Both the position numbers and the translations under genes were made by a program. Below the pieces are notes generated by a model. The model was given only the letters and a program-made list of their open reading frames with translations. It ran no database searches and was not told the DNA's origin. A DNA stretch of 64,000 bases. Source: Nitrosopumilus sp. (lineage in GTDB: Archaea > Thermoproteota > Nitrososphaeria > Nitrososphaerales > Nitrosopumilaceae). The stretch lies in the NCBI GenBank assembly GCA_965218695.1, contig OZ244651.1:544001-608000 (forward strand), given 5' to 3'. Shown here piece by piece: positions 1 to 64,000 of the stretch (positions are counted from its first letter, which is position 1; each line of letters opens with the position of its first letter).

Positions 1-1
1 C

Positions 2-1288
2 AGGTATAACAACGCGTTCATACTCAGTGCCGACCTGAACAAGACCGACGGCGTGGCGGTCTCGACTGCCAGCCTGGCTCCCGTGTCGCGGCAGCTTGCC
101 CCGTCAGACGAGACCGTGGGAACACACATCGACATGCCAGGGGCCGTCCATGTCGGGGAGGAATTCCCGTACACGATACACGAGATAAACCGCAACGGCG
201 TGCCATTGAGGCTGGCAGACGCGCCGGACGTCTCGTTCGGGGACGGCGTCATGGAAGGCAGCAACGGCAGGCTTGTGGCAGAAGACGCGGACGGAACGGG
301 AACAATCACCGTGCTTGGCATCGGGGAGCCGGTAACTGAGACAATCGAGGTCGGCAAAAACGAGTTGGGTTTTGAAGCCAAACTTGGAGACGGTGACCAC
401 AGGGTGGGCGAGACGATCCTGTTGAGGCTGATATCTGACGTGGCCGGCGTGGATTACACCATAGCGTGGCCCTCATGGCTGGAGCACGAGGAGGTAGGCG
501 ACAACGAGTACGAAATCACGCCCACGCGCGAGAACAACGGCACCATAAACATCGTCGGCGAAAAGAAGGGGTACGGGGCAGAGAGCCATACCGTAAACAT
601 ATCTGCCATCCACGAGGTGAATCTCAGCGCCCGTGCCGAAGCAGGCGGCAGGTCACTTGCGCTGGAGCCGGAGATAACCAACATAGAGAACAATGAAGCA
701 GTCGATCCGCCATACACGGGCCCGCCGATATACGTGAGGGTCGCGTACCCGATAGAGCATGTAGCGGCCAGCGGGGACGGGTACCTGTTCACGGGCGTGG
801 AGGTTGACGGCGAGTTTGAAGCCGTGCCTGAATTTGAGCAATATGTGGACAAGGACGCGCGCATAATAGGACAGTACGAGCGCCAGATATTCATCAACAT
901 AGCCGATGCCGAAGGCAGCGGCGTGTTCAGGACAGGCGACGAGGTCCACATACGCGCGCCCGACAAGCCGAAACTGCTCTTCTTCATTACCGACGTGTTC
1001 AGCCATTGGGAAGGGGATCTTTCAGGGCGCGGGCCAGGGCCGTTTGTCCTGATTGCTGAAAAAGACCTGTACTCCAGGGCAGTATACATTGAGGACCACA
1101 GTGTCTGGATGGGCCTGGTGTTTGTCGCAGTCGCGGCCATCGTGGTACTTTCGGTGTTCCGCAAGTCGGACCGCCTGAAATGGATGTTCGGCGGCATGTC
1201 CGGGCTGGGCAAGATGAAGCCAAAGAAGAAAGAAAAGAAACCCGCGAAGGAATCAGGCGTGACGGACGGGGCAAATGATGGGTCATGA
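2..1288 (+). CDS. Membrane-anchored surface protein, 5'-partial (frame open to the window edge)
   Basis: Acidic, beta-rich extracellular-type sequence. C-terminal TM (WMGLVFVAVAAIVVLSVF) is followed by a Lys-rich tail. The frame has no stop back to position 2. ATGA overlap with the next gene. Confidence 0.8.
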   Translation, partial: RYNNAFILSADLNKTDGVAVSTASLAPVSRQLAPSDETVGTHIDMPGAVHVGEEFPYTIHEINRNGVPLRLADAPDVSFGDGVMEGSNGRLVAEDADGTGTITVLGIGEPVTETIEVGKNELGFEAKLGDGDHRVGETILLRLISDVAGVDYTIAWPSWLEHEEVGDNEYEITPTRENNGTINIVGEKKGYGAESHTVNISAIHEVNLSARAEAGGRSLALEPEITNIENNEAVDPPYTGPPIYVRVAYPIEHVAASGDGYLFTGVEVDGEFEAVPEFEQYVDKDARIIGQYERQIFINIADAEGSGVFRTGDEVHIRAPDKPKLLFFITDVFSHWEGDLSGRGPGPFVLIAEKDLYSRAVYIEDHSVWMGLVFVAVAAIVVLSVFRKSDRLKWMFGGMSGLGKMKPKKKEKKPAKESGVTDGANDGS

Positions 1289-4287
1289 GGATCATACTTG
1301 GCATGATGATCTGCCTGCTTGCATGCGCGCTTGCAGCAGTCCCGCCTGACTCGTACGCCCAGTCTGCAAACCCGTCTATTTCCTGCAGCGTCAGCGTGCG
1401 CGCATATGCTGCCCCCGCGCCGCTGTATGACGGCGGGGACCGTCGCAACCCGGACAAGTCGTTGTACCCTGGTGATGCCACGCACTACATGTTCGTGTAC
1501 AGGGGCTCGGATACCTGCCTCAGGTTCAAGGTCAACGAACTGAACTCGTACGGCGCGATAGGCGTGATTGACCACGACGTGGCCAAGGCGGTAAACGTGA
1601 CAGGTTTGGAACCAGACGAGTTGCGGCCCGAACTGAGCCCGAGGACACACAGCCACAGCACGTTTGATGTCGCAGTTGAATGGGTTGAGCCCGACGATGA
1701 CGATGAGAGACCGCACGCCGAATGGAGCACGCCGTCGGCCTCGCACAACAGCCACCAAGATCCAGTGTACGAGGACGACGAATCCGTGGAGGCATTCAAG
1801 GAGTTCGTGAAAGACAGATGCACGTCAGACAGGCTGTATGCGGGCTGCGCGTGGGGGCATATCGAAGTAGATACGGACGCCACGGGAAAGGTCTGCCTGC
1901 ACGAGCACATGAAAAGCGAGGGAATACGCATCCCGGACGGCGTGCCTGACGAGTGCAAGAACCGCAACTACATCACGATGTCAGTCGAGGGAGACGGGAA
2001 GAGGTGCAAAAAAAACGATAAGGGGGGATGGGACTGCGACAGGTTTACCCGCACGAATACGGCGAATATAAGGCTCAACGTGCTGGAACCGAACCTGGAA
2101 TTCGAGCTCTCCAAGCCGCCATTATACGACGCGTACGGCTTTGAGACGCAGAACCTGGACGGCACGTACTACCTGCAGGATCCGGTGCATGTCGTGCACC
2201 ATCCTGTCTTCAAATGGAAAGATGATCGTGGAGGCACCATAAAATTCAAGGTATACAGGCACTGGTGCCCTGATGACGGGAAATGCTCGGATTATGAAAA
2301 AAGGACGCAGTTGCCGATAGCCAAGACTTTTGACTGCACGTCTGACAGGTGCAACGAGGCATTTTCAATTACAGGGTTGACTGACACGATATGGAGCCTG
2401 GGAAACGGCGACGGCCAGACTGCGTACAGCGCCACCGATTCCTCGTGGCTCGGCCTGCACGGCCTGCAGTACAGGATAGAGGTGTACAACATCGAATACA
2501 CCGAAGAACGCATACTGAACGCGACCGAAGGCCACACCACCGCAAAAGCAGTCGTGTTTGATCCGGTGTTTGAATCCACCACGTACCCGGTGCTGGCAGA
2601 CGACGAGAAGTACGGCCACGAGAACCGTTTCGCGCTAGCCTCGTGGTACGGCGGCTCCTGGGGCGGCGGAAAGGATGATGCCAACATGACAGAGCCGTAC
2701 GAGTACCGCCGAGCCAGGATGGATGCGGCGTACGGCGCGCTGGCCGGGTACAATCCTGCCAACAGGACTACGCTGTCGTGGAACCTGACATGGAGTGAGG
2801 CGCCCAGGACGCCGGCGCACGTGCTGCAGGAGTACGGCGCGCCAGACTATCCGGACGTGTCGTTTCATTCCACGTCACACCCGCTGCGTCCGGGCCTGGT
2901 ACCGCTGTCAGAAGACGGGGCCGCGATGTGGCCAAAAACCGGCTATGGCAGGATATTCTTTGACTTTCCGGACATTTCACAGTACAGGCTTGGCGAGCCG
3001 GGATCCCGTTACGCGAATGCCACAGCCTACGTCTATACGATGGCGCGCGACTTTGCCTCCGAGCCATACAGGACAACTGCATCCGGCGTGTATACGTATC
3101 CGGATACGCTGTTCCACCAACGCGTGACCATACGATCGGTGGATTCGGAAGGAAACATCAAGCCGCTTGGAATATCGTTGGCATCCGAGCCGCGCCTGGA
3201 CTTGGGCGCCATACCGCTTGCAGATTACATACACGAGAAGGTGTTGCATGACACCGGCGACGCTGGATTTGCCGACTTGGCAGTACACGACACGTACCCG
3301 ATGGGACTTGACATACAGGCAGAAACTGGGTACATTGATGCCAAGGTAAGGCGTACCGCGTCACTGTTTACCACGTTCAGCCACGACGCGCACCAGGGAG
3401 ACGAGGCGCCAGGCGGGCCCGGGCCGCTTTTGCCGCCAGTGCTGTCTTTGCCTGGAATAAACGAGACGTCCACGCTGTTCGGGCCCGTCATATCGCCCGG
3501 CGTGACCGGGCCGAACCCGACAGAAACGGGCCTGAGCGGGCTGTTCGGGTTCTTGTCGCAGGTGGTGGGGATCACGGAGACCATGTCAGACGTGCTGCCA
3601 GACGAGATAGACCGGATAGTCCCGGAAGGATTCAAGCCTGACGGGAACGCGACGGCTTTGCCTCGGCCCGACATCAAGGCGCTCATGGCGTTCCAGAACA
3701 TGAGCAGGGAACTCGGGTACGCTGGCCTGGCCGAGGTGACCGAAGGGACGTACATGGCGTACCCGGACACGTCCAGGATGAACTTTCCGCTGTCGTACGG
3801 CTTGACCATGCCGTCGCCACTCAACGTCACACTCGGCACGGATTTCTATTCCCAGAACATCGACCACCGTTTAGGTGTGACAGAAGGCGGCCTGAACATA
3901 ACCATAAACACGGACAAGGACAACGTCCTGCTGGCAGAACGCACAGGCGACGTCCTGTCCATATCATACGACGAGAATTTTGGCGCGATGCTCGGCGTGG
4001 TAATCGACGGGAGCAACCATGGCAAGCCTGCCGGGTCAATCGGCGCGTGCGCCTGGGGATGCGACATATACGTCGGGTGGGGTAGCCTGGACGTCACTGC
4101 ATACAACAAGTGGGGCGGGGAAGCAAAATATTTCGCAGAAGAATTGGAGGAGCCGCCGCCTGCTGCAATACCAGACACGACATACGATGAGTGGCTTTGG
4201 GTGCTGGCACTGGTGGCTTTTGGCATACTGGCGTACAGGCTTGTCCACAACAGACTTGCAAACGGCATATGGTCTATCCGGGCCTGA
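1285..4287 (+). CDS. Large secreted, C-terminally anchored surface protein (1000 aa)
   Basis: N-terminal signal peptide (MRIILGMMICLLACALAA), Cys-rich N-terminal half, Pro/Gly linker, many N-x-S/T sequons, C-terminal TM (WLWVLALVAFGILAY). Confidence 0.85.
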   Translation: MRIILGMMICLLACALAAVPPDSYAQSANPSISCSVSVRAYAAPAPLYDGGDRRNPDKSLYPGDATHYMFVYRGSDTCLRFKVNELNSYGAIGVIDHDVAKAVNVTGLEPDELRPELSPRTHSHSTFDVAVEWVEPDDDDERPHAEWSTPSASHNSHQDPVYEDDESVEAFKEFVKDRCTSDRLYAGCAWGHIEVDTDATGKVCLHEHMKSEGIRIPDGVPDECKNRNYITMSVEGDGKRCKKNDKGGWDCDRFTRTNTANIRLNVLEPNLEFELSKPPLYDAYGFETQNLDGTYYLQDPVHVVHHPVFKWKDDRGGTIKFKVYRHWCPDDGKCSDYEKRTQLPIAKTFDCTSDRCNEAFSITGLTDTIWSLGNGDGQTAYSATDSSWLGLHGLQYRIEVYNIEYTEERILNATEGHTTAKAVVFDPVFESTTYPVLADDEKYGHENRFALASWYGGSWGGGKDDANMTEPYEYRRARMDAAYGALAGYNPANRTTLSWNLTWSEAPRTPAHVLQEYGAPDYPDVSFHSTSHPLRPGLVPLSEDGAAMWPKTGYGRIFFDFPDISQYRLGEPGSRYANATAYVYTMARDFASEPYRTTASGVYTYPDTLFHQRVTIRSVDSEGNIKPLGISLASEPRLDLGAIPLADYIHEKVLHDTGDAGFADLAVHDTYPMGLDIQAETGYIDAKVRRTASLFTTFSHDAHQGDEAPGGPGPLLPPVLSLPGINETSTLFGPVISPGVTGPNPTETGLSGLFGFLSQVVGITETMSDVLPDEIDRIVPEGFKPDGNATALPRPDIKALMAFQNMSRELGYAGLAEVTEGTYMAYPDTSRMNFPLSYGLTMPSPLNVTLGTDFYSQNIDHRLGVTEGGLNITINTDKDNVLLAERTGDVLSISYDENFGAMLGVVIDGSNHGKPAGSIGACAWGCDIYVGWGSLDVTAYNKWGGEAKYFAEELEEPPPAAIPDTTYDEWLWVLALVAFGILAYRLVHNRLANGIWSIRA

Positions 4288-4336
4288 TTGTAGATTGGTA
4301 AATTTATGATCTGGACGCCGAATTACCAGGGCACGC

Positions 4337-4751
4337 TCACGAAGAATGTCCCCGCAAACGCAACCACGCCCACGCAATACACATCTCCAGATCCCCGAAC
4401 ATGAGGGCAGCATCAGTATCAAGCCAGCCCTCTACGACATCGACCAACATGTCGGATATCCGTACGTCAAGCATGGCAGGCTCGCCTTCTGCGGGCGGCG
4501 GCCGCACCATGATATGGACAGAATCGCAGGAAGGATGACGTATCGTGCCGTGCATCACGGCATCATTACCGCGCGTCTCCCTGACAGTAAGGCTGAACTT
4601 TGTTGGATTAAACACGACTCTTGCCATCAAGCGCGTCTTGCACCTTGGGGAGCATTATGCTCATTATGTGATCCTGTATGTCGCTCCGGGCCGTAATTAC
4701 TACATTTCCTGTCTCGGTGGTGACGTGGCGCAACATGTCAGTCTTTGGCAT
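4337..4751 (-). CDS. Two small overlapping hypothetical ORFs (4608-4751 and 4337-4630), possibly one frameshifted gene
   Basis: Protein-like composition, same strand, downstream of the TadC-like gene. No recognisable motif. Confidence 0.35.
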
Positions 4752-4820
4752 GATAGGATGATGACTGACTTTGAAATAACCCCATTGATAGTTCGCCGAA
4801 GGCACGCGCCAACTTGGTAA

Positions 4821-6767
4821 TCACGTCAAAGTTCCGACTATTTCCTCAAGGAATGGCAGCGCGACGCATATTATCGTGCCAAACACGGCAAGCATGCATA
4901 CGTGCATGCTGTGCTTCATGGTAAAGTACGCTATCTTGGAGACCAGGAAACCGATCAGTACGGAGCACTCCACTATGAGAAAGCTCGACTGCTTCTTGAT
5001 CTCTTCGGTCTGCTCTAGCGTAGGGAAATTGATCGGCATCGCCTCCAGCCCCTCAAGCTCTCCTGTTATACTGCTTGTCATCTCGGAAGTTATGAGCAGC
5101 ATCCCCACCATGAGCAGCGGTATGACATAGCCCATTATTATAGATCCCCGAAGCGACGCTATCATTTCGCGCCTGGACTCGACGTACTCCTTGATAAAGT
5201 TGGCAAACGCCTGCAGCGAATGGGTGTCGCCGCCCCCGCTCTCCTGCACCTGCGATAGCACGAAGAACAGTATACGGGACAGCCAGGACGTGGTGCGGGC
5301 CGACTCTGCCGCGGCCGCCAATGACTTGCCAAACATCATCTGTTTTGATATGTCGCGCAATACCGGGCTCAACGCGTCATTCTTGTCCTTGTTTTTTGCC
5401 CTAACATTAACTGCCTCGCGTATCTCCATGCCTTCCAGGCGGCTGTCGGTGACGAATTGCGCGAATGCCGGCAACGCATTGTCCATCCTGAACGTGTCAG
5501 AAAAATGCCTTCTTGCCATGAATGCGTTGGCCCCGCCCCAGACAGCTACTGCGACCCCCAGGACTCCCCAGAGCGGCACGCCTGCAATCAGCGTGACCGG
5601 GACCGTCAGGGCCGCCATTACCAACGGCGGACGATACAGCGGGACAGAGTTGTGCGTGCGCGGCTGCTTTCCGTCCAGCGACATCAGCAGCACGACGATG
5701 ATTATAGGTAGTATTAACATCACCATTATCGTCATGGAGACGGCGTCTTTTCCTGTGGCGACAAACGTGGTTGCAAGCGCCAGGATTGGCATGACTGCCA
5801 TGATCATCAGCACCAGCTGGGCGATCCCGTTTGCCTCAGACGTGTAGTTTTTCACGCTGTTGCGCATGACGCGGAACGCGGATTCGGTGGCCGCGGCCAT
5901 GGTGCTTGCCGTGTTGGTTCCGCTGGTGGTGTAGGCGGCTGCGTAGTTTGCCACAATCTCCTTGAAGGATTCGTTCGGGTGGGTCTCTGCCACCTTGCGG
6001 AGTGCGGTTGTGTGCGACATGGCCATGTACTCGACGTTGCGCTGGAAGATCAACGCGTCCTGGCGCAGCACGGGAAACAGCGTCGTCTTGGATCTCGTTA
6101 TGTGGGTGATGAACTCGTAGAATGACACGCCGACCTTTTCCATTATGCTGGCGCACGCGATGAATACTGGTAATTCATGGCCGATTGCCGATTTTCTCTG
6201 CGACTTTGCGTTCTTTAGTTGGATCAAACCGCTGAACAGCACGCCGGCCGGAACCGCACACAGGCCCAGAAACCCGGGGTGGAAGAGTACGGCAAGCGCG
6301 ACTGCCACCGCGACTGACGGCGGCACCGATAGTATGGCGTGCATTATGCCGTGCCGGACAATCCTCATGGAGTCGTTGGCGTGGCCGGACTCGAATATCG
6401 CGCTGCGCACCTTTTCTGCCATGTATTTTTCCAGTCTGCGTATCGGGGTGATTGACATGAAGGGCTTCAGCATGGTCATGGCGCGGTCCGCAGTCACGGG
6501 CTTGGCCTCAAGCAGGGCGCCGAACCTGCCCTGCAGCACGGCCACGCCGGATCCCGTGACCTGCTGCTTCTTTTCCTTTTTTGCCGTCCTGCTGCGGAGC
6601 AGCGGCCTGATTCTCTCGTGAAACACATCCGCGACGTCTATCTGCGTGAGTACCACGAGTATGATGAATGCCGGTATGGATAATGCAAACAGGCCGGACT
6701 GGCCGAGCGCCATAAGCACGCCCATTATACCGAGCATTCCCAACAAAGAGGTCACGGGCAGGCGCAT
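4821..6767 (-). CDS. Type II secretion system F family / type IV pilus platform protein (TadB-TadC/ArlJ-like, two T2SSF domains)
   Basis: Polytopic membrane protein with two typical cytoplasmic domains (IGHELPVFIACASIM...GVS and MDNALPAFAQFVTDSRLEGM...ESGGG), each followed by TM helices. Divergent from a pilin gene. Confidence 0.85.
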   Translation of the reverse strand: MRLPVTSLLGMLGIMGVLMALGQSGLFALSIPAFIILVVLTQIDVADVFHERIRPLLRSRTAKKEKKQQVTGSGVAVLQGRFGALLEAKPVTADRAMTMLKPFMSITPIRRLEKYMAEKVRSAIFESGHANDSMRIVRHGIMHAILSVPPSVAVAVALAVLFHPGFLGLCAVPAGVLFSGLIQLKNAKSQRKSAIGHELPVFIACASIMEKVGVSFYEFITHITRSKTTLFPVLRQDALIFQRNVEYMAMSHTTALRKVAETHPNESFKEIVANYAAAYTTSGTNTASTMAAATESAFRVMRNSVKNYTSEANGIAQLVLMIMAVMPILALATTFVATGKDAVSMTIMVMLILPIIIVVLLMSLDGKQPRTHNSVPLYRPPLVMAALTVPVTLIAGVPLWGVLGVAVAVWGGANAFMARRHFSDTFRMDNALPAFAQFVTDSRLEGMEIREAVNVRAKNKDKNDALSPVLRDISKQMMFGKSLAAAAESARTTSWLSRILFFVLSQVQESGGGDTHSLQAFANFIKEYVESRREMIASLRGSIIMGYVIPLLMVGMLLITSEMTSSITGELEGLEAMPINFPTLEQTEEIKKQSSFLIVECSVLIGFLVSKIAYFTMKHSMHVCMLAVFGTIICVALPFLEEIVGTLT

Positions 6768-6787
6768 GCGTATGAGGCTCGGTATGC

Positions 6788-6826
6788 TTAAAACGGCAAT
6801 TGTGCGCGAAAAAACACCCTTTTAAA
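6788..6826. promoter_or_regulatory. Divergent TATA boxes for the TadC-like and pilin genes
   Basis: TTTTAA on the minus strand 26 nt before ATG 6767; TTTTAAA on the plus strand 27 nt before ATG 6847. Confidence 0.65.
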
Positions 6827-6846
6827 GAAACCGTTTTTTCAATTCA

Positions 6847-7476
6847 ATGAAGTCCACAATAACGAAGTCCATGACTACAAGATCCCTAACGAGGAAGAGG
6901 AGGGCCGTATCGGCAATCGTCGGAATCATGCTCGGCCTCGGCCTTACTGCCGTGGCAGCAGGCGGACTATACGTGATGACGTCTGACCTTTCTGACAGCG
7001 CGGTATCCATAACGTCTGTAGAGATACAGAATGCCAGGGCGTACAATACCGGAAATGTAGCATATGTGTCATTGAGTATCAAGAATACTGGTACAGATGC
7101 AGCATCGGATTTGAGTGCAGTAGTATTGCTTGCATGTAATGGCGAGGCCGCCGCAAAGGCCACACTCACGGATGCTACACTCAAGGCTGCAACCACAGAC
7201 TGCGTCGCAGCCCAATACGCCAGTCCTCCAACACAATCTACAGCCCCAGGTACGCTAGAATCGATACCCATAGGTGCAGAAATAGATGATTTGGCACCAG
7301 GCGGAACTGCCAGCATATCAGGTGGTGTCGCACTCACAGATTCTGCCAGTACGACTGCGCGAGACTCAGGGGATAAAATTGCGTTTGCCGTAGGACAAGA
7401 ATACCTCATAGAGATATCAGGTACGACAGCAGCAAACGAACCCATTATTCAGACTGCGACAGTCAGAGTACGATAA
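6847..7476 (+). CDS. Archaeal type IV pilin
   Basis: Class III signal peptide RKRRA|VSAIVGIMLGLGLTAVAAGGLY; SIKNTG motif; C-terminal GQEYLIEISG strand typical of archaeal pilins. Confidence 0.88.
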   Translation: MKSTITKSMTTRSLTRKRRAVSAIVGIMLGLGLTAVAAGGLYVMTSDLSDSAVSITSVEIQNARAYNTGNVAYVSLSIKNTGTDAASDLSAVVLLACNGEAAAKATLTDATLKAATTDCVAAQYASPPTQSTAPGTLESIPIGAEIDDLAPGGTASISGGVALTDSASTTARDSGDKIAFAVGQEYLIEISGTTAANEPIIQTATVRVR

Positions 7477-7481
7477 TCTCA

Positions 7482-7492
7482 TTTCTTTTTTT
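7482..7492 (+). terminator. T-rich archaeal terminator after the pilin gene
   Basis: TTTCTTTTTTT immediately after the stop codon. Confidence 0.6.
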
Positions 7493-7539
7493 GATTCCAT
7501 GGGGGCAACCCCGATTCTTGCCGCATGTAGTTATGTTAA

Positions 7540-8262
7540 ATGCCCACCGGGCATATGAAACGCATGCCACGCAACAATACCGCAGGCCTGAAGCGCACCA
7601 TTGCCGATGCGTGGAACGCAGAATATGATTCCGGCAAATATGCCGGCGAACCCCCGGTGGCGTTTGCAGGCGAGATAGCCGACTTTCTGGCCGAAAGGTC
7701 CAGACACCGAGACGGACGGGGCCTGTACGTGGGGTGCGGGAACGGCCGAAACTACGTCATGCTGTCCAAAGCCGGACTGGATATCACCGGACTTGACGTG
7801 TCTGCAGTCGGGCTAAGACAGATAGCAGAGAAGGAACCGTGGCTGGCGCCCAGGCTGGCATGCTGCGACTTTCTGGATTATGCCGGCGGGCCGTTCCAAT
7901 ACTTGATCTCCATACAGGCGTTCCAGCACGGCACAAGAACAACGGCAGAGGCGTACTTTCAAAAGACCGCGCGGGTGCTGGTTCCTGGCGGGATACTCTT
8001 TTTGCGCGTGAACGCCTCTGACACCGACGTGCTGCATCCGCACCGCGTCACGGAGGAGTCAAACGGTGGTTTCACGGTTCTGTACGAGGACGGCCCGAAG
8101 CGCGGGCTGCACGTGCATTTTTTTTCGTTGGGAGAACTGGAGACACTCATCAGTAACAACGGCATGCGCATAGTGGGCGCGCCCAAAAAAGTCACGGCTG
8201 GTCGCCAAAGTAAATGCGGCACGTGGGTGCAATGGGAAATTGTAGCAGTGAGGGATAAGTGA
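7540..8262 (+). CDS. Class I SAM-dependent methyltransferase
   Basis: GLYVGCGNGRN motif I, GLDVS, VLVPGG. Start codon uncertain (7540, 7555 or 7564). Confidence 0.88.
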   Translation: MPTGHMKRMPRNNTAGLKRTIADAWNAEYDSGKYAGEPPVAFAGEIADFLAERSRHRDGRGLYVGCGNGRNYVMLSKAGLDITGLDVSAVGLRQIAEKEPWLAPRLACCDFLDYAGGPFQYLISIQAFQHGTRTTAEAYFQKTARVLVPGGILFLRVNASDTDVLHPHRVTEESNGGFTVLYEDGPKRGLHVHFFSLGELETLISNNGMRIVGAPKKVTAGRQSKCGTWVQWEIVAVRDK

Positions 8263-8375
8263 CGGGCGGTGTTGTTTGATATGGAAACATGCCATAGACA
8301 CCATAATCGACACCAGCCACGTTGGGTGTGGGTGTATTACAAGAATATGCTTGGACGCGCTTGAAATGAAAACAA

Positions 8376-8516
8376 TCATTCTGATTTAATCAACCACACT
8401 ATTCCAGCACCGCTTATGATTGCTCCCGCAATCCATAGATAGTTACCACTAATTAGACCGCCTATGAGAATCGGCATGCCAACAGCACATGCAACTATGC
8501 CTGGAATATAATTCAA
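8376..8516 (-). CDS. Small 2-TM membrane protein (46 aa, not in the ORF track)
   Basis: TTG start; MNYIPGIVACAVGMPILIGGLISGNYLWIAGAIISGAGIVWLIKSE. Confidence 0.55.
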   Translation of the reverse strand: MNYIPGIVACAVGMPILIGGLISGNYLWIAGAIISGAGIVWLIKSE

Positions 8517-8520
8517 AATC

Positions 8521-8721
8521 TTAAAACCCGACCCCGATTAACCCGAAGAAAGCAAAGTTTAGCGCCACCTCAACCACGGTCAGCACGATGCCAAGGTACA
8601 GGTTGTTTTTGGCCTTGCCGGGATCGTCTGAACGTATGACAAAGTACGATATCAGGCCGCCCACCACGCCCAAAAATATGGGCAACAAAAACCACCAGTT
8701 GCTGCGCGTTCGTGCCTCCAG
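8521..8721 (-). CDS. Small 2-TM membrane protein of a thaumarchaeal-type family (probable CTG start)
   Basis: RSNWWFLLPIFLGVVGGLISYFVIRSDDPGKAKNNLYLGIVLT. A TTTAA box about 26 nt upstream fits CTG at 8721, and an in-frame TGA lies just upstream. Confidence 0.7.
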   Translation of the reverse strand: MEARTRSNWWFLLPIFLGVVGGLISYFVIRSDDPGKAKNNLYLGIVLTVVEVALNFAFFGLIGVGF

Positions 8722-8777
8722 GGATATGTGTCACGAATTTTGGTTAAAGGCATTTCGTCGGATCCCGTTCACGAAGG

Positions 8778-9335
8778 CTAGTAAATCATCAGGTCCTTCT
8801 CTTCCAAAAGCGCGTGCAGGTTATGCACGGAGCGGAACACGTCATCCTCTGTCTTGCCGCCGGTGCATACAAGCTTGCCGGAGGCAAACAGCAGTATGAC
8901 TGTTTTTGGATCCACTATCCTGTGTATGAGCCCTGGGAACTGCTCGGGCTCGTACATGCTCCTTGGCAGCGTGCGCGCGGCATTTTCAAGGTGGATTTTT
9001 CCGCCCAGGTCGATTGCGGCCACGATGTTCTGGACAGTGACTGTTGCCTCGTTTCGTATGCTGATGCCGCCTTTCCTGAGTTTTTTCACCACGGTGTTTA
9101 CCGCGGTAATTGCCAGTTCTTCAGACTTGGCACCCGTGCAGACCATCTTGCCGGTCCGGAATACCAGCGTGGCAGTCTTTGGCACCGCGAGCCTGAATAC
9201 CAGTCCTGGGAACTGTTCCGGGTGGTACTCGGTGCCAGGAAACCTTTCCTGGATGTCGGGCAGATTCATCTCCTGGTCAACCGAAGCCGACGCCACCACG
9301 TTCTCTATCCTAATCACGGGCTTGGTCTGCGGCAT
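8778..9335 (-). CDS. tbp: TATA-box binding protein
   Basis: IENVVAS...YHPEQFPGLVFRL...GKMVCTGAKS and second repeat QNIVA...YEPEQFPGLI...SGKLVCTG. The MPQTKP N-terminus is Nitrosopumilus-like. Confidence 0.98.
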   Translation of the reverse strand: MPQTKPVIRIENVVASASVDQEMNLPDIQERFPGTEYHPEQFPGLVFRLAVPKTATLVFRTGKMVCTGAKSEELAITAVNTVVKKLRKGGISIRNEATVTVQNIVAAIDLGGKIHLENAARTLPRSMYEPEQFPGLIHRIVDPKTVILLFASGKLVCTGGKTEDDVFRSVHNLHALLEEKDLMIY

Positions 9336-9476
9336 GGTTTGGGTTTTTCTGCCTGCCATATATCAGTGATGGGGCAAGCCAGCCATCTACTGACACGTAC
9401 GTGAACGAGGAGGCAATATTTCTTAGCGGACGGATGTCTTTTTGTAATAATTCGGCGAGGGGTGCGACAGGACGCG

Positions 9477-9674
9477 TCAAAATCCGAACGGTATGAGAAC
9501 CAGCCAGCCAATCACGACTGCCAGCAACACGACCCAAGACATGTGCCAAAAATACGTTGCCGTCTCTGGCATGTCCTGGTTGTTGTAAAACTTCCACAAT
9601 ATTATGCCGGCTATGGGGCCGAACAGCACCACAAGAAACACGTGCTTCATACTTGGAAATTCCAGCCGTACCAT
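9477..9674 (-). CDS. Small 2-TM membrane protein
   Basis: Two hydrophobic segments (VFLVVLFGPIAGIILW; WVVLLAVVIGWLVLIPF); TTTTAA box upstream. Confidence 0.6.
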   Translation of the reverse strand: MVRLEFPSMKHVFLVVLFGPIAGIILWKFYNNQDMPETATYFWHMSWVVLLAVVIGWLVLIPFGF

Positions 9675-9857
9675 GTGTTTGCTATACGGGGTCGGGTTAA
9701 AACGATTTCCGACAACTCAGGCATTATGTGCAAGCTGGATATACCTGTCCGGTTAGTACTATTGTGGATGGCGTCATGCAACGCCTGTATAATGGATAAT
9801 TGGGGTAGTTGAAGGCTCATGAAAACCCGTTTTTAACAGAATCGTCCACGGTGTTTC

Positions 9858-10630
9858 ATGAGCGCGTGTTCCTGCCCGTCCCGACCCCGGTACTGGACGA
9901 AACAGCAGGCGAGACCGTATGTTCCAAGTGCGCGTACGTGTTGGATTCCTCCATGGAGCAGCCAGGCAAGAACGAAAATTACTCCATGTTTGGCAGCCGC
10001 GCCTCGTCCACCCAAATCGTCGGAAGCAAAAGAATGCGGCGTGCAAGCCAGATGTCCAACAAGGTAGACCAGAAAAGGCTGAACGCGACCTACATGACAA
10101 AATCATGCTGCACCAAGCTCGGCATGCCGCAGGCAGTGGGAGACCGCGCCATGATTATGTTTGACAGGTTCCGGCATACGCTCCGCGGCAGGCGCCTGGC
10201 AGACCTGGTGGCCGCCACGCTCTACATGGCATGCAGGGAGCACGGCGTGACGCGCAGCATGAAAGAGGTGGCAATGGCAGTCAATGCGAACCGCAGGGGC
10301 GCAAAGCGCGCATACACCATACTGCATAAATCAATGGATGCAACCCTGCCGGTCCAGGACTCTGCCGGTTTTGCCACGCGGCTGGCATCTGATCTCGGTT
10401 TGCCAGAAAAGACTGCACGGAGGGCATTGAAAATACTGGAACAACTTGATGCTTCCGGCCGGGCCGAGGGGCGCAGCCCAATCACTCTTTCGGCGTACGC
10501 CATATACGCGGCCTTGGACGGCACGGAGGGCGTCACGCAGAGAAGGATAGCCCAATCCGCGGGAATAACTGACGTCTCGCTGAGGCTTCTGAACAAGGCG
10601 TTCGGGTCGCCGACTGGCACCGCATCATAG
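9858..10630 (+). CDS. tfb: Divergent transcription initiation factor IIB (TFB), with an apparent frameshift in the Zn ribbon
   Basis: GETVCSKC Zn-ribbon half; cyclin repeats LRGRR..LVAATLYMACR..R and AEGRSP..LSAYAIY..TQRRIAQSAGITDVSLR. The first CxC lies in another frame starting at ATG 9858. Confidence 0.85.
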
Positions 10631-10686
10631 TGTTCCTATTCAGCGTAGAAACACAACTTAAAACATGCGCACGCGTCCACCACATA

Positions 10687-13344
10687 ATGGTCGACATCAA
10701 CAAACTGCAAAAGGCCGCGCAAAAGTTCGCCGACGACTGGAAAGACGCTTCGTATGAGCGTGGGGAGACGCAGACGTTCTATAACGACCTGTTTGCCATA
10801 TTTGGCAAAGACAGGAGGGATTATGCCAGATACGAAAAAAGGGCAAGGCGGATTAACAAAAACGACGGGTTCATAGACCTGTTGTGGCCTGGCGTGCTGC
10901 TCGTGGAGCAAAAGAGCCGGGGGAAAGATCTCGGCGAGGCATACGTGCAGGCAGACGAGTATTTTGAAGGATTGGAAGAGAATGAGCGACCGCGCTACAT
11001 ACTGACGTGCGACTTCCAAAAATGGGAACTGCATGATCTTGACGAGAATGAAGATTACGCATTCGACCTGAAAGATTTGCCAAAACACATCCACCTGTTC
11101 AATTTCATGCAGAAAGGCGAGTACGTGCCACCGCCCGCGGATCCGGTCAGCATCAAGGCGTCTGAAAAAATGGCAAAACTGTATGACGCGCTGAAAGATG
11201 GTAGGTACGACAAGAAGAACATGGAATACCTGTTGACCAGGCTGACGTTTTGCATGTTTGCAGACTATGTCGGCATCTTCAACCCTGGCGACTTTAGGAA
11301 ATATTTGAATGCTGACATGCAGCCCGGAGCCGCGGAAGTTGGCGGAAAACTTGTCGAACTATTCGACGTGTTGGATACGCCCGAAGACGAGCGCCAGGTC
11401 GCGTTGAGGGAGGGTTTGGAGGCATTCAGGTACATCAACGGTGGTCTGTTCAACGAAACGATCAAGATTCCGTCATTCAACAACTATTCCAGAAATTTGC
11501 TCAGGGAGGCCGCCGACGAGGACTGGTCAAAGGTGTCGCCTGCCATATTCGGCGCGCTGTTCCAGAACATCATGGACGCGGACGAGCGCCGCAGTTCCGG
11601 CTCGCATTATACGCCGGAGGAAAACATAATGAAAGTCATACGGCCACTATTCCTGGACGAGTTGGAGGCCGAGTTCGAGTCAATACAAGCCAAGCCAAAC
11701 AACAAGCGCGCGCTTGAGAATTTCCAATCCAAGCTGTCTGGCCTGACGTTTTTTGATCCGGCCTGTGGTGCCGGAAACTTCCTCATAATCGCGTACAGGG
11801 AGATACGCAGACTGGAAACGCGCACATTGTCGGAGCTGTACGGGAAACAGAAAACGTTTAGCACGCACGAGCTGTCAAAGATAGACGTAGACCAGTTTTA
11901 CGGAATAGAAATCAACAAGTTTTCTGCCAGCATTGCGCAAACGTCGCTGTGGATGATGGACCACATGATGAACCTCGAACTGGGCGACGCGCTTGAAGAC
12001 ACGTTCACGCGCATTCCGATAGAAAAATCCCCAAACATTATCTGCGCCGACGCGCTTGAAATGGATTGGGAAACCCTGTTGGAGCCTAATGATTGTTCAT
12101 ACATATTGGGCAACCCACCGTTTGCAGGCGGTAACAATATGGGCAGGGATAGGCTGGCAACTACCATGCAAATCACAGGCAGCGGCGTGTTAGATTATGT
12201 GTGCAATTGGTTCGTCAAGGCCGCCGAATATGCTAGCGATTTTACAGGCATAGGATTCGTTGCAACGAACAGTATAGTGCAGGGAGAACAAACCCAGATG
12301 TTATGGAATGCGTTGAAGCGTCACAATGTACACATTAAATTTGCATACACGCCATTCAAATGGGATTCCGATACGACTGGCAAGGCACACGTCCATGTGG
12401 TCATAATTGGATTGTTTAAGGGAAACAAAAACGAGAAAAAATATTTGTTTCATGGTGATATGGAAGAAAATCCCAATTACATATCACCTTATCTCGATGG
12501 CACAACGCATGAAACGGTAACGGTTGCATCGGCAAGCCGTCCCATAAACGGCCTCCCAAAAATCAAGACAGGAACAGAACCTAGAGACGGCAAAAATTAC
12601 ATTTTTGACGAGACCCGTATGAAGGCCTTTCTGAAAGATGAACCGTTGGCAGTAAAACACATGTACCCATACATTGGTGGAAAAGACCACATCAGTGGTG
12701 ACAAGCGTTGGATACTGTCGCTCCATGACGCAGATCCATCAGAAGTAAGGGCTATGCCACATGTCATGAACATCGTTAAAAAAGTTCAAGATTTCAGGGC
12801 ACGAAGTAAAAATGAACCAACTAGGATTCTGCCGCCGAGACAATTTTACATAACACTTATTCCAAAGGCTCCTTTTCTGGTAATACCTGAGACTACTTCC
12901 GATACGCGCGATTACATTCCTATTGGATATGCCGAGCCGCCGGCGATTCCAAGTAAGGCCACTAAAATAATTGAAAACGCGGATCTAGGATTATTTGGCT
13001 TGCTGACATCGAACATGCACATGGTCTGGCTTCGAAATGTAGGAGGCAGACTGAAAAGCGATCTTAGGTACTCAATCAATATAGTATACAACACATTTCC
13101 TGTTCCAAATGAGCCGCTTGACGTATTGGAACCGTATGCCCAAGCAGTATTGGACGCCCGTGCTAAATATCCCGATTCCACATTGGCGGATTTGTATGAT
13201 TCAAATGCTATGCCACCAGACTTGCGCAAGGCCCACAGGGTGCTTGACCGCAAAGTGGACAGGATGTACCGCAAGGGTGGATTCGGCAACGACGATGAAC
13301 GGTTCGAGTTTCTGCTTGAAGAGTATGGCAAAATGACCAAGTGA
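10687..13344 (+). CDS. MmeI-like Type IIL/IIG restriction-modification enzyme
   Basis: ERGETQTFYNDLF, FIDLLWPGVLLVEQKS nuclease motif, YINGGLF, IFGALFQ, HYTPEENI, DPACGAGNF, GNPPF, C-terminal GGRLKSDLRYS..VYNTFP..TLADLYD. Confidence 0.93.
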   Translation: MVDINKLQKAAQKFADDWKDASYERGETQTFYNDLFAIFGKDRRDYARYEKRARRINKNDGFIDLLWPGVLLVEQKSRGKDLGEAYVQADEYFEGLEENERPRYILTCDFQKWELHDLDENEDYAFDLKDLPKHIHLFNFMQKGEYVPPPADPVSIKASEKMAKLYDALKDGRYDKKNMEYLLTRLTFCMFADYVGIFNPGDFRKYLNADMQPGAAEVGGKLVELFDVLDTPEDERQVALREGLEAFRYINGGLFNETIKIPSFNNYSRNLLREAADEDWSKVSPAIFGALFQNIMDADERRSSGSHYTPEENIMKVIRPLFLDELEAEFESIQAKPNNKRALENFQSKLSGLTFFDPACGAGNFLIIAYREIRRLETRTLSELYGKQKTFSTHELSKIDVDQFYGIEINKFSASIAQTSLWMMDHMMNLELGDALEDTFTRIPIEKSPNIICADALEMDWETLLEPNDCSYILGNPPFAGGNNMGRDRLATTMQITGSGVLDYVCNWFVKAAEYASDFTGIGFVATNSIVQGEQTQMLWNALKRHNVHIKFAYTPFKWDSDTTGKAHVHVVIIGLFKGNKNEKKYLFHGDMEENPNYISPYLDGTTHETVTVASASRPINGLPKIKTGTEPRDGKNYIFDETRMKAFLKDEPLAVKHMYPYIGGKDHISGDKRWILSLHDADPSEVRAMPHVMNIVKKVQDFRARSKNEPTRILPPRQFYITLIPKAPFLVIPETTSDTRDYIPIGYAEPPAIPSKATKIIENADLGLFGLLTSNMHMVWLRNVGGRLKSDLRYSINIVYNTFPVPNEPLDVLEPYAQAVLDARAKYPDSTLADLYDSNAMPPDLRKAHRVLDRKVDRMYRKGGFGNDDERFEFLLEEYGKMTK

Positions 13345-13377
13345 TTTGTTTCAACCGTTTGATGTGTGGGAGTACAC

Positions 13378-13650
13378 ATGAAAAAACGCCTCTCCACACC
13401 CAATGCGTTCAAGCACGCATTGGAGCGCGACGGCGTCATAGTAGTGCACAGGCGGTACATGCCTGCCGAGAAGAAAACGAGGATCCATCGTCCTGCTTGC
13501 TGGTGCGTGCATGGCATCTCGGCCCGGTTAAGCGGAGGCAAACCGCCGCGCAAAAAGCAGCAGTACTGGCATTACGACGCCTATGAGAAAGCGAGGTTGA
13601 ATTATCCTGATTCCAGATCGTGTAGGTTGTGCAGACCGGACAAGGCTTGA
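13378..13650 (+). CDS. Hypothetical protein with probable metal-binding residues
   Basis: IHRPACWC and CRLC motifs; basic composition. Confidence 0.55.
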   Translation: MKKRLSTPNAFKHALERDGVIVVHRRYMPAEKKTRIHRPACWCVHGISARLSGGKPPRKKQQYWHYDAYEKARLNYPDSRSCRLCRPDKA

Positions 13651-13703
13651 TTAGGTTGACCACCCAATACGGTCAGAAAAACACGCCAATTTTGAAGAGT
13701 CAT

Positions 13704-13871
13704 TCAAGCCTTACAGGCATGTGCATTTATGCATTTTTGGCAGAACGCGATGCCACACTTGCCACATCTATCCGTGCAGTCTTTGCAGTTTTCATTTCCG
13801 CAGTCCCGGCATTTATTCAGCGCGTTATCAGACGCGGTAAAATATGTGGTGCAATCATCGCAAGTGGGCAT
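13704..13871 (-). CDS. Cys-rich zinc-finger microprotein (55 aa, not in the ORF track)
   Basis: MPTCDDC...KCRDCGNENCKDCTDRCGKCGIAFCQKCINAHAC: five CxxC pairs. Confidence 0.75.
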   Translation of the reverse strand: MPTCDDCTTYFTASDNALNKCRDCGNENCKDCTDRCGKCGIAFCQKCINAHACKA

Positions 13872-14039
13872 GGATCTAGACCTCTTCGCCCCATGACGGA
13901 TCCGGATGGAGCACGCAGTTAGAGCAGACTATATTCACCATGATTTGTATTACTGAGAATGGTATAAGCGGTTCTGTTCAAATAGAGTGGTCTGGCACAT
14001 ACGGGTTGGATGGATGTTGGTTAGGATCCATAATTTTGA

Positions 14040-15659
14040 GTATCTGTGTAGTTTTTTGATCAAATGTTGAACTCCATATCTACAATCAGAAAATCCGCGT
14101 CTGTCTAGTTTTTTGAAACTATTTTTGATCACTTGATCGAGTTTTTCTCTCCGTCCTAATTTTTAGATCATTGCTGCCCACGGTTTGCATATGTCTGATG
14201 ATAATTCCGAGTCAAGGATTGCAGAACTGGAGGAAAAAGTGGAGATGATGGCAGGGCAGCTGGCCGAAAAAGACCGGCAGATAGCCAAACTCACTGATCT
14301 TTACGCTGCCGCCCTCAAACAGATCCAGGATCTCACGGCAGAGTTGCAGGAGGCAAAGGGCATCATATCGGCTGCCGTTGCAAGGAGCATCGGCGCAAAA
14401 CCTGACAAAAAGACGGGCAGTACCCGGCGCCGCGCAAAGGGCAAGGGCAAGGCCAAGGGCAAGCCAAGTGACCACAAACGCACGGGCCTTGCGCGTCCTG
14501 AAAGAATAGACGCAGAGGAGACGGCAGATCCCCACACGTGCGACAACTGCGGCAGCTCCGACCTCTCCGAGTGCGTATCCACGTACACAAAGGTGGTAAG
14601 GGAGGCTGCCAAGACGGAACTAAAGCACATCAAGGTGACAGTAAAGAGAAGGCGTTGCAGGAACTGCAAGAGGACCGTGTCCGGCAGGACTCCGCTGGCA
14701 CTGCCAAACTCCAGGTACGGGATCAACTTTATGATAATGATGGTCATCCTCAGGCTGCACGGCATGTCAGACCTCAGAATATGCAATATTGTCATGATGA
14801 TGTACTCGGCAAGAATCACGGAATCTGCGATAAACCGCATGGTGTGCAGGATGGCCCGGGAGCTCGGGCCGCTGTACGAGAAGATCAAGGAGGAGGTAAG
14901 AAACTCGCCTGCGATAAACGGGGACGAGACAATCTGGCGCGTCGACGGCACGAACTACTGGCTGTGGGCGGTGGTAACAAGGTACGCCGTAATCTACGAG
15001 GTGCACCGCCGCAGGAACTCGAAGGTTCCAAAAAAGATGCTCGGCAAGGACTACCCGGGATGCGTCACGTCTGACTCGTGGGCCGCGTGGAACGTCATCG
15101 GATCCGAACACCAAAAGTGCCACCTTCATTACGCCCGGGACATCAAGGACACCCTGAAATACAAGAATCCCGGCTACGACTACAAGCGTCACGCAAGGAC
15201 GCTGCGCGCGATACTGTGGGACTCGCACATCGACGGCGCCGTTCCGGGAGGGGCAGACGCGCTTGCCGCAAAGAAGAGGCTGGATCGTCGTATCGCGTCA
15301 CTTATCGGCAGGCTCGAAAAGGACCGCGACTGCAAGCACTGCAACAGGATGCGCAAGAGGCTGGTGCGGGAAAAAGGCCACCTGTTTGCGTTTCTGGAGA
15401 CAGACGGCGTCGAATACCACAACAACCGGGCAGAGCGGGCCATCAGGCCGTGCGTCATCCTGCGCAAGAACAGCAACGGGAGCAGGTCAAAGAAGGGCGC
15501 AGATGCCATTGCCACGCTGATGAGCATCAAGCAGACATGCAAGGCAAGGGGAGATGATCTTGGCACGATCCTGCGCGAGGGCCTGGTCCTATGTCAAAAA
15601 AATACATAGTTTCTTGGAGACATGGAATTCAGCATTTGATCAAAAAACTACACAGTTAC
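14040..15659 (+). mobile_element. IS66-family insertion sequence (transposase 14191-15609)
   Basis: TIRs GTA(T/A)CTGTGTAGTTTTTTGATCAAATG; transposase with CDNC/CRNC, GDET, QKCHLH, NNRAERAIR. No TSD visible. Confidence 0.93.
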
Positions 15660-15660
15660 A

Positions 15661-15819
15661 AATGGTCAAATTCCTACTGCGGTGGTAGCACACACGGCTT
15701 TGGCCTGTAGTGGTGGAACCACCGGGGACATTGACAACAGAAGTGAATACATCCTACAAGTAAGTGGAACTTCTGACGGCGACATAATTTCAAAAACAAT
15801 ATCAATCCGAGCCCGCTAG
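15661..15819 (+). pseudogene. C-terminal fragment of a second type IV pilin, truncated by IS66
   Basis: SEYILQVSGTSDGDIISKTISIRAR* aligns with QEYLIEISGTTAANEPIIQTATVRVR* of the 6847 pilin. A T-rich terminator follows. Confidence 0.7.
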
Positions 15820-16145
15820 AACCCAAATCCTTTTTTCTATTTTTTCACACCCCGGAGCCACGCGGCTGCGCCGCACCATGATAACGGCACCTACGGGCAA
15901 CATGTTCGGGGCCTCACGCACTACGGTCCAGACTTTGCTTAGGGACTGTCCAAACCGGAACAGATGCCGCTCCATCTCGTGCCCGTGCAGCACGCGGCAG
16001 CGCCGTCCCTTGCCAGCGGCCGGCAAAACACGACGGCGCGACTGCCAGGCAGGCCCGGCGACCGTCACGGTCCTTCCAAACCCACGTGCCATCTACCGCA
16101 TGCCACTATTACGGTTTAAATGAGACACCAATGCCATCCGGCACG

Positions 16146-16470
16146 ATGTCCCACGATACATACGAGACCATAACCAAGGCCGTGGACGCCGGCAAACTCA
16201 AGGAGCCGTTTCGCGGCGCTTGACGGCGACACCACAAACATGCTGAGGGACAGCATGGCAAAGATATGGAAGAATACCGGCAAGACTGTCATAATGGTCA
16301 CACACGATCCGCTAGACGCGGCCGTGCTGGGCACCAGGATAATACGGCTGGCAGGCAAACCCGCCAAGATAGTCCAAGACTACCCCAACGATCTCCCGTT
16401 CCCGCGGGATCCTTCCGACGCGAAGGCTTTCGCCGAAAAGATGATCGACGACGCGAAGCGTTTTGCCTGA
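16146..16470 (+). pseudogene. Chimeric remnant: unrelated N-terminus joined to the C-terminal third of a NitT/TauT-type ABC ATPase
   Basis: EPF/AALD...IWKNTGKTVIMVTHDPLDAAVLGTRII matches the C-terminus of the 45145-45885 ATPase. Walker A and the signature motif are absent. Confidence 0.75.
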
Positions 16471-16514
16471 CACGCACGCCCTACCCCTTATACCATTCTC
16501 GAAACAATCAACAC

Positions 16515-16727
16515 ATGGCAAAATGCGGGTGCGGACAGAAACTACTGGAGTGTGATTATTGCCATTCCGGCGAGCTGATATGCGGGAGTATCCAGTCGCA
16601 CCATGGCGGGAACACGACTAGTTGCACCGGCGGTGCCACGTGCACCAAATGCCACGTCGTCCTGCACATCGGCTGCATGGACTTGCATCCGCACAAACTG
16701 TGGCACGGGCAGGAGACCGATCACTGA
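16515..16727 (+). CDS. Cys/His-rich zinc-finger microprotein
   Basis: MAKCGCG..CDYC..C..C..CTKC..HIGCMDLH; TTTATA box upstream. Confidence 0.7.
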   Translation: MAKCGCGQKLLECDYCHSGELICGSIQSHHGGNTTSCTGGATCTKCHVVLHIGCMDLHPHKLWHGQETDH

Positions 16728-16795
16728 CGGCTTGGACACGTGAGGCCGTTCCCGCACCACCCAAACTCCTTTTACGTACCGCGTCACATGCGTAC

Positions 16796-16945
16796 ATGGG
16801 CGACTGGGCAGACGAAAAGACAAAAGAGATTGCAGATGCCAGCGTCGGCTGCAGCACGTTGGGCTACTGCCGAACTTACAGTGATCTGACGCCGCGTGCC
16901 ACCGACGACTCGTGCAAGCGGTGCGGCGAAGGGGGAACCACATAA
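16796..16945 (+). CDS. Cys-containing microprotein
   Basis: MGDWADEK...GCSTLGYC...CKRC; TTTTACG box 26 nt upstream; TAATG overlap with the next ORF. Confidence 0.6.
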   Translation: MGDWADEKTKEIADASVGCSTLGYCRTYSDLTPRATDDSCKRCGEGGTT

Positions 16946-17070
16946 TGGCAAAGATATGCCGCGTGTGCAGCGAGATAGTGCAATGTAACGAGGTTCCCGA
17001 CAGGCCTGGATTTTTCAGGTGCCCGTACGGGCACGGCCCGTGGGCCGAAGACGATCCCGGGTGGCCTTAG
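16945..17070 (+). CDS. Zn-ribbon microprotein (41 aa, not in the ORF track)
   Basis: MAKICRVC...FFRCPYGHGPW; translationally coupled to the previous ORF. Confidence 0.6.
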   Translation: MAKICRVCSEIVQCNEVPDRPGFFRCPYGHGPWAEDDPGWP

Positions 17071-17158
17071 ACTCCTTTTGAACAATGCCGCCGTGCGCCA
17101 ATGGCTTTAGGCTTGGCTGCAGGGACCCATTTTTAACAAACTTTACCGATATCACTCC

Positions 17159-17650
17159 ATGCAGACGGCATCATACCAGGGCATCCCGGGAGCGTACGGG
17201 GAAGAGGCCGCAGAACGTTTGGGATTCAGGCCGATATCGTGCCGCTCCTTCGCTGAATGCGTCCACTTGGTTGAAAACGGCGAAGTTGACGCCGCGCTAC
17301 TGCCTGTAGAGAATTCAACCGAAGGAAGCGTGGGGGAATCAACCGACCTGCTCCTGCACACGAACTTGGACATGGTGCGCAAAATCCGCTTGCCGGTGTC
17401 GCATTGCTTGATCGGCTTCGGCAAAGAAAAGAACGTCAAGACGGTATATTCGCACTGGCAGGCACTGGGCCAGTGCAGAAAGACACTCGCGGGACATGCC
17501 ACCGTATCGACTAGCGACACGGCAGGGGCTGTAAAGCAGGTAAGCGGCATGAAGGACGGTAGTTCCGCGGCGATAGGGAGCAAGAAGGCCGCGCGCATTT
17601 ACGGCGTGCCGGTGATAAGGGAGCACGTCAGCGACGTGCGGGAAAACTAG
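17159..17650 (+). pseudogene. pheA: Prephenate dehydratase, 3'-truncated at an IS5 end
   Basis: YQGIPGAYGEEAA, LPVENSTEGSV, VYSHWQALGQC, DTAGA. It stops just before the expected N-x-TRF motif and has no ACT domain. Confidence 0.88.
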
Positions 17651-19326
17651 ATCTCATGCAGAATGTGCCTGACCTAAAAAACTGAATTAAACTGGGTTAT
17701 TCCTACATGCAGCACCACATGCAGTCGAATATTCACAGAACCGTAAAACATGCCAATCCAGGAACGGCAACCGAAACATTAAGATCGGTGGTCTTTACGC
17801 CACACCGTTATGGCAATGCTGGCAGATCCGATCGTGCAGAGAATACGGCAGGAAAACGAGTCGCTCAGGGAATCAGGAGAACTCCACAGGCAGAGGATCA
17901 GGATGCTCAGAAAGGCGCGCAGGACAGACAGGCAGAAGAGCGAGGCCCTCAAGGAACGCCTGACTGATCACTGGACCATCACGTCTAGGTTCCTTGACGA
18001 CATCATAAAATATCCTGAATTCCTGCACGCCATGACCCTGCGCACCCCGGAAAAGTTTGACCACACGCTGAACCGCCTCAAGGAGCTTTTGGAGCGGAAC
18101 GGGGAGACTGCGCTCTTTTGGGAAGTTGGGAGCAGATCAAAAAACTCCGGAAGCAGGCGCATCCTGCCCCTGAGGCACGCGTACCTGCTGTGGCTGTTTC
18201 GGTCAAGGCTGAGCATACCGCAGGAAGCCCTGGCTACGATGTTTGGCGTTGACCAGGCCACCGTCTCCAGGTATCTTCCCCTGATGACCCGGCTGCTAGG
18301 AGGGATAGACACGGCGCCGCGCAAAATCAGCGAGGCTGCGCAAAAGGCCGGGACGCTTGAGGAGAGCAAGAAGATAATACCGGGCAGGAGGGGAGGAGAA
18401 CTGATGGTGGACGGCACGCACAACCGGGTCAGAAGATCCGCGGACAAGGATAGGCGCAAAAAGACGTACTCTGGCAAGAAGAAGGCACACACGTACAACA
18501 CCAACATCGTGATCAACAAGCGCCGCGTGATAGTCGCGATAAGCAAGACCGTTCCGGGCAGCGTCCACGACAAGACCCTGCTCAACGAGGATCCGCCAAA
18601 CCTTGGAATCATCACTGCAAGGATGGCCAGAAGGACGTGCCCGAAAAGGAAAAGCCCGACGTCCTGACCGACAAGGGCTACCAGGGGACAAGGGAGGAAT
18701 ATCCCGGATGGCACATCAGGCACCCGTACAAGAAAAAGCCTGGTGCCGACAAAAAGACAGGTGGCCTGACAAAGAAGCAGCGCGCCTACAACAAGAGGGT
18801 AAACAGTTCCCGGGTGGCCATAGAGCACGTCATAGGGAACCTGAAGCAGTACAAGAGGCTGACTGACCCGTACGACGGCACCGAAGAGGAGTACAACGAC
18901 GAGCTCAACGCGATTGCAGGAATGGTAAACCAGGATCTGATGTGGGACGAAATAAAACTCAGGGACGCGGACCTTCTCAAGAGGCTGGCAGAAGAAAGGG
19001 CGCGCCTCTGAGGCAGGAGGGCGGCACGAGCCGCCTGGACGGAGTGAAAGATGCAGCAGTGCAAAAATGCCGCGCATGGCATTCAGATTCGCATGAATCT
19101 CCCCCTCCAATTCACCATGAAACAATCTGCCGCTCTGATGGACAGATGCCGCACATCCGCCGGGCGTGTCTTGCTTTTCATTCTTGGAAACTAGATTTTT
19201 CACATGGACGAACAAGACGAATTTGTAAAATATGTGGCAGGTGGGATTTTCAGATACGGCCATGCCCAGCGCAGTTCGGACGTGATTTTATGGTTTGCCG
19301 CGTCAGGCGCATTCTGCATAGGATCT
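17649..19326 (+). mobile_element. IS5-family (DDE_Tnp_4 type) element; transposase 17810-19011 frameshifted near 18630
   Basis: TIRs AGATC(TC/CT)ATGCAGAATG(T/C)GCCTGAC; FGVDQATVSR HTH, VDGT, YSGKKK, HD, DKGYQG, RVAIEH. No TSD visible. Confidence 0.9.
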
Positions 19327-19552
19327 TATTTATAACATGGCGAAGATTAGGCCCTGATAAATTCTAGTGATCTGATCACCGAAATCTACCACCAAGGCGC
19401 GGATGTGGTCCAGCTCACTTTCGAACAGCATTATTGGAAGCATGACACTTTTGGACATCATAACGAAAGGTGGCGGGATTGAATCTGGAAAAGATCCAAA
19501 AACACATTTTTGAACAACAGATGACAGAGATTATCAGAATTTACCAGAGCTA

Positions 19553-20524
19553 TTATTTTTTACCAAAAATACGTTCCATTTCTGACATGAAGCTTGATCT
19601 TTTGTAAATTAGTGTTCCTCTTGCAGCAGGTTTGTCTAATCCCAGATCTGTGCGAGTGGTTACCTTCATGAATTTCGGCCACGATGCAAAAGAATAGTCA
19701 TACATGTTTGAACCCTTTTCGCAATTGTAATAATGAAAATCTTGTGATACGTCGACAAATTTTCTAAACGACATTGGAGAAAATATTTCTGCTATATTTC
19801 CTAATATTTCAAATTCGTCTCCGGCATGGGGTTTGTTCTGAATTGTCATAAGTTTTCTAAATAACTTGAATTTTTCGCCGCGTCCTATTTTCTTGGTTAA
19901 TCGTGATAATGTTTCGACTTGCTCTTTGAATCCGTCAGGAATTTTTGTATTTACGTCTTGATGCACACCCACATCCACATTAAAATCAACATCACGTAAA
20001 TCAATACGCCCATAATCACTTTTCAATGATTCAAGATGTTTCAATTGAGCCACTAGCCAGTACTCCGTAGAATCTTCATTTGGAGTTTCCTTCACCACTT
20101 CACGATTCACCAAACTTTCAAGAAAACGTGGATCATCTAAAGAATATTCTATATCCAAATTATATCTCTCATCCGGTTTTAATTTTTTTAAATTTACCTC
20201 AAAGCCGTTTTCAGTTAAATTAATGGCATCAATTGATTCCAACCCTATTAGTGATCTAATGTTGGCTCTTCTAACTTTTCCAAATTGAAATCTTACCTTG
20301 TTATGAAAAAAACTATTCTTCTTTGATATTAAAGACATTGAGTATTTCTGGATAGATTCCGGACACAGTACGGTCATCTCTCTCCCATCAATACGGAATG
20401 TATCGTTAACGTTTTGATCAATTTTTGAAATTCTATTTGTGATTTTATCTACCACGCTTTTGATAATCGGTTTAGCGGCAGATCCCGCAATCATTGCAGC
20501 ATCTTTCACTATATCTTCTTCCAA
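19553..20524 (-). CDS. Hypothetical protein (AT-rich island, gene 2)
   Basis: 323-aa ORF whose TTG start abuts the upstream stop codon. No family recognised. Confidence 0.8.
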   Translation of the reverse strand: MEEDIVKDAAMIAGSAAKPIIKSVVDKITNRISKIDQNVNDTFRIDGREMTVLCPESIQKYSMSLISKKNSFFHNKVRFQFGKVRRANIRSLIGLESIDAINLTENGFEVNLKKLKPDERYNLDIEYSLDDPRFLESLVNREVVKETPNEDSTEYWLVAQLKHLESLKSDYGRIDLRDVDFNVDVGVHQDVNTKIPDGFKEQVETLSRLTKKIGRGEKFKLFRKLMTIQNKPHAGDEFEILGNIAEIFSPMSFRKFVDVSQDFHYYNCEKGSNMYDYSFASWPKFMKVTTRTDLGLDKPAARGTLIYKRSSFMSEMERIFGKK

Positions 20525-21547
20525 TCAAGCCACCTCTGGTGAATCTAATATTTGATAAAATGGAACACTGTACTTTTTATCAGAAGTGATTGCAATTGGG
20601 TATAATTTTTTTGATGGGTAAGCATTTTGTGCTAAATCTGTGATCAGTATTTCTACATTTAACATCTGAGTTGTAGGAAAAACTTTGAGACTTTTCATGG
20701 AATCTAGAATTAATAATTTATTTTTCCCCAACGATTTTAGAAAAGCAAGAAAAGCGTCTGCATCTGTCATTATCGAAACATTTCTCAAATACGCATTCCC
20801 AACCCCAACTGTGAATTCTCTAAGGAATTCTTCATCGTTATCAAATAACTTCTCTAGCTTCTCTATAGTGGTTTTAACGCTATTCAACTCTTTTTGATCT
20901 GAGGGTAATGGGTTCTTTGTCGCCATACGAGATGCCTCTATGACATCATTATATTGTGGAAATTTATCTTTCATTTTCATAAAAACTACATTCAAATCAT
21001 TCAAAAATTTAATTTTGAACTCTTCAAATCCTTCAGGGGGTCCTTCCTTAATCTCACTCTTTTCTAGTACATTAATCCTAATTATTGCAGTTCCTTTACC
21101 GTGATTAAAAATTTTAATTCCTCCATCGGTAATTGGTCTGTCGTTTCTATCGCTCACGACGTTAATTTTTTTAATTGTATCAATAATCTCCACATCGGGT
21201 CTAAAGAGTTCAATTCGTTTCTCAATAATTTGCGGTTCATTTGAATCAAAATTAATTTCAAATCTTAGTGTTTTGATTACTGATGCCTCATCAAAAATCT
21301 TAGAACCAAATACACCTCCCAAATATCCGGGGGTTTCAAATTTTTTTACTGCATATTTATTTTTATTAATATCTAATTCCTTGTGATCAACATTGTATAC
21401 CTCGTCAAGCGTTATTCCTTCAGATGTAACAATAGAAATTTTTATCTGTTTAGAATGATCCCAGAGGACAAAAAATGGAATTCTTTCTCCTTGGTTGCAA
21501 TATTCGGGAACATATAGATCAATTGTTTTTTCAGCTACTTGCGACAT
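20525..21547 (-). CDS. Hypothetical protein (AT-rich island, gene 1)
   Basis: 340-aa ORF; beta-rich N-terminus with a helical middle. No family recognised. Confidence 0.8.
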   Translation of the reverse strand: MSQVAEKTIDLYVPEYCNQGERIPFFVLWDHSKQIKISIVTSEGITLDEVYNVDHKELDINKNKYAVKKFETPGYLGGVFGSKIFDEASVIKTLRFEINFDSNEPQIIEKRIELFRPDVEIIDTIKKINVVSDRNDRPITDGGIKIFNHGKGTAIIRINVLEKSEIKEGPPEGFEEFKIKFLNDLNVVFMKMKDKFPQYNDVIEASRMATKNPLPSDQKELNSVKTTIEKLEKLFDNDEEFLREFTVGVGNAYLRNVSIMTDADAFLAFLKSLGKNKLLILDSMKSLKVFPTTQMLNVEILITDLAQNAYPSKKLYPIAITSDKKYSVPFYQILDSPEVA

Positions 21548-21647
21548 CTAGTTTTCATAAAATTTGATGTGTGTAATATAGTTGTGGTTTCGCCTAACTC
21601 ATAGTATACTGACGCGCCAAAGTCTTTGAACAGGCACCTTAGCCAAC

Positions 21648-22860
21648 CGGGTGTGTCCTAGTAATAAAAAATGCCATCCCATGTGCCAAGATGTCAAAGA
21701 CACGATTGGTGCCAGAACCCGTCGGCATCAACAGTGCAGCACCGTCAATCTTTCACAACCCATAAAATCCCCCAAATCCAAGACGCTGTGCGGAGGCTCC
21801 GCTAGGAGGCGCGTGTCAAGACGTGCCGGTTACGCTGCAAGTATCGCGATTTGATCCTGTGTGAGCCTACCGTCTTTTGCCTGCAATCTGGCCACGAGCT
21901 CTACGTTGTAGCACATGATGCGGATCGCAACCTCATTTGCCCGGTTCTCGTGTTTTCGGCATCTGGTGCCATCCCCGTACATCTTCTTGAGGGCGGCAAA
22001 GACTGCCTCGATGATGCTGCGTTGGTGATACTGTGAATCAAATTTGTCCCGATCATCCATGTACAGGCTCACCATCTCGCGCCACGACTGGCTTCCCTTG
22101 GCGTTGCGTACGGTGTTGGACTTTGGCTTGATGCGGGGCACATCCCATGGCAGATATCATGTTGCACATGGCTCTTGCCAGGTACGCAGAATCCAGGCAA
22201 AAGTCGCCGGTGCCCCGGCCGAGCCTGCCTAGCATCGCATACAGCCCGTTTATGTCTGCCACCGCGCTGTCTGTCACCATGCAGTCGATTATCACCCTGG
22301 TGCGGATATCCACGATTGCGTGCAGTTTGACCCATCCCTTCCTGGTGCGAAAACTGTCGGTCCTGACGTCAAGCCACCTGACAAACCGCAGGTACGAGTA
22401 TCCGGTGCTGTCTGCTGCCAGGGAGCCTGCCTCCACCTCCCTGATGGCAATCCGGTGTGCCTCTGCCAGATACCATTCCGGGATCAGGCCGTAGGCGCGC
22501 GCTATCGTGCTCTTGGAGGGAATCCGGTCCAGGCCCATCTTGGCTGCCATGGTGCCGTTATTCCGGAGAATGCCGACCATCTTACGGTAGGTCGTGCGCT
22601 GTGCCTCAAGCATGATGCAGACAGCTGCCATGGCGCCAGGCGGATATGCAGTCATGCCGCCCAGGCCGGGCCTGACGGCGTACGGATTCCCAAGCTCCTT
22701 GATTATTCCCAGCACGGTATTCAGCATGAGACCAGACAGGTACTGCTGAACCAAATCGTATTGTCGTTGATCGCGTTTCTTTGTAGTCATTAGGCGATGC
22801 CGTGATCTGCCGATCCATATCTTTTGTCATCTCGGGGCATATGCCTCTAGGACACACCCG
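21648..22860. mobile_element. Putative MITE (about 170 bp net) interrupted by an IS5 element
   Basis: Perfect 14-bp inverted repeat CGGGTGTGTCCTAG (21648-21661) / CTAGGACACACCCG (22847-22860). Confidence 0.55.
21806..22847 (-). mobile_element. IS5-family element; transposase 21830-22790 frameshifted near 22141
   Basis: Ends GAGGC...GCCTC with 3-bp TSD TAG; ADSTGY, WVKLH, LDSAY, YHQRSIIEAVF motifs. Confidence 0.88.
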
Positions 22861-23196
22861 ATCTAGACCAATATGGTTACAAAAAATCGTGAAGGCATTG
22901 CGGACCATATCCGAATGCATACGTCCAAGGACAAGTATTGCACCCACGAGCCGCAATTCGTTGCAAAAGCTACCATGTGGTCTTGCGGCCGCACGTGTTT
23001 GCGGGATTTATGGCATGCTGGTTCTTAGCGGAATCATGCATGAAATCCGCCCTACAGGTCTGTTGCAGAATGCTTCAAGCACACAAATCCTACAGGCATC
23101 CTGCTCAGATGACTCCCTTGTAGGGCCACCATGGCGTGAAACCGCCAAGAACAGCACCACATCCTGTGCCGGAATGGGCGCATGCAGAATATCACA

Positions 23197-23508
23197 TCAA
23201 AAGTCCTTGGGAATGTGATTGTTGGCCTTCAGCCACTCCACCTGCGGGAGCGTGAACCTCCAAACGATGTCCCCCTTTTCAGTCTCATTAAAGTCCCAAG
23301 GGGCTATGATCACAATGTCGTTGTCCCTTATCCACACCCGCCTCTTGAGCTTGCCCCTTATCCTGCCCCGACGGGTGAGATTGTCAGTACACTTGATAAG
23401 AACATTCTCGCCTCCAAGCATCTTCAAAACCCTTCCAAACATCTCTCCCTCCTCGGGAAGGCGAATCTCCTTTAACGCGCTCTCGCTTTTCACCTGACGT
23501 TTGCCCAT
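23197..23508 (-). CDS. eif1a: Translation initiation factor aIF-1A
   Basis: MGKRQVKSE...GRVLKMLGG...RGRIRGKLKRRVWIRDNDIVIIAPWDF...KGDIVWRF. Confidence 0.97.
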   Translation of the reverse strand: MGKRQVKSESALKEIRLPEEGEMFGRVLKMLGGENVLIKCTDNLTRRGRIRGKLKRRVWIRDNDIVIIAPWDFNETEKGDIVWRFTLPQVEWLKANNHIPKDF

Positions 23509-23883
23509 GACAATCAGCATGGGCAATGAGCATATAACTTGTGGGGTGCTGAGAAGTAGTGCGCACGTGCCACAAGTAGGGAATGTTTCCGTATGTAGCA
23601 CTGGCGAATCTGCTCAGGGATTCGGACTGGAGCATATTCAAGCCACCGGATCAGGAAATTAACATGCTGTTAACGGTCCCGCCATGTTGATCGGTTGTGC
23701 AATCAGGCCGCATGCCTAGTTCGTGCAGTTTTGGAACCTGAGTCCGTACCTGAGAAGTTAGTGGCAGGTAATTTTATCTGGGAAGCGCGACAAGTGGGAC
23801 TCTGCTGCATTCTGGATGATTGTCTTCCATTTGATGGCGATGGTATTCCGGCTGTCCTGATCTGACAGGATAGAAGAGGCAGC

Positions 23884-24339
23884 TTATGCAGTTTGTGGTA
23901 CACGTCGGTTTAATTCTTCATCCCCTACAATCCTCGGATGGTTGGGATCTGCCATGATGACTTCAAACCAGTAATGCTTTCCGTCTTTGTAGATAAAGTA
24001 TGACCCCAGTTTGGTCATATTTGGGTACCTCTCCATGACCCTTCTCTCTGCAACAGTCTTCATGTTGTCGTCTGCCTTGATTCGGTTAACTCCAAGATGT
24101 TTCGGTCTCCTGCCTCCGGTGGGTCTCTGCTTTCTCATACCGCCGGTTCCCACCCTCATGCGGACAACGATTATGCCCTGCTTTGCCTTGTATCCCAGTC
24201 GTCTGGCCCTTTGAATCCTGCTTGGTTTTTCAATGCGGACAATTGCGTTTTGCTTACGCCATTTGACTATGCGCTCACGCAACTCCGGGGCGTTCTCCTT
24301 CCAGAGCCTTATCCACGTCCGATCCTGATAACTGGGCAT
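23884..24339 (-). CDS. rpl15e: 50S ribosomal protein L15e
   Basis: RARRLGYKAKQG, VAERRV..YPN...SY....DGKHYWFEVIMADPNHPRI. True start taken as MPSYQD; the longer ORF runs into the IS. Confidence 0.97.
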   Translation of the reverse strand: MPSYQDRTWIRLWKENAPELRERIVKWRKQNAIVRIEKPSRIQRARRLGYKAKQGIIVVRMRVGTGGMRKQRPTGGRRPKHLGVNRIKADDNMKTVAERRVMERYPNMTKLGSYFIYKDGKHYWFEVIMADPNHPRIVGDEELNRRVPQTA

Positions 24340-24382
24340 AAAATGCATGATGGGGCACCCTTTAATAACTGATCTCCAAATG

Positions 24383-25672
24383 CAGTCTTCCCAGAAGTGA
24401 CTCAGGGTAGCACCGGCGGTGGGGGCTCGGGCGGCTCTTTGTAGCCAAATACGATCAGCAACAGCATCATGTCCCGAAGATCCTGCCGGGTGATCAGGGG
24501 ATCCGTGGGATAAATCCCGATACGGTGCATCAGCGTTGCGTTTGCCATTACCCATGCGTTAAAGACGGTTAGAGTACACAAGGCACAAAAGTTGCGCCGC
24601 CGGATTCTTGCTGTGCGTCTTGGCCCTTGTGTTTTCTATCATCCGGTATCCGGTCTCTATGCCCCACCTGTTCCCGCACGAGTCCGGATCCACGTCGGGT
24701 GCGTTGGTGGCAAACCCGACGTATCTCTCGTGCGGTAGCAGCTCGCCGTCGTCCTTTCTTTTCTTCCTCTTCTTCCTTTCTGTGATGGTCATCGTGTACG
24801 GCACCTCCTTGCCGTCGCCCCCGGTGATGACGGATTCAGAGACGCGGCCGCGCCTGCCTACAGCAAACTCTGCGATGGCATCCACCACCGTGTCTGTATT
24901 CTTGCACGGTATCAGATATTTGATGCTCATGTCCCCAAACGTCCCCATTACGCCTGCCGTAAAGAACTCCCTGTCAAGCATCGCCATCCCGATGCAGGCT
25001 CCCGCATCCTGCGCAATACCGATGATTTTACGCACGAAATCGGCAGTATCCTCAAGCGACGGCATGTCCAGGACGCCTAGCACGAGGCGACGGTTCTGGT
25101 CAATGCACTGTATCGTGATGTACCTCTCAAAGACGTGTGTCCCGTCCTTGGCTTTTGAACGCACCAGCTCTGTCCCGTATCTCTTGTCGTATCTGGGTAT
25201 CAGGTGCATGTCGATTGCCACGTCAATCTCCTGGCCTTTCTTGAGTAGTCTCATCTCGCGCAGCTGGCCAATCTGCAGGGACACCGTCCTGGCAAAGCAT
25301 TTGTAGACGTCGCTGCCACGCGTCTTGGATGCCACGTCGCGCATCCACTCGTCACTTGGGCGTGAGTCCCCGTCTGCACTGCCGATTCTTTTGGAGGATC
25401 TGGCACATCCGGCTACCTGCCTGCCGTGCGCACACGCGCCTGCCATGCTCCTGTGAAAATCCTCGGTGCCGTAGATGGTGTTGTACCTGCGTGAGACCAC
25501 GATGCATGGAGACATGCCGATCCCTACCGTGTCCAGGACACCTTGATATATGCGCGGGTTGTTAAGCATGTCACGTCTCAGTTGGTTCATTGGTTGTTCG
25601 ATGACCTTCTGGGACTGCCCTAATTGATCTGTTGTGGTTTTGGGTTGTTTTCAGGCACTTCTGGGAAGACTG
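24383..25672 (-). mobile_element. ISH3-family element; transposase frameshifted near 24570
   Basis: Perfect 17-bp TIR CAGTCTTCCCAGAAGTG, 5-bp TSD AAATG; AIDMH, LDREFF, RWGIETGYR. The C-terminus (NAWVMAN...EPPPPVLP) continues in another frame. Confidence 0.93.
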
Positions 25673-25811
25673 AAATGATGTCTTGATATCCGTACTGGAC
25701 GCAAAGGCTCACCGATTTTGATCTTTACGCTGAACTGAAACGTGTATAGCCAGAACCGGTAAGTTATCGTAACTTAAAGCGTGGTGAAAATCTTGTGATC
25801 TTACATCATTT

Positions 25812-28800
25812 GTAAGTGTTCACGTGGTTTAACTGTATGAATTCACCTGTCCTTCCTGTCACAAAAAAATGATCATACTGATCCATATGCTGGCAATACA
25901 CATCACTTTACATGGTAAATTCACGGCACATGAGCAGGGACCAGCTAAAAGAGGAACTCCTAGCACGGAACCGGGAGATTGCCACCCTCAAATCCGATCT
26001 TGAGAAGGCACTTGGCAGGATAGAACGTCTTGAAAGGGCCTTGGGGTACAGCGAACGCCTCATGACATACTATACAAACCCCAACACGCCGCCCTCATCT
26101 GAATCCCTGGAATGGAAGGCCCAGAAGAGGGAGCGGGCAAAAAAACAGGAAAAGGAGGGCAAATCCAAGCGCGGGGGAAGAAAGGGACACGCGGGGGCGT
26201 CGCGCCCCCACGACCCGGAAAGGACCGTATCCCACAGGTTCGGGCGCAGGAAGTCGGGCAGGAGGCGGGTGCCGGTGCTCCCGGAATGCGGGTGCGGCGG
26301 CGGCGGCGGCCGGATGGCGATTGGCAGTCCGCGCGTGCGGGACATCACGGACATCAGGGTGACTGCGTGCGAGACGCGGCACCGCGTGGAGACTGCAGTA
26401 TGCGGCTCATGCGGCCGCAGGGAAGATGCTCCAAACGACCTGCCGCGGCGGGGCAACTTCGGCAAGGGCATGGTCGGACTCGTCTCAGAACTGCGCGCGG
26501 CACGGGTGCCGCTCAAGGGAATCTCGGTCGCGGTGCGCTCCATAACGGGCATTATGCTTGCAGGATCCACCGTCAACAACATCATGGCACGCGTCGGGGA
26601 CGCCTCGGGCCACGAGGCAGGCAGGATCCTCGGGGAAGTGGAGGCTTCTGACTGTGCCGGGTTTGACGAAACCAGCTGGCGAAACGACGGCCAGAAGGTA
26701 CACGCAAACGTGGCACAGTCGGGCAAAAACATCGCAATAAACATCAGCCAGAGCAGGGCCACGCTCATGCTCGATGCCATGGACAAATTTGACGGGGTGG
26801 CGATAACTGACGGGTACACCGGATATGACAGGTTTGACAAGGACGGCATGCACCAGTCGTGCTGGGCGCACGACCTCCGGCAGACAAGGCACCTGGCAGA
26901 AAAATACTGCGCCGTGCCTCCCGAGACCAAACGTGTCCGGCGGCGGCAGCAGCAGCTCCACGAGGACCACAAGTGGGTGTTTGAGAGGGCAAAACTGCTG
27001 GCCGCGCAGGAGGCGCGCTCGCCACAGCTGCGGCATACGATGAACCGCACCATGCAGGACGTGCTTGACCGGTACCGCGATGCCGGTGGTGGTGGTAACG
27101 ATGACGACATGCAAAAGGTGCTGGACAAGCTCGAGAGGCACCTGCACCGCATGTTTGCGTTCCTGGAGCATCCCGGCGTCGAGCCTACAAACAACGCCAG
27201 CGAGAGGGCGCTGCGCTACCTGGTGGTGTTCCGCAAGATAAGCGGGCAGACCAAGGGCGGCTCCAAGGCCATGAAGCGCCTTGCAGATTTTGTCACGTGC
27301 GTCCTCACGTGGAGGGCACATGGCAAGAGCGTGGCCGAAGAAGTTGGTCGACTGATATAAGGGGCAGGTGAATTCATACGTTTAACTCATTTTTAGGCGT
27401 ATTTTGCAATCTCCGCCAAGTAATCCAATTTCTTGTTTTTCCATGTCATTACACATGAAAAGAAATTCGCCATCCACGTCATCGTCTCCTCTGCCCTTAT
27501 GCTGCCCCGTATTTTTCTGTGCACGACTATCTCGCGCAACCCGCGTTCTGCAGCATTGTTTGTAGGCGGGATCTTTGGGTTCAGCACGAACCGGAACAGG
27601 TCGCTGCCAGCATTGCTGATCTTGACCATGAATTTTTCCAATATTGGATCGTCGGCGTACCTTGCAACGATCTTTTCGATGCATGACGTCAGCATGGCAG
27701 ACGCGTTGTCCCGGAGAGAGCGCGAGCGTTTCCTGCTTGCCCTTCTGGCATAATCATAGATTATGCGCAGGTGCTTCAGGACGTTGCGCGCGCCTGGGCA
27801 GTCCGGATTGCGGTTGCAGATGTCCCTGGCCTCGCGTATTATGTGCGACCAGCAGCGCTGGACGCGGTATTTTCCGTACGCCGTCCAGCCGTCGCACACT
27901 AACGTGCCGTCCCAACCCCCAAGCGCTTCTTTCAGAACCTTTGCCCCCCGGCTGTCCCGTATCACGTACAGCGCGTGCCCGGTCAGCGGATCGTGCAGTA
28001 TCCACACCCAGACGTTGCGGCCGTTTAGGTGAATCGATGTCTCGTCGGCGTGCAGTATCTTGGCCTTGCGTATCATGGCGGCAATGGCTGCCGCAGGGGC
28101 GCCCAGCGACGTTCCCAGCCTGCGCATTATGTTGTGCGCCGTGCCCGAGGAGAGTGTAATTCCGTACCGCGACATGCGGTCTGCGATCATCCTAAACGGC
28201 ATGCGACACACGTAATCGTCTGCAACATCAGTCGTTATGCTCGGATCGTAGCTGCCCTTGTCTGGAAGGCCGGTCTCGGGCTTGATGTCCACCAGACCGC
28301 AGGAGCAGCGACACGTGTTTATGGTGTGGCGCGTGGTGATGACCTTTATCGTGCGCTCCACCCTGGTAATGTCGCGTTTTTCTGACTGCACTATGGAAAG
28401 GCTACCCGAGCCGCATTCGGGGCAGGCCTCCGGGGTGTGTTCCTCAAACTCGGTGGGTTTTGGCTTGCGGGTGCGGCCCATGTGGCCTTTTTGCCCCCCG
28501 CGCGACTTCCCGCTGCCGGCCGCATCCACGCGGTCCTTTTGATCCCGGGAGGCTTTTGTGGATTTATTGTAGGCATTCTTTTCGTCGCCTTTTCCCTTTG
28601 TGTCAGGCCATCCGGGCCCCCTTTTTTGTGATGACGGGGTGTTGTAATTGTCATGCCGCACCAGCCTGCGCTTAAGATCAGCAACTGCCAGATTCAATTC
28701 CTCAATTATCTGCCCTTGCATCTCAATCGTCTGCTTGAGCTTGATGTTCTCAGTCTTGAGATCCGTGTACATCTTTTTGAGTTCAGCCTGGCTTTTCACA

Positions 28801-28890
28801 TTGGGTTTGGATTACCATCCTATTTGGATCTGTGGTTTGCACAAAATTTACCCAAGAGTGAACTGAATTAGGCACGACGTGAACACTTAC
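25812..28890 (-). mobile_element. IS66-family element (transposase 27393-28799) hosting a second IS66
   Basis: TIR GTAAGTGTTCACGT, 8-bp TSD CATCATTT; CPECG, HADET, QRCWSH, TNNAAERGLR. Confidence 0.95.
25835..27379 (+). mobile_element. IS66-family element (transposase 25912-27360) nested in the end of another IS66
   Basis: TIR GTATGAATTCACCTG, 8-bp TSD GTTTAACT; FDET, QSCWAH, PTNNASERALR. Confidence 0.95.
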
Positions 28891-29191
28891 CATCATTTGT
28901 ATTCACGTATGATCTTTTGACAGACTGGAGAGGCAAAATGTGCGTCCAATGTCTCTTGAGTTGGTCTGTTCGCATATTCAACTCTTCTTGGTGTCTATCT
29001 TTGCGTTGAATAACATGCCATACATATGGCCGTCTTAATACACAATGTTCCCTCCATGCAGATGGGGAGCAAAAACTTTTTCCGGCTTCTCTACTTCATT
29101 CCCCACACCTTTGGTAATGATTGCGACATTTTTATCTTGGGATTTTGCGAGATATGAGATTATTTTTTACAGCGGACAAATTAAATGATTG

Positions 29192-31837
29192 CTATGGCCC
29201 AAGAGTCTTTTTTAATACTGCAATCAATTCATTTTTAGTTTTAATTGCTTCATCTAAGATAAATTCGCTTTTACATAAATAAATTGTTAATTCTTCTTGT
29301 TTTTTTCTATCGAATATTTTAGCATCACCAAGTACAGGGATCTCAATTTTTATATCTTGCATAATTTGAACTGTGACCCTTTTGTTTTGCTTTTCTTGTC
29401 CTAAAGCAGATTTACGTAGTTTTTTGTTAAGAATGTGGTAAACATAAGGAAGATACAAATTTTTTGGATCATATGCTTTATGCCTGCCCTCAAATTTTTC
29501 TTTTAGTTGTAGAATTCCAGAATGGTATGTTAGGTTAAATTTACCACTTCGTAAAAATACGGTTCCTGCGTATACTCCATCGGCTGTCCACGTCAGACAT
29601 TCTTTTACATCATAATCAACTCTGTCTATCATTCCTATTCTTCCATCTTCAACAGTTTTACCTGAATAAACAGGGTACTCTCCCTTATGCGCTAAACAAT
29701 ATTTTTTTGTAATTTTTGCGTCACCACGTCTCATATCAAAAAGATCCGATAATTTGAACGATTTAACATTTTTAGCACTAGCCAACACAGTGTTTTGAGA
29801 TTTAATAAGATCGCTAATTTTAGATTTTGTTTCATCTATTATTTCCAGAACTGTTTCCAATTTTATTTCATCTTCTACCAAGTTTAGTCTTTTGAGTTCT
29901 TTTTCTGTCCACCATTTGTCAACACGCCAGTGTTTAGATTTTTCTAATTGATCTAAATTCAATATTTTACATCTTCGACTTTTTATCAATGAATATGATT
30001 CAGGCAGTGATTTTATTGCTGAAAACATTGAAAATAGCGTTTCCATTTCGGGTAAATTATTTTGAGAAATTTCGTATCTGCCTTTTTTAGTGAGATCTTC
30101 ACCAATTTCTGAAACTAGATATGTAAATACACCATGTCTTTGTTGGTCACTGATTTTGTCTTTTTTTGTAATTGCTAAAATGTATGTTTTTCTAAAATTA
30201 GCATAAAATGATCGTATAGGTAAAGAAATTATTGCATCAAGATAACATTCTTGTATTATATAATCTCTTAATTTTTTATCAGCAACCCTCTCCATTACAC
30301 CATCAGGAAGAATGATAAATGCTTTACCCTTTTTCTTTAGATTTCTGATAATCCACTCAATTGCCAAACCTTCTAGTCCAGATGCATTAATCGGGTAAAA
30401 TTCTTGTAATCCTTTACTTTTAATTTCTTCTTTAATAACACGTGCACCTCGTGTAACGTATGGGGGGTTTGTTAGAATATAATCATATTTTTGTTCTTCT
30501 TTTTTTATAATATGTCCAAATGTGGCTAAATTATCTCTGAATAAAGTAAATGTGCTGTTAAAAATTTTTGCAAAATCTACTGTTTGTTTCGGATATTTAA
30601 AAATAATATCTGTTAAATAAATCAACATATTCGCTTTGGCCAGAATAATTGTTCTTTCATCATCACGTTCAAACCCTTTGTCAAATCCATTCAAAACAAA
30701 TGGTGTTTTGATGTTACCATGACTGTCTGGCGTGTAACATTGTTTTATTTTATCATTTAAATTCAGAATTTCAAGTAAGAATCCACCAACTCCACAGAAG
30801 GGATCACATATTCTTTTATTGTTAAATTCAAACGATTCTTCATCCAATTTTGATAGTCTGATGATAGATTGTATGATTTTTCGTGTTGTAAAATATTGTC
30901 CAAGAGCCTCAACCTCTTGTTTGAGAAACGTCTCATATAATTTAGTTTTAAAATTTTTATCAATTTTTATAAAATTTCCAAAATTACTTTGATATTCAAA
31001 AAGATGTTTTAAAGAATAATGAAATAGCACGGATTGTAATAAATTTGGATCGCCCTCTTCATTTACAAATATGGTTCCGTTAATCAATGTGGTATGATCA
31101 GTTCCTTCTGGAAATAATTCCTTGATTTTAACTCTTGAATTTCTTGCGTAGAATGTTAAAGCTTCGTCTGGCGAGGTCTTTGCTAATTGATAAACAGCAT
31201 CAAATCCATATTGTTTATCCAATACATTCAAATCACTAAGAAATTTAAAAATTAATAATTCAACTACGTTATATAGACACTTGATTGGAGCTTTACCGGT
31301 AGCGCCCCAAATTGTTTGCCACATTTGACTAGCCAGATCAGAGGGATCAATGACTTTTTCCTCGCATAATGTTGAATTAGTCTTTGTGACAGATAAATCA
31401 ATTTCTTCGATTAGTTTTTCAATTTCATTTACATTTTTTGTAAGTTTTGCATCAAAAATAGTTTTAATTTCCTTTCCGTGTTCTCTTTTCACTCTATTTC
31501 CACTTAAAGCATTAATCCATATTGTTTTTGAAGTATTGTCTGTTATTATCAGCAATTTGCACAATTTTTTTGCAACTTTTTTTTCTTGTTCGATTGCCTT
31601 TTTTTCTTTTATTATAGTATTAAGTTCCTGCGGGGATTTGGATTCAACTACTCCCTTTACCTCGTTGTGATAAAGTATTATTCCATCTGGTTTTTTCTTT
31701 AGCAATCCCCCATAATCTTTTTTTGGAATCAATCCTGCATTCTTTAATTGGTTGATTGTGGTTTCTCCAAGACGATAGTACAAATATTTACCAATTTTTT
31801 GAGGTACTACTTGGAGTAATTGTTCACTAGAATTCAT
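29192..31837 (-). CDS. Single-chain restriction-modification enzyme (N6-adenine MTase with N-terminal nuclease-like and C-terminal HsdS-like domains; Type IIG-like)
   Basis: PD..VESK nuclease-like motif, GQYFT, DPFCGVGGFL, TNPPY, C-terminal GEYPVYSG..LTW..DG..AG TRD. Strongly AT-rich. Confidence 0.88.
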   Translation of the reverse strand: MNSSEQLLQVVPQKIGKYLYYRLGETTINQLKNAGLIPKKDYGGLLKKKPDGIILYHNEVKGVVESKSPQELNTIIKEKKAIEQEKKVAKKLCKLLIITDNTSKTIWINALSGNRVKREHGKEIKTIFDAKLTKNVNEIEKLIEEIDLSVTKTNSTLCEEKVIDPSDLASQMWQTIWGATGKAPIKCLYNVVELLIFKFLSDLNVLDKQYGFDAVYQLAKTSPDEALTFYARNSRVKIKELFPEGTDHTTLINGTIFVNEEGDPNLLQSVLFHYSLKHLFEYQSNFGNFIKIDKNFKTKLYETFLKQEVEALGQYFTTRKIIQSIIRLSKLDEESFEFNNKRICDPFCGVGGFLLEILNLNDKIKQCYTPDSHGNIKTPFVLNGFDKGFERDDERTIILAKANMLIYLTDIIFKYPKQTVDFAKIFNSTFTLFRDNLATFGHIIKKEEQKYDYILTNPPYVTRGARVIKEEIKSKGLQEFYPINASGLEGLAIEWIIRNLKKKGKAFIILPDGVMERVADKKLRDYIIQECYLDAIISLPIRSFYANFRKTYILAITKKDKISDQQRHGVFTYLVSEIGEDLTKKGRYEISQNNLPEMETLFSMFSAIKSLPESYSLIKSRRCKILNLDQLEKSKHWRVDKWWTEKELKRLNLVEDEIKLETVLEIIDETKSKISDLIKSQNTVLASAKNVKSFKLSDLFDMRRGDAKITKKYCLAHKGEYPVYSGKTVEDGRIGMIDRVDYDVKECLTWTADGVYAGTVFLRSGKFNLTYHSGILQLKEKFEGRHKAYDPKNLYLPYVYHILNKKLRKSALGQEKQNKRVTVQIMQDIKIEIPVLGDAKIFDRKKQEELTIYLCKSEFILDEAIKTKNELIAVLKKTLGP

Positions 31838-32454
31838 TTTTTGTTTAGCTCCTTGTAATCGCGGTCTTCATTATATGCACGGTTCAGATTCATAGAGTTC
31901 GCCTTAGATAACGCGTTCATCATCATCATTAAATTCATTCTACTATTTTTCCTTATCTGTCACCCTCAAAAGAATAGTATGGTATCACAAGTATGAGCGG
32001 GAGCTTGACTTGCTCCTGTCCAGACACCATAGGTAGATGATCTTCGTGACAGGAACCGGCAGTTTGAATACACCGCCATTGTCCTTCAAGAAAGAATATA
32101 GCATCTTCAAGTACATCGAAGATCTACCCTGGTTAGACGCCCCTGGGCCCGCCTTCCAGAATGTCTTGTCTGAATGGAAGGAAACGGTCAAGAGAACCAT
32201 CGGCATGTCCGTGCCCACGAACGGATGAGTTCTGATGTCCGAGGTAGAAATACGTTTCAAGGAAATCAGTCCTAGTTTCGATTTACGCGACTACTGCCAC
32301 AGGAATCTGCTGTCCAGCATCGTGCCATGCCAGGAATTTCAGGTGCGGAAATCCGACCCGATGAGCTTGCATACCGCAGAATCTTAGCACAACAGTCTAA
32401 ACAGCAGCATGCTAGGCTGTTCCCCAGAAGACACTGGGCCGGACCCCGCTAGAA

Positions 32455-33675
32455 TGAGACCGATCAAATCCGAATGCCTTTTGGAGCAGGGGGTCGAGGG
32501 AAGGACATGAGCAAGAGACGTAGTCCCCAGGACAAGGCCAGGATAGTGATGGAGTTTTTTACCACCAATGTGCCAGCTGCCGAATTGTGCCGAAAGCACA
32601 ACGTGTCGCCTGCAACCTTCCAAGACTGGAAGGACAAGTTCCTGCAGGGAGGCAGGCAGGCTCTCATAAACAGGGGGGATGCAGCCAAAAACCATTTGGC
32701 AGAGGTGGAAAACCTCAAGCGCATAATAGGCGAGATCACCGTAGCCAACGACATTTTAAAAAAAACTTTGGAGGGAACAAAGTGATGAGGATGCAGGCCG
32801 TAAGTGACGTAAGCAAGTGCATGAGCCTGAACAGGGCCCTGCAATACTGCGGCATGTCCAAACACTCCTGGTACTACGCCAAGAAGCCAAGAGACGTGGC
32901 CATGGACCCGGACGTGGTTGACGTGGTTAGGAAGATAGCCTCCAAGCGCCCCGCGTACGGAACCAGACGCATGGCCGCGCAGGTCGCCAGGGAGACAAAC
33001 GTTCCAACAAATCGCAAGAAAATACAGCGGATATATCACAAAATAGGCTGGATCGAGCCCAAAAAGACTAAAAACGACATCATTCGTGCCTCAAGGCGCA
33101 GGAGGTTCAAGCCCACCGCACCCAACCAGCTGTGGGAGACTGACATAACGTACATCCACTGCGGGGTCGACGGATGGTGCTACTGTTTCAATGTCCTTGA
33201 CGTGTTTACCAGAAAGTGGATGGCGTACATGTTTGACACCACGGCTCCTGCCCACACGGCAGTGCAATCGGTGCTAAAGGCGGTGTCGTCTGCAGGAGAG
33301 ATCTCAAACCTGAGGCTCAGGACCGGCAACGGTTCCCAGTACAGCAGCCGCGAATTCAAAAAGGCCATGCAGGCGCTGGGGATAAAGCACGAGTTCATCT
33401 GGAAGCAGACGCCGGAACAGAACGGACACGTGGAGTCATTCCACGGGACGCTCAAAAGGGAGTACATCTGGCCGCATGAGTTTGCGCGCTTTCAAGATGC
33501 AGAAGTCGTACTTGCAAAGGCCTTTGAGGACTACAACAAGGACAGGATCCACTCGGCTCTGGGGTATCTCACACCCGACGAGTTTATCGGCAAGATGGAG
33601 GTTGGGAATAAATGAGAGGCAGGATCATTCGGAAAAAGATGCAAAAAGTGGTACCAAAAACAAGAGTCCAGATCA
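32455..33675 (+). mobile_element. IS3-family element (orfA 32507-32785, orfB to 33615)
   Basis: TG...CA ends (weak TIR); HTH orfA; A8 slippery run at the overlap; PNQLWETDITY, NGHVESFH, YN..R.HSALGY. Confidence 0.9.
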
Positions 33676-33892
33676 GGCACCTATAATGGCTGCTGCTATG
33701 GCACCCCATTCTGTGAACTCCAACAACATTAACCCGAATACTGGACTTATGTCCGTTACCAATGGAATGTATTATGCTTCTGCACATGTTGGAAATATTT
33801 ACTCAACGTCTTGTATTACCAATCTAGATCACTGAATTTCTAGGGAAAATCAGGTCCTGCAGGCGGGTTGTCGCCAGACATAATTCTTAATT

Positions 33893-34363
33893 TTATTTTT
33901 TAAATATCTGGAGTATCAAATAGCCAATCCCCAAGGCAATAATTCCCAGCAGTATCATCTCCCACCATTTCAAAGGGCGATCTGGCTTAATGATTTTTGG
34001 CAGACTGCACGTATCTGGAATTGGTGTAATTACAGAGTATTCGATTCCAATTTGTTCCAACAGAACCGGCAATCCATCGTGAGAGGGATAACTGTGTATC
34101 TGATTGGTGTGAGCCCCTGGATACTCAGGGGGAGGTTCTAATTCAGATTCTATTATGCCATTTGGCATAACTTTCAAGTGTATTTGTAACAATTCAAAAA
34201 ATCGATATCGTAATCCAAACACTTGGCCATGGTTTTCTTCTCCAACCGGCTGTTTTTCAAATCCTATTTCTTCCAACCGCGTTCTACAAGTGTCAATGTC
34301 TTCTGGTCTAATCATAAAGCAACGACAATGATGTTCATCAGAACCATTTGTATATTTAGACAA
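33893..34363 (-). CDS. Hypothetical protein with a C-terminal TM anchor
   Basis: 156-aa AT-rich ORF ending WWEMILLGIIALGIGYLILQIFKK. Confidence 0.7.
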   Translation of the reverse strand: MSKYTNGSDEHHCRCFMIRPEDIDTCRTRLEEIGFEKQPVGEENHGQVFGLRYRFFELLQIHLKVMPNGIIESELEPPPEYPGAHTNQIHSYPSHDGLPVLLEQIGIEYSVITPIPDTCSLPKIIKPDRPLKWWEMILLGIIALGIGYLILQIFKK

Positions 34364-34611
34364 TAGTTAATCGTTTTCATATTGTGTTAATAAATTCACT
34401 GGTTGACCTTGAACACATGCTCAGGCCTCCTTCCAACTCAGGTGTGAATATCCACATAATCATGTATTCTTGTGCCTAAACTGAATTTTAACTTGAGGAT
34501 GTATAACCACGCAGGTTTAGAATGCACATGCTAAATCCCGAAGACGTGAAAAGGTGGGCTAGAAGACTAATCAGTTGATCCGCAGTTGAGACATGAGCGA
34601 CGGGGGCTCTT

Positions 34612-34775
34612 CAAATCGGGTAATCTGGCACGTATTGGTTGGATGGATGTTGGTTGGGATTCACAATTTTGAGTAGAGTCGATTTTCGTCGGTGTATATC
34701 TTGGCATCTTTCGCCTTGTGCTCATCGATATAAGCCCCGTTTTTTGACGAAGATGTGGGCAATGCTTCTTTTTGT
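34612..34775 (-). pseudogene. Possible IS1595-family transposase remnant
   Basis: YIDEHKAKDAKIYTDENRLYSKL resembles the IYTD..Y motif. A homologous DNA stretch of about 50 bp lies at 13991-14042. Confidence 0.4.
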
Positions 34776-34812
34776 ACAATATAGCTATATTATACCGTAA
34801 TGTACTGTATGC

Positions 34813-35067
34813 ATGAACTTAGAAATCACGCATGTGCGCAAGGATACCACAAATAGGATATCGCATGTTAAGATTGTTCAGAGAATATTCCCAGTTGGGA
34901 CGGTAGCATCATGGATACGAACAAAACAGCATTATGTTTATACGAAGAAACTTGGAACAGTTGCAACGGTTTATGCTAGAGTACACCCAACAACAAAGAG
35001 AACATTCCTGACTACTGAGCCGGATGGGATTTATGAAAACAACTTAGAGTTCTTGCCTGCATGCTAA
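34813..35067 (+). CDS. DUF3892-like protein
   Basis: ITHVRK...ISHV...WI...YT...FLTTEPDG...NNL..LP.C pattern. Confidence 0.75.
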   Translation: MNLEITHVRKDTTNRISHVKIVQRIFPVGTVASWIRTKQHYVYTKKLGTVATVYARVHPTTKRTFLTTEPDGIYENNLEFLPAC

Positions 35068-35261
35068 ATTTATGGGGCGGGCATAAAAGACAATCTAATC
35101 GGATAGGCAAATTGTGTCCTTTAGTGGTCCGTACCAAGCTTTAGGCGCATTTCCCTTGTAAAATAGGCAACACACACTCGCGGGACGGACCGGCAGTACC
35201 AAGTCCAAGTTGCTAGCGCGTCATGCCCTGTCTATCAGTTTCAGCGCACACCACTTGATCT

Positions 35262-36597
35262 CAGTAATCCCAGATGTGCCATCTAGCACCTGATGCAAAC
35301 AGATCAATGGGGGCACGCCCAGACGATCCTTATGTACCACCAAAAAGATCGCCTGAGACGCGATATGATGAACAATGGCAAAATATATGAATCTGTTGAG
35401 AAGGTGCTGAGAGAAAGCATCGTGCCGTCCGCCGAGGTCTCCAAAAGGTACAACGCGACATATGGCGCAAGCGACTTTAACGTCGGCATGCTGCATGCCG
35501 CGATGCTTGACACTTCGGTCGGCGGATGCAGCTTCGCCATGAGAGAAATCACGGCGCAGTCCATCGAGAATCCAAGATATTCACGTCATTCTCCAAGCGA
35601 CGAGTGGTTTCGCGATATCCTGTCCAAGACGGACAAGGGTAAGGCGCTTGAGACTTTTAACCAGGCGGTAAGGGCACAGCTGGATGAGCTTTACCTGTTT
35701 GGCAGGCTGCCTGATGTGCTTGATGTGGCCATCGACATGCACCTGATACCGTGCCACAGCAAGAAACTTGGCTCTGACCTGAGAGGCGGAGAGCGCAAGA
35801 GCGGCACCAACAGATTCGAGGCGTACATCACGGCGCAGTGCGTCAACTCCAAATCGCGGCTTATCCTTGCGGCCCTATACGTGGACAAGTCCTCATCCGT
35901 GCACGAATCCCTGCGTGAAATCCTCAATTCGTGCCTAGAAAACGTCTCCGCCGTCGGATCCAGGCTGGGACTGATCCTGGTTGACAGGGGCTTCTTTTCA
36001 GTGAACTCAATATCCGAGATTGAGCGTCTTAGCCTTGAGTACCTGATGCCGTGCACCAGAACCAGTAGGGTGAAAGACTCGCTGCGCAAGTTCGTGGCCA
36101 AAACGCTCGGCCCCATCTCAAAATCCGACATGACGAATTCTGACAAGGCAACGGTTCAGTACCACATGATCATAGCAGAGAAGAAGAGAGTAAGGAAGGA
36201 AAGTGAGGGGGCGAAGAACGGGGACAAGAAGGCAGGTGCGCCGGAAGATCGATACATTGCGTTTGCCACCAATGCCCCGTGGATGGATGTAGAGGAATAT
36301 TCCAAAAGGTGGACCATCGAGACATGCTACAGACTGGTAGAGAATGCCAGGGCAAAATCGTTCGGCAGCAGTAGGCCTGCCCGGCTTTTCTGCTTTCTGT
36401 ACTCGCTGATGCTATTCAATGCGTGGGTGCTGGTAAACGCGCAGCTGGCCAGCTTTCTGAAGCTGCGTGACGGAGTCCTTCCGGTGACGCAGCTGTATAT
36501 GAAAATTGTCACGCTAATAGCAATCTATCGGAATATTACGATTCAGCCCGAGCCACCGCCAGATCCCGTGGCTCCGTGAGCACATCTGGGATTACTG
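35262..36597 (+). mobile_element. ISH3-family element (intact transposase ORF 35293-36579)
   Basis: Perfect 18-bp TIR CAGTAATCCCAGATGTGC, 5-bp TSD GATCT; AIDMH, VDRGFF, YSKRWTIETCYR. Confidence 0.95.
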
Positions 36598-36625
36598 GAT
36601 CTCCACGTTGCTGTGGTCGTCATAG

Positions 36626-37872
36626 CAGCTAAGCGAAAAGTGCCTCATCTGAGATCAGGTAGGCGGTTTGGACTGGCGTATGAGGAGTGATTCCAACTGC
36701 ACCTTGAACGTGAGCATGGTCATGACACTCTGCCTTTCGGTACCGTCAGAAAGCATTGCCCTGACGATTATCCATTCATTGTACAATGTTAGGGAATAGT
36801 AAAAACACAACATCCGCGATTCCATGTCCGAAATCCGCGTCTTGGCCCTGCACTCCTCGATTTTACCGTACCCGGTCTCTATTCCCCATCTTTTGGCATA
36901 AGCCTCCGTCTTGATTGTGGGGTGGTTTGTTGCAAACCCGATGTACCTCTCTTCTGGAACGTCAGGGTCTTTGGCGTTTTTTCTTTCAGTTATTATCATG
37001 GAATATTCGACGGAGCCCTGGTTGTTCTCAATCACGTTTGTTGAGATCCTTTCCCTCTTTCCTTGTGCAAAATCCTGCAGGGCTTCCACCACGTTGGGCG
37101 TGTTCCTGCACGGCATCAGGTACCTTACGCCGTTTGCCCGCAGCCTGCTTATCGTGTCGACTGAGAAGAATTCCCGGTCAAGCAGCGCCAGGCGGATCCT
37201 GATGCCCATCCCTGCCATGGTCTTGAGGACTGCATCCACGTAATCAGGCACGAATTCGAGCCTTTTGAGGTATGATGCTGCAAGGACCATGCGCATCTTG
37301 TCGTTTACGCACTGGACTGTCATGTAACGCTCAAAATACGTGGTTCCGTTTTTGTATTTGGAACGGGTCAGCTCCCCTCCGGGTGCCCGGTCATAACGCG
37401 GTATGAGGTGCATGTCGATTGCGATGTCCAGTCCTTCTTTTGGGAATTTGCCCAGTTTTTTGAATGTGTCAAGTTGCACTGCCACCATTTCTTCGAATGC
37501 GCGCTGAACCGTGCCCTGCTCCATCCCCTTGATTGCCGATGCATGCCACCTGTCGGAGGGAGCGTCGCAGTGCGTGCGCTTTACCGCGTTTGCGCACCCG
37601 CCTACGGACGAATCCATGGTGGCTCCCCTCAGCATGCCGTGATTTAGATCGTCTGTTCCAAATACCGCATTGTACCTGTTTGACGTGTTGGCGCAGGCAA
37701 GCATGTTTTTCATGCCGCTTGCGACATCTTGATATATTCTTGGATTGTTCAGTAGATCGCGGCCCTGCTTGGTTTTTTGTCTAGACAACAAAAACCATAG
37801 GGCCGTACCCTTATTGATCTGCTTGCATTCTTGTCAGATTTTGCCTAGATCAAAGCACATTTCGCTTAGCTG
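36626..37872 (-). mobile_element. ISH3-family element (transposase 36655-37791)
   Basis: TIR CAGCTAAGCGAAA(A/T)GTGC; near-TSD CATAG/AATAG; AIDMH, LDREFF, YAKRWGIETGY. Confidence 0.93.
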
Positions 37873-38024
37873 AATAGGTGCAAACCTATTTCTGTTTATC
37901 ATGGGTTGATCTTCTGTTCCAGAATTAACTTCGATGATCAATCACGTGTGCGCCACGGTGGTTGCACTGTTTATAGGTACAAAACGAGAGATCCTGAAAA
38001 AACCATTCCGTCGCATGGACCTAG

Positions 38025-41000
38025 TCACGATTCTATCTGCGACTTTCCGCCGGTCTTTGACACCCTGTAGATTCGGTCCGCGTACGACTCTAGTTCCGCG
38101 TCGTGGGACACCAGTATCACCTGCGTGGCGCCTGCCTCGTCCAGTACCGTCCGGACCTTCTCCAGCTGCGACTTTGAAAAGCCGTCAGTCGGTTCGTCAA
38201 GCATCAGCGCGCCCGACTCCATGCCGGAGTCCTCCCGCACCATCTTGGCCAGTGTCAAGCGGTACGCCAGCGCTATGCTGGTCTTCTCGCCTCCCGACAG
38301 GTTATACACCGACTGGTCGTGGCCTGATTCCGTGATTATCGGGGTAAAGTCGGCGTCTATGCCGGACTCCTTGGCGGGGTCGTCAAGCAGTATGGAGTAG
38401 AACTCCCCGTACAGGCGGTTGAACCTCGCGCGGATGCTCTCCAGTGAACGCTCCTCCATGATGTTGACGGACGGCACGAATATCTTCTCCATCCATTCCC
38501 GGTATCGTCCCAGGCTGGCATGCTTGGCCTTCCAGGACTTGCGATCTTCTATGGAATCCTTGCACTCTGCTATGGCCTCCTGCGCGTTCTTCAGGTTGGT
38601 TCTGGCAGTGGCCAGATCCACATTGACGCTTGACTCCTTTTGGCGCCACGACGCCAGCGTCTCTTCGATTGACTTCATGGTCTCGTCCAGTTTGTCAAAC
38701 GGGGCAAGCTCGGCCCGCTTTGCGGACAATGCTTCCTCCAGGGAATGGAGCCTTTGTTCGTCTGATTTGATTGATTCGGATGCCTTCACCGCCTGCGACT
38801 CCAGAGACATCATCCGTAATTGGGCATAATCACGAGATTGGACGCATTGCAGGACAAATCTGGCTGACTGCATGGAATTGCATGTCAATTCGAACTTGCC
38901 CGATGATCAAAACTATACGTCAGCCGTGTTTTATTCTGATTGCCAATGTCAAAGCATGTCATTATACGACAAATTAGCAAAAAAGCCCAAACTGTTCATC
39001 CGGTGCACTGGACTGACAGTCTCCGAATTTAATTTGGTGGCAGGGCGGCTGGCAAAAAAATACCCCAAGGCAGAGCAAAAGCGACTCGCCAAAAGAAGCA
39101 GGGTGCGCGGCATTGGTGCCGGACGCAGGTGGAAACTGGATCTGAAAAACAGGTTTCTTCTGGTCCTGTTTTATTACAGGACATACGCTACGCAGGATCT
39201 TCTTGCCATGGTGTTTCAGATGGGCCAGGCTAGCGTGTCCCGCAGCATGGGGGCACTGGAGCCGTCGATCCGGCAGTGCGTTCCGCTTCCGTCAAAGATC
39301 TACGCCAACATCAAGGCCACCAAGACGCTTGACGATCTTGAGGAGATCATTCCGGGCCTGACTGCCCTGATTGATGCCTCAGAGCAGCAGATACAACGTC
39401 CCGGACGCAAGGACATGGAACGGTCCCACTACTCGGGCAAGGCACACAGGCACACGTCCAAGATCCAGTACACGTCGGCCACAGATGGCCTCATCATTCA
39501 CAAGACCCGGCATTCCCCGGGCAGGATCCACGACTTTGCAGTATTCAAAAAGAAACACCCGACATTCCCTGACAACCTTTCACGCAAGGACGGGAGCAAG
39601 GACAAGGAAAGGATCAAAGTCAGAGAGATCCTGGACAACGGATACCAGGGGATCAACAAAGAATTTCCTGACCGGGATGCAGTAGTGCCGTACAAGAAGC
39701 AAAAAGGCGCAGAATTGTCCCCCGAGCAGAAGGAATTCAACAAAAAGCACTCAAAGGCACGGGTGTATGTGGAGCACGCCATCCGCAGGGTCAAACGGTT
39801 TCGCATAATGAGCGGTGTCTACCGAAACCGCCTGAAAAAATACGACACCGTCAATGACATCGTCTGCGGATTTGCCAACCTCAGGGTTCTCCTAGTCCGG
39901 GAAGCAACCTGATAGGAGTCAAAAAACCTACACAGTATAGGAAAATATGTACAATTTCTAATTACGGATTATGTCTCAGGGACTCCAAGGCGGCCTTTGC
40001 ATCCTTCAGGTCATGGATGGCATCCTCGTACTCTGCGACGGAGCGGCGCAATCCATCCAGGTCGCCCAGGCGTGACTTGGCCTTCTGCAGCGGCCTTGCC
40101 TTGGATGCCAGCGATTCAAAATCTGCTGTTTTGGTGCTGATTATATCCCCGGTCTCCTCGGCGTCCCTTGCCGCCTGCAGTTGTTCCCGCGCATCCGAAA
40201 TGGTTGACTCCGTCTTGGATATCAACGCGTTTGCCTCCTTGGCCTGCACGGATATCTCATCCAAGTTTGACTTCAAAGACATGATCCTCTTTCCGACCGT
40301 CTTGGCAGCCTCCTTCCCGTCCGTTCCATGCAGTCCCTGCATGCAAAGGGGGCAGGAGTCGTCATGCTCCAAACTTTCAGCATTCTCTTCTAGCATGCGC
40401 ACCTTGCCACGAAGCACGCTGCCGCGCGCCACGAGGTCGTCCCTTGAAGATTTTGCGTCTTCAAGTTCCGCCTGCATCAGGTCCACGCGGACCTGCAACT
40501 CGCCTACGTCCGCGGCATGGTCGGCAATGCCTGCCTGCAGCGACTTGATCTCCGCGTCCAGTGAATCCATCTTGGCAGTCACACGTATCAATTCGTCTGC
40601 GTCTGGCCGCAGCCGTTCCATGGAAACGTCCAGCTGGCGCAGCGTCATGGTGGAGTGAGGCTTTGGAATCGCGCCGGCGTCCAGTTTCTCCTTCAGCGGT
40701 ACCATCGCTGCACGATACCCATCTGCCTCCCTGGTCGCCTTGCCGATGTTCTCCCGAATGCCCTCAATCTGGGATTCCAGCACGTCTGCCTCGCTTGACG
40801 CCTTGTTTTTCGCGTCCCGTTCCTTTTCGGCCTTTGAGTATGCTGCCTCGCACGACCTTACCTCCACTCCTGCCGCCTTGGCGTCTGCATCCAGCAGCGC
40901 TATGTTACCCTTCAAATCCTTGGCCATGTCCTGGTGCGATGCAAGTTTTTCCTCCAACTGGGGCACGTCCTCGAACCGTATGGAATACTCCTTCATGGTG

Positions 41001-41551
41001 CGCTTTATCTCCGACACCACCTTCTTGGCATTCTCCCTTGCCACTGCAAACCCGTCTATCTTGAACGCCCTGCGTATGGTCTCGGTGCGTTTTTTGGGAT
41101 CTGCCAGCACGGCCTGCATGTCCTCCTGCGGCGTGTACACGGCGTACCGGAATATGCTGGTCTCGGCGCTGGTTCCGGCAGGCTCGTCGGTCCCCAAAAT
41201 CTGTATAACCTTCTGCTTCATCTCGCCCACGCCCAGCGTGTCGTCCTTGACCCCGTCCTCGCTTATCCACGCGCTCTTCGCATTCTGCCCTATCTTGCCG
41301 CCGGACTCCTTGATGGCACGGTATATCTCGTAGGAGCGGCCGTTGGACTCGAATGCCAGCTTGATGGAGCCCGACTGTTTCCCCTTAGACAGGAGGGCGT
41401 CGGACTTTTGCCCGCCGAAGCCGAACAACGCGAACTCTATGGCCATCAATATGGTAGACTTGCCGCATCCGATATCGCCAATCAACAGCGTGGTGCCGGA
41501 GTCAAACTCGATGCGGCATGAATCGTAGCTCCGCACGTTGTCGATTTCCAG
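38025..41551 (-). pseudogene. rad50: Second Rad50 paralogue, split by IS5 and lacking its first codons and promoter
   Basis: Walker A GDIGCGKS, Q-loop YTPQE, Zn hook CPLC, LSGGE, LDEPT, VSHD. The halves rejoin in frame (ESL/ESQ) when the IS and one TSD copy are removed. Confidence 0.92.
38805..39976 (+). mobile_element. IS5-family (DDE_Tnp_4 type) element inside rad50-2
   Basis: TIR AGACAT(C/A)ATCCGTAATT, 3-bp TSD CAG; IDASE, YSGK, HD, DNGYQG, RVYVEH. Confidence 0.93.
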
Positions 41552-41639
41552 GGATGGAAAAAGCGGCGGACTTGGCAGAACTGCAGGCCAGAGCCACGAA
41601 GAACGAAATAATCAAAAAACGCCACAAGCTTGGTCGCAG

Positions 41640-41822
41640 CTAGTCCTCGCACATCTTTATTCCGTGCGCGTATTCCATGGCGTAGAACCCGTAAAACATG
41701 CACTCGAATCCCAGACCAACATTCCTGGCTATTGCTGCATTCTCCAACCTGCCGGCGGCCTTTTCCTTCTTTGCCGCATCATACATGGCCGCAGCCGTGC
41801 GCAGCAATTCCTCGCAGTCCAT
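41640..41822 (-). CDS. Small hypothetical helical protein
   Basis: MDCEELLRTAAAMYDAAKKEKAAG...; 60 aa. Confidence 0.45.
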   Translation of the reverse strand: MDCEELLRTAAAMYDAAKKEKAAGRLENAAIARNVGLGFECMFYGFYAMEYAHGIKMCED

Positions 41823-41899
41823 GATGACATGATGCGCCTGAATGGTAAATGAGTTTTGTGGCAGTAGGATGCGGGTCAAGACGCGCGGTTCCGGCCGCC

Positions 41900-42553
41900 C
41901 TACCACTGGTACGCGAACGCGACTGCAACCACGAAGAACGCTGACACGGCTGCAAACGTTATGAACGGGGGCGCGTATTCGACGTAGTTGCGCGTGGACG
42001 GTCCTGCAAACTCTTGGTTGGCCGACTTGCGCCCCAGTTTCAGTCTCCGTCTGCCGTCCACGGTATTTTCTGCCAGAAAGACGTGCTTGTCAAACCCGCG
42101 TTGCCTGTGCACCAAAAAGAACGCAAGGCACTTGCGCACGCGTCCGTCAGACACGTCGCCAAACAGCCTGCCGCGCGCCGCATCAGACACGTTGAGCAGC
42201 ACGTTCCCGCCAACCGTGAAGGCCACGCCAAACACTATACCGACGATAAACACCATCAGCATGGTAGGCATAAACCCCGCATAGACAGGGTATATGACGG
42301 CGCCGGTAATTATGGCAAACATGTCGGCCGTGCCGAACACCTTGAACCTCCACAGCATGACTGCAGCCGATGCAGAACACAGTACCAACAGCACCGCGTA
42401 GGAGTCCGTGTTTTGCCAGTCAAGCACGTACAGTGCGGCACCGGCGGCGCCGAATACGAGAAACAGCCTGTCGTCCATTTCGCGGGTCCGAAAATCGAAC
42501 CACCCAAGCACGGCAAACATTCCAAGAAACAACGCCATGCGGATCTCTTCCAT
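41900..42553 (-). CDS. Prepilin/prearchaellin peptidase (A24, FlaK/PibD-like)
   Basis: WFDFRTREMDD (first catalytic Asp), FGTAD (GxGD-like), multi-TM, C-terminal PF.TF helix. Confidence 0.85.
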   Translation of the reverse strand: MEEIRMALFLGMFAVLGWFDFRTREMDDRLFLVFGAAGAALYVLDWQNTDSYAVLLVLCSASAAVMLWRFKVFGTADMFAIITGAVIYPVYAGFMPTMLMVFIVGIVFGVAFTVGGNVLLNVSDAARGRLFGDVSDGRVRKCLAFFLVHRQRGFDKHVFLAENTVDGRRRLKLGRKSANQEFAGPSTRNYVEYAPPFITFAAVSAFFVVAVAFAYQW

Positions 42554-42627
42554 GGGGTGAATTCACGCGTGGCATAAAAGGCCGGCAGCCGGTTTTAGTC
42601 CTTAAATGCCAAAGCATCCTTCAAACC

Positions 42628-44538
42628 ATGGCAAAACGGCGCGGCGTGTTTACCATATTGGGAATGGTTGCCATCATGTTAGTTGTGGTTGCCGGCATAA
42701 TTGCCGTAAGCCAGTCGTTTGTCACGCTTGCCGGGCTGCAGCTGCCCACCATACTTACCGATATGCCGACGTTCTACGAGTATACAGACGATGGGGCGCG
42801 GGTGCTCACTACACCAGAATGCAATGAAAGTGGTGCGCATTTTTCCGGGAAATGCACAGGGGCGTCTGAAATATGCACGGAAGGCGGCGGATCCGGATGC
42901 GAGGCCAAGGAGACCGGGTACCTGAAGTTCTACTGGTTCCTGGCACAGTATTCGCTGGCGATAATGATGTTTGTGATTGGGATATCTGTCATGGAATACA
43001 TCATGTCCGGGACGGGTTTTACCAACGAGTCCAACGCCATAGACAGGGTCAAGAAAGTCATACCGTTCCTGGTCATTATCATGATACTGCCAATCATCTG
43101 GGATCCGGTCGCGATTATAATAGAGGAGATTGCACTGTACCTGATGGCGCCGTTCCCCGAAGACAGGACGGACATCGGGCTGACCGGGCTGACGATAGAC
43201 CAGACCACGCTGGAGGGCCGCGCGTCGGCGCGTTCTGCGTGGCTGTGGATGGAGGCAGGGCACATCATACCGCCAAGCACGTGGGATCCAGAGGCATGGT
43301 CGGTGTTCCTGGTGGATCCGGCAAGATTCATGGAAGAGACGATATCGATTGCGTTCCTGGGCGTCTTCAAGGCGTACGTAGTCATATTGTTAGGAATAGA
43401 GATGTGGGTAACGGGAATACTGCGCGTCGTGCTTACCATGATAATTTTGATTTCCATCCCGATATTCCTTCCGATGACGCTGATTCCAAAGTTCGACAAA
43501 CACGCCAGCGACTACGTCAACGCCATATTTGGTTTGATGATGGCGCCAATATTGTCTGCCATAATATTCACCGCGGGAGTGGCATACCTGCAGTCGTCGT
43601 TTGACCAGCCGGCGTTGATACGCTGGCTGTCCGCGGTATGCGTATGTTTTCTGTGCTCTTCTGCAGTCACGTCTGTCGGCGGCTCGTTGTTGATGACTAC
43701 CAAGGGTGAGGTGATGGGAGCGATGAAGGCCGCATTGATCGCTGCTGCCACGACTGTAAGCGCGGCTGCAACCGGCGGCATGGGTGCAGTAGGTGGCGCG
43801 GGTGCAATAGGTGGCGTTGCCGGTCCAGCAATTGGCGTTGCTAAGGGCGTGGTCGGCGGTACCGTCTCTTCGGCCATCCAGACTGGCATGTTGGGCGGCG
43901 GAGGCGGCGGCGGCGGAGGCATGCAGCCAAATGTTAACGAGGTCCAAATAATGCCGGGTGGCGCTCCAGGCGGAGTACCCGGTGTGGGTGCCAGCACGGG
44001 CAGCGTACCAGGTGGTATTCCTGGAGGCGGACTAGGAGTCATTCCAGGCGTGGCGTCAGGCGACGGCGGCAGCAGTGGCGGTGCGAGGAAAGCCCAGCCC
44101 GGTTTTGACGGTGGGTACTATCCTGGCGGCAGCGGCAGCACTGATGCCGAGGATGGCAGTACCGGCGATGACAGTGGAGAGGAAGAGACGCCAAAAAAGA
44201 AACCGTCATTCTGGCAGAAACACGGCCTTACGGAGCCGGATCCGGAACTGCCAGAAGGGGCAACGAAACCGTCATTCTGGAACAAGGCGACCGCGTTTGG
44301 TCTTGGTGCAATGGCCGGCGCGGCCGGCCCGATAATACAGGGCTCGCTTCCGAAAGAATTCGGGATAGGTGAGGTGACTGAACCGCTTGCAGAACGGGCC
44401 ACGCAATTCAGTGAAAAAATGCAGGAGAGTTATGCAGAAACAGTTGAACCAAAGGAGACAGAATCTACTGGACTCAAAAACGACGTAAAAGTGCAGAAAC
44501 CCGAAGACGACAGAATGCTTGGCCAGATGTACCAATAA
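42628..44538 (+). CDS. VirB6/TrbL-like polytopic membrane protein with a Gly-rich tail
   Basis: About 8 TM segments with the pattern LRVVLTMIILISIPIFL...LIP (compare R...l...aP.......lP in TrbL), followed by a long Ala/Gly-rich tail. N-terminus KRRG|VFTILG resembles a class III signal. Confidence 0.65.
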   Translation: MAKRRGVFTILGMVAIMLVVVAGIIAVSQSFVTLAGLQLPTILTDMPTFYEYTDDGARVLTTPECNESGAHFSGKCTGASEICTEGGGSGCEAKETGYLKFYWFLAQYSLAIMMFVIGISVMEYIMSGTGFTNESNAIDRVKKVIPFLVIIMILPIIWDPVAIIIEEIALYLMAPFPEDRTDIGLTGLTIDQTTLEGRASARSAWLWMEAGHIIPPSTWDPEAWSVFLVDPARFMEETISIAFLGVFKAYVVILLGIEMWVTGILRVVLTMIILISIPIFLPMTLIPKFDKHASDYVNAIFGLMMAPILSAIIFTAGVAYLQSSFDQPALIRWLSAVCVCFLCSSAVTSVGGSLLMTTKGEVMGAMKAALIAAATTVSAAATGGMGAVGGAGAIGGVAGPAIGVAKGVVGGTVSSAIQTGMLGGGGGGGGGMQPNVNEVQIMPGGAPGGVPGVGASTGSVPGGIPGGGLGVIPGVASGDGGSSGGARKAQPGFDGGYYPGGSGSTDAEDGSTGDDSGEEETPKKKPSFWQKHGLTEPDPELPEGATKPSFWNKATAFGLGAMAGAAGPIIQGSLPKEFGIGEVTEPLAERATQFSEKMQESYAETVEPKETESTGLKNDVKVQKPEDDRMLGQMYQ

Positions 44539-44551
44539 TGATTCAGTACGA

Positions 44552-44797
44552 TTACGGCAGCATAATGTCACGCGGCCTTCTTTTCTCTATTTCAAAAGGA
44601 ACGCTGTTTGCCTTAAGCACGGTGTTGACTGCATCGTCATGTAGTGTTTTTTGGGCCACGGCCGCAAATTCCGACTGCAGATTATCCCAATCAGTCATTG
44701 TTAGCCACCTCTTGGCAAAAAGTTCAGCCCTCTCCTGTAGTGGCAGTTCGGGGTCGTCCTGTATTGCCTTCCATTCCTCGTCGGACATTAGTTCCAT
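44552..44797 (-). CDS. Hypothetical protein
   Basis: 81-aa ORF with TTTAAATA upstream. Confidence 0.6.
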   Translation of the reverse strand: MELMSDEEWKAIQDDPELPLQERAELFAKRWLTMTDWDNLQSEFAAVAQKTLHDDAVNTVLKANSVPFEIEKRRPRDIMLP

Positions 44798-44920
44798 GTT
44801 TGTTAGTGGGTTGGATTCTATTTAAATCCGGGTGAACTTTGGAAAGAACACTGTTTGTTCAGTCGCAGTGATATTCGATTCTGTTTGGTTGACAGTGCGA
44901 GTGGATGCCTGACGTATACT

Positions 44921-45145
44921 TCATTTGTATTTGTCTCGTTGCTGCACCAGACTGGCTATCTTTGTCGTGTAGTCCAGCCACTCATCATAACACGCATCTT
45001 CTTTTCGTTTTGCGCGCTCTAACTTGCTTGCATTGCCTGCGACATTCTCGCATTTTTCGCGGTCACTAGTTGCCTTCTTGAGCCTCTTGTCTGCGGCTGT
45101 TTGTTTTTCTTCGAGGGCTTTGATCATGGAATCATACGACGTCAT
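44921..45145 (-). CDS. Small coiled-coil protein
   Basis: Heptad-like charged helix; TAATG coupling to the ABC ATPase. Confidence 0.6.
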   Translation of the reverse strand: MTSYDSMIKALEEKQTAADKRLKKATSDREKCENVAGNASKLERAKRKEDACYDEWLDYTTKIASLVQQRDKYK

Positions 45146-45885
45146 TATTCCCCGATCCCGTCGCGAACTTTCCGCGCCAACTCCAGCACTTTCTTGTCTT
45201 CCGGGTGGCGCGGATGCGGCAGGTCATTTTTGGTGTCGGATGAAATCTCCCCTGGTCGCTTGGTAAATCGTATTATCCTCGTGCCGAGTACTGCTGCCTC
45301 CACCGGATCATGCGTCACAAATATTATGGTCTTGTTTGTGCGCTGCCAGATCAACTGTAGTTCCATCATAAGGTCGGTTTTCGTGGAATGATCCAACGCG
45401 GAGAACGGCTCGTCCATGAGCAGCATGTCAGGATCCATGGCCAGCGCCCTGGCGATCGACACGCGCTGCTTCATGCCCGTGGACAACTGCTTGACGTACG
45501 TGTCAGCAAACGTGCTCAGATTCATCATATCGAGAAACCTGGCGGAAATCTTGGCACGCTTTTCCTTGGGAATCTTTGCCATCCTCAACCCGAACTCCAC
45601 GTTGTCCCGAACGTCCAGCCACGGGAACAGCGTGTCCTCCTGAAATACCATTATCCTTTCGGGCGACGGTTCGCCTATTTGTTTGTCGTATGACAGTATG
45701 CGGCCTCCGTCGGGTTTTATGAAGCCGCTGATCATCCGCAACAGCGTGGACTTGCCACATCCACTGGGCCCTGTAAGGCAAACGAACTCCCCCTCGCGAA
45801 TTTGCAAGCTCACGTCCTTGAGTGCCAGCAAATCCCTGGCCGTATGGTACGTCTTGCGGACGTTTATGCTTTCGATGGCATGCAT
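45145..45885 (-). CDS. ABC transporter ATP-binding protein, NitT/TauT type (no permease or binding protein nearby)
   Basis: GPSGCGKST, FQEDTLFPW, LSTGMKQR, LLMDEPFSALD, VTHD. Confidence 0.95.
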   Translation of the reverse strand: MHAIESINVRKTYHTARDLLALKDVSLQIREGEFVCLTGPSGCGKSTLLRMISGFIKPDGGRILSYDKQIGEPSPERIMVFQEDTLFPWLDVRDNVEFGLRMAKIPKEKRAKISARFLDMMNLSTFADTYVKQLSTGMKQRVSIARALAMDPDMLLMDEPFSALDHSTKTDLMMELQLIWQRTNKTIIFVTHDPVEAAVLGTRIIRFTKRPGEISSDTKNDLPHPRHPEDKKVLELARKVRDGIGE

Positions 45886-46166
45886 GATGCATGTTGTGCG
45901 TGCTTTGCTAAAAACGCTTAGTTTCTCTGTGTTTCAAAATAATGGAATAGTCGTGGTGTGTGTGGGAGTAGATCATAATAATGATTAACAGAGTGCCACA
46001 CCATGAGATGTTCGTCAAGCAATCATTATGGCATTTTCTAAACCAAAACCATGTCCAAAACCTGATTGGTTATAGCGCAAACGCTATAATTTTTATGCAA
46101 TTCAACCGTTATACCATCATGATAGAGGAAAAAGGCCCTTTTATGCCGAGGAATGGTGTGGGGTAG

Positions 46167-47294
46167 ATGTTCGGAAGGAAGAAGAAGCAGAGACAGCAGG
46201 AGGTACCAGACGCCAATGTCCGCACCCACGAGTCCGGCTACATCATGCGGACCGGCGAGAACCTAGTACTGGCGCAGGAAGCCACGTCTCCAGAGGGCAA
46301 CGGCTGGCTGCTGGCGACCAACAAATCGCTTTTCTTCATCCATGGCAGCCGTGGTGTTTACCTGTACATTGATCACGGCATGATTAAGTCATTGGGAAAT
46401 GAGAAGGGTAGGATTACCGTCAAATGGTTGGAGAAGGGCCGGCAGTTCGAGTTCCAGATGAGGCTAAAGGACGGGTTTTATACGCCTGACGAGGCAGTCA
46501 ACATGCTCAACATGCGGTTCCAGTACACCGGACCTGCACTTGATCACGTCGAGCCGACTGAGAAGGAGATTGTAGAAGCCAGGAAAGACAGGCTTGAACG
46601 CATCGGGCGGATATTGGGAAACATACGGAAGGAAGTCAACAGGCTCCAAAAGAAGAAAGAACTGGATCAAAAAGAACAGAAGGACCTAAAACGGTTCATT
46701 TACCATCAAACCGTGGCCACCGGGAACGAAAAATGCATGATGTCCATGCCGTTTGTCCGTTCCGCCAAGGTTCCAGCGCGTATTCCACTCACTGCAGTTT
46801 GGAACGATTGCTACTTTGACGACAAGAGGAAGCTGTACGTTACGTTCCGCAAATTCCGCAACGGTTTAGGGCCAAAGACGCTGGCCGACCAAAAGGAGTT
46901 CAATCCTGACGGTGAAGGCACGGTATTTCCCATAGACATGGTAGATTTTCGTTACGGCTATCCTGCTATCGAAGTAAAGACCGAAGACGGGCACTATACT
47001 GCCAGTCTGTTATGCACCATGGCCGAGGAGATGATTACCGAAGAACTTGTCACTGCACTGTTGGGTACACACGTTTCCTGGGACAACAACGAAGAGGTGT
47101 ATATGGGGCGGGTCTGGTACGAAACCGAAGCCACGCGCTGGATAGGCGGCAGTTTCTTCAAGCTGACTGATGCCGAACGCGAAAAAGCGATAAAACACAT
47201 TCCGTGGCTGCGAAACACGAATGATCAGGACATTCCTTGGATCAAGCCGTACAAGATCATTCAGTTCGACAAAGAACAGGCAGTCAAGCCGTAA
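46167..47294 (+). CDS. Hypothetical protein; possible N-terminal PH-like domain and coiled coil
   Basis: GE.L....GWLLATNKSLFF pattern, then a charged helical segment. Confidence 0.7.
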   Translation: MFGRKKKQRQQEVPDANVRTHESGYIMRTGENLVLAQEATSPEGNGWLLATNKSLFFIHGSRGVYLYIDHGMIKSLGNEKGRITVKWLEKGRQFEFQMRLKDGFYTPDEAVNMLNMRFQYTGPALDHVEPTEKEIVEARKDRLERIGRILGNIRKEVNRLQKKKELDQKEQKDLKRFIYHQTVATGNEKCMMSMPFVRSAKVPARIPLTAVWNDCYFDDKRKLYVTFRKFRNGLGPKTLADQKEFNPDGEGTVFPIDMVDFRYGYPAIEVKTEDGHYTASLLCTMAEEMITEELVTALLGTHVSWDNNEEVYMGRVWYETEATRWIGGSFFKLTDAEREKAIKHIPWLRNTNDQDIPWIKPYKIIQFDKEQAVKP

Positions 47295-47300
47295 CCGGTG

Positions 47301-48074
47301 TCATTCATTCAAAAATATCTCTGTGCTTAGTGCATACTGCGCAAGCGCGTTTACCGCACGCATCTTGTCCTTACCGTTGCCTCCGGCTTGCTGAAACGCA
47401 ATCTCGGCGTTCCTGACGCACTCGGCGTATCCTGGAATCGCCATATATTGTTCGACCATGGGCGGTTCGACCCTTGTGATTACCGGAATGTTGAACCCGT
47501 ACTTCTGGCCGATGGACGAGTAAAACATCAGGAAGATCTCCGGATCGTCATGGTACGCGCGCAGCGCGTTCATGGTTTGCTTGACCGGCACCGTGCGGAG
47601 CATCTGGGTGTGCGAGATGAAATAACCGAGTCCGCCGTTCTGGGCAGGAACCATCATGTATTCGTAATCGTCTTTGCCTCCACTCCATTTGCAGTCCAGG
47701 CGCAAAAAGTTTCTCATGTTTGCTATCGTGCCGGCTATGACGTCCAGCACGTACAGGAGGCATCTCATGTCTGGATGCGAATGGTCCCTGGAAGAAAGCT
47801 TGCCGTTTGCTGCGTTTGTCGCGTTGAACATCCCCGCCACACCGTCAATCATTCCGGTAGTTATTGTAAGTCCAGCATCAGGCTTCTCGTCACCGAGTCC
47901 CTTTTTGTATCTTTGATAGTTGTTGGTTGGAATGTTGTGCCTGATGTGTATGTCGAACCTGGCGTGAAGCTCGTTCTTGGTGATCTTCCCGCCGCAGGCG
48001 CGGCATTTTTTACCAAACACGCCTTGCCGTTTGGTGTCATTTGGGAAAAGGCTTTGTGTCAGGGATTTGATCAT
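47301..48074 (-). CDS. Hypothetical protein with an N-terminal Zn finger
   Basis: KCRACGGKITKNEL ... HPDMRC. Confidence 0.7.
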   Translation of the reverse strand: MIKSLTQSLFPNDTKRQGVFGKKCRACGGKITKNELHARFDIHIRHNIPTNNYQRYKKGLGDEKPDAGLTITTGMIDGVAGMFNATNAANGKLSSRDHSHPDMRCLLYVLDVIAGTIANMRNFLRLDCKWSGGKDDYEYMMVPAQNGGLGYFISHTQMLRTVPVKQTMNALRAYHDDPEIFLMFYSSIGQKYGFNIPVITRVEPPMVEQYMAIPGYAECVRNAEIAFQQAGGNGKDKMRAVNALAQYALSTEIFLNE

Positions 48075-48177
48075 TGGTAGGTTTTGGACAGGCGTTCTGC
48101 ACTAAGTGAAGGACTGACTGTCTGACATGATTATTAGATACGACAAGGATAAGTACCATTTTCTTACTCTCTCTTGC

Positions 48178-48336
48178 ATGAGTTGTTGCATTTGTGGGGC
48201 TAGTGCTCCGTTCCTCGGTCATTGGGCAAAGTGCAGACTTTGCGGGGAAAGGGTGTGTCAGAAAGACGCCTGCCAGTTTAGCTGGCACGGCAAGCCCGCA
48301 TGCAAAAACTGCGTGAAATTAAAGACCGGCCAATAA
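48178..48336 (+). CDS. Cys-rich zinc-finger microprotein
   Basis: MSCCICG...KCRLCGERVCQKDAC...CKNC. Confidence 0.7.
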   Translation: MSCCICGASAPFLGHWAKCRLCGERVCQKDACQFSWHGKPACKNCVKLKTGQ

Positions 48337-48387
48337 GATTGGTCCGACGGCCATGTGGGGGTTTTATGCAAACCATGCACGGTGTCC

Positions 48388-49038
48388 ATGAAAATAGATC
48401 CGGACGACGTGGAACGCTACAAGGTGTTGTGGGGGGACGCGTGCCAGGTGTTGGCAACGTTAGTGCCAGGCAAGATAAACAGCATCTATGCCGAGATGTA
48501 TTCTACACCGGATCTGGGCCAAAGTTATGATGAGTTCCAGGCGTACACGCGCCGCTTTTGTGCCGTGTTGTACGACGTGCTTGATGGTTCAGGTTCCCTG
48601 TTTGTCGCGGTTGCGGAGCCGTACGTGGAATGGTATTGGAGCATGATGAAAGAGGCAGGCTGGATCAGGCAACATGATACCATGCCGGTCCTGCATTGCA
48701 CGAAGTCTGATAATTTTTACCGGAAGTTTGACGACATGCCACTGGTGGCGAAAGAAGACCAACATGCAAGGCAAACGCTGGCAGTGCGCGCCAAGGACGG
48801 ATTCTTTGACGCCCGACAGGTCGGCCCGCTTGAAGACATGGTATGCAGTGCATTCACGCCGCCCGGCGGCATCACGTTGGACCCCACCATGGGTTCGGGC
48901 ACGCACCTGGCAGCAGCGCTGCAGCGCGGCCGCCGGGCCATCGGCATAGACTGTGACATGAAGAGCGTCGGGATGACGTCGCGCAGGCTGGCATTGTTGG
49001 GAGGATGGATCCATCCCCAATCTGCAACACGTTCCTAA
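48388..49038 (+). CDS. Degenerate beta-class (N4/N6) DNA methyltransferase-like protein
   Basis: LWGDAC start, TLDPTMGSGT...GRRAIGID SAM-binding motif. No (D/S/N)PPY catalytic motif. Confidence 0.75.
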   Translation: MKIDPDDVERYKVLWGDACQVLATLVPGKINSIYAEMYSTPDLGQSYDEFQAYTRRFCAVLYDVLDGSGSLFVAVAEPYVEWYWSMMKEAGWIRQHDTMPVLHCTKSDNFYRKFDDMPLVAKEDQHARQTLAVRAKDGFFDARQVGPLEDMVCSAFTPPGGITLDPTMGSGTHLAAALQRGRRAIGIDCDMKSVGMTSRRLALLGGWIHPQSATRS

Positions 49039-49074
49039 CGTGGCCCTTATACCGTTTTCGCACACGTATTGTAG

Positions 49075-49188
49075 ATGGCCAAGCATGATTGGATCTATGA
49101 CTTGTCGGCGGACTGGAAATGCAGAAAGTGCGGCCACAACAACGGCAACACGATCCATGAAGAAGACTGGGACGGATGTCCCGGATAA
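49075..49188 (+). CDS. Zn-ribbon microprotein (37 aa, not in the ORF track)
   Basis: MAKHDW...WKCRKCG...DGCPG; CTTATA box upstream. Confidence 0.55.
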   Translation: MAKHDWIYDLSADWKCRKCGHNNGNTIHEEDWDGCPG

Positions 49189-49275
49189 CGCCCCAATACA
49201 AGTTCTGTTCAAAATTAGGGATCTTGGGTAAAACCCACCAACCAATATGTTGGAGTGCCACAATTGAGTAGGGTT

Positions 49276-50124
49276 TTATCGGAACATTCGACTCCGTGTA
49301 ATTACTAATTCCAACACCTTGTCATGGTGGGCGTTCTTCATGCGCACCGACACGGCACAGAACCCGAATTCCCGCACCAGTCCGGCAACCTCTGGGGAAT
49401 AACCGTTCGTCATCAGGAAATCCACGTCTGATTCTGCCAGCATCCCGAAGAACCTTCGGTGGTCGATGTCGCTGTGCCTGTATAGATTGGTGTTGCCTCG
49501 CCTGCCGCCAGCTGCATACGGCGGATCAATGAATACCGCAATCTTGCGGCCGCGTTCCAACGATTCCAGTGCGGCCATCCCGTCAGCCTCGTGGAACGTG
49601 ATCCTGTCTGCGTATTTTGCTATTGTTTGCAGGCGGCGGATCAACGTGTCTGGGTACCAGCGCGAACCTATCCCCTTCCGGTTCTCCCCGTTCTTGATCA
49701 ACGACGCCCGCTGCGTGAGTATGCCAAAGTTTCGCGTCCGGTTTAACACCAGCGTCCGAAATCCGCTGGTCTCTTGTTGTTCAAGCGCAAGCACGTTCTC
49801 GCGTGTCAGATTGAATTGTCGTATTTGGTCTATCATGGAATCTGTATCATGGAGCGCGTCTTTCCAGAACGCGGCCACGTCGTGGTCCAACTCGATCATG
49901 ATGCAGCATTTGGCCATGTCCTCCATGACCGACGTCAACGGCACTATTCCCCCGCCTGCAAACGGGTCCAGCAACACGTCTGGCTTTGCCTTGGAAAGCC
50001 ACTCGCGGATATGCGGAATGAACCACGTCTTTCCACCCGGATAGCGCAGCGGACTGCACTGCGGGATTGTCGAGACATTGACTGCTGGAAACGGTGACGG
50101 TGGAAAGTCCACTTCAAGATTCAT
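49276..50124 (-). CDS. DNA adenine methyltransferase (Dam/D12 class), no cognate nuclease nearby
   Basis: SPLRYPGGK, DPFAGGG, LNRT, FIDPPY. Confidence 0.92.
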   Translation of the reverse strand: MNLEVDFPPSPFPAVNVSTIPQCSPLRYPGGKTWFIPHIREWLSKAKPDVLLDPFAGGGIVPLTSVMEDMAKCCIMIELDHDVAAFWKDALHDTDSMIDQIRQFNLTRENVLALEQQETSGFRTLVLNRTRNFGILTQRASLIKNGENRKGIGSRWYPDTLIRRLQTIAKYADRITFHEADGMAALESLERGRKIAVFIDPPYAAGGRRGNTNLYRHSDIDHRRFFGMLAESDVDFLMTNGYSPEVAGLVREFGFCAVSVRMKNAHHDKVLELVITRSRMFR

Positions 50125-50218
50125 GCATGCATGATTCGTGGCATTTTTAAGCCATGTTCACGACAGCCGGCATGCCGGCAGCATGAAGTCCTTTTACGTA
50201 AGGCTGCACGTGCATGTG

Positions 50219-50338
50219 ATGGGAGCACCGGATTGCGACAAATGCGGGATGGACACGTTTCAGACAGCATGTTGCGGCACCGAAATTTGCGGGTGCACCA
50301 CGCACTGCCCCAAATGCAAGAAGAAAATTATCATGTAA
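50219..50338 (+). CDS. Cys-rich microprotein (39 aa)
   Basis: MGAPDCDKCG...CCG..ICGC..HCPKC; TTTTACG box 27 nt upstream. Confidence 0.65.
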   Translation: MGAPDCDKCGMDTFQTACCGTEICGCTTHCPKCKKKIIM

Positions 50339-50416
50339 CCGGCAGCCGTGCGGATGTCGTGAGTTCTGCCAGCCTTAAAAGCCGTACCAGCACCTACAAT
50401 TCATGGAGGCATTTGA

Positions 50417-51667
50417 TTGAGGTTTGCGCACATCTCCGATATCCACCTGGGATTCCAAAAGAACCCGGCGCTGCAGGACATCGAGCAGCATGTGTTCGAG
50501 GACGTGTTAGACAGGTGTATCTCCATGAATGTGGACTTTATCCTCATGCCAGGCGACATATTCCATGTGAATATCCCGCCAATGCGGGTCCAAAAGTACG
50601 CGTTTGCAAAGTTCCGCCAGGTGTATGAGGCCGGGATTCCGGTATACGTGGTGTATGGTAGCCATGACTTTTCCCCCGTGTCTGGCTCGGTAATCGACTT
50701 ACTGGCCTCGATTGGTTACATAACCAAGGTTACCAGGGCTGAAAGCAGCGCTGATGGCACCATATTACTGGACTTCATACGTGACAAGACCGGCGCAAAA
50801 ATAACCGGCCTGTCAGGACTCAAGGCGGGAAACGACCGCACGTACTATGAAAAACTAGACCGGGCGGTGTTGGAGTCCGAACCCGGATTCAAGATATTTC
50901 TGTTCCACGGCGGGATTGCAGAGATGAAGGACAACATGATAAACGAGGGAGAAATGATGCCGCTGTCGTTGCTGCCGAGGGGATTTTCGTATTATGCCGG
51001 CGGGCACATGCACGAGCAGAACGCCCAGAAGTTTGACGGGTACGCGCACGTCGTATACCCGGGCACGCCGTTTGCGGGGTTTCATTCCGACCTGGAAGAC
51101 AACGCCGGCGGGACCAAGAGGGGATTCTATGTAGTCGAATTTGAAGACAACGTCAAGTCAGTCGAGTTCATCCAGGTGGAAAACGCGTCGTACGGCATGA
51201 TTGACGTAAACGCCGAAGGCAAGCCCGCGGAGTCCGTGAATGCCGAACTGCAGCAGAGGACTGCCGACGCTGATCCAGCAGGCAAAATCATGATAATCAG
51301 AATTTCAGGCGAGATGGCAAATGGCAAGACGGCCGACGTGGACGTTTTGGCCGCGCAGGCCGGCCTAACACAAAGGGGCGCGGTGGCCACGCTGATCAAG
51401 AAGAACAAGCTAAAGTCAAAAGAGTACGAGATAACGCCAGTCAAGGGGGCTGACCGCAAGGAGATTGAGGCCGGCATATTTTTTGAGAACATCGGGCAGC
51501 TCCGCCTCGGCAGGGAGGATCTGGCCGGAGAGCGCGGCGTCGGCCTTGCAGTAACACTGCTCCACACCCTAGGGGCCGGACAGCTTGTCAACGAAAAGAA
51601 GGCCGAATACACAGACAGGATAAAGGAAGACGCGCTTGCAGCATTGGGGATGAATAATGATTCTTGA
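50417..51667 (+). CDS. mre11: DNA double-strand break repair nuclease Mre11
   Basis: HISDIHLG, GDIFH, GSHD, FHG, YYAGGHMH, YPG; overlaps rad50. Confidence 0.95.
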   Translation: MRFAHISDIHLGFQKNPALQDIEQHVFEDVLDRCISMNVDFILMPGDIFHVNIPPMRVQKYAFAKFRQVYEAGIPVYVVYGSHDFSPVSGSVIDLLASIGYITKVTRAESSADGTILLDFIRDKTGAKITGLSGLKAGNDRTYYEKLDRAVLESEPGFKIFLFHGGIAEMKDNMINEGEMMPLSLLPRGFSYYAGGHMHEQNAQKFDGYAHVVYPGTPFAGFHSDLEDNAGGTKRGFYVVEFEDNVKSVEFIQVENASYGMIDVNAEGKPAESVNAELQQRTADADPAGKIMIIRISGEMANGKTADVDVLAAQAGLTQRGAVATLIKKNKLKSKEYEITPVKGADRKEIEAGIFFENIGQLRLGREDLAGERGVGLAVTLLHTLGAGQLVNEKKAEYTDRIKEDALAALGMNNDS

Positions 51668-54077
51668 TTCCATCGTGGTTGAAAACATCCGCAGCTACGC
51701 GCACGAGGAGGTAGAATTTTCAACCGGAACGTCGTTGCTCGAAGGCGACATCGGCTCTGGCAAGTCGACCATACTGATGGCAATAGAGTTCGCGCTGTTC
51801 GGCCTGGGGGCGCAAAAATCAGAATCACTGCTGTCCAAAAAGGAGAGCGCGGGTTACGTGGTGTTGAAGTTCACAGTGGACGGCCACTCGTACGAAGTCA
51901 AGCGTGCGCTGAAAAAGACCACCCATGGAACAAACCAGAACCCAAAGGACTCGTGGTTCAAGCAGGACGGCGTGCACGAGCCCCTGTCGCCGTCGGAGAT
52001 CAAGCAGCGCGTACTGGAGATTCTCGGGTTCAACGAGTCCGCAGACCCCAAGACGGAAAGCAGGATCTACCGATATGCCGTCTTTACGCCGCAGGAGGAG
52101 ATGAAAAAGGTGCTGTCTGACTCCAAAAACCGCCTGGAGACAATAAGGAAGGCGTTCCAGATAGAGGAGTACAGCACTGCATGGGAAAACGCCAAGCTGC
52201 TGTCGTCGGATATCCGGACCAGGATGGCCGTGATGGCAGTAAGGTTTGGCAGTATTCCGGAACTGGAATCGATGATATCCGAAGTTGAAGATGAGATTGA
52301 CGCTGCCGACGCCAAGATCCAAGAAGGACGGGAGAGGCAAAAGAACATCGATGGCAGGATTGACGCTGCCGACGCCGAATTAAACGAGTTGCGAAAAAAA
52401 GACTCCACGAGGATCCGCCTGCAGTCTGAAATCGACGGCCTGAAAGGCAAGATTTCCGAAAGAACCAACATGGTGAAATGGATCAAAAACGGCATTGAGG
52501 AATCCAAAAAAGAGTTAGAAGAACTGGATGCCGACTACGACGAGAAGGCCAAGACAAAGGCGCCGGACACTAAAATGACGAGCTACGAGTTAACAGACGA
52601 AATAAAGAAGTTCCAAAAAATCAGCGAGGCCCGCGTGCAGACAGAGACGAAACTAAAGTCGGTCAAAACAGACCTGGCCGACATACGGGTAGAGCTTGGT
52701 GACATGGATACCAGCCTTGAATCTGCCAACGGTATGCTCGAATCCATGCAGGAGAAGAAAAAGACGTATGACGCGCAAGAGGAAAAAATACGGGCCGGGC
52801 TCGACTCTGCGCGCAGCCAAAAGACCCGCATGCAGACGAAAAAGGAAGGACTGGAAGACGAGATAGGCAGGTTTGCCACACTGGGCAGCAGATGTCCCAT
52901 GTGTGATCAAGATATAGATGAAAAGCACAACCACGCGATGGTCGATGACAAGAAGGCGGCCGTGCTGGAACTGGACAGGGAACTTGCCCAGACAGATTCC
53001 ACCATATCCCGGCTTACCACCGGGTTGGCTGAAAACGTGGAACTGCTGCGCGTGTGTGAGGACAAAATACCGCACATCCGGGAATCTATCAACGACGTCA
53101 AGTGGCGGGACGAACTGCAGTCTGACATTCCCAAGCTTGAAAAAGAGATAAGCGGGTTTGACTGCCAGTATTCTGAATTTCCCGGGGGGAATCCAATCGA
53201 GGTTCTGGGCAAACTCAAAGATGATGTGGCATCGTACGAACAGGTAGGATATGACATGGAGCGCATTGAGATTTCGAGGCGCAAGGTGAGGAACTATATA
53301 CAACGCAACCTTGAGGACATGGAGTCTGCAAAGTCGCAAATCTCAGAATGGCAGGCAGAACTGGCTCAGCATGAATCCAAGTTTGTCGTCATGGAGGACG
53401 TGACCGGTACGATAAAAGAGATTGAAGAAAAGACAGAAGGCCTGCGGGCCGAACTTGCTACCGTGGCTCACGACGTCACGGTGGCCGAAACCACCGTATC
53501 CAACAAGGAGGAAAACGCGGAATACTACAGGGCACAGCTTGCAGAATCCAAAAGACTAAAGGCGCTGCACGGCGAATCCTCCAAAACGCATGAATGGCTT
53601 GACAAGTTTTTCATGCCGGCCGTCAAAGAAATTGAAAAACAGGTGTTGCTGGACATACTGCAGAGATTCAACGCCAAATACCGCGAATGGTATTCGATGC
53701 TGGTCGACGATCCCACCAAGGAGTCAAGGATAGACGAGAACTTTACACCCGTGGTAGAGCAGGACGGGTACGAGCAAAAGGTGGATTTTCTCTCCGGGGG
53801 CGAAAAGACCAGCATAGCGCTTGCGTACAGACTTACACTGAACACGCTGGTCAGGGAGGCCGACTCGATAAAATCCAACCTGCTCATTTTGGACGAGCCC
53901 ACGGACGGCTTTTCCCAGGACCAGCTCGCAAAGGTGCAGGAGATACTGGACACCATCGACTCCGAGCAAATCATACTGGTCTCGCATGACCGCGAACTGG
54001 AGAACTGCGCCGATCACGTGTTCCAAATCTCAAAACACGACGGGATGTCAAGGATCCAGAAGGTCAGTGTTGGGTAA
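51657..54077 (+). CDS. rad50: DNA double-strand break repair ATPase Rad50
   Basis: GDIGSGKS, FTPQE, coiled coils, CPMC hook, LSGGE, LDEPT, VSHD. Confidence 0.96.
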   Translation: MILDSIVVENIRSYAHEEVEFSTGTSLLEGDIGSGKSTILMAIEFALFGLGAQKSESLLSKKESAGYVVLKFTVDGHSYEVKRALKKTTHGTNQNPKDSWFKQDGVHEPLSPSEIKQRVLEILGFNESADPKTESRIYRYAVFTPQEEMKKVLSDSKNRLETIRKAFQIEEYSTAWENAKLLSSDIRTRMAVMAVRFGSIPELESMISEVEDEIDAADAKIQEGRERQKNIDGRIDAADAELNELRKKDSTRIRLQSEIDGLKGKISERTNMVKWIKNGIEESKKELEELDADYDEKAKTKAPDTKMTSYELTDEIKKFQKISEARVQTETKLKSVKTDLADIRVELGDMDTSLESANGMLESMQEKKKTYDAQEEKIRAGLDSARSQKTRMQTKKEGLEDEIGRFATLGSRCPMCDQDIDEKHNHAMVDDKKAAVLELDRELAQTDSTISRLTTGLAENVELLRVCEDKIPHIRESINDVKWRDELQSDIPKLEKEISGFDCQYSEFPGGNPIEVLGKLKDDVASYEQVGYDMERIEISRRKVRNYIQRNLEDMESAKSQISEWQAELAQHESKFVVMEDVTGTIKEIEEKTEGLRAELATVAHDVTVAETTVSNKEENAEYYRAQLAESKRLKALHGESSKTHEWLDKFFMPAVKEIEKQVLLDILQRFNAKYREWYSMLVDDPTKESRIDENFTPVVEQDGYEQKVDFLSGGEKTSIALAYRLTLNTLVREADSIKSNLLILDEPTDGFSQDQLAKVQEILDTIDSEQIILVSHDRELENCADHVFQISKHDGMSRIQKVSVG

Positions 54078-54205
54078 CTCCGGTCATACTGAATATTCAT
54101 AGTCAGTGTAGATAGTCGGTACCGATACTTAGTATGGAATACCAAACAGAGTTCAAAAACCAACAACTGCTTGTGACAGTTAAGTGAAAAACGTAGATGC
54201 CAATT

Positions 54206-54280
54206 AGATCAGTAGCACAGTCTGGACAGTGCAGGCGCCTTCTGAGTGCCAGGTCGCCGGTTCGAATCCGGCCGGGCCCG
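54206..54280 (+). tRNA. tRNA-Arg(UCU)-like gene with a defective acceptor stem (probable pseudo-tRNA)
   Basis: D arm GCAC/GTGC, anticodon arm GGCGC-CT TCT GA-GTGCC and T arm GCCGG-TTCGAAT-CCGGC are intact. The 5' strand AGATCAG mispairs at three positions with the 3' strand CGGGCCC. Confidence 0.8.
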
Positions 54281-54312
54281 TCTCCTTTTATGTGAACCCA
54301 GCCATGTGGGTA

Positions 54313-55050
54313 TTGGTATTTTCGGCAAAAACCCACGGATCAGAGGACACCAAGGCCATAATAACATCAATCTCAACATTAGTCGAGGAGGCTACGTTCG
54401 TGGCAACCCCCGAAGGCATCACGTTTCGTGGAATGGATCCGTCGCATGTGGCGCTGGTTGACGTGAACTGGCCAAATTCGGCGTTTGAGCAGTATGACTG
54501 CAAAGACGAGGTAAAGTTCGGCGTCAGGATAGACGAACTGGCAAAGATCATCAAGCGGGTCGACAAGAAAGACGACATCGAGATCAGCATAGATAACAAC
54601 GTGTTGCTTTTGACTGTAGGCAGGAGCAAGAAATACAAGATTCGCCTGATAGAGAGCTCTACAAACGACACGCCGTTGCCAAAAATCCCATACGATTCCA
54701 AGATAGTTCTGAGGCACGGCAAGTTCGAGAAGATTCTTGGCGACGTGAACGTGGTGTCGGAATACATTGCAACGTATGCCGAAGGGTCAAAATGTTCGTT
54801 TTCAGGCAAGGGTGACAGTGGCGAGGTCGTGATCGAGGTGGATGCAGACGAGACAGAAGAAATAAGCGCCAAGAATCCAGGCGAGGGAACGTACAGCCTG
54901 GAATACCTTACGCCGATGGTAAAGGCGGTTGGCGGTGCGGGTGATAATGTGGTGTGCGAGTTTTCGGAGGCAAAGCCGCTGCGCGTGGAATTTCCAATAG
55001 CAGGAACCGGAAGAATACACTTCTACCTGGCTCCCAAAGTCAAGACCTGA
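54313..55050 (+). CDS. pcn: DNA polymerase sliding clamp PCNA
   Basis: ISTLVEEATF...GMDPSHVALV...YSLEYL...PL......G.IHFYLAP; TTG start 27 nt after TTTTATG. Confidence 0.97.
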   Translation: MVFSAKTHGSEDTKAIITSISTLVEEATFVATPEGITFRGMDPSHVALVDVNWPNSAFEQYDCKDEVKFGVRIDELAKIIKRVDKKDDIEISIDNNVLLLTVGRSKKYKIRLIESSTNDTPLPKIPYDSKIVLRHGKFEKILGDVNVVSEYIATYAEGSKCSFSGKGDSGEVVIEVDADETEEISAKNPGEGTYSLEYLTPMVKAVGGAGDNVVCEFSEAKPLRVEFPIAGTGRIHFYLAPKVKT

Positions 55051-55081
55051 CCGGCTTTTATGTGCATGGCAGCCATAATGC

Positions 55082-55402
55082 ATGGCGTGGGAAATTCCTG
55101 CAGCAGTAGTAGGATTGATGATGATTGTGCACGTACTGTATTTTGAAAAACGGTACGCGGCGTCGTGGAGGTTTTTCGGTTCTGTTGACGCAAAGACCAG
55201 CGTGAACAATTCCGCGCTGGCAGGCGCGCTGCTGAAAAAAGGGCTGGTCCGGGACGGCCTGTACGCAAACAGGGTGGCCGTAGTCGTCGATGGTATCTGC
55301 ATGGTTGGGATTCTGTCGTTTATGGACTCCGTGTCGGTATTGTTTGCATGCAGCATCATCCCGACGTACCTGTTTTTCAGGTGTTTTGTGGACACGGTGT
55401 GA
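55082..55402 (+). CDS. Small membrane protein
   Basis: Three hydrophobic segments; TTTTATG 26 nt upstream. Confidence 0.65.
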   Translation: MAWEIPAAVVGLMMIVHVLYFEKRYAASWRFFGSVDAKTSVNNSALAGALLKKGLVRDGLYANRVAVVVDGICMVGILSFMDSVSVLFACSIIPTYLFFRCFVDTV

Positions 55403-55408
55403 GCCTGG

Positions 55409-55450
55409 TATTGCATTGAAAGGTAAAAATTTTTACTTTTCAATGCAATA
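55409..55450. repeat. 42-bp near-perfect palindrome, copy 1
   Basis: TATTGCATTGAAAGGTAAAAA|TTTTTACTTTTCAATGCAATA (one mismatch). Confidence 0.95.
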
Positions 55451-55520
55451 TTTTTGCCCGGTCGTGGTGCTGGCTGGCGGTTCGCGGCCATGCATGATTG
55501 GCACGACGTCTGCAGTCACC

Positions 55521-55544
55521 GGCGGCGGCGGCGGCGGCGGCGGC
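55521..55544 (+). repeat. (GGC)8 microsatellite between the two palindromes
   Basis: Read directly from the sequence. Confidence 0.9.
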
Positions 55545-55646
55545 AACGATGCCAAGTCACCAGATTTCATCGCCTGATCAGACAGTGCTTGCACTGCGTG
55601 CCGTAGTTGACCCGCCTGTGCTTGCCGCAGTCGGCGCAAGCCTGGC

Positions 55647-55686
55647 GTCGCATTGAAAGGGAAAAATTTTTACTTTTCAATGCGAC
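55647..55686. repeat. 40-bp near-perfect palindrome, copy 2
   Basis: GTCGCATTGAAAGGGAAAAA|TTTTTACTTTTCAATGCGAC (two mismatches). Confidence 0.95.
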
Positions 55687-55770
55687 ATTTTTGTCGGCCT
55701 GCATGAATTTAGTACGGTCTAGCAACGTACGGCACAAAATTTCCTTTTATGCAGATTGGTTCTTCACCGC

Positions 55771-56106
55771 ATGAGCGTGCCATGTGACCAGATCATTGCA
55801 GGCTACAAGGTCGTGCTTTGCGACATCTGCGAGCGCGAGCTGGAAGACGAGACAAGCGCGCACGAGTCATGCGAGGCAAGGTATGACATACTCGTCGAAC
55901 AAAACCGCTGCATCAAGTGCGGGGGGGAAGTAAAAGGGAAGATGACTACGCATTATGAATGCCTCGGCATGCCGTACCTGGGATATGGGAACCCCAATGA
56001 GGAAACGGCCGTCGTGCTGTACAAGGGCGTGGCGCCTGAAACCCAACATGCTTCCGGTCGACAAACGCATGCCGCGCTGTTGCAGGATTTGCCGATTACC
56101 GGTTAA
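55771..56106 (+). CDS. Cys/His-rich hypothetical protein (double Zn finger)
   Basis: CDIC..HESC and CIKC..HYEC; TTTTATG 26 nt upstream. Confidence 0.75.
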   Translation: MSVPCDQIIAGYKVVLCDICERELEDETSAHESCEARYDILVEQNRCIKCGGEVKGKMTTHYECLGMPYLGYGNPNEETAVVLYKGVAPETQHASGRQTHAALLQDLPITG

Positions 56107-56174
56107 ACGAATCGGCGTTTTCCTTTAATCGGCGGCTTTCGGATTATACTACAGTATAACAACGACACTCATAA

Positions 56175-56357
56175 TTATCCGAATCCAGAGTATCGTATAA
56201 TGTCTGAACCACCAGTTGTACTTTGATATAATGGAATTCGGCCTGATGGGTGCGTGCGCAACATGCGGCCGCAGCACGGGCAGCATGGTTTGGGTGTATT
56301 GACCGAGCGCTCGCGGTTTGCGCATTTTTTGATGTCGGATTTGGCATGCGCCTGCAA
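56175..56357 (-). CDS. Zn-finger microprotein or remnant
   Basis: KKC...CPCCGRMLRTHP resembles a small thaumarchaeal CPCCG..LR..P family. Confidence 0.45.
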   Translation of the reverse strand: MQAHAKSDIKKCANRERSVNTPKPCCPCCGRMLRTHPSGRIPLYQSTTGGSDIIRYSGFG

Positions 56358-56364
56358 AAGCGCC

Positions 56365-56724
56365 TCAGGTCCCGCATTGCAACGGTTCTCTTGCGTCCGC
56401 CCATACGGCGCCGCCGTTCAGGTATACCGCACCGTTGGCAAGCAACCTTTCCAGGTATTTGCTTGCGAGCCTGTGCGACATGCCGTGCGTTTTGGCGCCA
56501 TCGGTTATGGCTTCTGCATACAATACAGTCCCGCAGTCCATTATCCGGCCAAGCAGCCAGTCCTTGTATGCAGGATAGCGCGGCGGGCGCTCCTCTATTA
56601 TCCTTGTCGCATCGCACTTGCTGCATACCTCGGCGTACTGCATGTCGCCGCACACGGCATCAGCGTCATGCGTCCATGCGTGGCAGCAGCAGCAGCCAAC
56701 GTCGTCTTGCATTGGTCTTGACAT
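56365..56724 (-). CDS. Hypothetical protein: Zn-binding N-terminus plus a winged-helix-like C-terminus
   Basis: CCCCHAW..CSKC; GMSHRLASKYLERLLANGAV; TTTTATG 26 nt upstream. Confidence 0.65.
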   Translation of the reverse strand: MSRPMQDDVGCCCCHAWTHDADAVCGDMQYAEVCSKCDATRIIEERPPRYPAYKDWLLGRIMDCGTVLYAEAITDGAKTHGMSHRLASKYLERLLANGAVYLNGGAVWADAREPLQCGT

Positions 56725-56763
56725 GTGTGGCAGGCGTGCGTGGCATAAAAAGACCGAATCCGA

Positions 56764-56979
56764 TCAGAGTTCGGTGCCGAACAGCAACGATGCCCCGAAT
56801 CCTGCCACAAACACGGCCACAGGCAAGACCATGCCAAGCCATATCGAATGAATCAGGTGCCTGCGCGCGGCCTCTTGGTTTTTGTCCTTCCACAGGACAT
56901 AGCAGACCAGGCCGGTGATTACCCAAAAGAACACGTGGCCGACGTACCATATCTTGGACGGCGTGGGTGATTGTTCCAT
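56764..56979 (-). CDS. Small 2-TM membrane protein (same architecture as 8521-8721)
   Basis: SKIWY...FWVITGLVCYVLWKDKNQEAARRHL..IWLG; TTTTATG 26 nt upstream. Confidence 0.75.
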   Translation of the reverse strand: MEQSPTPSKIWYVGHVFFWVITGLVCYVLWKDKNQEAARRHLIHSIWLGMVLPVAVFVAGFGASLLFGTEL

Positions 56980-57036
56980 GTCCCACGGATCCGGCCAGCA
57001 TAAAAGCCCTTTTTAACAAATGCCGTCTCTGCCGGT

Positions 57037-57711
57037 ATGCTGCAGGAACTGGTATTCTTCAAGAACACGTCCACATTGGACGAAACGCTGTACACCAGCC
57101 CGGCAGGAAAACTGTCAATACGGCAGACAATGATCCTCGGGATCGGGTGCGGCCTGGTCCTGATGGCCGCCATGTCTGCATACGAGGCAGACAACGATTT
57201 CATGGACGCGGTGTATTACCTGCCGTTTCTGGTGATCCCGCTGGCAATCGGCCTGTACAAGCCCAAGGTCCTGACGACAGACGAGTTGCTTTATTCAATC
57301 ATCATGTTTTTCATAAACGGATCCTCGGTCAAGCAGATTTCCAAGCCGAAAAAAACCAAAGGCAGGGGCGGATCCAGGGCGGCCAAAAACCCCAGCAGGC
57401 GCATGGGCTACCATTCATTGGAGCGGGAATACGTGCAAAAGGAGAAGACCAGGGTCGTCCCGGTGGCCGACTTGGGCAAGCCGACCAGGCTCAAGCTCAT
57501 GATACAAAAGCCCGGCGGCGGGGCCTTCAAGAACCATTTCGTCTCGATATACCTGGACGGAGTGCGCGTGACTGCAATGACAACAGACAGCGCAGGAGAA
57601 GTCGTGGCACTCGTGACGCCTGGAACTGAAGGCAATCATTCACTAAAAGTCATGGCGAAAGGATACGACGAACCCGTCATAGACGGCGACATCAGATTCA
57701 GGCGAGGATAG
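57037..57711 (+). CDS. PrgI/VirB3-like membrane protein with a C-terminal Ig-like domain
   Basis: LDETL....GKLSIRQTMILG followed by two TMs and K..V...DE (PrgI-like layout); basic linker; C-terminal VSIYLDG...TTDSAG beta-sandwich. Confidence 0.6.
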   Translation: MLQELVFFKNTSTLDETLYTSPAGKLSIRQTMILGIGCGLVLMAAMSAYEADNDFMDAVYYLPFLVIPLAIGLYKPKVLTTDELLYSIIMFFINGSSVKQISKPKKTKGRGGSRAAKNPSRRMGYHSLEREYVQKEKTRVVPVADLGKPTRLKLMIQKPGGGAFKNHFVSIYLDGVRVTAMTTDSAGEVVALVTPGTEGNHSLKVMAKGYDEPVIDGDIRFRRG

Positions 57712-57915
57712 CATGCGTAATGACTGTAACTAATTATAATGTTTATATATATTATAACCGTATTATAATTATGGAAGATATGGCTGTTGTAGAATGGAGA
57801 TGGATCTGATGAGCCTGTCCAACCTGTATGCGGACATGTACGATCCTTATCATAGAAAGGATCTCGGACTCGTGTTCGTGCCCCCCGGCCGCGTCGACAT
57901 GCAGGAGATTGTGAC

Positions 57916-58161
57916 ATGATGTCTGAATATGAACGATACAAAGAACGAAAAGCGGAGATAGAGGCCGTGCTGGGATTTTTTAAAGCCCATAAATCCAAAT
58001 TCTGTTTTTGCCACAAAAACCCCGTGCATGGCACGCCGATGGGGGAGGCGTTGGCCGACTTTGAGATCCGTGGTCTCGTGTACGATATGTACGACATAGA
58101 CTTTGAGATGGTGCAGGACGACATGGATGCCATAGTGCGGAATGCAGGAAGGGTTGCCTGA
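57916..58161 (+). CDS. Hypothetical protein (small-gene operon, gene 1)
   Basis: TGATG coupling to the next ORF. Confidence 0.6.
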   Translation: MMSEYERYKERKAEIEAVLGFFKAHKSKFCFCHKNPVHGTPMGEALADFEIRGLVYDMYDIDFEMVQDDMDAIVRNAGRVA

Positions 58162-58400
58162 TGTCGGAGCCGGTTGAGAAATGCACTGGAAAGCAGGGAA
58201 TAGATTCGCTGCATGATTGGGTTGTGCAAGACAAACTGAATGAAAAAACGACACTCAAGTCAGGCACAATCAAGCACACGCGCCATCTCCTGTGTTCCAC
58301 ATGCAAAGGCCGGATGATTGAGACCATATGGACCGTAAAAGACAAAATAGTAAACTCAAAACTGCAATGGAAGGGCATCGTCAGGAAGGTAGCGGACTGA
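58161..58400 (+). CDS. Hypothetical Zn-ribbon protein (operon gene 2)
   Basis: C...HDW...CSTC; TGATG coupling on both sides. Confidence 0.65.
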   Translation: MSEPVEKCTGKQGIDSLHDWVVQDKLNEKTTLKSGTIKHTRHLLCSTCKGRMIETIWTVKDKIVNSKLQWKGIVRKVAD

Positions 58401-58591
58401 TGGGGGCCAGAAAGGATCCGTCCACCAAGACACGTTCGTTTGATTCGAACAAAATAGGCGGCCTTCTTGAAGTTATAGCCTGGGAGGTCGACAAGATCGG
58501 CGTGGACGTAAAGTCCATCGTCATACACAGGGAGGCAGCAAATGCCTGGTTCGGCACAATCACGTACGATCCGCGCAGGAGGAAACGCTGA
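58400..58591 (+). CDS. Hypothetical protein (operon gene 3)
   Basis: TGATG coupling on both sides. Confidence 0.6.
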   Translation: MGARKDPSTKTRSFDSNKIGGLLEVIAWEVDKIGVDVKSIVIHREAANAWFGTITYDPRRRKR

Positions 58592-58834
58592 TGAATGAAT
58601 CAAAATTTGCCGCATTGACAGACATAATGAAGGGATTGTTGGACGATGCCACGGCCATCTAGGGCAAGGCCGGACGACTGTTGTTTCATTCTGGATTCAC
58701 CGATCCGGAATTTGTCCGGGGCGCACAGATGTTCCTGGCAAAACATGAAAGTGGATTCATCCGGGAAGACATGGAACAACGGACCGCCAAACTGTGGGAA
58801 TCCATCAAGGCGACGCGGCCCAAAAAACTGGCTA
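58591..58834 (+). pseudogene. Operon gene 4, with an in-frame TAG (58660) and truncated by IS630
   Basis: MNESKFAALTDIMKGLLDDATAI*GKAGRLLFHSG... continues in frame up to the IS end. Confidence 0.55.
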
Positions 58835-59922
58835 TAGTGTCAATCAAAAGTCTTCTACGTCAGTCTGAGCGTAACATTTTTTGATCACTCCGCACTACCG
58901 CCCACATGGATGAAAAAAGCAAAAAGCTGTTAATCCAGGCCTACAAGAAAGAGAAGAGGGGAACCATAAAGGACAGGATCCACGCCGTCTGCATGGTCAA
59001 GATCAGGGGGCTGGGCGTATCCGAGGTGGCATCACTGTGCTTTTGCGACCCGCACACTGTCACAAGCTGGGTCCGGCATTTTGATAGCGAGGGTCTTGCA
59101 GGCCTGGAAGACAGGCCCCGCCCGGGCAGGCCGCCCAAGGTCGGGCTTGAGAAGATTGCGGGGCTTGCAGCAAGGACTGGCAGCATCACAACTCCAAAGC
59201 AGCTCAAAGAAAACATACGCAAAGAATTCAAGGTGACATACCACATTTCAAACGTCACAAAGATAATGCACAGGCTTGGCCTGTCTGCCAAGACGGTCCA
59301 GCGCATCCACGTCAACAGGCCAGAGATCAAAAAGATCAGGCAGTGGCAGCGCAACGCCAAAAGGCGGATTTCACGCCTGCAAGAGAAGGGTTTTCTCCCA
59401 GTCGTCTTTGACGAGGCCATATTTGTAGACGATCCGGCATCGGGCGTAAAGTATTGGTCGCCAGAAGGCGAGCCGATTGTCACGACATACAAGGGACGGC
59501 ACGGAAAGGTGGTGGCATACGGTTCCATTGTAACAGACGGCAGGCAGTTCTTCAGGACGCATGAAAAATTTGACAAGGAGACGGTCCTGCAGTATCTCAA
59601 GGATCTGGTCAGGCATTTTGGAAAGGTGGTCGTAATCATGGATAATGCGCCACAACACAAGTCAAGGATCGTGATGAAATTTCTAAAGGAAAATCCCGAC
59701 ATCAAGGTCATGTGGCTTCCAGCTGCAACGCCCGAGCTTAGCGGCGTGGAGGAGTACTGGCACCAGGCAAAACGTAACGTGCTGGTGTCCGAGTACTATG
59801 CCACGATAGTGCAGATGCGCAACGCGATGTCGGAGTATTTCAGGACCGCGCGTCCAAGGATTGACGTAATGGAGTTCATCTGTAGAAAGTCCCTAAATGT
59901 AAAAAACTTTTGATCGACACTA
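58835..59922 (+). mobile_element. IS630-family element (transposase 58906-59913)
   Basis: TIR TAGTGTC(A/G)ATCAAAAGT with TA flanks; RPGRP, FDEA, MDNAPQH, PELSGVEEYW. Confidence 0.93.
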
Positions 59923-60810
59923 TACGATTCGAGCATAACTACTGAGGTTGCAGACGACTATGCATGTCGCATGCCGTTTAGGATGATCGCAGACCGCATG
60001 TCGCGGTACGGAATTACACTCTCCTCGGGCACGACGCACAACATAATGCGCAGGCTGGGAGCGTCGCCGGGTACCCCGGCAGCAGCCATTGCCGCCATGA
60101 TACGCAAGGCTAGGATACTGCACGCCGACGAGACATCGATTCACCTAAACGGCCGCAACGTCTGGGTGTGGATACTGCACGATCCGCTGACCGGGCACGC
60201 GCTGTACGTGATACGGGACAGCCGGGGGGCAAAGGTTCTGAAAGAAGCGCTTGGGGGTTGGGACGGCACGTTAGTGTGCGACGGCTGGACGGCGTACGGA
60301 AAATACCGCGTCCAGCGTGTTGCTGGTCGCACATAATACGCGAGGCCAGGGACATCTGCAACCGCAATCCGGACTGCCCAGGCGCGCGCAACGTCCTGAA
60401 GCACCTGCGCATAATCTATGACTATGCCAGAAGGGCAAGCAGGAAACGCTCGCGCTCTCTCCGGGACAACGCGTCTGCCATGCTGACGTCATGCATCGAA
60501 AAGATCGTTGCAAGGTACGCCGACGATCCAATATTGGAAAAATTCATGGTCAAGATCAGCAATGCTGGCAGCGACCTGTTCCGGTTCGTGCTGAACCCAA
60601 AGATCCCGCCTACAAACAATGCTGCAGAACGCGGGTTGCGCGAGATAGTCGTGCACAGAAAGATACGGGGCAGCATAAGGGCAGAGGAGACGATGACGTG
60701 GATGGCGAATTTCTTTTCATGCGTAATGACATGGAAAAACAAGAAATTGGATTACTTGGCGGAGATTGCAAAATACGCCTAAAAATGAGTTAAACCACGT
60801 GAACACTTAC
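59923..60810 (+). mobile_element. 5'-truncated, frameshifted second copy of the 25812-28890 IS66
   Basis: Near-identical protein and DNA to 27393-28250; right end ...CCACGTGAACACTTAC; net +2 nt indel near 60316. Confidence 0.93.
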
Positions 60811-62004
60811 AATTATTCTAATGCGCGTGCTGCACACTAGGCAAGTAGCTGTGCCTGAGATCACGATCAGAAAAGTATGGAATTGTACAGGATTGATACG
60901 CGTGCACTGTCTTGCAGTGTATACGCGTTTGCTAAATACTCAAAAAACACGGATAAGCATGGAACAAGGTGATGTGATAGACTAACACCTGATTACGAAT
61001 GACTGCAAAGGCCTCTGGTGAATGGAGCTATCCAAGCTGCCAAGTTACCGTAGGCCGAGTCAAAGGATTCTAGTCCCATGGACGCAGATTCCTTACGTAT
61101 TTCACGAAAAACGACGGCAAAAGGCCTCTGGGAGGGACCCCTACAATACCCCTCCCTCTTTTTTCATGAGTGAATGTCTGGCTAATTCCAACGTAGCCAG
61201 TCATTCATTTTGTTCCCCCCCCGTGACCTTTTCCGGTTCCGGCGGCCGGATCCCTCGTGGTTGCAACCATCACATGCCACAACGGCTTTGAATCTTGAAC
61301 GTTGGGCAACCGAATTGTGACAAGGTGCTTGATGCGGCGTGACCGTCACGACAATATCTGCCCAAAACATTCCTTGACGGCCAAAATCATACTCCCCTGC
61401 AGGAACCGGTGTCAGCAGATCATCGAGAACACAACACCGGAGCAGCTTGGCTGCGTGCTAGAGGCGCTAAAAGCGCCGGCAAGACAGGTTAGGCAGCCAC
61501 AGGTCGTGGCAGACGACGCGCGCGCAGAGACCCTGACAGGATCGGAATGCCGGTTCGTGGGCAACCTGCCAAGCGGCAAGGTCGTGCCGGAGAGAAACGC
61601 GGACTGACAAGAGTGGACCGATCCTCCGGCATCCCTACATCGGGGAGCCAAAAAGGATCGGAAACTACAGTGGAAGCGGGTCTAAAGGGATTCGGCCTGT
61701 ATTGTTACCTTTTTTAGGTTCCATTGTGCATGTAAAACCATCTGTGGTTAGTCACCGACTCGTTCCGCCCATTCACTTCGACAGAGCATTCTTCGCCAAG
61801 GCAATTAGGCTGCTCAGGATGCTTGGAAGCAACCGCAGCAGGAAGGCGGAGCCACTACAGTAAATTTCCTAATAGATGCTGCAAGAAAGCACCTTGCGAG
61901 CTCCGGCCAATTCCGGCAGGAACCACACCAAGTACATGATCCTGTTGAAAGGCAGCACCATGGACGTGTACTCATATGCATGCCATAGCAGGCGCCCAGA
62001 CCAT

Positions 62005-63114
62005 AGAACTGATTCGTAATTAGCCCATTCGTCGTAGGCGGCAACCTGGGGAAGACAGTAAGATCAAAATATCGTCCGATCCAGCAGATTGCATGTTATC
62101 GTATGCCAAACTGTCAGGAAACGCCAGGCGTTTCAAGACCATCATGGGAATGTCACTCCAGGAATTCGATTTGTTGCTCGCAAAAGTGGAGAAGACACAC
62201 CCCGAGACGGAGAGGGATAGGCTCTCCAAGAGGCCCCGAAAGCGCGCAATCGGGGCCGGGCGCAGGTTCGCGCTTGACCTGCACGGCCGCGTGATGCTCC
62301 TCCTGTTCTACTACCGGACGTATGTCACACAGGACGTGGCAGCCGAGGTCTTCGGAGTCGGCCAGGCCACGGTGTCGCGCTCCATAGACCAGATCGCCCC
62401 CGTGGTCAGGCAGTGCATCCCGCTACCAGCCAGGATCCACGACAGGGCAAAGAGGGCCTCGACTATTGAGGAGCTTGAGGAGATCCTTCCCGGCCTCCGG
62501 TGCCTCATTGACGCCTCCGAGCAGCAGGTACAGAGGCCCAAGCGGAAGGACATGGAAAAGTCCCACTATTCTGGCAAGGCCGGGAGGCACACGGCCAAGG
62601 TACAGTACGCCGTGAACGCAAACGGCCTGATCGTCCACAACACGAGGCACTCCCCGGGACGAGTCCACGACGTCAGGGTGTACCGGATGAAGCACCCGAC
62701 GTTTCCATCCGGCCTGCCGTCCCGGGACGGGCCTGACGGCAAGGGGGAGAAGGCAAGGGTGCGGGCCTATGTGGACAGGGGTTACCCCGGGGCGCAGAAG
62801 ATGTACGAAGGGGTGGAAGTGCTGGCGCCGATCAGGAAAAAGCCCGGAAAAAAGCTCACTGACGCAGAAAAGGCATCCAACAAGGCGCACTCCCGGATCC
62901 GCGTCTACGTGGAGCACGCCATCCGAAAAGTCAAGACGTGGCGGATAATGGGTGACAGGTACCGGAACCCGCTGAAAAAGTACGACCGGATCAACGATGT
63001 CGTCTGCGGGCTGGTAAACCAAAGGCTGCTGTGGCTGGCAGAACGGGCAGCCTGACGGAAATGGGCCTGAAAAGTAGGGCGAACAGGCTTGGAAAATAAT
63101 AACGGATCAGGTCT
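62005..63114 (+). mobile_element. IS5-family (DDE_Tnp_4 type) element (transposase 62093-63055)
   Basis: Imperfect TIR AGA(A/C)CTGAT(T/C)CGT(A/T)ATTA, 3-bp TSD CAT; clear paralogue of the 38805 element. Confidence 0.92.
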
Positions 63115-63579
63115 CATGCGTTGCCAGATTTGCCCACATTACCGCAATTGATAAAACCAATTGCCACCGTTCCATGCTCTACAACAGTTTGCACCTATTG
63201 ATGGCCGAGAACCTGAAACGCGTGGCCGGCGGGGTGAGAAAAAGACGCTGATGCCGACTGCCTGCTAGCGTTGGCCCACAGCCACGCGTGTCACGCGTGC
63301 AACATAATGGCCAACAGCACCGATTACGATGATGGCACAAGGGGAGGAGAATGTCCTTAGCAGCTCAATATGTCAGCAACGGCACGTGTGATTGGGGGAG
63401 CGCGTCGGGCACCGGTCCCGGCATGCTCAAGATCCAAACCATCCGGGCACAAAGATGGCTTCTGACTATGGATCGCTACATTTGAGCAGAGTGTCCCTTT
63501 GCATCCAAACGTACGCGACATGGTGAAACATTCTTGCCGTAGCAACATGGCTGCCCGGACATCTTCTTAGACTTCGAAA

Positions 63580-64000
63580 TTACTTGATAACCTTCACGTA
63601 TCCGAACCTCTCGCTTTTGCTAGGCCGTTCCAGACATTTGCACTGATTGTCGAGTATGCTGTCATCTAGTGGCTTCGGCCGGTTTTTGTTCTGCTCATAC
63701 GCACGCTCTACATTGTCGAAAAACACCGCGTTTACTTTGGCATCATATAACCATCCACGACTTACATGCGCATGGCGTATCTTACGGGTCAGGTTGGTGT
63801 CATCCACCACCACGTCCTTGCCACCTTCCAGCGCTTCTGTTATCAAAATTTTCTCGATCTTCCTCTCCATTTTGGGCGAGTCTATACTTGGGCTAGAATA
63901 TCTGTCAAGTATCTCCTGACGATACACGCTGTCCCACGTCCTGATATCGTCCAAAGACACGTGGACATGGTTCGGGAATTCTTGTTTTGCCAACGTGGAC
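63580..64000 (-). CDS. P-loop kinase (AAA_33 / polynucleotide-kinase-like), 5'-partial
   Basis: STLAK (end of Walker A) at the window edge, VSLDDIR, VVDDTNL...R, N..R lid, LERPS..E.F. Confidence 0.8.
   Translation of the reverse strand, partial: STLAKQEFPNHVHVSLDDIRTWDSVYRQEILDRYSSPSIDSPKMERKIEKILITEALEGGKDVVVDDTNLTRKIRHAHVSRGWLYDAKVNAVFFDNVERAYEQNKNRPKPLDDSILDNQCKCLERPSKSERFGYVKVIK

What the first reader, a model, noticed from the sequence alone, without database searches (positions are those of the whole stretch)
1..64000. Candidate giant mobile element (megaplasmid or ICE) of an ammonia-oxidising archaeon carrying its own transcription, replication, repair and translation genes
Seen: TBP, divergent TFB, PCNA, Mre11-Rad50, a second Rad50, aIF-1A, L15e, tRNA-Arg and pheA each sit as isolated genes. 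They are mixed with ORFan microgenes, orphan DNA methyltransferases, pilus and conjugation-type genes and about 13 IS. Known: archaeal mre11-rad50 often cluster with nurA/herA, which are absent here. Inference: this mix fits a large extrachromosomal or integrative element that supplements host core machinery. I know of no described conjugative megaplasmid in Nitrosopumilaceae.
Basis: partly seen in the sequence, partly recalled or inferred. Interest (0 to 1): 0.85.

Follow-up and report, generated by a model that had tools for sequence, protein, structure and literature searches.

The report
Decayed giant conjugative island, not plasmid
The window is the middle of a roughly 175-kb foreign island in the chromosome of an ammonia-oxidising archaeon, built on a known type of archaeal conjugative element, carrying spare copies of replication, repair and transcription genes, and now crippled by insertion sequences.

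Summary
The window is C1:544001-608000 of a 2.46-Mb contig that also carries the 16S rRNA gene and amoA. It is therefore not a plasmid. It lies inside a ~175-kb island (C1 ~479.4-654.8 kb) that is missing from the matching site of the closest relative G002, which shows median 93% protein identity.

The island backbone matches thaumarchaeal integrative-conjugative elements described in 2018-2019. It has a VirB4-like ATPase, a FlaI-like ATPase, TadC, a pilin and TFIIB homologues. Related islands sit at two other sites.

Every "core" gene tested in the window is an extra copy. The native Mre11-Rad50 sits in a canonical NurA-HerA-Mre11-Rad50 cluster elsewhere. Island PCNA and PolB are 62-74% identical to all genus homologues. 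The island also carries intein-bearing PolB and RNR, Tmk and RNase HII.

The element looks immobilised:
- VirB4 is split by IS.
- No integrase, VirD4, Cdc6, ParB or att repeats were found.

The IS density is typical of the genome, 21.6% repeats. I rate it a new variant of a known kind.

The parts
1..1288 (+). C-terminal 428 codons of a 1652-aa surface protein with a C-terminal membrane anchor. The ORF starts at C1:540330, left of the window.
   Evidence: It is 83.5% identical over 1663 aa to the island B homologue. No Pfam hit.
1285..4287 (+). 1000-aa protein with an N-terminal hydrophobic segment and a C-terminal anchor. Probably a surface or adhesin-like part of the pilus module.
   Evidence: no family, no Walker A. 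Island B homologue at 74% and 46%.
4821..6767 (-). TadC/T2SSF-type polytopic membrane platform protein of a type IV pilus or conjugation apparatus.
   Evidence: Pfam T2SSF E=1.3e-11. 78% identical to island B and 82% to the G002 island.
6847..7476 (+). Pilin-like protein.
   Evidence: Archaeal Pilin_N E=0.0017, below cut-off. One N-terminal TM segment. 88% identical to the G002 island homologue.
7540..8262 (+). SAM-dependent methyltransferase.
   Evidence: The TadC-pilin-MTase-TBP order is conserved in the G002 island.
8778..9359 (-). TBP, the fourth copy in the genome.
   Evidence: Pfam TBP E=6e-55. Other copies are 83%, 80% and 73% identical. The genus normally has 1-6.
9809..10630 (+). ICE-type TFB/TFIIB homologue, abutting the MmeI gene.
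   Evidence: Pfam TFIIB E=8.8e-24. 61% identical to the IS-split TFB at C1:645399, 63% to the G002 island TFB, and 29% to chromosomal TFBs.
10630..13344 (+). MmeI-family restriction-modification enzyme with all five MmeI domains.
14032..15663 (.). IS66-family IS.
   Evidence: up to 26 other copies.
17159..17650 (+). pheA fragment: prephenate dehydratase domain only, 163 aa, ending at an IS.
   Evidence: The other copy is 41% identical, at C1:2224386.
17648..19326 (.). IS5/DDE_Tnp_4 IS with its transposase in two ORFs.
19553..21547 (-). Two ORFs of unknown function in a low-GC patch (0.37).
   Evidence: no family.
21647..22862 (.). IS (DDE_Tnp_1/DUF772).
   Evidence: up to 30 other copies.
23197..23601 (-). 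aIF-1A, second full-length copy.
   Evidence: 93% nt identity to the native copy at C1:1510856, against 95% between native and G002.
23884..24555 (-). Ribosomal protein L15e, second full-length copy. The first ~60 codons of the ORF come from the end of the neighbouring IS.
   Evidence: 91% nt identity to the native copy at C1:65456.
24378..28902 (.). Three IS: one multi-copy 343-aa ORF type with no Pfam hit, and two IS66.
29192..31837 (-). Type IIG-like restriction-modification enzyme (N6_Mtase + specificity domain) in a low-GC patch (0.31-0.43).
32434..37875 (.). One IS3 and two DDE_Tnp_1 IS.
38025..41536 (-). Rad50-like SMC ATPase split by an IS. C part 38025-38888, IS 38800-39980, N part 39962-41536.
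   Evidence: 31-44% identical to the two Rad50s; best PADLOC model LmuB, E=4e-23.
42370..44538 (+). Polytopic membrane protein with a Gly-rich tail. VirB6-like by topology and position only.
   Evidence: no family. 40% identical to the island B homologue and 46-52% to the G002 island homologue.
45145..45885 (-). ABC-type ATPase.
   Evidence: 94% identical to a G002 gene in another island-like region.
46167..47294 (+). Conserved backbone protein of unknown function.
   Evidence: 49% identical to island B and 49% to the G002 island. No family.
48355..50124 (.). Two DNA methyltransferases: one N6_N4 type matched only at its C end, one D12/Dam type.
50417..54077 (+). Mre11-Rad50 pair, a second copy without HerA or NurA.
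   Evidence: 70% and 54% identical to the native pair. Tree. The native cluster has HerA and NurA.
54206..54280 (+). tRNA-Arg(UCU)-like sequence with a degenerate 5' acceptor strand. Possibly the scar of an old attachment site.
   Evidence: ARAGORN negative.
54313..55050 (+). PCNA, a second and divergent copy.
57037..57711 (+). Two-TM protein, PrgI/VirB3-like (weak).
   Evidence: PrgI E=8e-4, below cut-off. 67% identical to island B.
58831..63055 (.). IS630, an IS66 fragment and an IS5-type IS.

Best explanation
The window is the central third of a ~175-kb genomic island (C1 ~479.4-654.8 kb) integrated in the chromosome of a Nitrosopumilaceae ammonia oxidiser.

The backbone is a thaumarchaeal-type integrative-conjugative element. 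It comprises:
- a type-IV-pilus-like mating apparatus (FlaI-like ATPase, TadC platform, pilin, giant anchored surface proteins);
- a VirB4-like DNA-translocation ATPase;
- a VirB6-like membrane protein and a VirB3/PrgI-like protein;
- element-type TFIIB homologues, which (inferred) steer the host RNA polymerase to element promoters.

Cargo is interleaved with this backbone:
- restriction-modification enzymes and methyltransferases;
- extra, mostly deeply diverged copies of informational genes: TBP, PCNA, Mre11-Rad50, a Rad50-like ATPase, aIF-1A and L15e in the window; intein-bearing PolB and RNR, thymidylate kinase and RNase HII just outside it.

The element is now a decaying, immobilised resident. 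IS elements, which have swamped the whole genome, split its VirB4, one TFB and the Rad50-like gene. No integrase, coupling protein, initiator, partition gene or attachment repeat was found.

Shown: location, island status, gene content, paralogy and the disruptions. Inferred: past conjugative transfer, the role of the TFBs, and whether the cargo functions.
For: Chromosomal location. The window is C1:544001-608000. The 16S gene is at C1:1476923 and amoA at C1:111936.

Island status.
- 1517 of 1719 non-repeat ORFs of C1 have a G002 homologue, at median 93% identity.
- Inside C1:479.4-654.8 kb, of 111 non-repeat ORFs, 54 have no homologue, 47 have one under 85%, and only 10 have one at 85% or more.
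- The flanking genes at 479.2 kb and 698.1 kb are neighbours in G002.
- Codon fit is lower in the island than in conserved genes: 0.284 against 0.350, p=7e-9.

ICE backbone.
- VirB4-like ATPase: Pfam AAA_10 and TraG P-loop; NCBIfam VirB4 and TraC models, E down to 6e-29.
- T2SSE ATPase; TadC.
- Three TFIIB-domain genes.
- The order is collinear with island B (C1 ~698.4-764.5 kb), which ends in a 608-aa tyrosine recombinase.

Mobility of the family.
- G002 holds an 8.5-kb remnant of island B at the same site.
- G002 also holds a ~160-kb related island at another site, and that site is empty in G000.
- The VirB4 type occurs in 18 of 81 genus genomes and in named Nitrosopumilus, Nitrosarchaeum, Nitrosotenuis and Nitrosotalea assemblies.

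Extra copies.
- All 8 core-type genes tested have another copy in C1. PolB and RNR do too.
- The other Mre11 groups with G002's, on short branches, and sits beside HerA and NurA.
- Island PCNA, together with two metagenomic proteins, forms a clade (100/97) outside the 27 cellular PCNAs sampled.

Local linkage. Two short-read contigs of run X1, 9337 and 9466 nt long, cover window 42001-58860 without a difference. They join backbone genes to Mre11-Rad50-PCNA. That run may be the window's own sample.

Precedent. ICEs with this gene set, up to 140 kb, and an integrase-less immobilised one, are described in PMC6563490 and PMC5797428.
Against: - No integrase lies in island A. Only 4 matches exist in the genome, none between 479 and 655 kb.
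- No VirD4 (PF02534) was found anywhere in the genome.
- No ParB or Cdc6 lies in the islands.
- The border zones share no repeat of 13 nt or more. The island's ends therefore rest on synteny alone.
- The VirB6-, VirB3- and pilin-like calls are weak or rest on topology only.
- The cargo diverges unevenly. aIF-1A and L15e are 91-93% nt identical to the native copies, whereas PCNA, TBP and Mre11 are 73-79%.
- There are low-GC patches and a tRNA fragment between Rad50 and PCNA.
- Most of the informational cargo is absent from island B and from the G002 island. The 175 kb may therefore be an accretion rather than one transferable unit.
- A 44-kb chromosomal segment between islands A and B is inverted relative to G002. 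A 0.6-kb piece at A's right end matches the G002 remnant of B. The present borders are thus partly products of rearrangement.
- The left junction is supported only by this assembly.
Confidence: 0.75

Rival explanations
1. Accretion hot spot. A modest ICE, like the 66-kb island B, became immobilised. The informational cargo (PolB, PCNA, RNR, Mre11-Rad50, aIF-1A, L15e, TBP) then accumulated in place by separate insertions, IS-mediated capture and recombination. On this view there was never a 175-kb transferable element.
For: - Divergence of the cargo is uneven.
- IS flank most cargo blocks.
- A tRNA fragment sits between Rad50 and PCNA.
- Low-GC restriction-modification patches are present.
- In island B the pilin gene is followed directly by the VirB6-like gene. 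In island A, 35 kb intervene.
- Of the informational cargo, only TBP and RNR recur in the G002 island.
Against: - Runs from two other studies hold pieces about 90-97% identical to both backbone genes and Mre11-Rad50 of this stretch. Linkage in those runs was not shown.
- The TadC-pilin-MTase-TBP order is conserved in the G002 island.
- Known thaumarchaeal ICEs reach 140 kb and carry nested elements.
Confidence: 0.35
2. Free megaplasmid or second chromosome.
For: The gene mix resembles large archaeal secondary replicons (recalled from general knowledge, not tested).
Against: - The window is internal to the 2.46-Mb contig that carries rRNA and amoA.
- Conserved chromosomal genes flank the island.
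- No Cdc6/Orc1 or ParB was found in it.
Confidence: 0.02
3. Ordinary but IS-shuffled symbiont chromosome. The core genes here are the organism's own and no element is involved.
For: - The IS density of the window (25%) equals the genome's (21.6%).
- Multiple TBPs are normal in the genus.
Against: - Every tested core gene has another copy, and that other copy is the one close to the relative's.
- The native Mre11-Rad50 keeps HerA and NurA.
- The region is missing from G002's matching site.
Confidence: 0.04
4. Assembly chimera. DNA of a second, related archaeon was joined into the contig at IS copies.
For: - The genome is 21.6% repeats.
- Island paralogues resemble those of a distant congener.
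- Contamination is estimated at 1.45%.
Against: - The island holds only a few dozen cellular-type genes among element genes, not a syntenic chromosome piece.
- Island B's place is confirmed by its remnant at the same site in G002.
- Short-read contigs reproduce 16.9 kb of the window exactly, up to the IS.
Confidence: 0.04

Closest known systems
Thaumarchaeal integrative-conjugative elements (NCAV2-E1/E2, NitIsl-E3, NitEve-E6, NitGar-E3, NitVie-E3, NitNCS1-E3; Krupovic et al. 2019, PMC6563490; Abby et al. 2018, PMC5797428)
   Same: - Integrated in the chromosome.
- Carries a VirB4-like ATPase, TadC, a FlaI-type ATPase, pilin, and VirB6- and VirB3-like membrane proteins.
- Every element carries TFIIB homologues.
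- Rich in DNA methyltransferases, nucleases and IS insertions.
- Sizes reach 140 kb.
- An integrase-less, vertically inherited 'immobilised' ICE is already described.
   Different: - About 175 kb.
- No VirD4, ParB or Cdc6 was found.
- VirB4 is IS-split.
- The cargo includes cellular-type PolB (73% identical to the host's, with an intein), PCNA, an intein-bearing RNR, Mre11-Rad50, TBP, aIF-1A and L15e.
- The words TBP, PCNA, Rad50 and 'ribonucleotide reductase' do not occur in the main text of PMC6563490.
- The one PolB reported there is casposon-like.
- Its supplementary gene tables could not be opened.
Conjugative plasmids of Sulfolobales (pNOB8 type) and archaeal DNA-import systems (Ced)
   Same: VirB4/TrbE-type ATPase without a recognisable relaxase. 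The ATPase also gives a weak match to CedB (E=9e-11).
   Different: Those are free plasmids or host systems of Thermoprotei. No sequence-level membership was tested beyond the NCBIfam hits. What is known of these systems is recalled.
Large archaeal secondary replicons with duplicated informational genes (haloarchaeal megaplasmids/minichromosomes; Borgs of Methanoperedens)
   Same: Extra TBP/TFB and replication genes on an accessory DNA (recalled from general knowledge).
   Different: Here the DNA is integrated and has no initiator or partition genes. No homology to those replicons was tested.

Membership tests
Thaumarchaeal ICE (as defined in PMC6563490 / PMC5797428) | VirB4/TrbE-like ATPase | tested here: met
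   Pfam AAA_10, DUF87 and TraG P-loop; NCBIfam VirB4 and TraC models, E down to 6e-29. The gene lies left of the window at C1:529639-530895 and is split by IS from its N-terminal part at 533496-534137. Intact relatives are 601-669 aa.
Thaumarchaeal ICE | VirD4/TraG coupling ATPase (present in 'most' described ICEs) | tested here: not met
   PF02534 gives no match in the whole genome. PF12846 finds only one ATPase per island.
Thaumarchaeal ICE | TadC platform, FlaI/PilT-type ATPase, pilins | tested here: met
   T2SSF E=1.3e-11. T2SSE E=4.5e-20 at C1:534780-536354. The pilin match is weak only (E=0.0017).
Thaumarchaeal ICE | VirB6- and VirB3-like membrane proteins | tested here: inconclusive
   A 722-aa protein with 7 predicted hydrophobic segments and no family hit. 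A 2-TM protein with PrgI E=8e-4, below cut-off. Both are conserved in island B and in the G002 island.
Thaumarchaeal ICE | TFIIB homologue on the element | tested here: met
   Window 9809-10630, C1:536495-538531 and the IS-split C1:645399-646052.
Thaumarchaeal ICE | ParB-like gene next to TFIIB ('most elements') | tested here: not met
   PF02195 matches only C1:2342278 and C4:2773. The gene after the window TFB is an MmeI enzyme.
Thaumarchaeal ICE | Integrase and flanking attachment-site repeats | tested here: not met
   No PF00589 match lies in C1:479-655 kb. The border zones share no repeat of 13 nt or more. Island B does have a tyrosine recombinase at its right border.
Thaumarchaeal ICE | Absent from the same site in a close relative | tested here: met
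   Whole-genome comparison with G002.
Megaplasmid / secondary replicon | Separate replicon with its own initiator and partition genes | tested here: not met
   The window is internal to the 2.46-Mb contig. The single Cdc6_C match is at C1:1999660. No ParB lies in the island.
Canonical archaeal NurA-HerA-Mre11-Rad50 repair cluster | Four genes adjacent | tested here: not met
   The window pair has methyltransferases upstream and a tRNA fragment plus PCNA downstream. The native pair at C1:52557-56226 is followed by HerA (56693) and NurA (57925).

The most novel reading that the evidence does not exclude
The island descends from a lineage of very large conjugative replicons of Nitrosopumilaceae that keep their own partial replisome and transcription kit: PolB, PCNA, RNR, Tmk, RNase HII, Mre11-Rad50, TBP and TFBs. 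The separate PCNA clade (island copy, one 93% relative and one 71% relative from metagenomes) would mark free or differently integrated members still at large. That would be a mini-chromosome-like mobile element in ammonia-oxidising archaea.
Probability: 0.2. Interest if true: 0.75.

Novelty: new variant of a known kind. Interest (0 to 1): 0.5.

Why it matters
It shows that conjugative elements of ammonia-oxidising archaea can grow to about 175 kb. It also shows they can carry second, deeply diverged copies of cellular replication, repair, transcription and even translation genes.

Such copies inflate 'contamination' estimates and can mislead marker-gene phylogenies of these archaea.

The pair of genomes, G000 and G002, offers a natural time series of ICE decay. 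It includes one island kept at 66 kb in one genome and reduced to 8.5 kb in the other, one ~160-kb island with an empty site in the other genome, and a chromosome that is 22% IS.

If the cargo is expressed, it would be a test case for how a mobile element's PCNA, PolB and TBP/TFB coexist with the host's.

Tried and rejected
Results that led nowhere:
- ARAGORN on the window found no tRNA.
- The 907-aa protein next to the IS-split TFB (C1:646563-649286) is conserved in island B and in G002. It had no hit in Pfam, NCBIfam, PDB sequences (best E=0.73) or the protein Atlas.
- PADLOC gave only generic SMC/LmuB and methyltransferase matches, and nothing for the low-GC ORFs, the 257-aa ORF or the 217-aa ORF upstream of the Rad50-like gene.
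- Scans of viral contigs and metagenome contigs with the island PCNA found no relative.
- No RNA holder was listed for the Mre11-Rad50-PCNA stretch. This says nothing about expression.
- Depth from contigs cannot give copy number. I did not compare island and chromosome coverage.
- DNA searches of the island flanks against G002 and G018 returned almost only IS matches. That is why I fetched G002 whole.
- I tried to explain the inversion between islands A and B by a shared IS at the two junctions and found none (first comparison). The order of the rearrangements stays open.
- Two-copy TBP next to integrases looked like a lead. It lost force because one of those TBP types is widespread in the genus.
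- Literature: searches found no paper describing an ICE in Nitrosopumilus or a sponge-type relative. One search failed, so absence from print is not established.
- PMC11410982 (passages read) had nothing relevant.
- Supplementary tables of PMC6563490, which list ICE gene contents, were not opened. They could show TBP, PCNA or RNR cargo that the main text does not mention.
- Structure prediction, complex prediction and the search of protein representatives were not used.
Full report
WHERE THE WINDOW LIES. The window is bases 544001-608000 of contig C1 (2,459,686 bases). The assembly is 2.63 Mb in 9 contigs, with GC 52.8% and completeness 99.99%. The same contig carries the only SSU rRNA match (C1:1476923-1478393) and amoA (C1:111936). 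A free megaplasmid is therefore excluded, as far as the assembly can be trusted.

WHAT IS IN THE WINDOW.
- Informational genes: TBP, a divergent TFB, aIF-1A, L15e and PCNA.
- Repair genes: Mre11-Rad50, and a Rad50-like gene cut in two by an IS.
- A truncated pheA.
- Restriction and modification: a complete MmeI-type enzyme abutting the TFB gene, a low-GC type IIG enzyme, and two DNA methyltransferases.
- Pilus and conjugation-type genes: a TadC/T2SSF membrane protein, a weak pilin match and a weak PrgI-like match.
- Mobile DNA: 13-14 IS of the IS66, IS5, IS3, IS4-like and IS630 families, plus one unclassified type.

The tRNA reported by Rfam (54206-54280, anticodon UCU) has three mismatched acceptor pairs. 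ARAGORN misses it, and it has no other copy in the genome. The intact tRNA-Arg(TCT) is at C1:339040.

THE IS LOAD IS NOT LOCAL. 25% of the window's bases have three or more other copies. The same is true of 21.6% of all of C1. IS density is a property of the genome and not a mark of an element. The published maximum that I saw for thaumarchaea is 83 IS per genome (PMC6563490, passage).

ARE THE CORE GENES SPARE COPIES? Yes. All eight tested have another copy in C1:

| Gene | Other copies in C1 |
|---|---|
| TBP | three more, at 83%, 80% and 73% |
| TFB | many |
| aIF-1A | 96% aa |
| L15e | 93% aa |
| Mre11 | 70% |
| Rad50 | 54% |
| PCNA | 69% |
| pheA | 41% |

- The other Mre11 is sister to that of the closest relative, on very short branches. 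The window copy sits on a longer branch.
- The other Mre11-Rad50 pair is followed by HerA and NurA, the canonical cluster.
- Island PCNA is 64-72% identical to the full-length PCNAs of the genus. 76 of 81 genomes had a match, and a few short fragments score higher.
- Among 1778 database relatives, one is 93% identical and the rest of the 120 listed are 71% or less.
- In a tree, the island copy and two metagenomic proteins form a clade (100/97) outside the 27 cellular PCNAs used.
- TBP needs caution. 61 of 61 genus genomes have 1-6 TBP matches, so extra TBPs are normal here.

THE ISLAND. I fetched the closest relative, G002 (one contig, 2,216,668 bases), and compared all ORFs.
- 1517 of 1719 non-repeat ORFs of C1 have a G002 homologue, at median 93% identity.
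- Two stretches stand out: C1 ~479.4-654.8 kb (island A, with the window in its middle) and ~698.4-764.5 kb (island B).
- In island A, my ORF caller gives 149 ORFs, of which 38 are repeats. Of the other 111, 54 have no G002 homologue, 47 have one under 85%, and 10 have one at 85% or more.
- Most of those 10 map to G002's own islands, or are aIF-1A and L15e.
- Genes left of A (to 479,179) and genes right of the segment between A and B (from 698,116) are direct neighbours in G002.
- The 44-kb segment between the islands is inverted relative to G002.
- Codon fit is lower in island A than in conserved genes (0.284 against 0.350, Mann-Whitney p=7e-9).

THE BACKBONE. Islands A and B share a collinear set of genes at 40-85% identity:
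- small ORFs;
- an ATPase that matches AAA_10, the TraG P-loop and VirB4/TraC models;
- a T2SSE/FlaI-type ATPase;
- a 1652-aa and a 1000-aa anchored surface protein (the window's first ORF is the tail of the former);
- TadC and a pilin;
- a polytopic Gly-rich membrane protein, a 375-aa protein and the PrgI-like protein;
- an Mrr-domain protein.

Island B ends in a 608-aa tyrosine recombinase directly beside conserved chromosome. TFIIB-domain genes occur three times in A and at least once in B.

This is the gene set described for thaumarchaeal ICEs: VirB4, VirB6, VirB3, TadC, FlaI/PilT and pilins, always with TFIIB. Their median size is 64 kb and the maximum 140 kb (PMC6563490, section 12 and passages). 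An integrase-less immobilised ICE is also described (PMC5797428, passages).

THE FAMILY HAS MOVED.
- G002 holds an 8.5-kb remnant of island B at the same site, with fragments 87-96% identical to B genes.
- G002 also holds a ~160-kb related island at 1.048-1.209 Mb. Its flanks are adjacent in G000 at C1:256.8-259.0 kb.
- That island repeats the order TadC-pilin-methyltransferase-TBP and carries an intein-bearing RNR 72% identical to island A's.
- The VirB4 type was found in 18 of 81 genus genomes, one of them with 14 matches.
- It was also found in public assemblies titled Nitrosopumilus, Nitrosarchaeum, Nitrosotenuis and Nitrosotalea. 372 of 594 candidate stretches were confirmed, and the 80 best were kept.

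CARGO BEYOND THE WINDOW.

| Side | Gene | Detail |
|---|---|---|
| Right | RNR with an intein | C1:624518-628210; other copy 60%, without the intein |
| Right | PolB with an intein | C1:633966-637454; other copy 73%; 62-74% to the long genus matches, 77 of 81 genomes matched |
| Right | Thymidylate kinase, a TnpB, an IS-split TFB | |
| Left | RNase HII, an ATP-grasp ligase, a helicase, a methylase, a TFIIB-domain 678-aa protein | |

STATE OF THE ELEMENT.
- The VirB4-like gene is cut by IS in both islands; intact relatives are 601-669 aa.
- No integrase lies in A.
- No VirD4 was found in the genome.
- The single Cdc6 and the ParB matches lie elsewhere.
- The borders share no repeat of 13 nt or more.

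I read island A as immobilised and decaying.

ONE ELEMENT OR AN ACCRETION? The evidence points both ways.
- aIF-1A and L15e are full-length and 91-93% nt identical to the native copies. Native against G002 is 95%. PCNA, TBP and Mre11 are 73-79%.
- With the low-GC patches, the tRNA fragment and the IS flanks, this points to cargo gathered at different times.
- Whether it was gathered before or after the element stopped moving is open, so I keep this as the main rival (0.35).

READS.
- The Mre11-Rad50-PCNA stretch is held by four runs of one study and, in part, by runs of two other studies.
- In run X1, two short-read contigs cover window 42001-49402 and 49395-58860 without a difference. They link backbone genes to the cargo. 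That run may be the window's own sample.
- Runs X5 and X6 hold pieces with 3-65 differences in 500-1100 bases, over backbone genes and over Mre11 and Rad50. Related variants therefore exist elsewhere, but linkage there was not shown.

VERDICT. The plasmid reading is rejected. The ICE reading is supported, but for a larger, degraded element of an already described kind. Its new aspects are its size, its host group, and its cargo of cellular-type replisome, repair and translation paralogues.

Noticed in passing
whole contig C1 (the window is typical): Massive IS expansion. 21.6% of the 2.46-Mb contig consists of sequence with three or more other copies at 85% identity or more. The relative G002 shares the same IS families at 85-96% identity. 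This far exceeds the 83 IS per genome given as the thaumarchaeal maximum in PMC6563490.
   Followed up: partly
C1:624518-628210 and C1:633966-637454 (16-30 kb right of the window): Second copies of ribonucleotide reductase and family-B DNA polymerase, each with an intein/LAGLIDADG insert. The native copies lack these inserts. The native PolBs of about 80 genus genomes are about 860 aa, against 1162 aa here.
   Followed up: partly
window 54206-54280: A tRNA-Arg(UCU)-like sequence. Its D, anticodon and T arms and its 3' acceptor strand are intact, but its 5' acceptor strand does not pair. It may be the scar of an old tRNA attachment site between Rad50 and PCNA.
   Followed up: partly
window 38025-41536: A third Rad50-like SMC ATPase, cut by an IS5-type element. 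Its best PADLOC model is Lamassu LmuB, but it is 31-44% identical to the two Rad50s. No Mre11-like partner was found next to it.
   Followed up: partly
window 23884-24555: The L15e ORF is extended at its 5' end by about 60 codons that belong to the end of a multi-copy IS. The same 57-59 residues recur at 15 other places in C1.
   Followed up: partly
window 19553-21547 and 29192-31837: Two patches of GC 0.31-0.43 in a 0.53 background. One holds two ORFs with no family hit, the other a type IIG restriction-modification enzyme.
   Followed up: no
C1:654.8-698.4 kb: A 44-kb conserved chromosomal segment between islands A and B is inverted relative to G002. A 0.6-kb piece at the right end of island A (C1:654102-654691) matches the left end of G002's remnant of island B.
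   Followed up: partly
G002 (L038-L148) 1,048-1,209 kb; G000 C1:256.8-259.0 kb: The relative carries its own ~160-kb related island, with two integrases, TFB, TadC, pilin, TBP and an intein-bearing RNR. The insertion site of that island is empty in G000.
   Followed up: partly
C1:52557-58725: The native repair cluster NurA-HerA-Mre11-Rad50 is intact here. Yet a Mre11 match at E<=1e-20 was found in only 7 of 18 other genus genomes searched, several of them 99% complete.
   Followed up: no
window 9809-13344: The element-type TFB gene ends exactly where the MmeI-family restriction-modification gene starts (shared base 10630). This suggests one operon. Published thaumarchaeal ICEs pair TFIIB with ParB instead.
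   Followed up: no
contigs C4 and C9: Small contigs carry a ParB match (C4:2773) and the best tyrosine-integrase match of the genome (C9:5211). They might be further elements or unplaced repeats.
   Followed up: no
G072 (genome search handle): Another 2.4-Mb single-contig genome of the genus has 14 matches to the VirB4-like ATPase, several with internal stops. This suggests many ICE copies and remnants.
   Followed up: no

Follow-up and report, generated by a model that had tools for sequence, protein, structure and literature searches.

Two direct copies of a long, lineage-specific hairpin repeat in an acquired island of a Nitrosopumilus genome: putative tandem transcript-end signals

What function, if any, is served by two closely similar, spacer-less palindromes that stand in direct orientation a few hundred base pairs apart in the genome of an archaeon of the genus Nitrosopumilus? 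The organism encodes an archaeal AmoA and is thus an ammonia-oxidizing archaeon, and the window analyzed here, a stretch of 64,000 nucleotides (OZ244651.1, 544001-608000), is dense in transposase and restriction-modification genes. A preliminary description of this DNA had proposed that symmetry of the palindromes, or hairpin or cruciform formation by them, is under selection, and had named a replication or transfer origin, recombinase or telomere-resolvase sites, partition sites, and a structured RNA as candidates. We examined these proposals in the genome under study (G000; 2.63 Mb) and by comparison with a sister genome (G002), the closest one compared. The units are real and form a hairpin repeat that is statistically unusual, specific to one lineage, and carried by an acquired island; their most economical reading, to which we give tentative preference at somewhat less than even chances, would be that of a duplicated transcript-end element.

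Unit copy 1 (55402-55456, + strand) consists of AGCCTGG, a 42-bp palindrome, and ATTTTTG, and unit copy 2 occupies positions 55639-55693 on the same strand; a covariance model scores the two at 90.6 and 90.7 bits, respectively. From AGCCTGG to ATTTTTG, 49 of 55 positions are the same in both copies, including all seven positions of the 5' flank, and a repeat search extended the direct repeat to 62 nt at 85% identity (55395-55456 and 55632-55693). Both copies of this arrangement had been reported before and were confirmed, but the distance from start to start is 237 bp rather than the 238 bp given previously. Palindrome 1 (55409-55450; 21% G+C) has 21-nt arms with one mismatch around an A5T5 center, whereas palindrome 2 (55647-55686; 35% G+C) has 20-nt arms with two mismatches, i.e., a G.T that is common to both copies and one G.A; arm complementarity in the repeat search was 95% and 90%. 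Neither palindrome has a spacer or loop, so that the earlier statement on spacer-less palindromes with an AT-rich center holds, as does that on a common core: the 34-nt core GCATTGAAAGG(T/G)AAAAATTTTTACTTTTCAATGC was found at two sites, versus none expected in 100 shuffles. In both copies a T5 run directly follows the stem on its 3' side, and further T5 and T4 runs lie inside the right arm.

Palindromes of this size are rare in the genome. A scan for arms of 16 nt or more, with up to two mismatches allowed, found about a dozen loci genome-wide, among which these two rank about second and fourth, and none of the other A4T4-centered sites (n = 53 in the genome) has arms exceeding 8 nt. A third copy was not found in the 2.63-Mb genome by a 3-mismatch pattern, by blastn-short, or by the covariance model. 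The exact core pattern gave no match in genome contigs, metagenome contigs, or viral contigs. A more generalized pattern had no match in viral contigs and matched 2 of 401 family genomes, namely G000 and G002 (reversed control, 0); this pattern was written after the G002 sequence had been seen, and its match there is thus circular and not independent support. The covariance model, built from copies 1 and 2 only and run over 100 other genus genomes, yielded a single credible match, also in G002 (see below), so that the scan for further copies suggested in the preliminary description produced one homolog and none further in the genome itself. Matches of the model in the AT-rich genomes G043, G022, G099, G012, and G024 (E 0.006-0.1) resembled, on inspection, chance AT-rich hairpins. 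In Rfam, no family reached its gathering threshold at the units (only a tRNA-like match at 54206-54280 passed), and at E values up to 5 the palindromes matched only generic miRNA hairpins, with 17-26 bits versus thresholds of 50-90. Phage and plasmid collections held no match to the units, a search for related loci found none in genome contigs and viral contigs and one weak, unrelated locus in metagenome contigs, and a literature search on palindromic terminators in Nitrosopumilus found nothing relevant. The units fit no described family, and the comparisons show a repeat that appears restricted to one lineage. They are likewise not recognizable as the end of a known MITE or insertion sequence, a possibility that had been raised at the outset; there are two copies, and blastn-short matches only these copies themselves.

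Evidence that the symmetry matters comes from the differences between the copies. Six positions in or beside the palindrome differ (columns 10, 11, 13, 25, 48, and 50 of alignment A1), and four of these six fall into two pairs with compensating changes, one from A-T to G-C and the other from T-A to C-G (ATT...AAT versus GTC...GAC). When six random substitutions over 42 positions were simulated, two or more compensatory pairs arose with a probability of 0.003. The proposed compensatory change in the outer arms is thus borne out, with two pairs altered on both sides and more when G002 is compared, and the conclusion that dyad symmetry has been kept non-randomly is supported; a shuffle control for covariation has no power when there are just two sequences, and the observed value was reached in 130 of 500 shuffles. 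The common G.T mismatch, which corresponds to a G-U wobble on the + strand, indicates that the palindrome ancestral to both copies was imperfect already and that the copies did not acquire their symmetry separately. Predicted RNA folding energies were -29.1 kcal/mol (z -7.0) for the + strand and -23.8 kcal/mol for the - strand of palindrome 1, and -25.9 kcal/mol (z -4.35) and -20.5 kcal/mol, respectively, for palindrome 2; as DNA, palindrome 1 folds at -15.1 (z -5.6). In both copies the + strand RNA thus folds better by about 5 kcal/mol because the common mismatch is a G-U pair there, and the strand-bias argument accordingly rests on one substitution common to both copies.

The units lie in an island of about 9.6 kb (47294-56906) that is absent from G002; window positions 46129-47293 and 56907-57709 match G002 at 85% and 83%, and these flanks are 163 bp apart in G002 versus 9.6 kb in G000. 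This comparison defines the island, which we regard as horizontally acquired. It contains two minus-strand ORFs with no assigned role, an N6/N4 methyltransferase and a Dam-like methyltransferase, Mre11, Rad50, a tRNA-like element, PCNA, an ORF of 106 aa, the palindromes, an ORF for a Cys-rich protein of 111 aa, and, on the minus strand, another for a Cys-rich protein of 119 aa. Mre11, Rad50, and PCNA of the island are second copies with 70%, 54%, and 69% identity, respectively, to the chromosomal ones (Mre11/Rad50 at C1:52.5-56.2 kb and PCNA at 1.949 Mb); the orthologous, non-island PCNA at 1.949 Mb is 97% identical to the chromosomal PCNA of G002. The ends of the island showed no att-like direct repeats, and no integrase was seen inside it. 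Metagenome contigs of 17.9, 18.0, 41, and 133 kb hold island genes (P0003-P0006, P0008, P0009, and P0015-P0017), and such contigs jointly carry Rad50 (of the same 90% cluster), the 106-aa ORF, the 111-aa ORF, and the right-flank gene, which indicates that the island is present in other strains. The terms PCNA, Rad50, hairpin, and "origin of replication" each have no occurrence in a term search of Krupovic et al. 2019 (PMC6563490). The preliminary description had placed the palindromes downstream of PCNA and had pointed to the nearby Mre11-Rad50 as a processor of DNA hairpins. The former is correct in order, but the 106-aa ORF (55082-55402) stands between; as to the latter, these genes are a second, island-borne set, and no functional link to the 40-bp palindromes emerged.

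The nearby PCNA gene and the AT-rich palindrome centers might also suggest a chromosomal replication origin, i.e., ORB-like inverted repeats around an unwinding element, and the cumulative GC-skew minimum of the contig is about 80 kb off, at about 520 kb. We consider this reading extremely improbable. The sole Orc1/Cdc6 gene (Cdc6_C) is found at C1:1,999,660, at a distance of 1.4 Mb, the GC skew does not switch at the site itself (599.5 kb), and the spacer that separates the repeats has a G+C content of 67%. Furthermore, the entire island is missing in G002 and is thus dispensable, and the nearby PCNA is an accessory copy. The origin that had been among the initial candidates was thus dropped.

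The arrangement of genes around the units would rather fit transcript ends. A hydrophobic orphan ORF of 106 aa (55082-55402, + strand; codon score 0.29) lies upstream of copy 1, and its TGA stop codon supplies the first base (A) of that unit. This ORF is absent from all 151 genus genomes but is conserved in metagenome relatives, three of which share its C-terminal end. A CTTTTATG motif of its own (55055-55062) precedes the ATG by 27 nt. Unit copy 2 is followed, after 51 nt, by another CTTTTATG motif (55744-55751), with which the next transcription unit (55744-56106, + strand) begins; this unit comprises the 111-aa Cys-rich ORF, with its ATG at 55771. The window holds 10 matches to YTTTTATG versus 4.2 expected, and half of them (5/10) sit 27-29 nt ahead of ORF starts or just before PCNA (46138 for a start at 46167; 54285 before PCNA; 55055 for 55082; 55744 for 55771; and, on the minus strand, 56751 for 56724). 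TATA-type promoters and leaderless mRNAs are well known in archaea in general, and this spacing would fit such a reading of the motif. At the stop codon of the 111-aa ORF there is a short hairpin (56099-56115) whose tail is T-rich, and a paralog of the right-flank gene (57037-57711) has a hairpin with 14-nt arms (C1:758185-758217) 15 nt past its stop codon. The neighboring ORFs have no matches in Pfam, NCBIfam, or PHROGs.

We thus propose, tentatively and at less than even odds, that the units are tandem hairpin and oligo-U transcript-end signals that were duplicated locally. Under this proposal, the + strand transcript of each unit would form an A/U-rich hairpin of 18-20 bp followed by U5, the oligo-U would stop the archaeal RNA polymerase together with aCPSF1, and the hairpin might also shield the 3' end of the RNA. 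Copy 1 would close a single-gene unit made up of a CTTTTATG promoter and the 106-aa ORF, and copy 2 would act as a back-up stop that guards the next CTTTTATG promoter, 51 nt further on, against read-through. Among the initial candidates, a structured RNA comes closest to this proposal, which is itself quite possible without being probable. We count in its favor the position of copy 1 at a stop codon, the T5 after the stem, and the promoter layout, as well as the + strand fold bias, the nearby post-stop hairpins with T-rich tails, and the retained stem pairing. Archaea are known to terminate transcription at U-tracts with the help of aCPSF1, for which a hairpin is not needed (PMC8716108). The units share with intrinsic terminators and with archaeal oligo-U signals a stem-loop followed by U5, the position at a stop codon and before the next promoter, and the tandem arrangement; they differ in that their stem is very long (18-20 bp) and A/U-rich rather than short and G+C-rich, that the 5' flank is conserved as well, that no need for a hairpin is known in archaea (PMC8716108), and that other genes of this genome make no use of such hairpins.

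Genome-wide data speak against hairpin terminators as a habit of this organism. Downstream of long ORFs (n = 1686), the first 70 nt have a mean folding energy of -15.0 kcal/mol, no better than the -15.8 kcal/mol of random DNA, and T5 is only weakly enriched there (11.6% versus 7.4%); convergent intergenic regions have no excess of T5 or of layouts with an A-run and then a T-run, and a consensus terminator scan listed neither palindrome. A stable stem followed by a T tract is present in both G000 copies (T5), but not in the G002 homolog (T3), and only at copy 1 does a gene in the same orientation end, as copy 2 follows a non-genic spacer and the G002 copy lies between divergent genes. A role in termination also offers no account of the identical AGCCTGG flank, which is left unexplained.

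The spacer between the units (55457-55638; 182 bp, 67% G+C) bears on how the second copy arose. It contains the triplet tract noted previously, as a (CGG)8.3 run at 55520-55544, on either side of which contigs of metagenome run X3 end (at 55510 and 55554). That this DNA has no convincing ORF, as had been stated, is only partly correct; the exception is a minus-strand ORF of 28 codons (MRRQACADCGKHRRVNYGTQCKHCLIRR; 55567-55653, or from an ATG at 55704) that encodes ...CADCGKHRRVNYGTQCKHCLIRR and is homologous to a family of Cys-rich proteins. It represents the C-terminal CxxC...CxxC half of this 45-50-aa zinc-ribbon family, which has four CxxC pairs and loci at C1:654181 (P0001, 92% identical in G002), at 1127047, and, as a tandem set, near 639.5 kb; identity to residues 27-48 of P0001 is 50% (E 2e-4). 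At the DNA level, homology to the zinc-ribbon gene covers 56 nt at 79% and ends at 55638, immediately before copy 2 begins at 55639, and the N-terminal half is missing and was not found beyond copy 2 either. As only half a gene is present and the homology ends at 55638, the ORF is most likely a gene fragment, and the left edge of copy 2 is probably a real junction. The codon score of this ORF (0.03) is ambiguous by the references used (95th percentile for wrong frames, 0.037; median for true frames, 0.37). A 44-codon ORF on the + strand with a Gly8 stretch (55443-55577) scores 0.166, above the former reference and below the latter, and may be coding; it has no homolog or promoter motif, and its one match among 1.84 billion representatives is of low complexity. 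A 56-aa minus-strand spacer ORF has no homolog, and nine spacer ORF sequences, three of which were queried as DNA ranges (one with a stop codon), corresponded to no called gene in the protein collection. Besides the 56-nt zinc-ribbon block, no homologs of the spacer were found. None of its ORFs is preceded by the local promoter motif, and the spacer thus does not appear to be a transcription unit of its own.

For the proposed transcript-end signals, these observations suggest that a 237-bp piece (the 182-bp spacer plus one unit) may have been duplicated or inserted locally, together with half of a zinc-ribbon gene, and that template-switch correction inside the palindrome, or selection on pairing, would later have preserved the symmetry of the stem. 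The same observations could be taken further, to a palindrome that was duplicated or inserted with filler and has no present function, its symmetry being due to intrastrand template switching (quasi-palindrome correction). The region is heavily rearranged and rich in insertion sequences, the spacer looks like junk (half a gene, a triplet run, and no promoter motif), there are just two copies in this genome and one, partly decayed, in the sister genome, and the compensatory pairs are 2 nt apart, so that one template switch could yield both. We nevertheless judge such a remnant without function to be unlikely, as the flanks and the 34-nt core have remained the same in both copies whereas no duplicate of the spacer can be detected, a second species has a recognizable homolog at a distance of 4.7 kb from its empty site at the syntenic position, and the mismatch common to both copies indicates that the symmetry is not simply being perfected.

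That homolog, at G002:C1:1937029-1937085 (GCTGCCCGGATTTCCATTGAATGGGAAAAATTTTTCCCGCCCAATGGCAACTTTGCC), is the sole credible match of the covariance model (32.4 bits, per-genome E 3.8e-4, full length) and is 4.7 kb from the empty island site. It retains CATTG, GGGAAAAATTTTTCCC, and CAATG along with parts of both flanks. In a three-sequence RNAalifold consensus an 18-pair stem is retained, with 15 of the 18 pairs kept in G002 and three broken, and several stem pairs are altered on both sides in G002 (e.g., G-C to C-G beside CATTG). By itself, the G002 hairpin is no better than shuffles (z -1.0 to -1.8 across strands and nucleic-acid types), and the stem is followed by only T3. The site lies in a 422-bp gap between a TnpB-like gene (minus strand) and a divergent 84-aa ORF (plus strand), 245 nt upstream of the TnpB-like gene and beyond the part of this element that is common to G000; homology between the TnpB elements of the two genomes extends to about 75 nt upstream of tnpB and does not reach the palindrome. 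The G000 ortholog of the 84-aa ORF has no unit upstream, and there is no second hairpin at the other end of the G002 TnpB element.

The pattern of conservation across the three copies could also reflect reading of double-stranded DNA, i.e., a dyad to which a dimeric protein binds; the mobile island might use it as an operator, for replication control, or in the manner of a centromere. The half-sites would then consist of the blocks CATTG-N3-(G/A)G(G/T)AAAAA, and all six half-sites retain CATTG and G-AAAAA at constant spacing; the N3 spacers of the G002 copy (AAT and GGC) do not complement each other, which goes together with a hairpin no stabler than shuffles. Two of the three copies are 50-150 nt upstream of gene starts, as direct repeats in accessory DNA they are reminiscent of iterons or parS clusters, and an A5T5 center is bendable. 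Weighed against this, no DNA-binding protein is common to both contexts (the 111-aa and 119-aa Cys-rich ORFs belong to no family and were not found in G002), a recognition motif cannot be defined from as few as three copies, the match of the generalized pattern in G002 being circular, and the compensatory changes at the stem base indicate a constraint on pairing rather than on reading. We thus view a protein-bound dyad as improbable.

Conserved single-stranded flanks beside a covarying stem are also the signature of enzymes that read hairpins, and the units might be single-strand hairpin sites of a DNA-processing enzyme, either as small mobile or recombination units of the REP/RAYT, IS200/IS605-end (PATE), or integron attC type or as a rolling-circle or transfer origin of the element from which the island came. 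Three contexts with unrelated flanks, the start of copy 2 exactly at the end of the truncated-gene homology, the G002 copy 245 nt upstream of a TnpB-like gene, and an AT-rich, spacer-less center that favors extrusion would all be compatible with such a role. We rate it as unlikely. A Y1/HUH transposase (PF01797) was found in neither G000 nor G002, while the control was positive in 6 of 14 named genomes; none of the four TnpB loci of G000 has a related palindrome; in G002, the TnpB homology ends before the palindrome and the other end has no partner hairpin; core sites of the type GTTRRRY/RYYYAAC were not seen by reading; there is no integrase within about 160 kb; and the flanks outside both units share no direct repeat and hence no target-site duplication. 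Excision or inversion joints were absent as well (none in four metagenome runs), and the copy number is two.

REP/BIME elements of enterobacteria are mobilized by RAYT transposases and are thought to stabilize mRNA 3' ends or to attenuate transcription. In their general features they resemble the units, being imperfect palindromes, about 40 nt long and with conserved flanks, that occur in pairs in extragenic DNA after stop codons; the units differ in their two copies versus hundreds, in their common orientation, in the archaeal host, and in the absence of a RAYT/Y1 gene. The ends of IS200/IS605 elements and PATEs similarly present two similar, co-oriented hairpins that bracket a short segment, and the G002 homolog is beside a TnpB gene, but G000 and G002 have no TnpA, the units are at a single locus and unrelated to the organism's own TnpB ends, and left and right IS ends differ from each other whereas both unit flanks are common to both copies. 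Integron attC sites are likewise hairpins, conserved in structure and variable in sequence, that follow short promoter-less segments and have conserved outer flanks; here, by contrast, R''/R' core sites, an integron integrase, and an array are all lacking. Finally, telRL sites and cruciform-type origins of plasmids or phages share a palindrome of about 40 bp that has no spacer and is AT-rich at its center, but the units are two direct copies in a chromosomal island, with no protelomerase or Rep found and no fold-back or joint reads.

The remaining DNA-level candidates of the preliminary description fared no better. A telomere-resolvase site has no counterpart enzyme, as the protelomerase family PF16684 has no match in G000. 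Tyrosine recombinase matches in G000 were limited to C9:5211, C1:2263145, 1607371, and 762853; the last, a weak PF00589 match below the Pfam cut-off, is the nearest to the units, about 163 kb away. A core site of the dif, att, or lox kind was rejected, as there is no asymmetric spacer but a symmetric A5T5 center, no recombinase in the window, and no joints. For a transfer origin or partition site, no relaxase, Rep, or partition family was detected among the ORFs scanned; in one of the scans the minus-strand queries began one residue late and included the stop codon. Excision or inversion of the 237-bp segment, or fold-back, was not seen in the contigs of four metagenome runs, all from one study, with contigs identical to the window and possibly including the assembly's own source; a look for RNA runs that contain the locus found none.

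What these units mean for the biology of the organism depends on the reading. If the transcript-end proposal is true, they would be a small addition, namely a long hairpin, brought in with foreign DNA, in use by an archaeon that normally relies on U-tracts, and they would offer a natural case for the effect of hairpins on archaeal termination or 3'-end stability. It is a distinctly remoter prospect that the units are cis hairpin or cruciform sites of an undescribed thaumarchaeal mobile island with its own PCNA, Mre11, and Rad50; that the enzyme would be found among the uncharacterized island ORFs, with the covarying stem base and invariant flanks as its recognition code, is a similarly long shot. 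If such a DNA-level reading is true, the units would be the first cis-site for a class of thaumarchaeal islands whose replication and transfer are poorly understood; otherwise the interest of the palindromes is modest. Their context may be more important than the palindromes themselves, as the island gives an ammonia oxidizer a second set of Mre11, Rad50, and PCNA, 54-70% identical to the first.

A 9.6-kb island (window positions 47294-56906) that has no counterpart in the sister genome G002 provides the ammonia-oxidising source organism (genome G000) with a second Mre11, Rad50, and PCNA, which share 70%, 54%, and 69% amino acid identity, respectively, with the other set in that genome. The island, in which neither an integrase nor att repeats were seen, also encodes two DNA methyltransferases, and its gene set is present on metagenome contigs as well. 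In G002, a pair of genes for TnpB-like proteins of 448 and 482 aa (contig C1:1933150-1936784, L031 7151-10784) was inserted beside the syntenic empty site of the island; their G000 orthologues are located elsewhere, at C1:620211 and 128669.

The motif YTTTTATG occurs at window positions 46138, 54285, 55055, and 55744 on the forward strand and at 56751 on the reverse strand, with start codons located 27-29 nt downstream, and this spacing suggests that the corresponding transcripts are leaderless. For the island PCNA gene, the position of the motif points to TTG at 54313, rather than ATG at 54304, as the start codon. Between Rad50 and PCNA, a tRNA-like element (54206-54280) was matched by Rfam with 42.7 bits; mismatches at three of its seven acceptor pairs were found and ARAGORN made no tRNA call for this element, which may represent either a tRNA in decay or a scar left by integration.

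With regard to the (CGG)8 tract in the spacer between the twin hairpin units, contigs from one metagenome run end on either side of it (55510-55554), while three other runs span it without change; these contig breaks could reflect length heterogeneity or an assembly effect.

Across contig C1 of G000, cumulative GC skew shows several phases, with a minimum near 520 kb and a maximum near 2.35 Mb, whereas the sole Orc1/Cdc6 gene is located at 2.0 Mb. Separately, a family of 45-50 aa proteins with four CxxC pairs, which is undescribed as far as our searches show, is encoded at C1:654181-654327, 1127047-1127178, and about 639.3-640 kb (a tandem set near 639.5 kb) in G000 and at C1:1732011-1732157 in G002; one member is 92% identical between the two genomes.

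Mobile and defence genes are very abundant in the window (1-64000), which encodes several transposases (IS66-family, DDE_Tnp_1, DDE_Tnp_4, DDE_3, and rve), a large methylase-specificity fusion that is the second of its kind beside an enzyme of the MmeI type, a membrane protein resembling T2SS-F, and a paralogue of TFIIB (9809-10627). Elsewhere in G000, further long palindromes with 17-24-nt arms (C1:988867-988911, 1005924-1005971, 2132294-2132328, and 2182585-2182622) are located directly 3' of the stop codons of ORFs of 290-396 aa, some of which look transposase-like, as judged by eye only. Finally, G000 contains palindromic repeats that fall into two families with multiple copies, one TGGTAAATTTTGGTGATCTGATCACCAAAATCTACCA-like and the other, with six copies, GACGAGTCGGCCTGCGTCGCAGGCCGACTCTTC, with one group of sites at C3:7807, C3:10559, C9:6564, C9:29683, C1:1562831, and C1:2259648 and a second at C1:220191, 274917, 470380, 790808, 1075420, and 2133840; both families probably represent IS or MITE ends.
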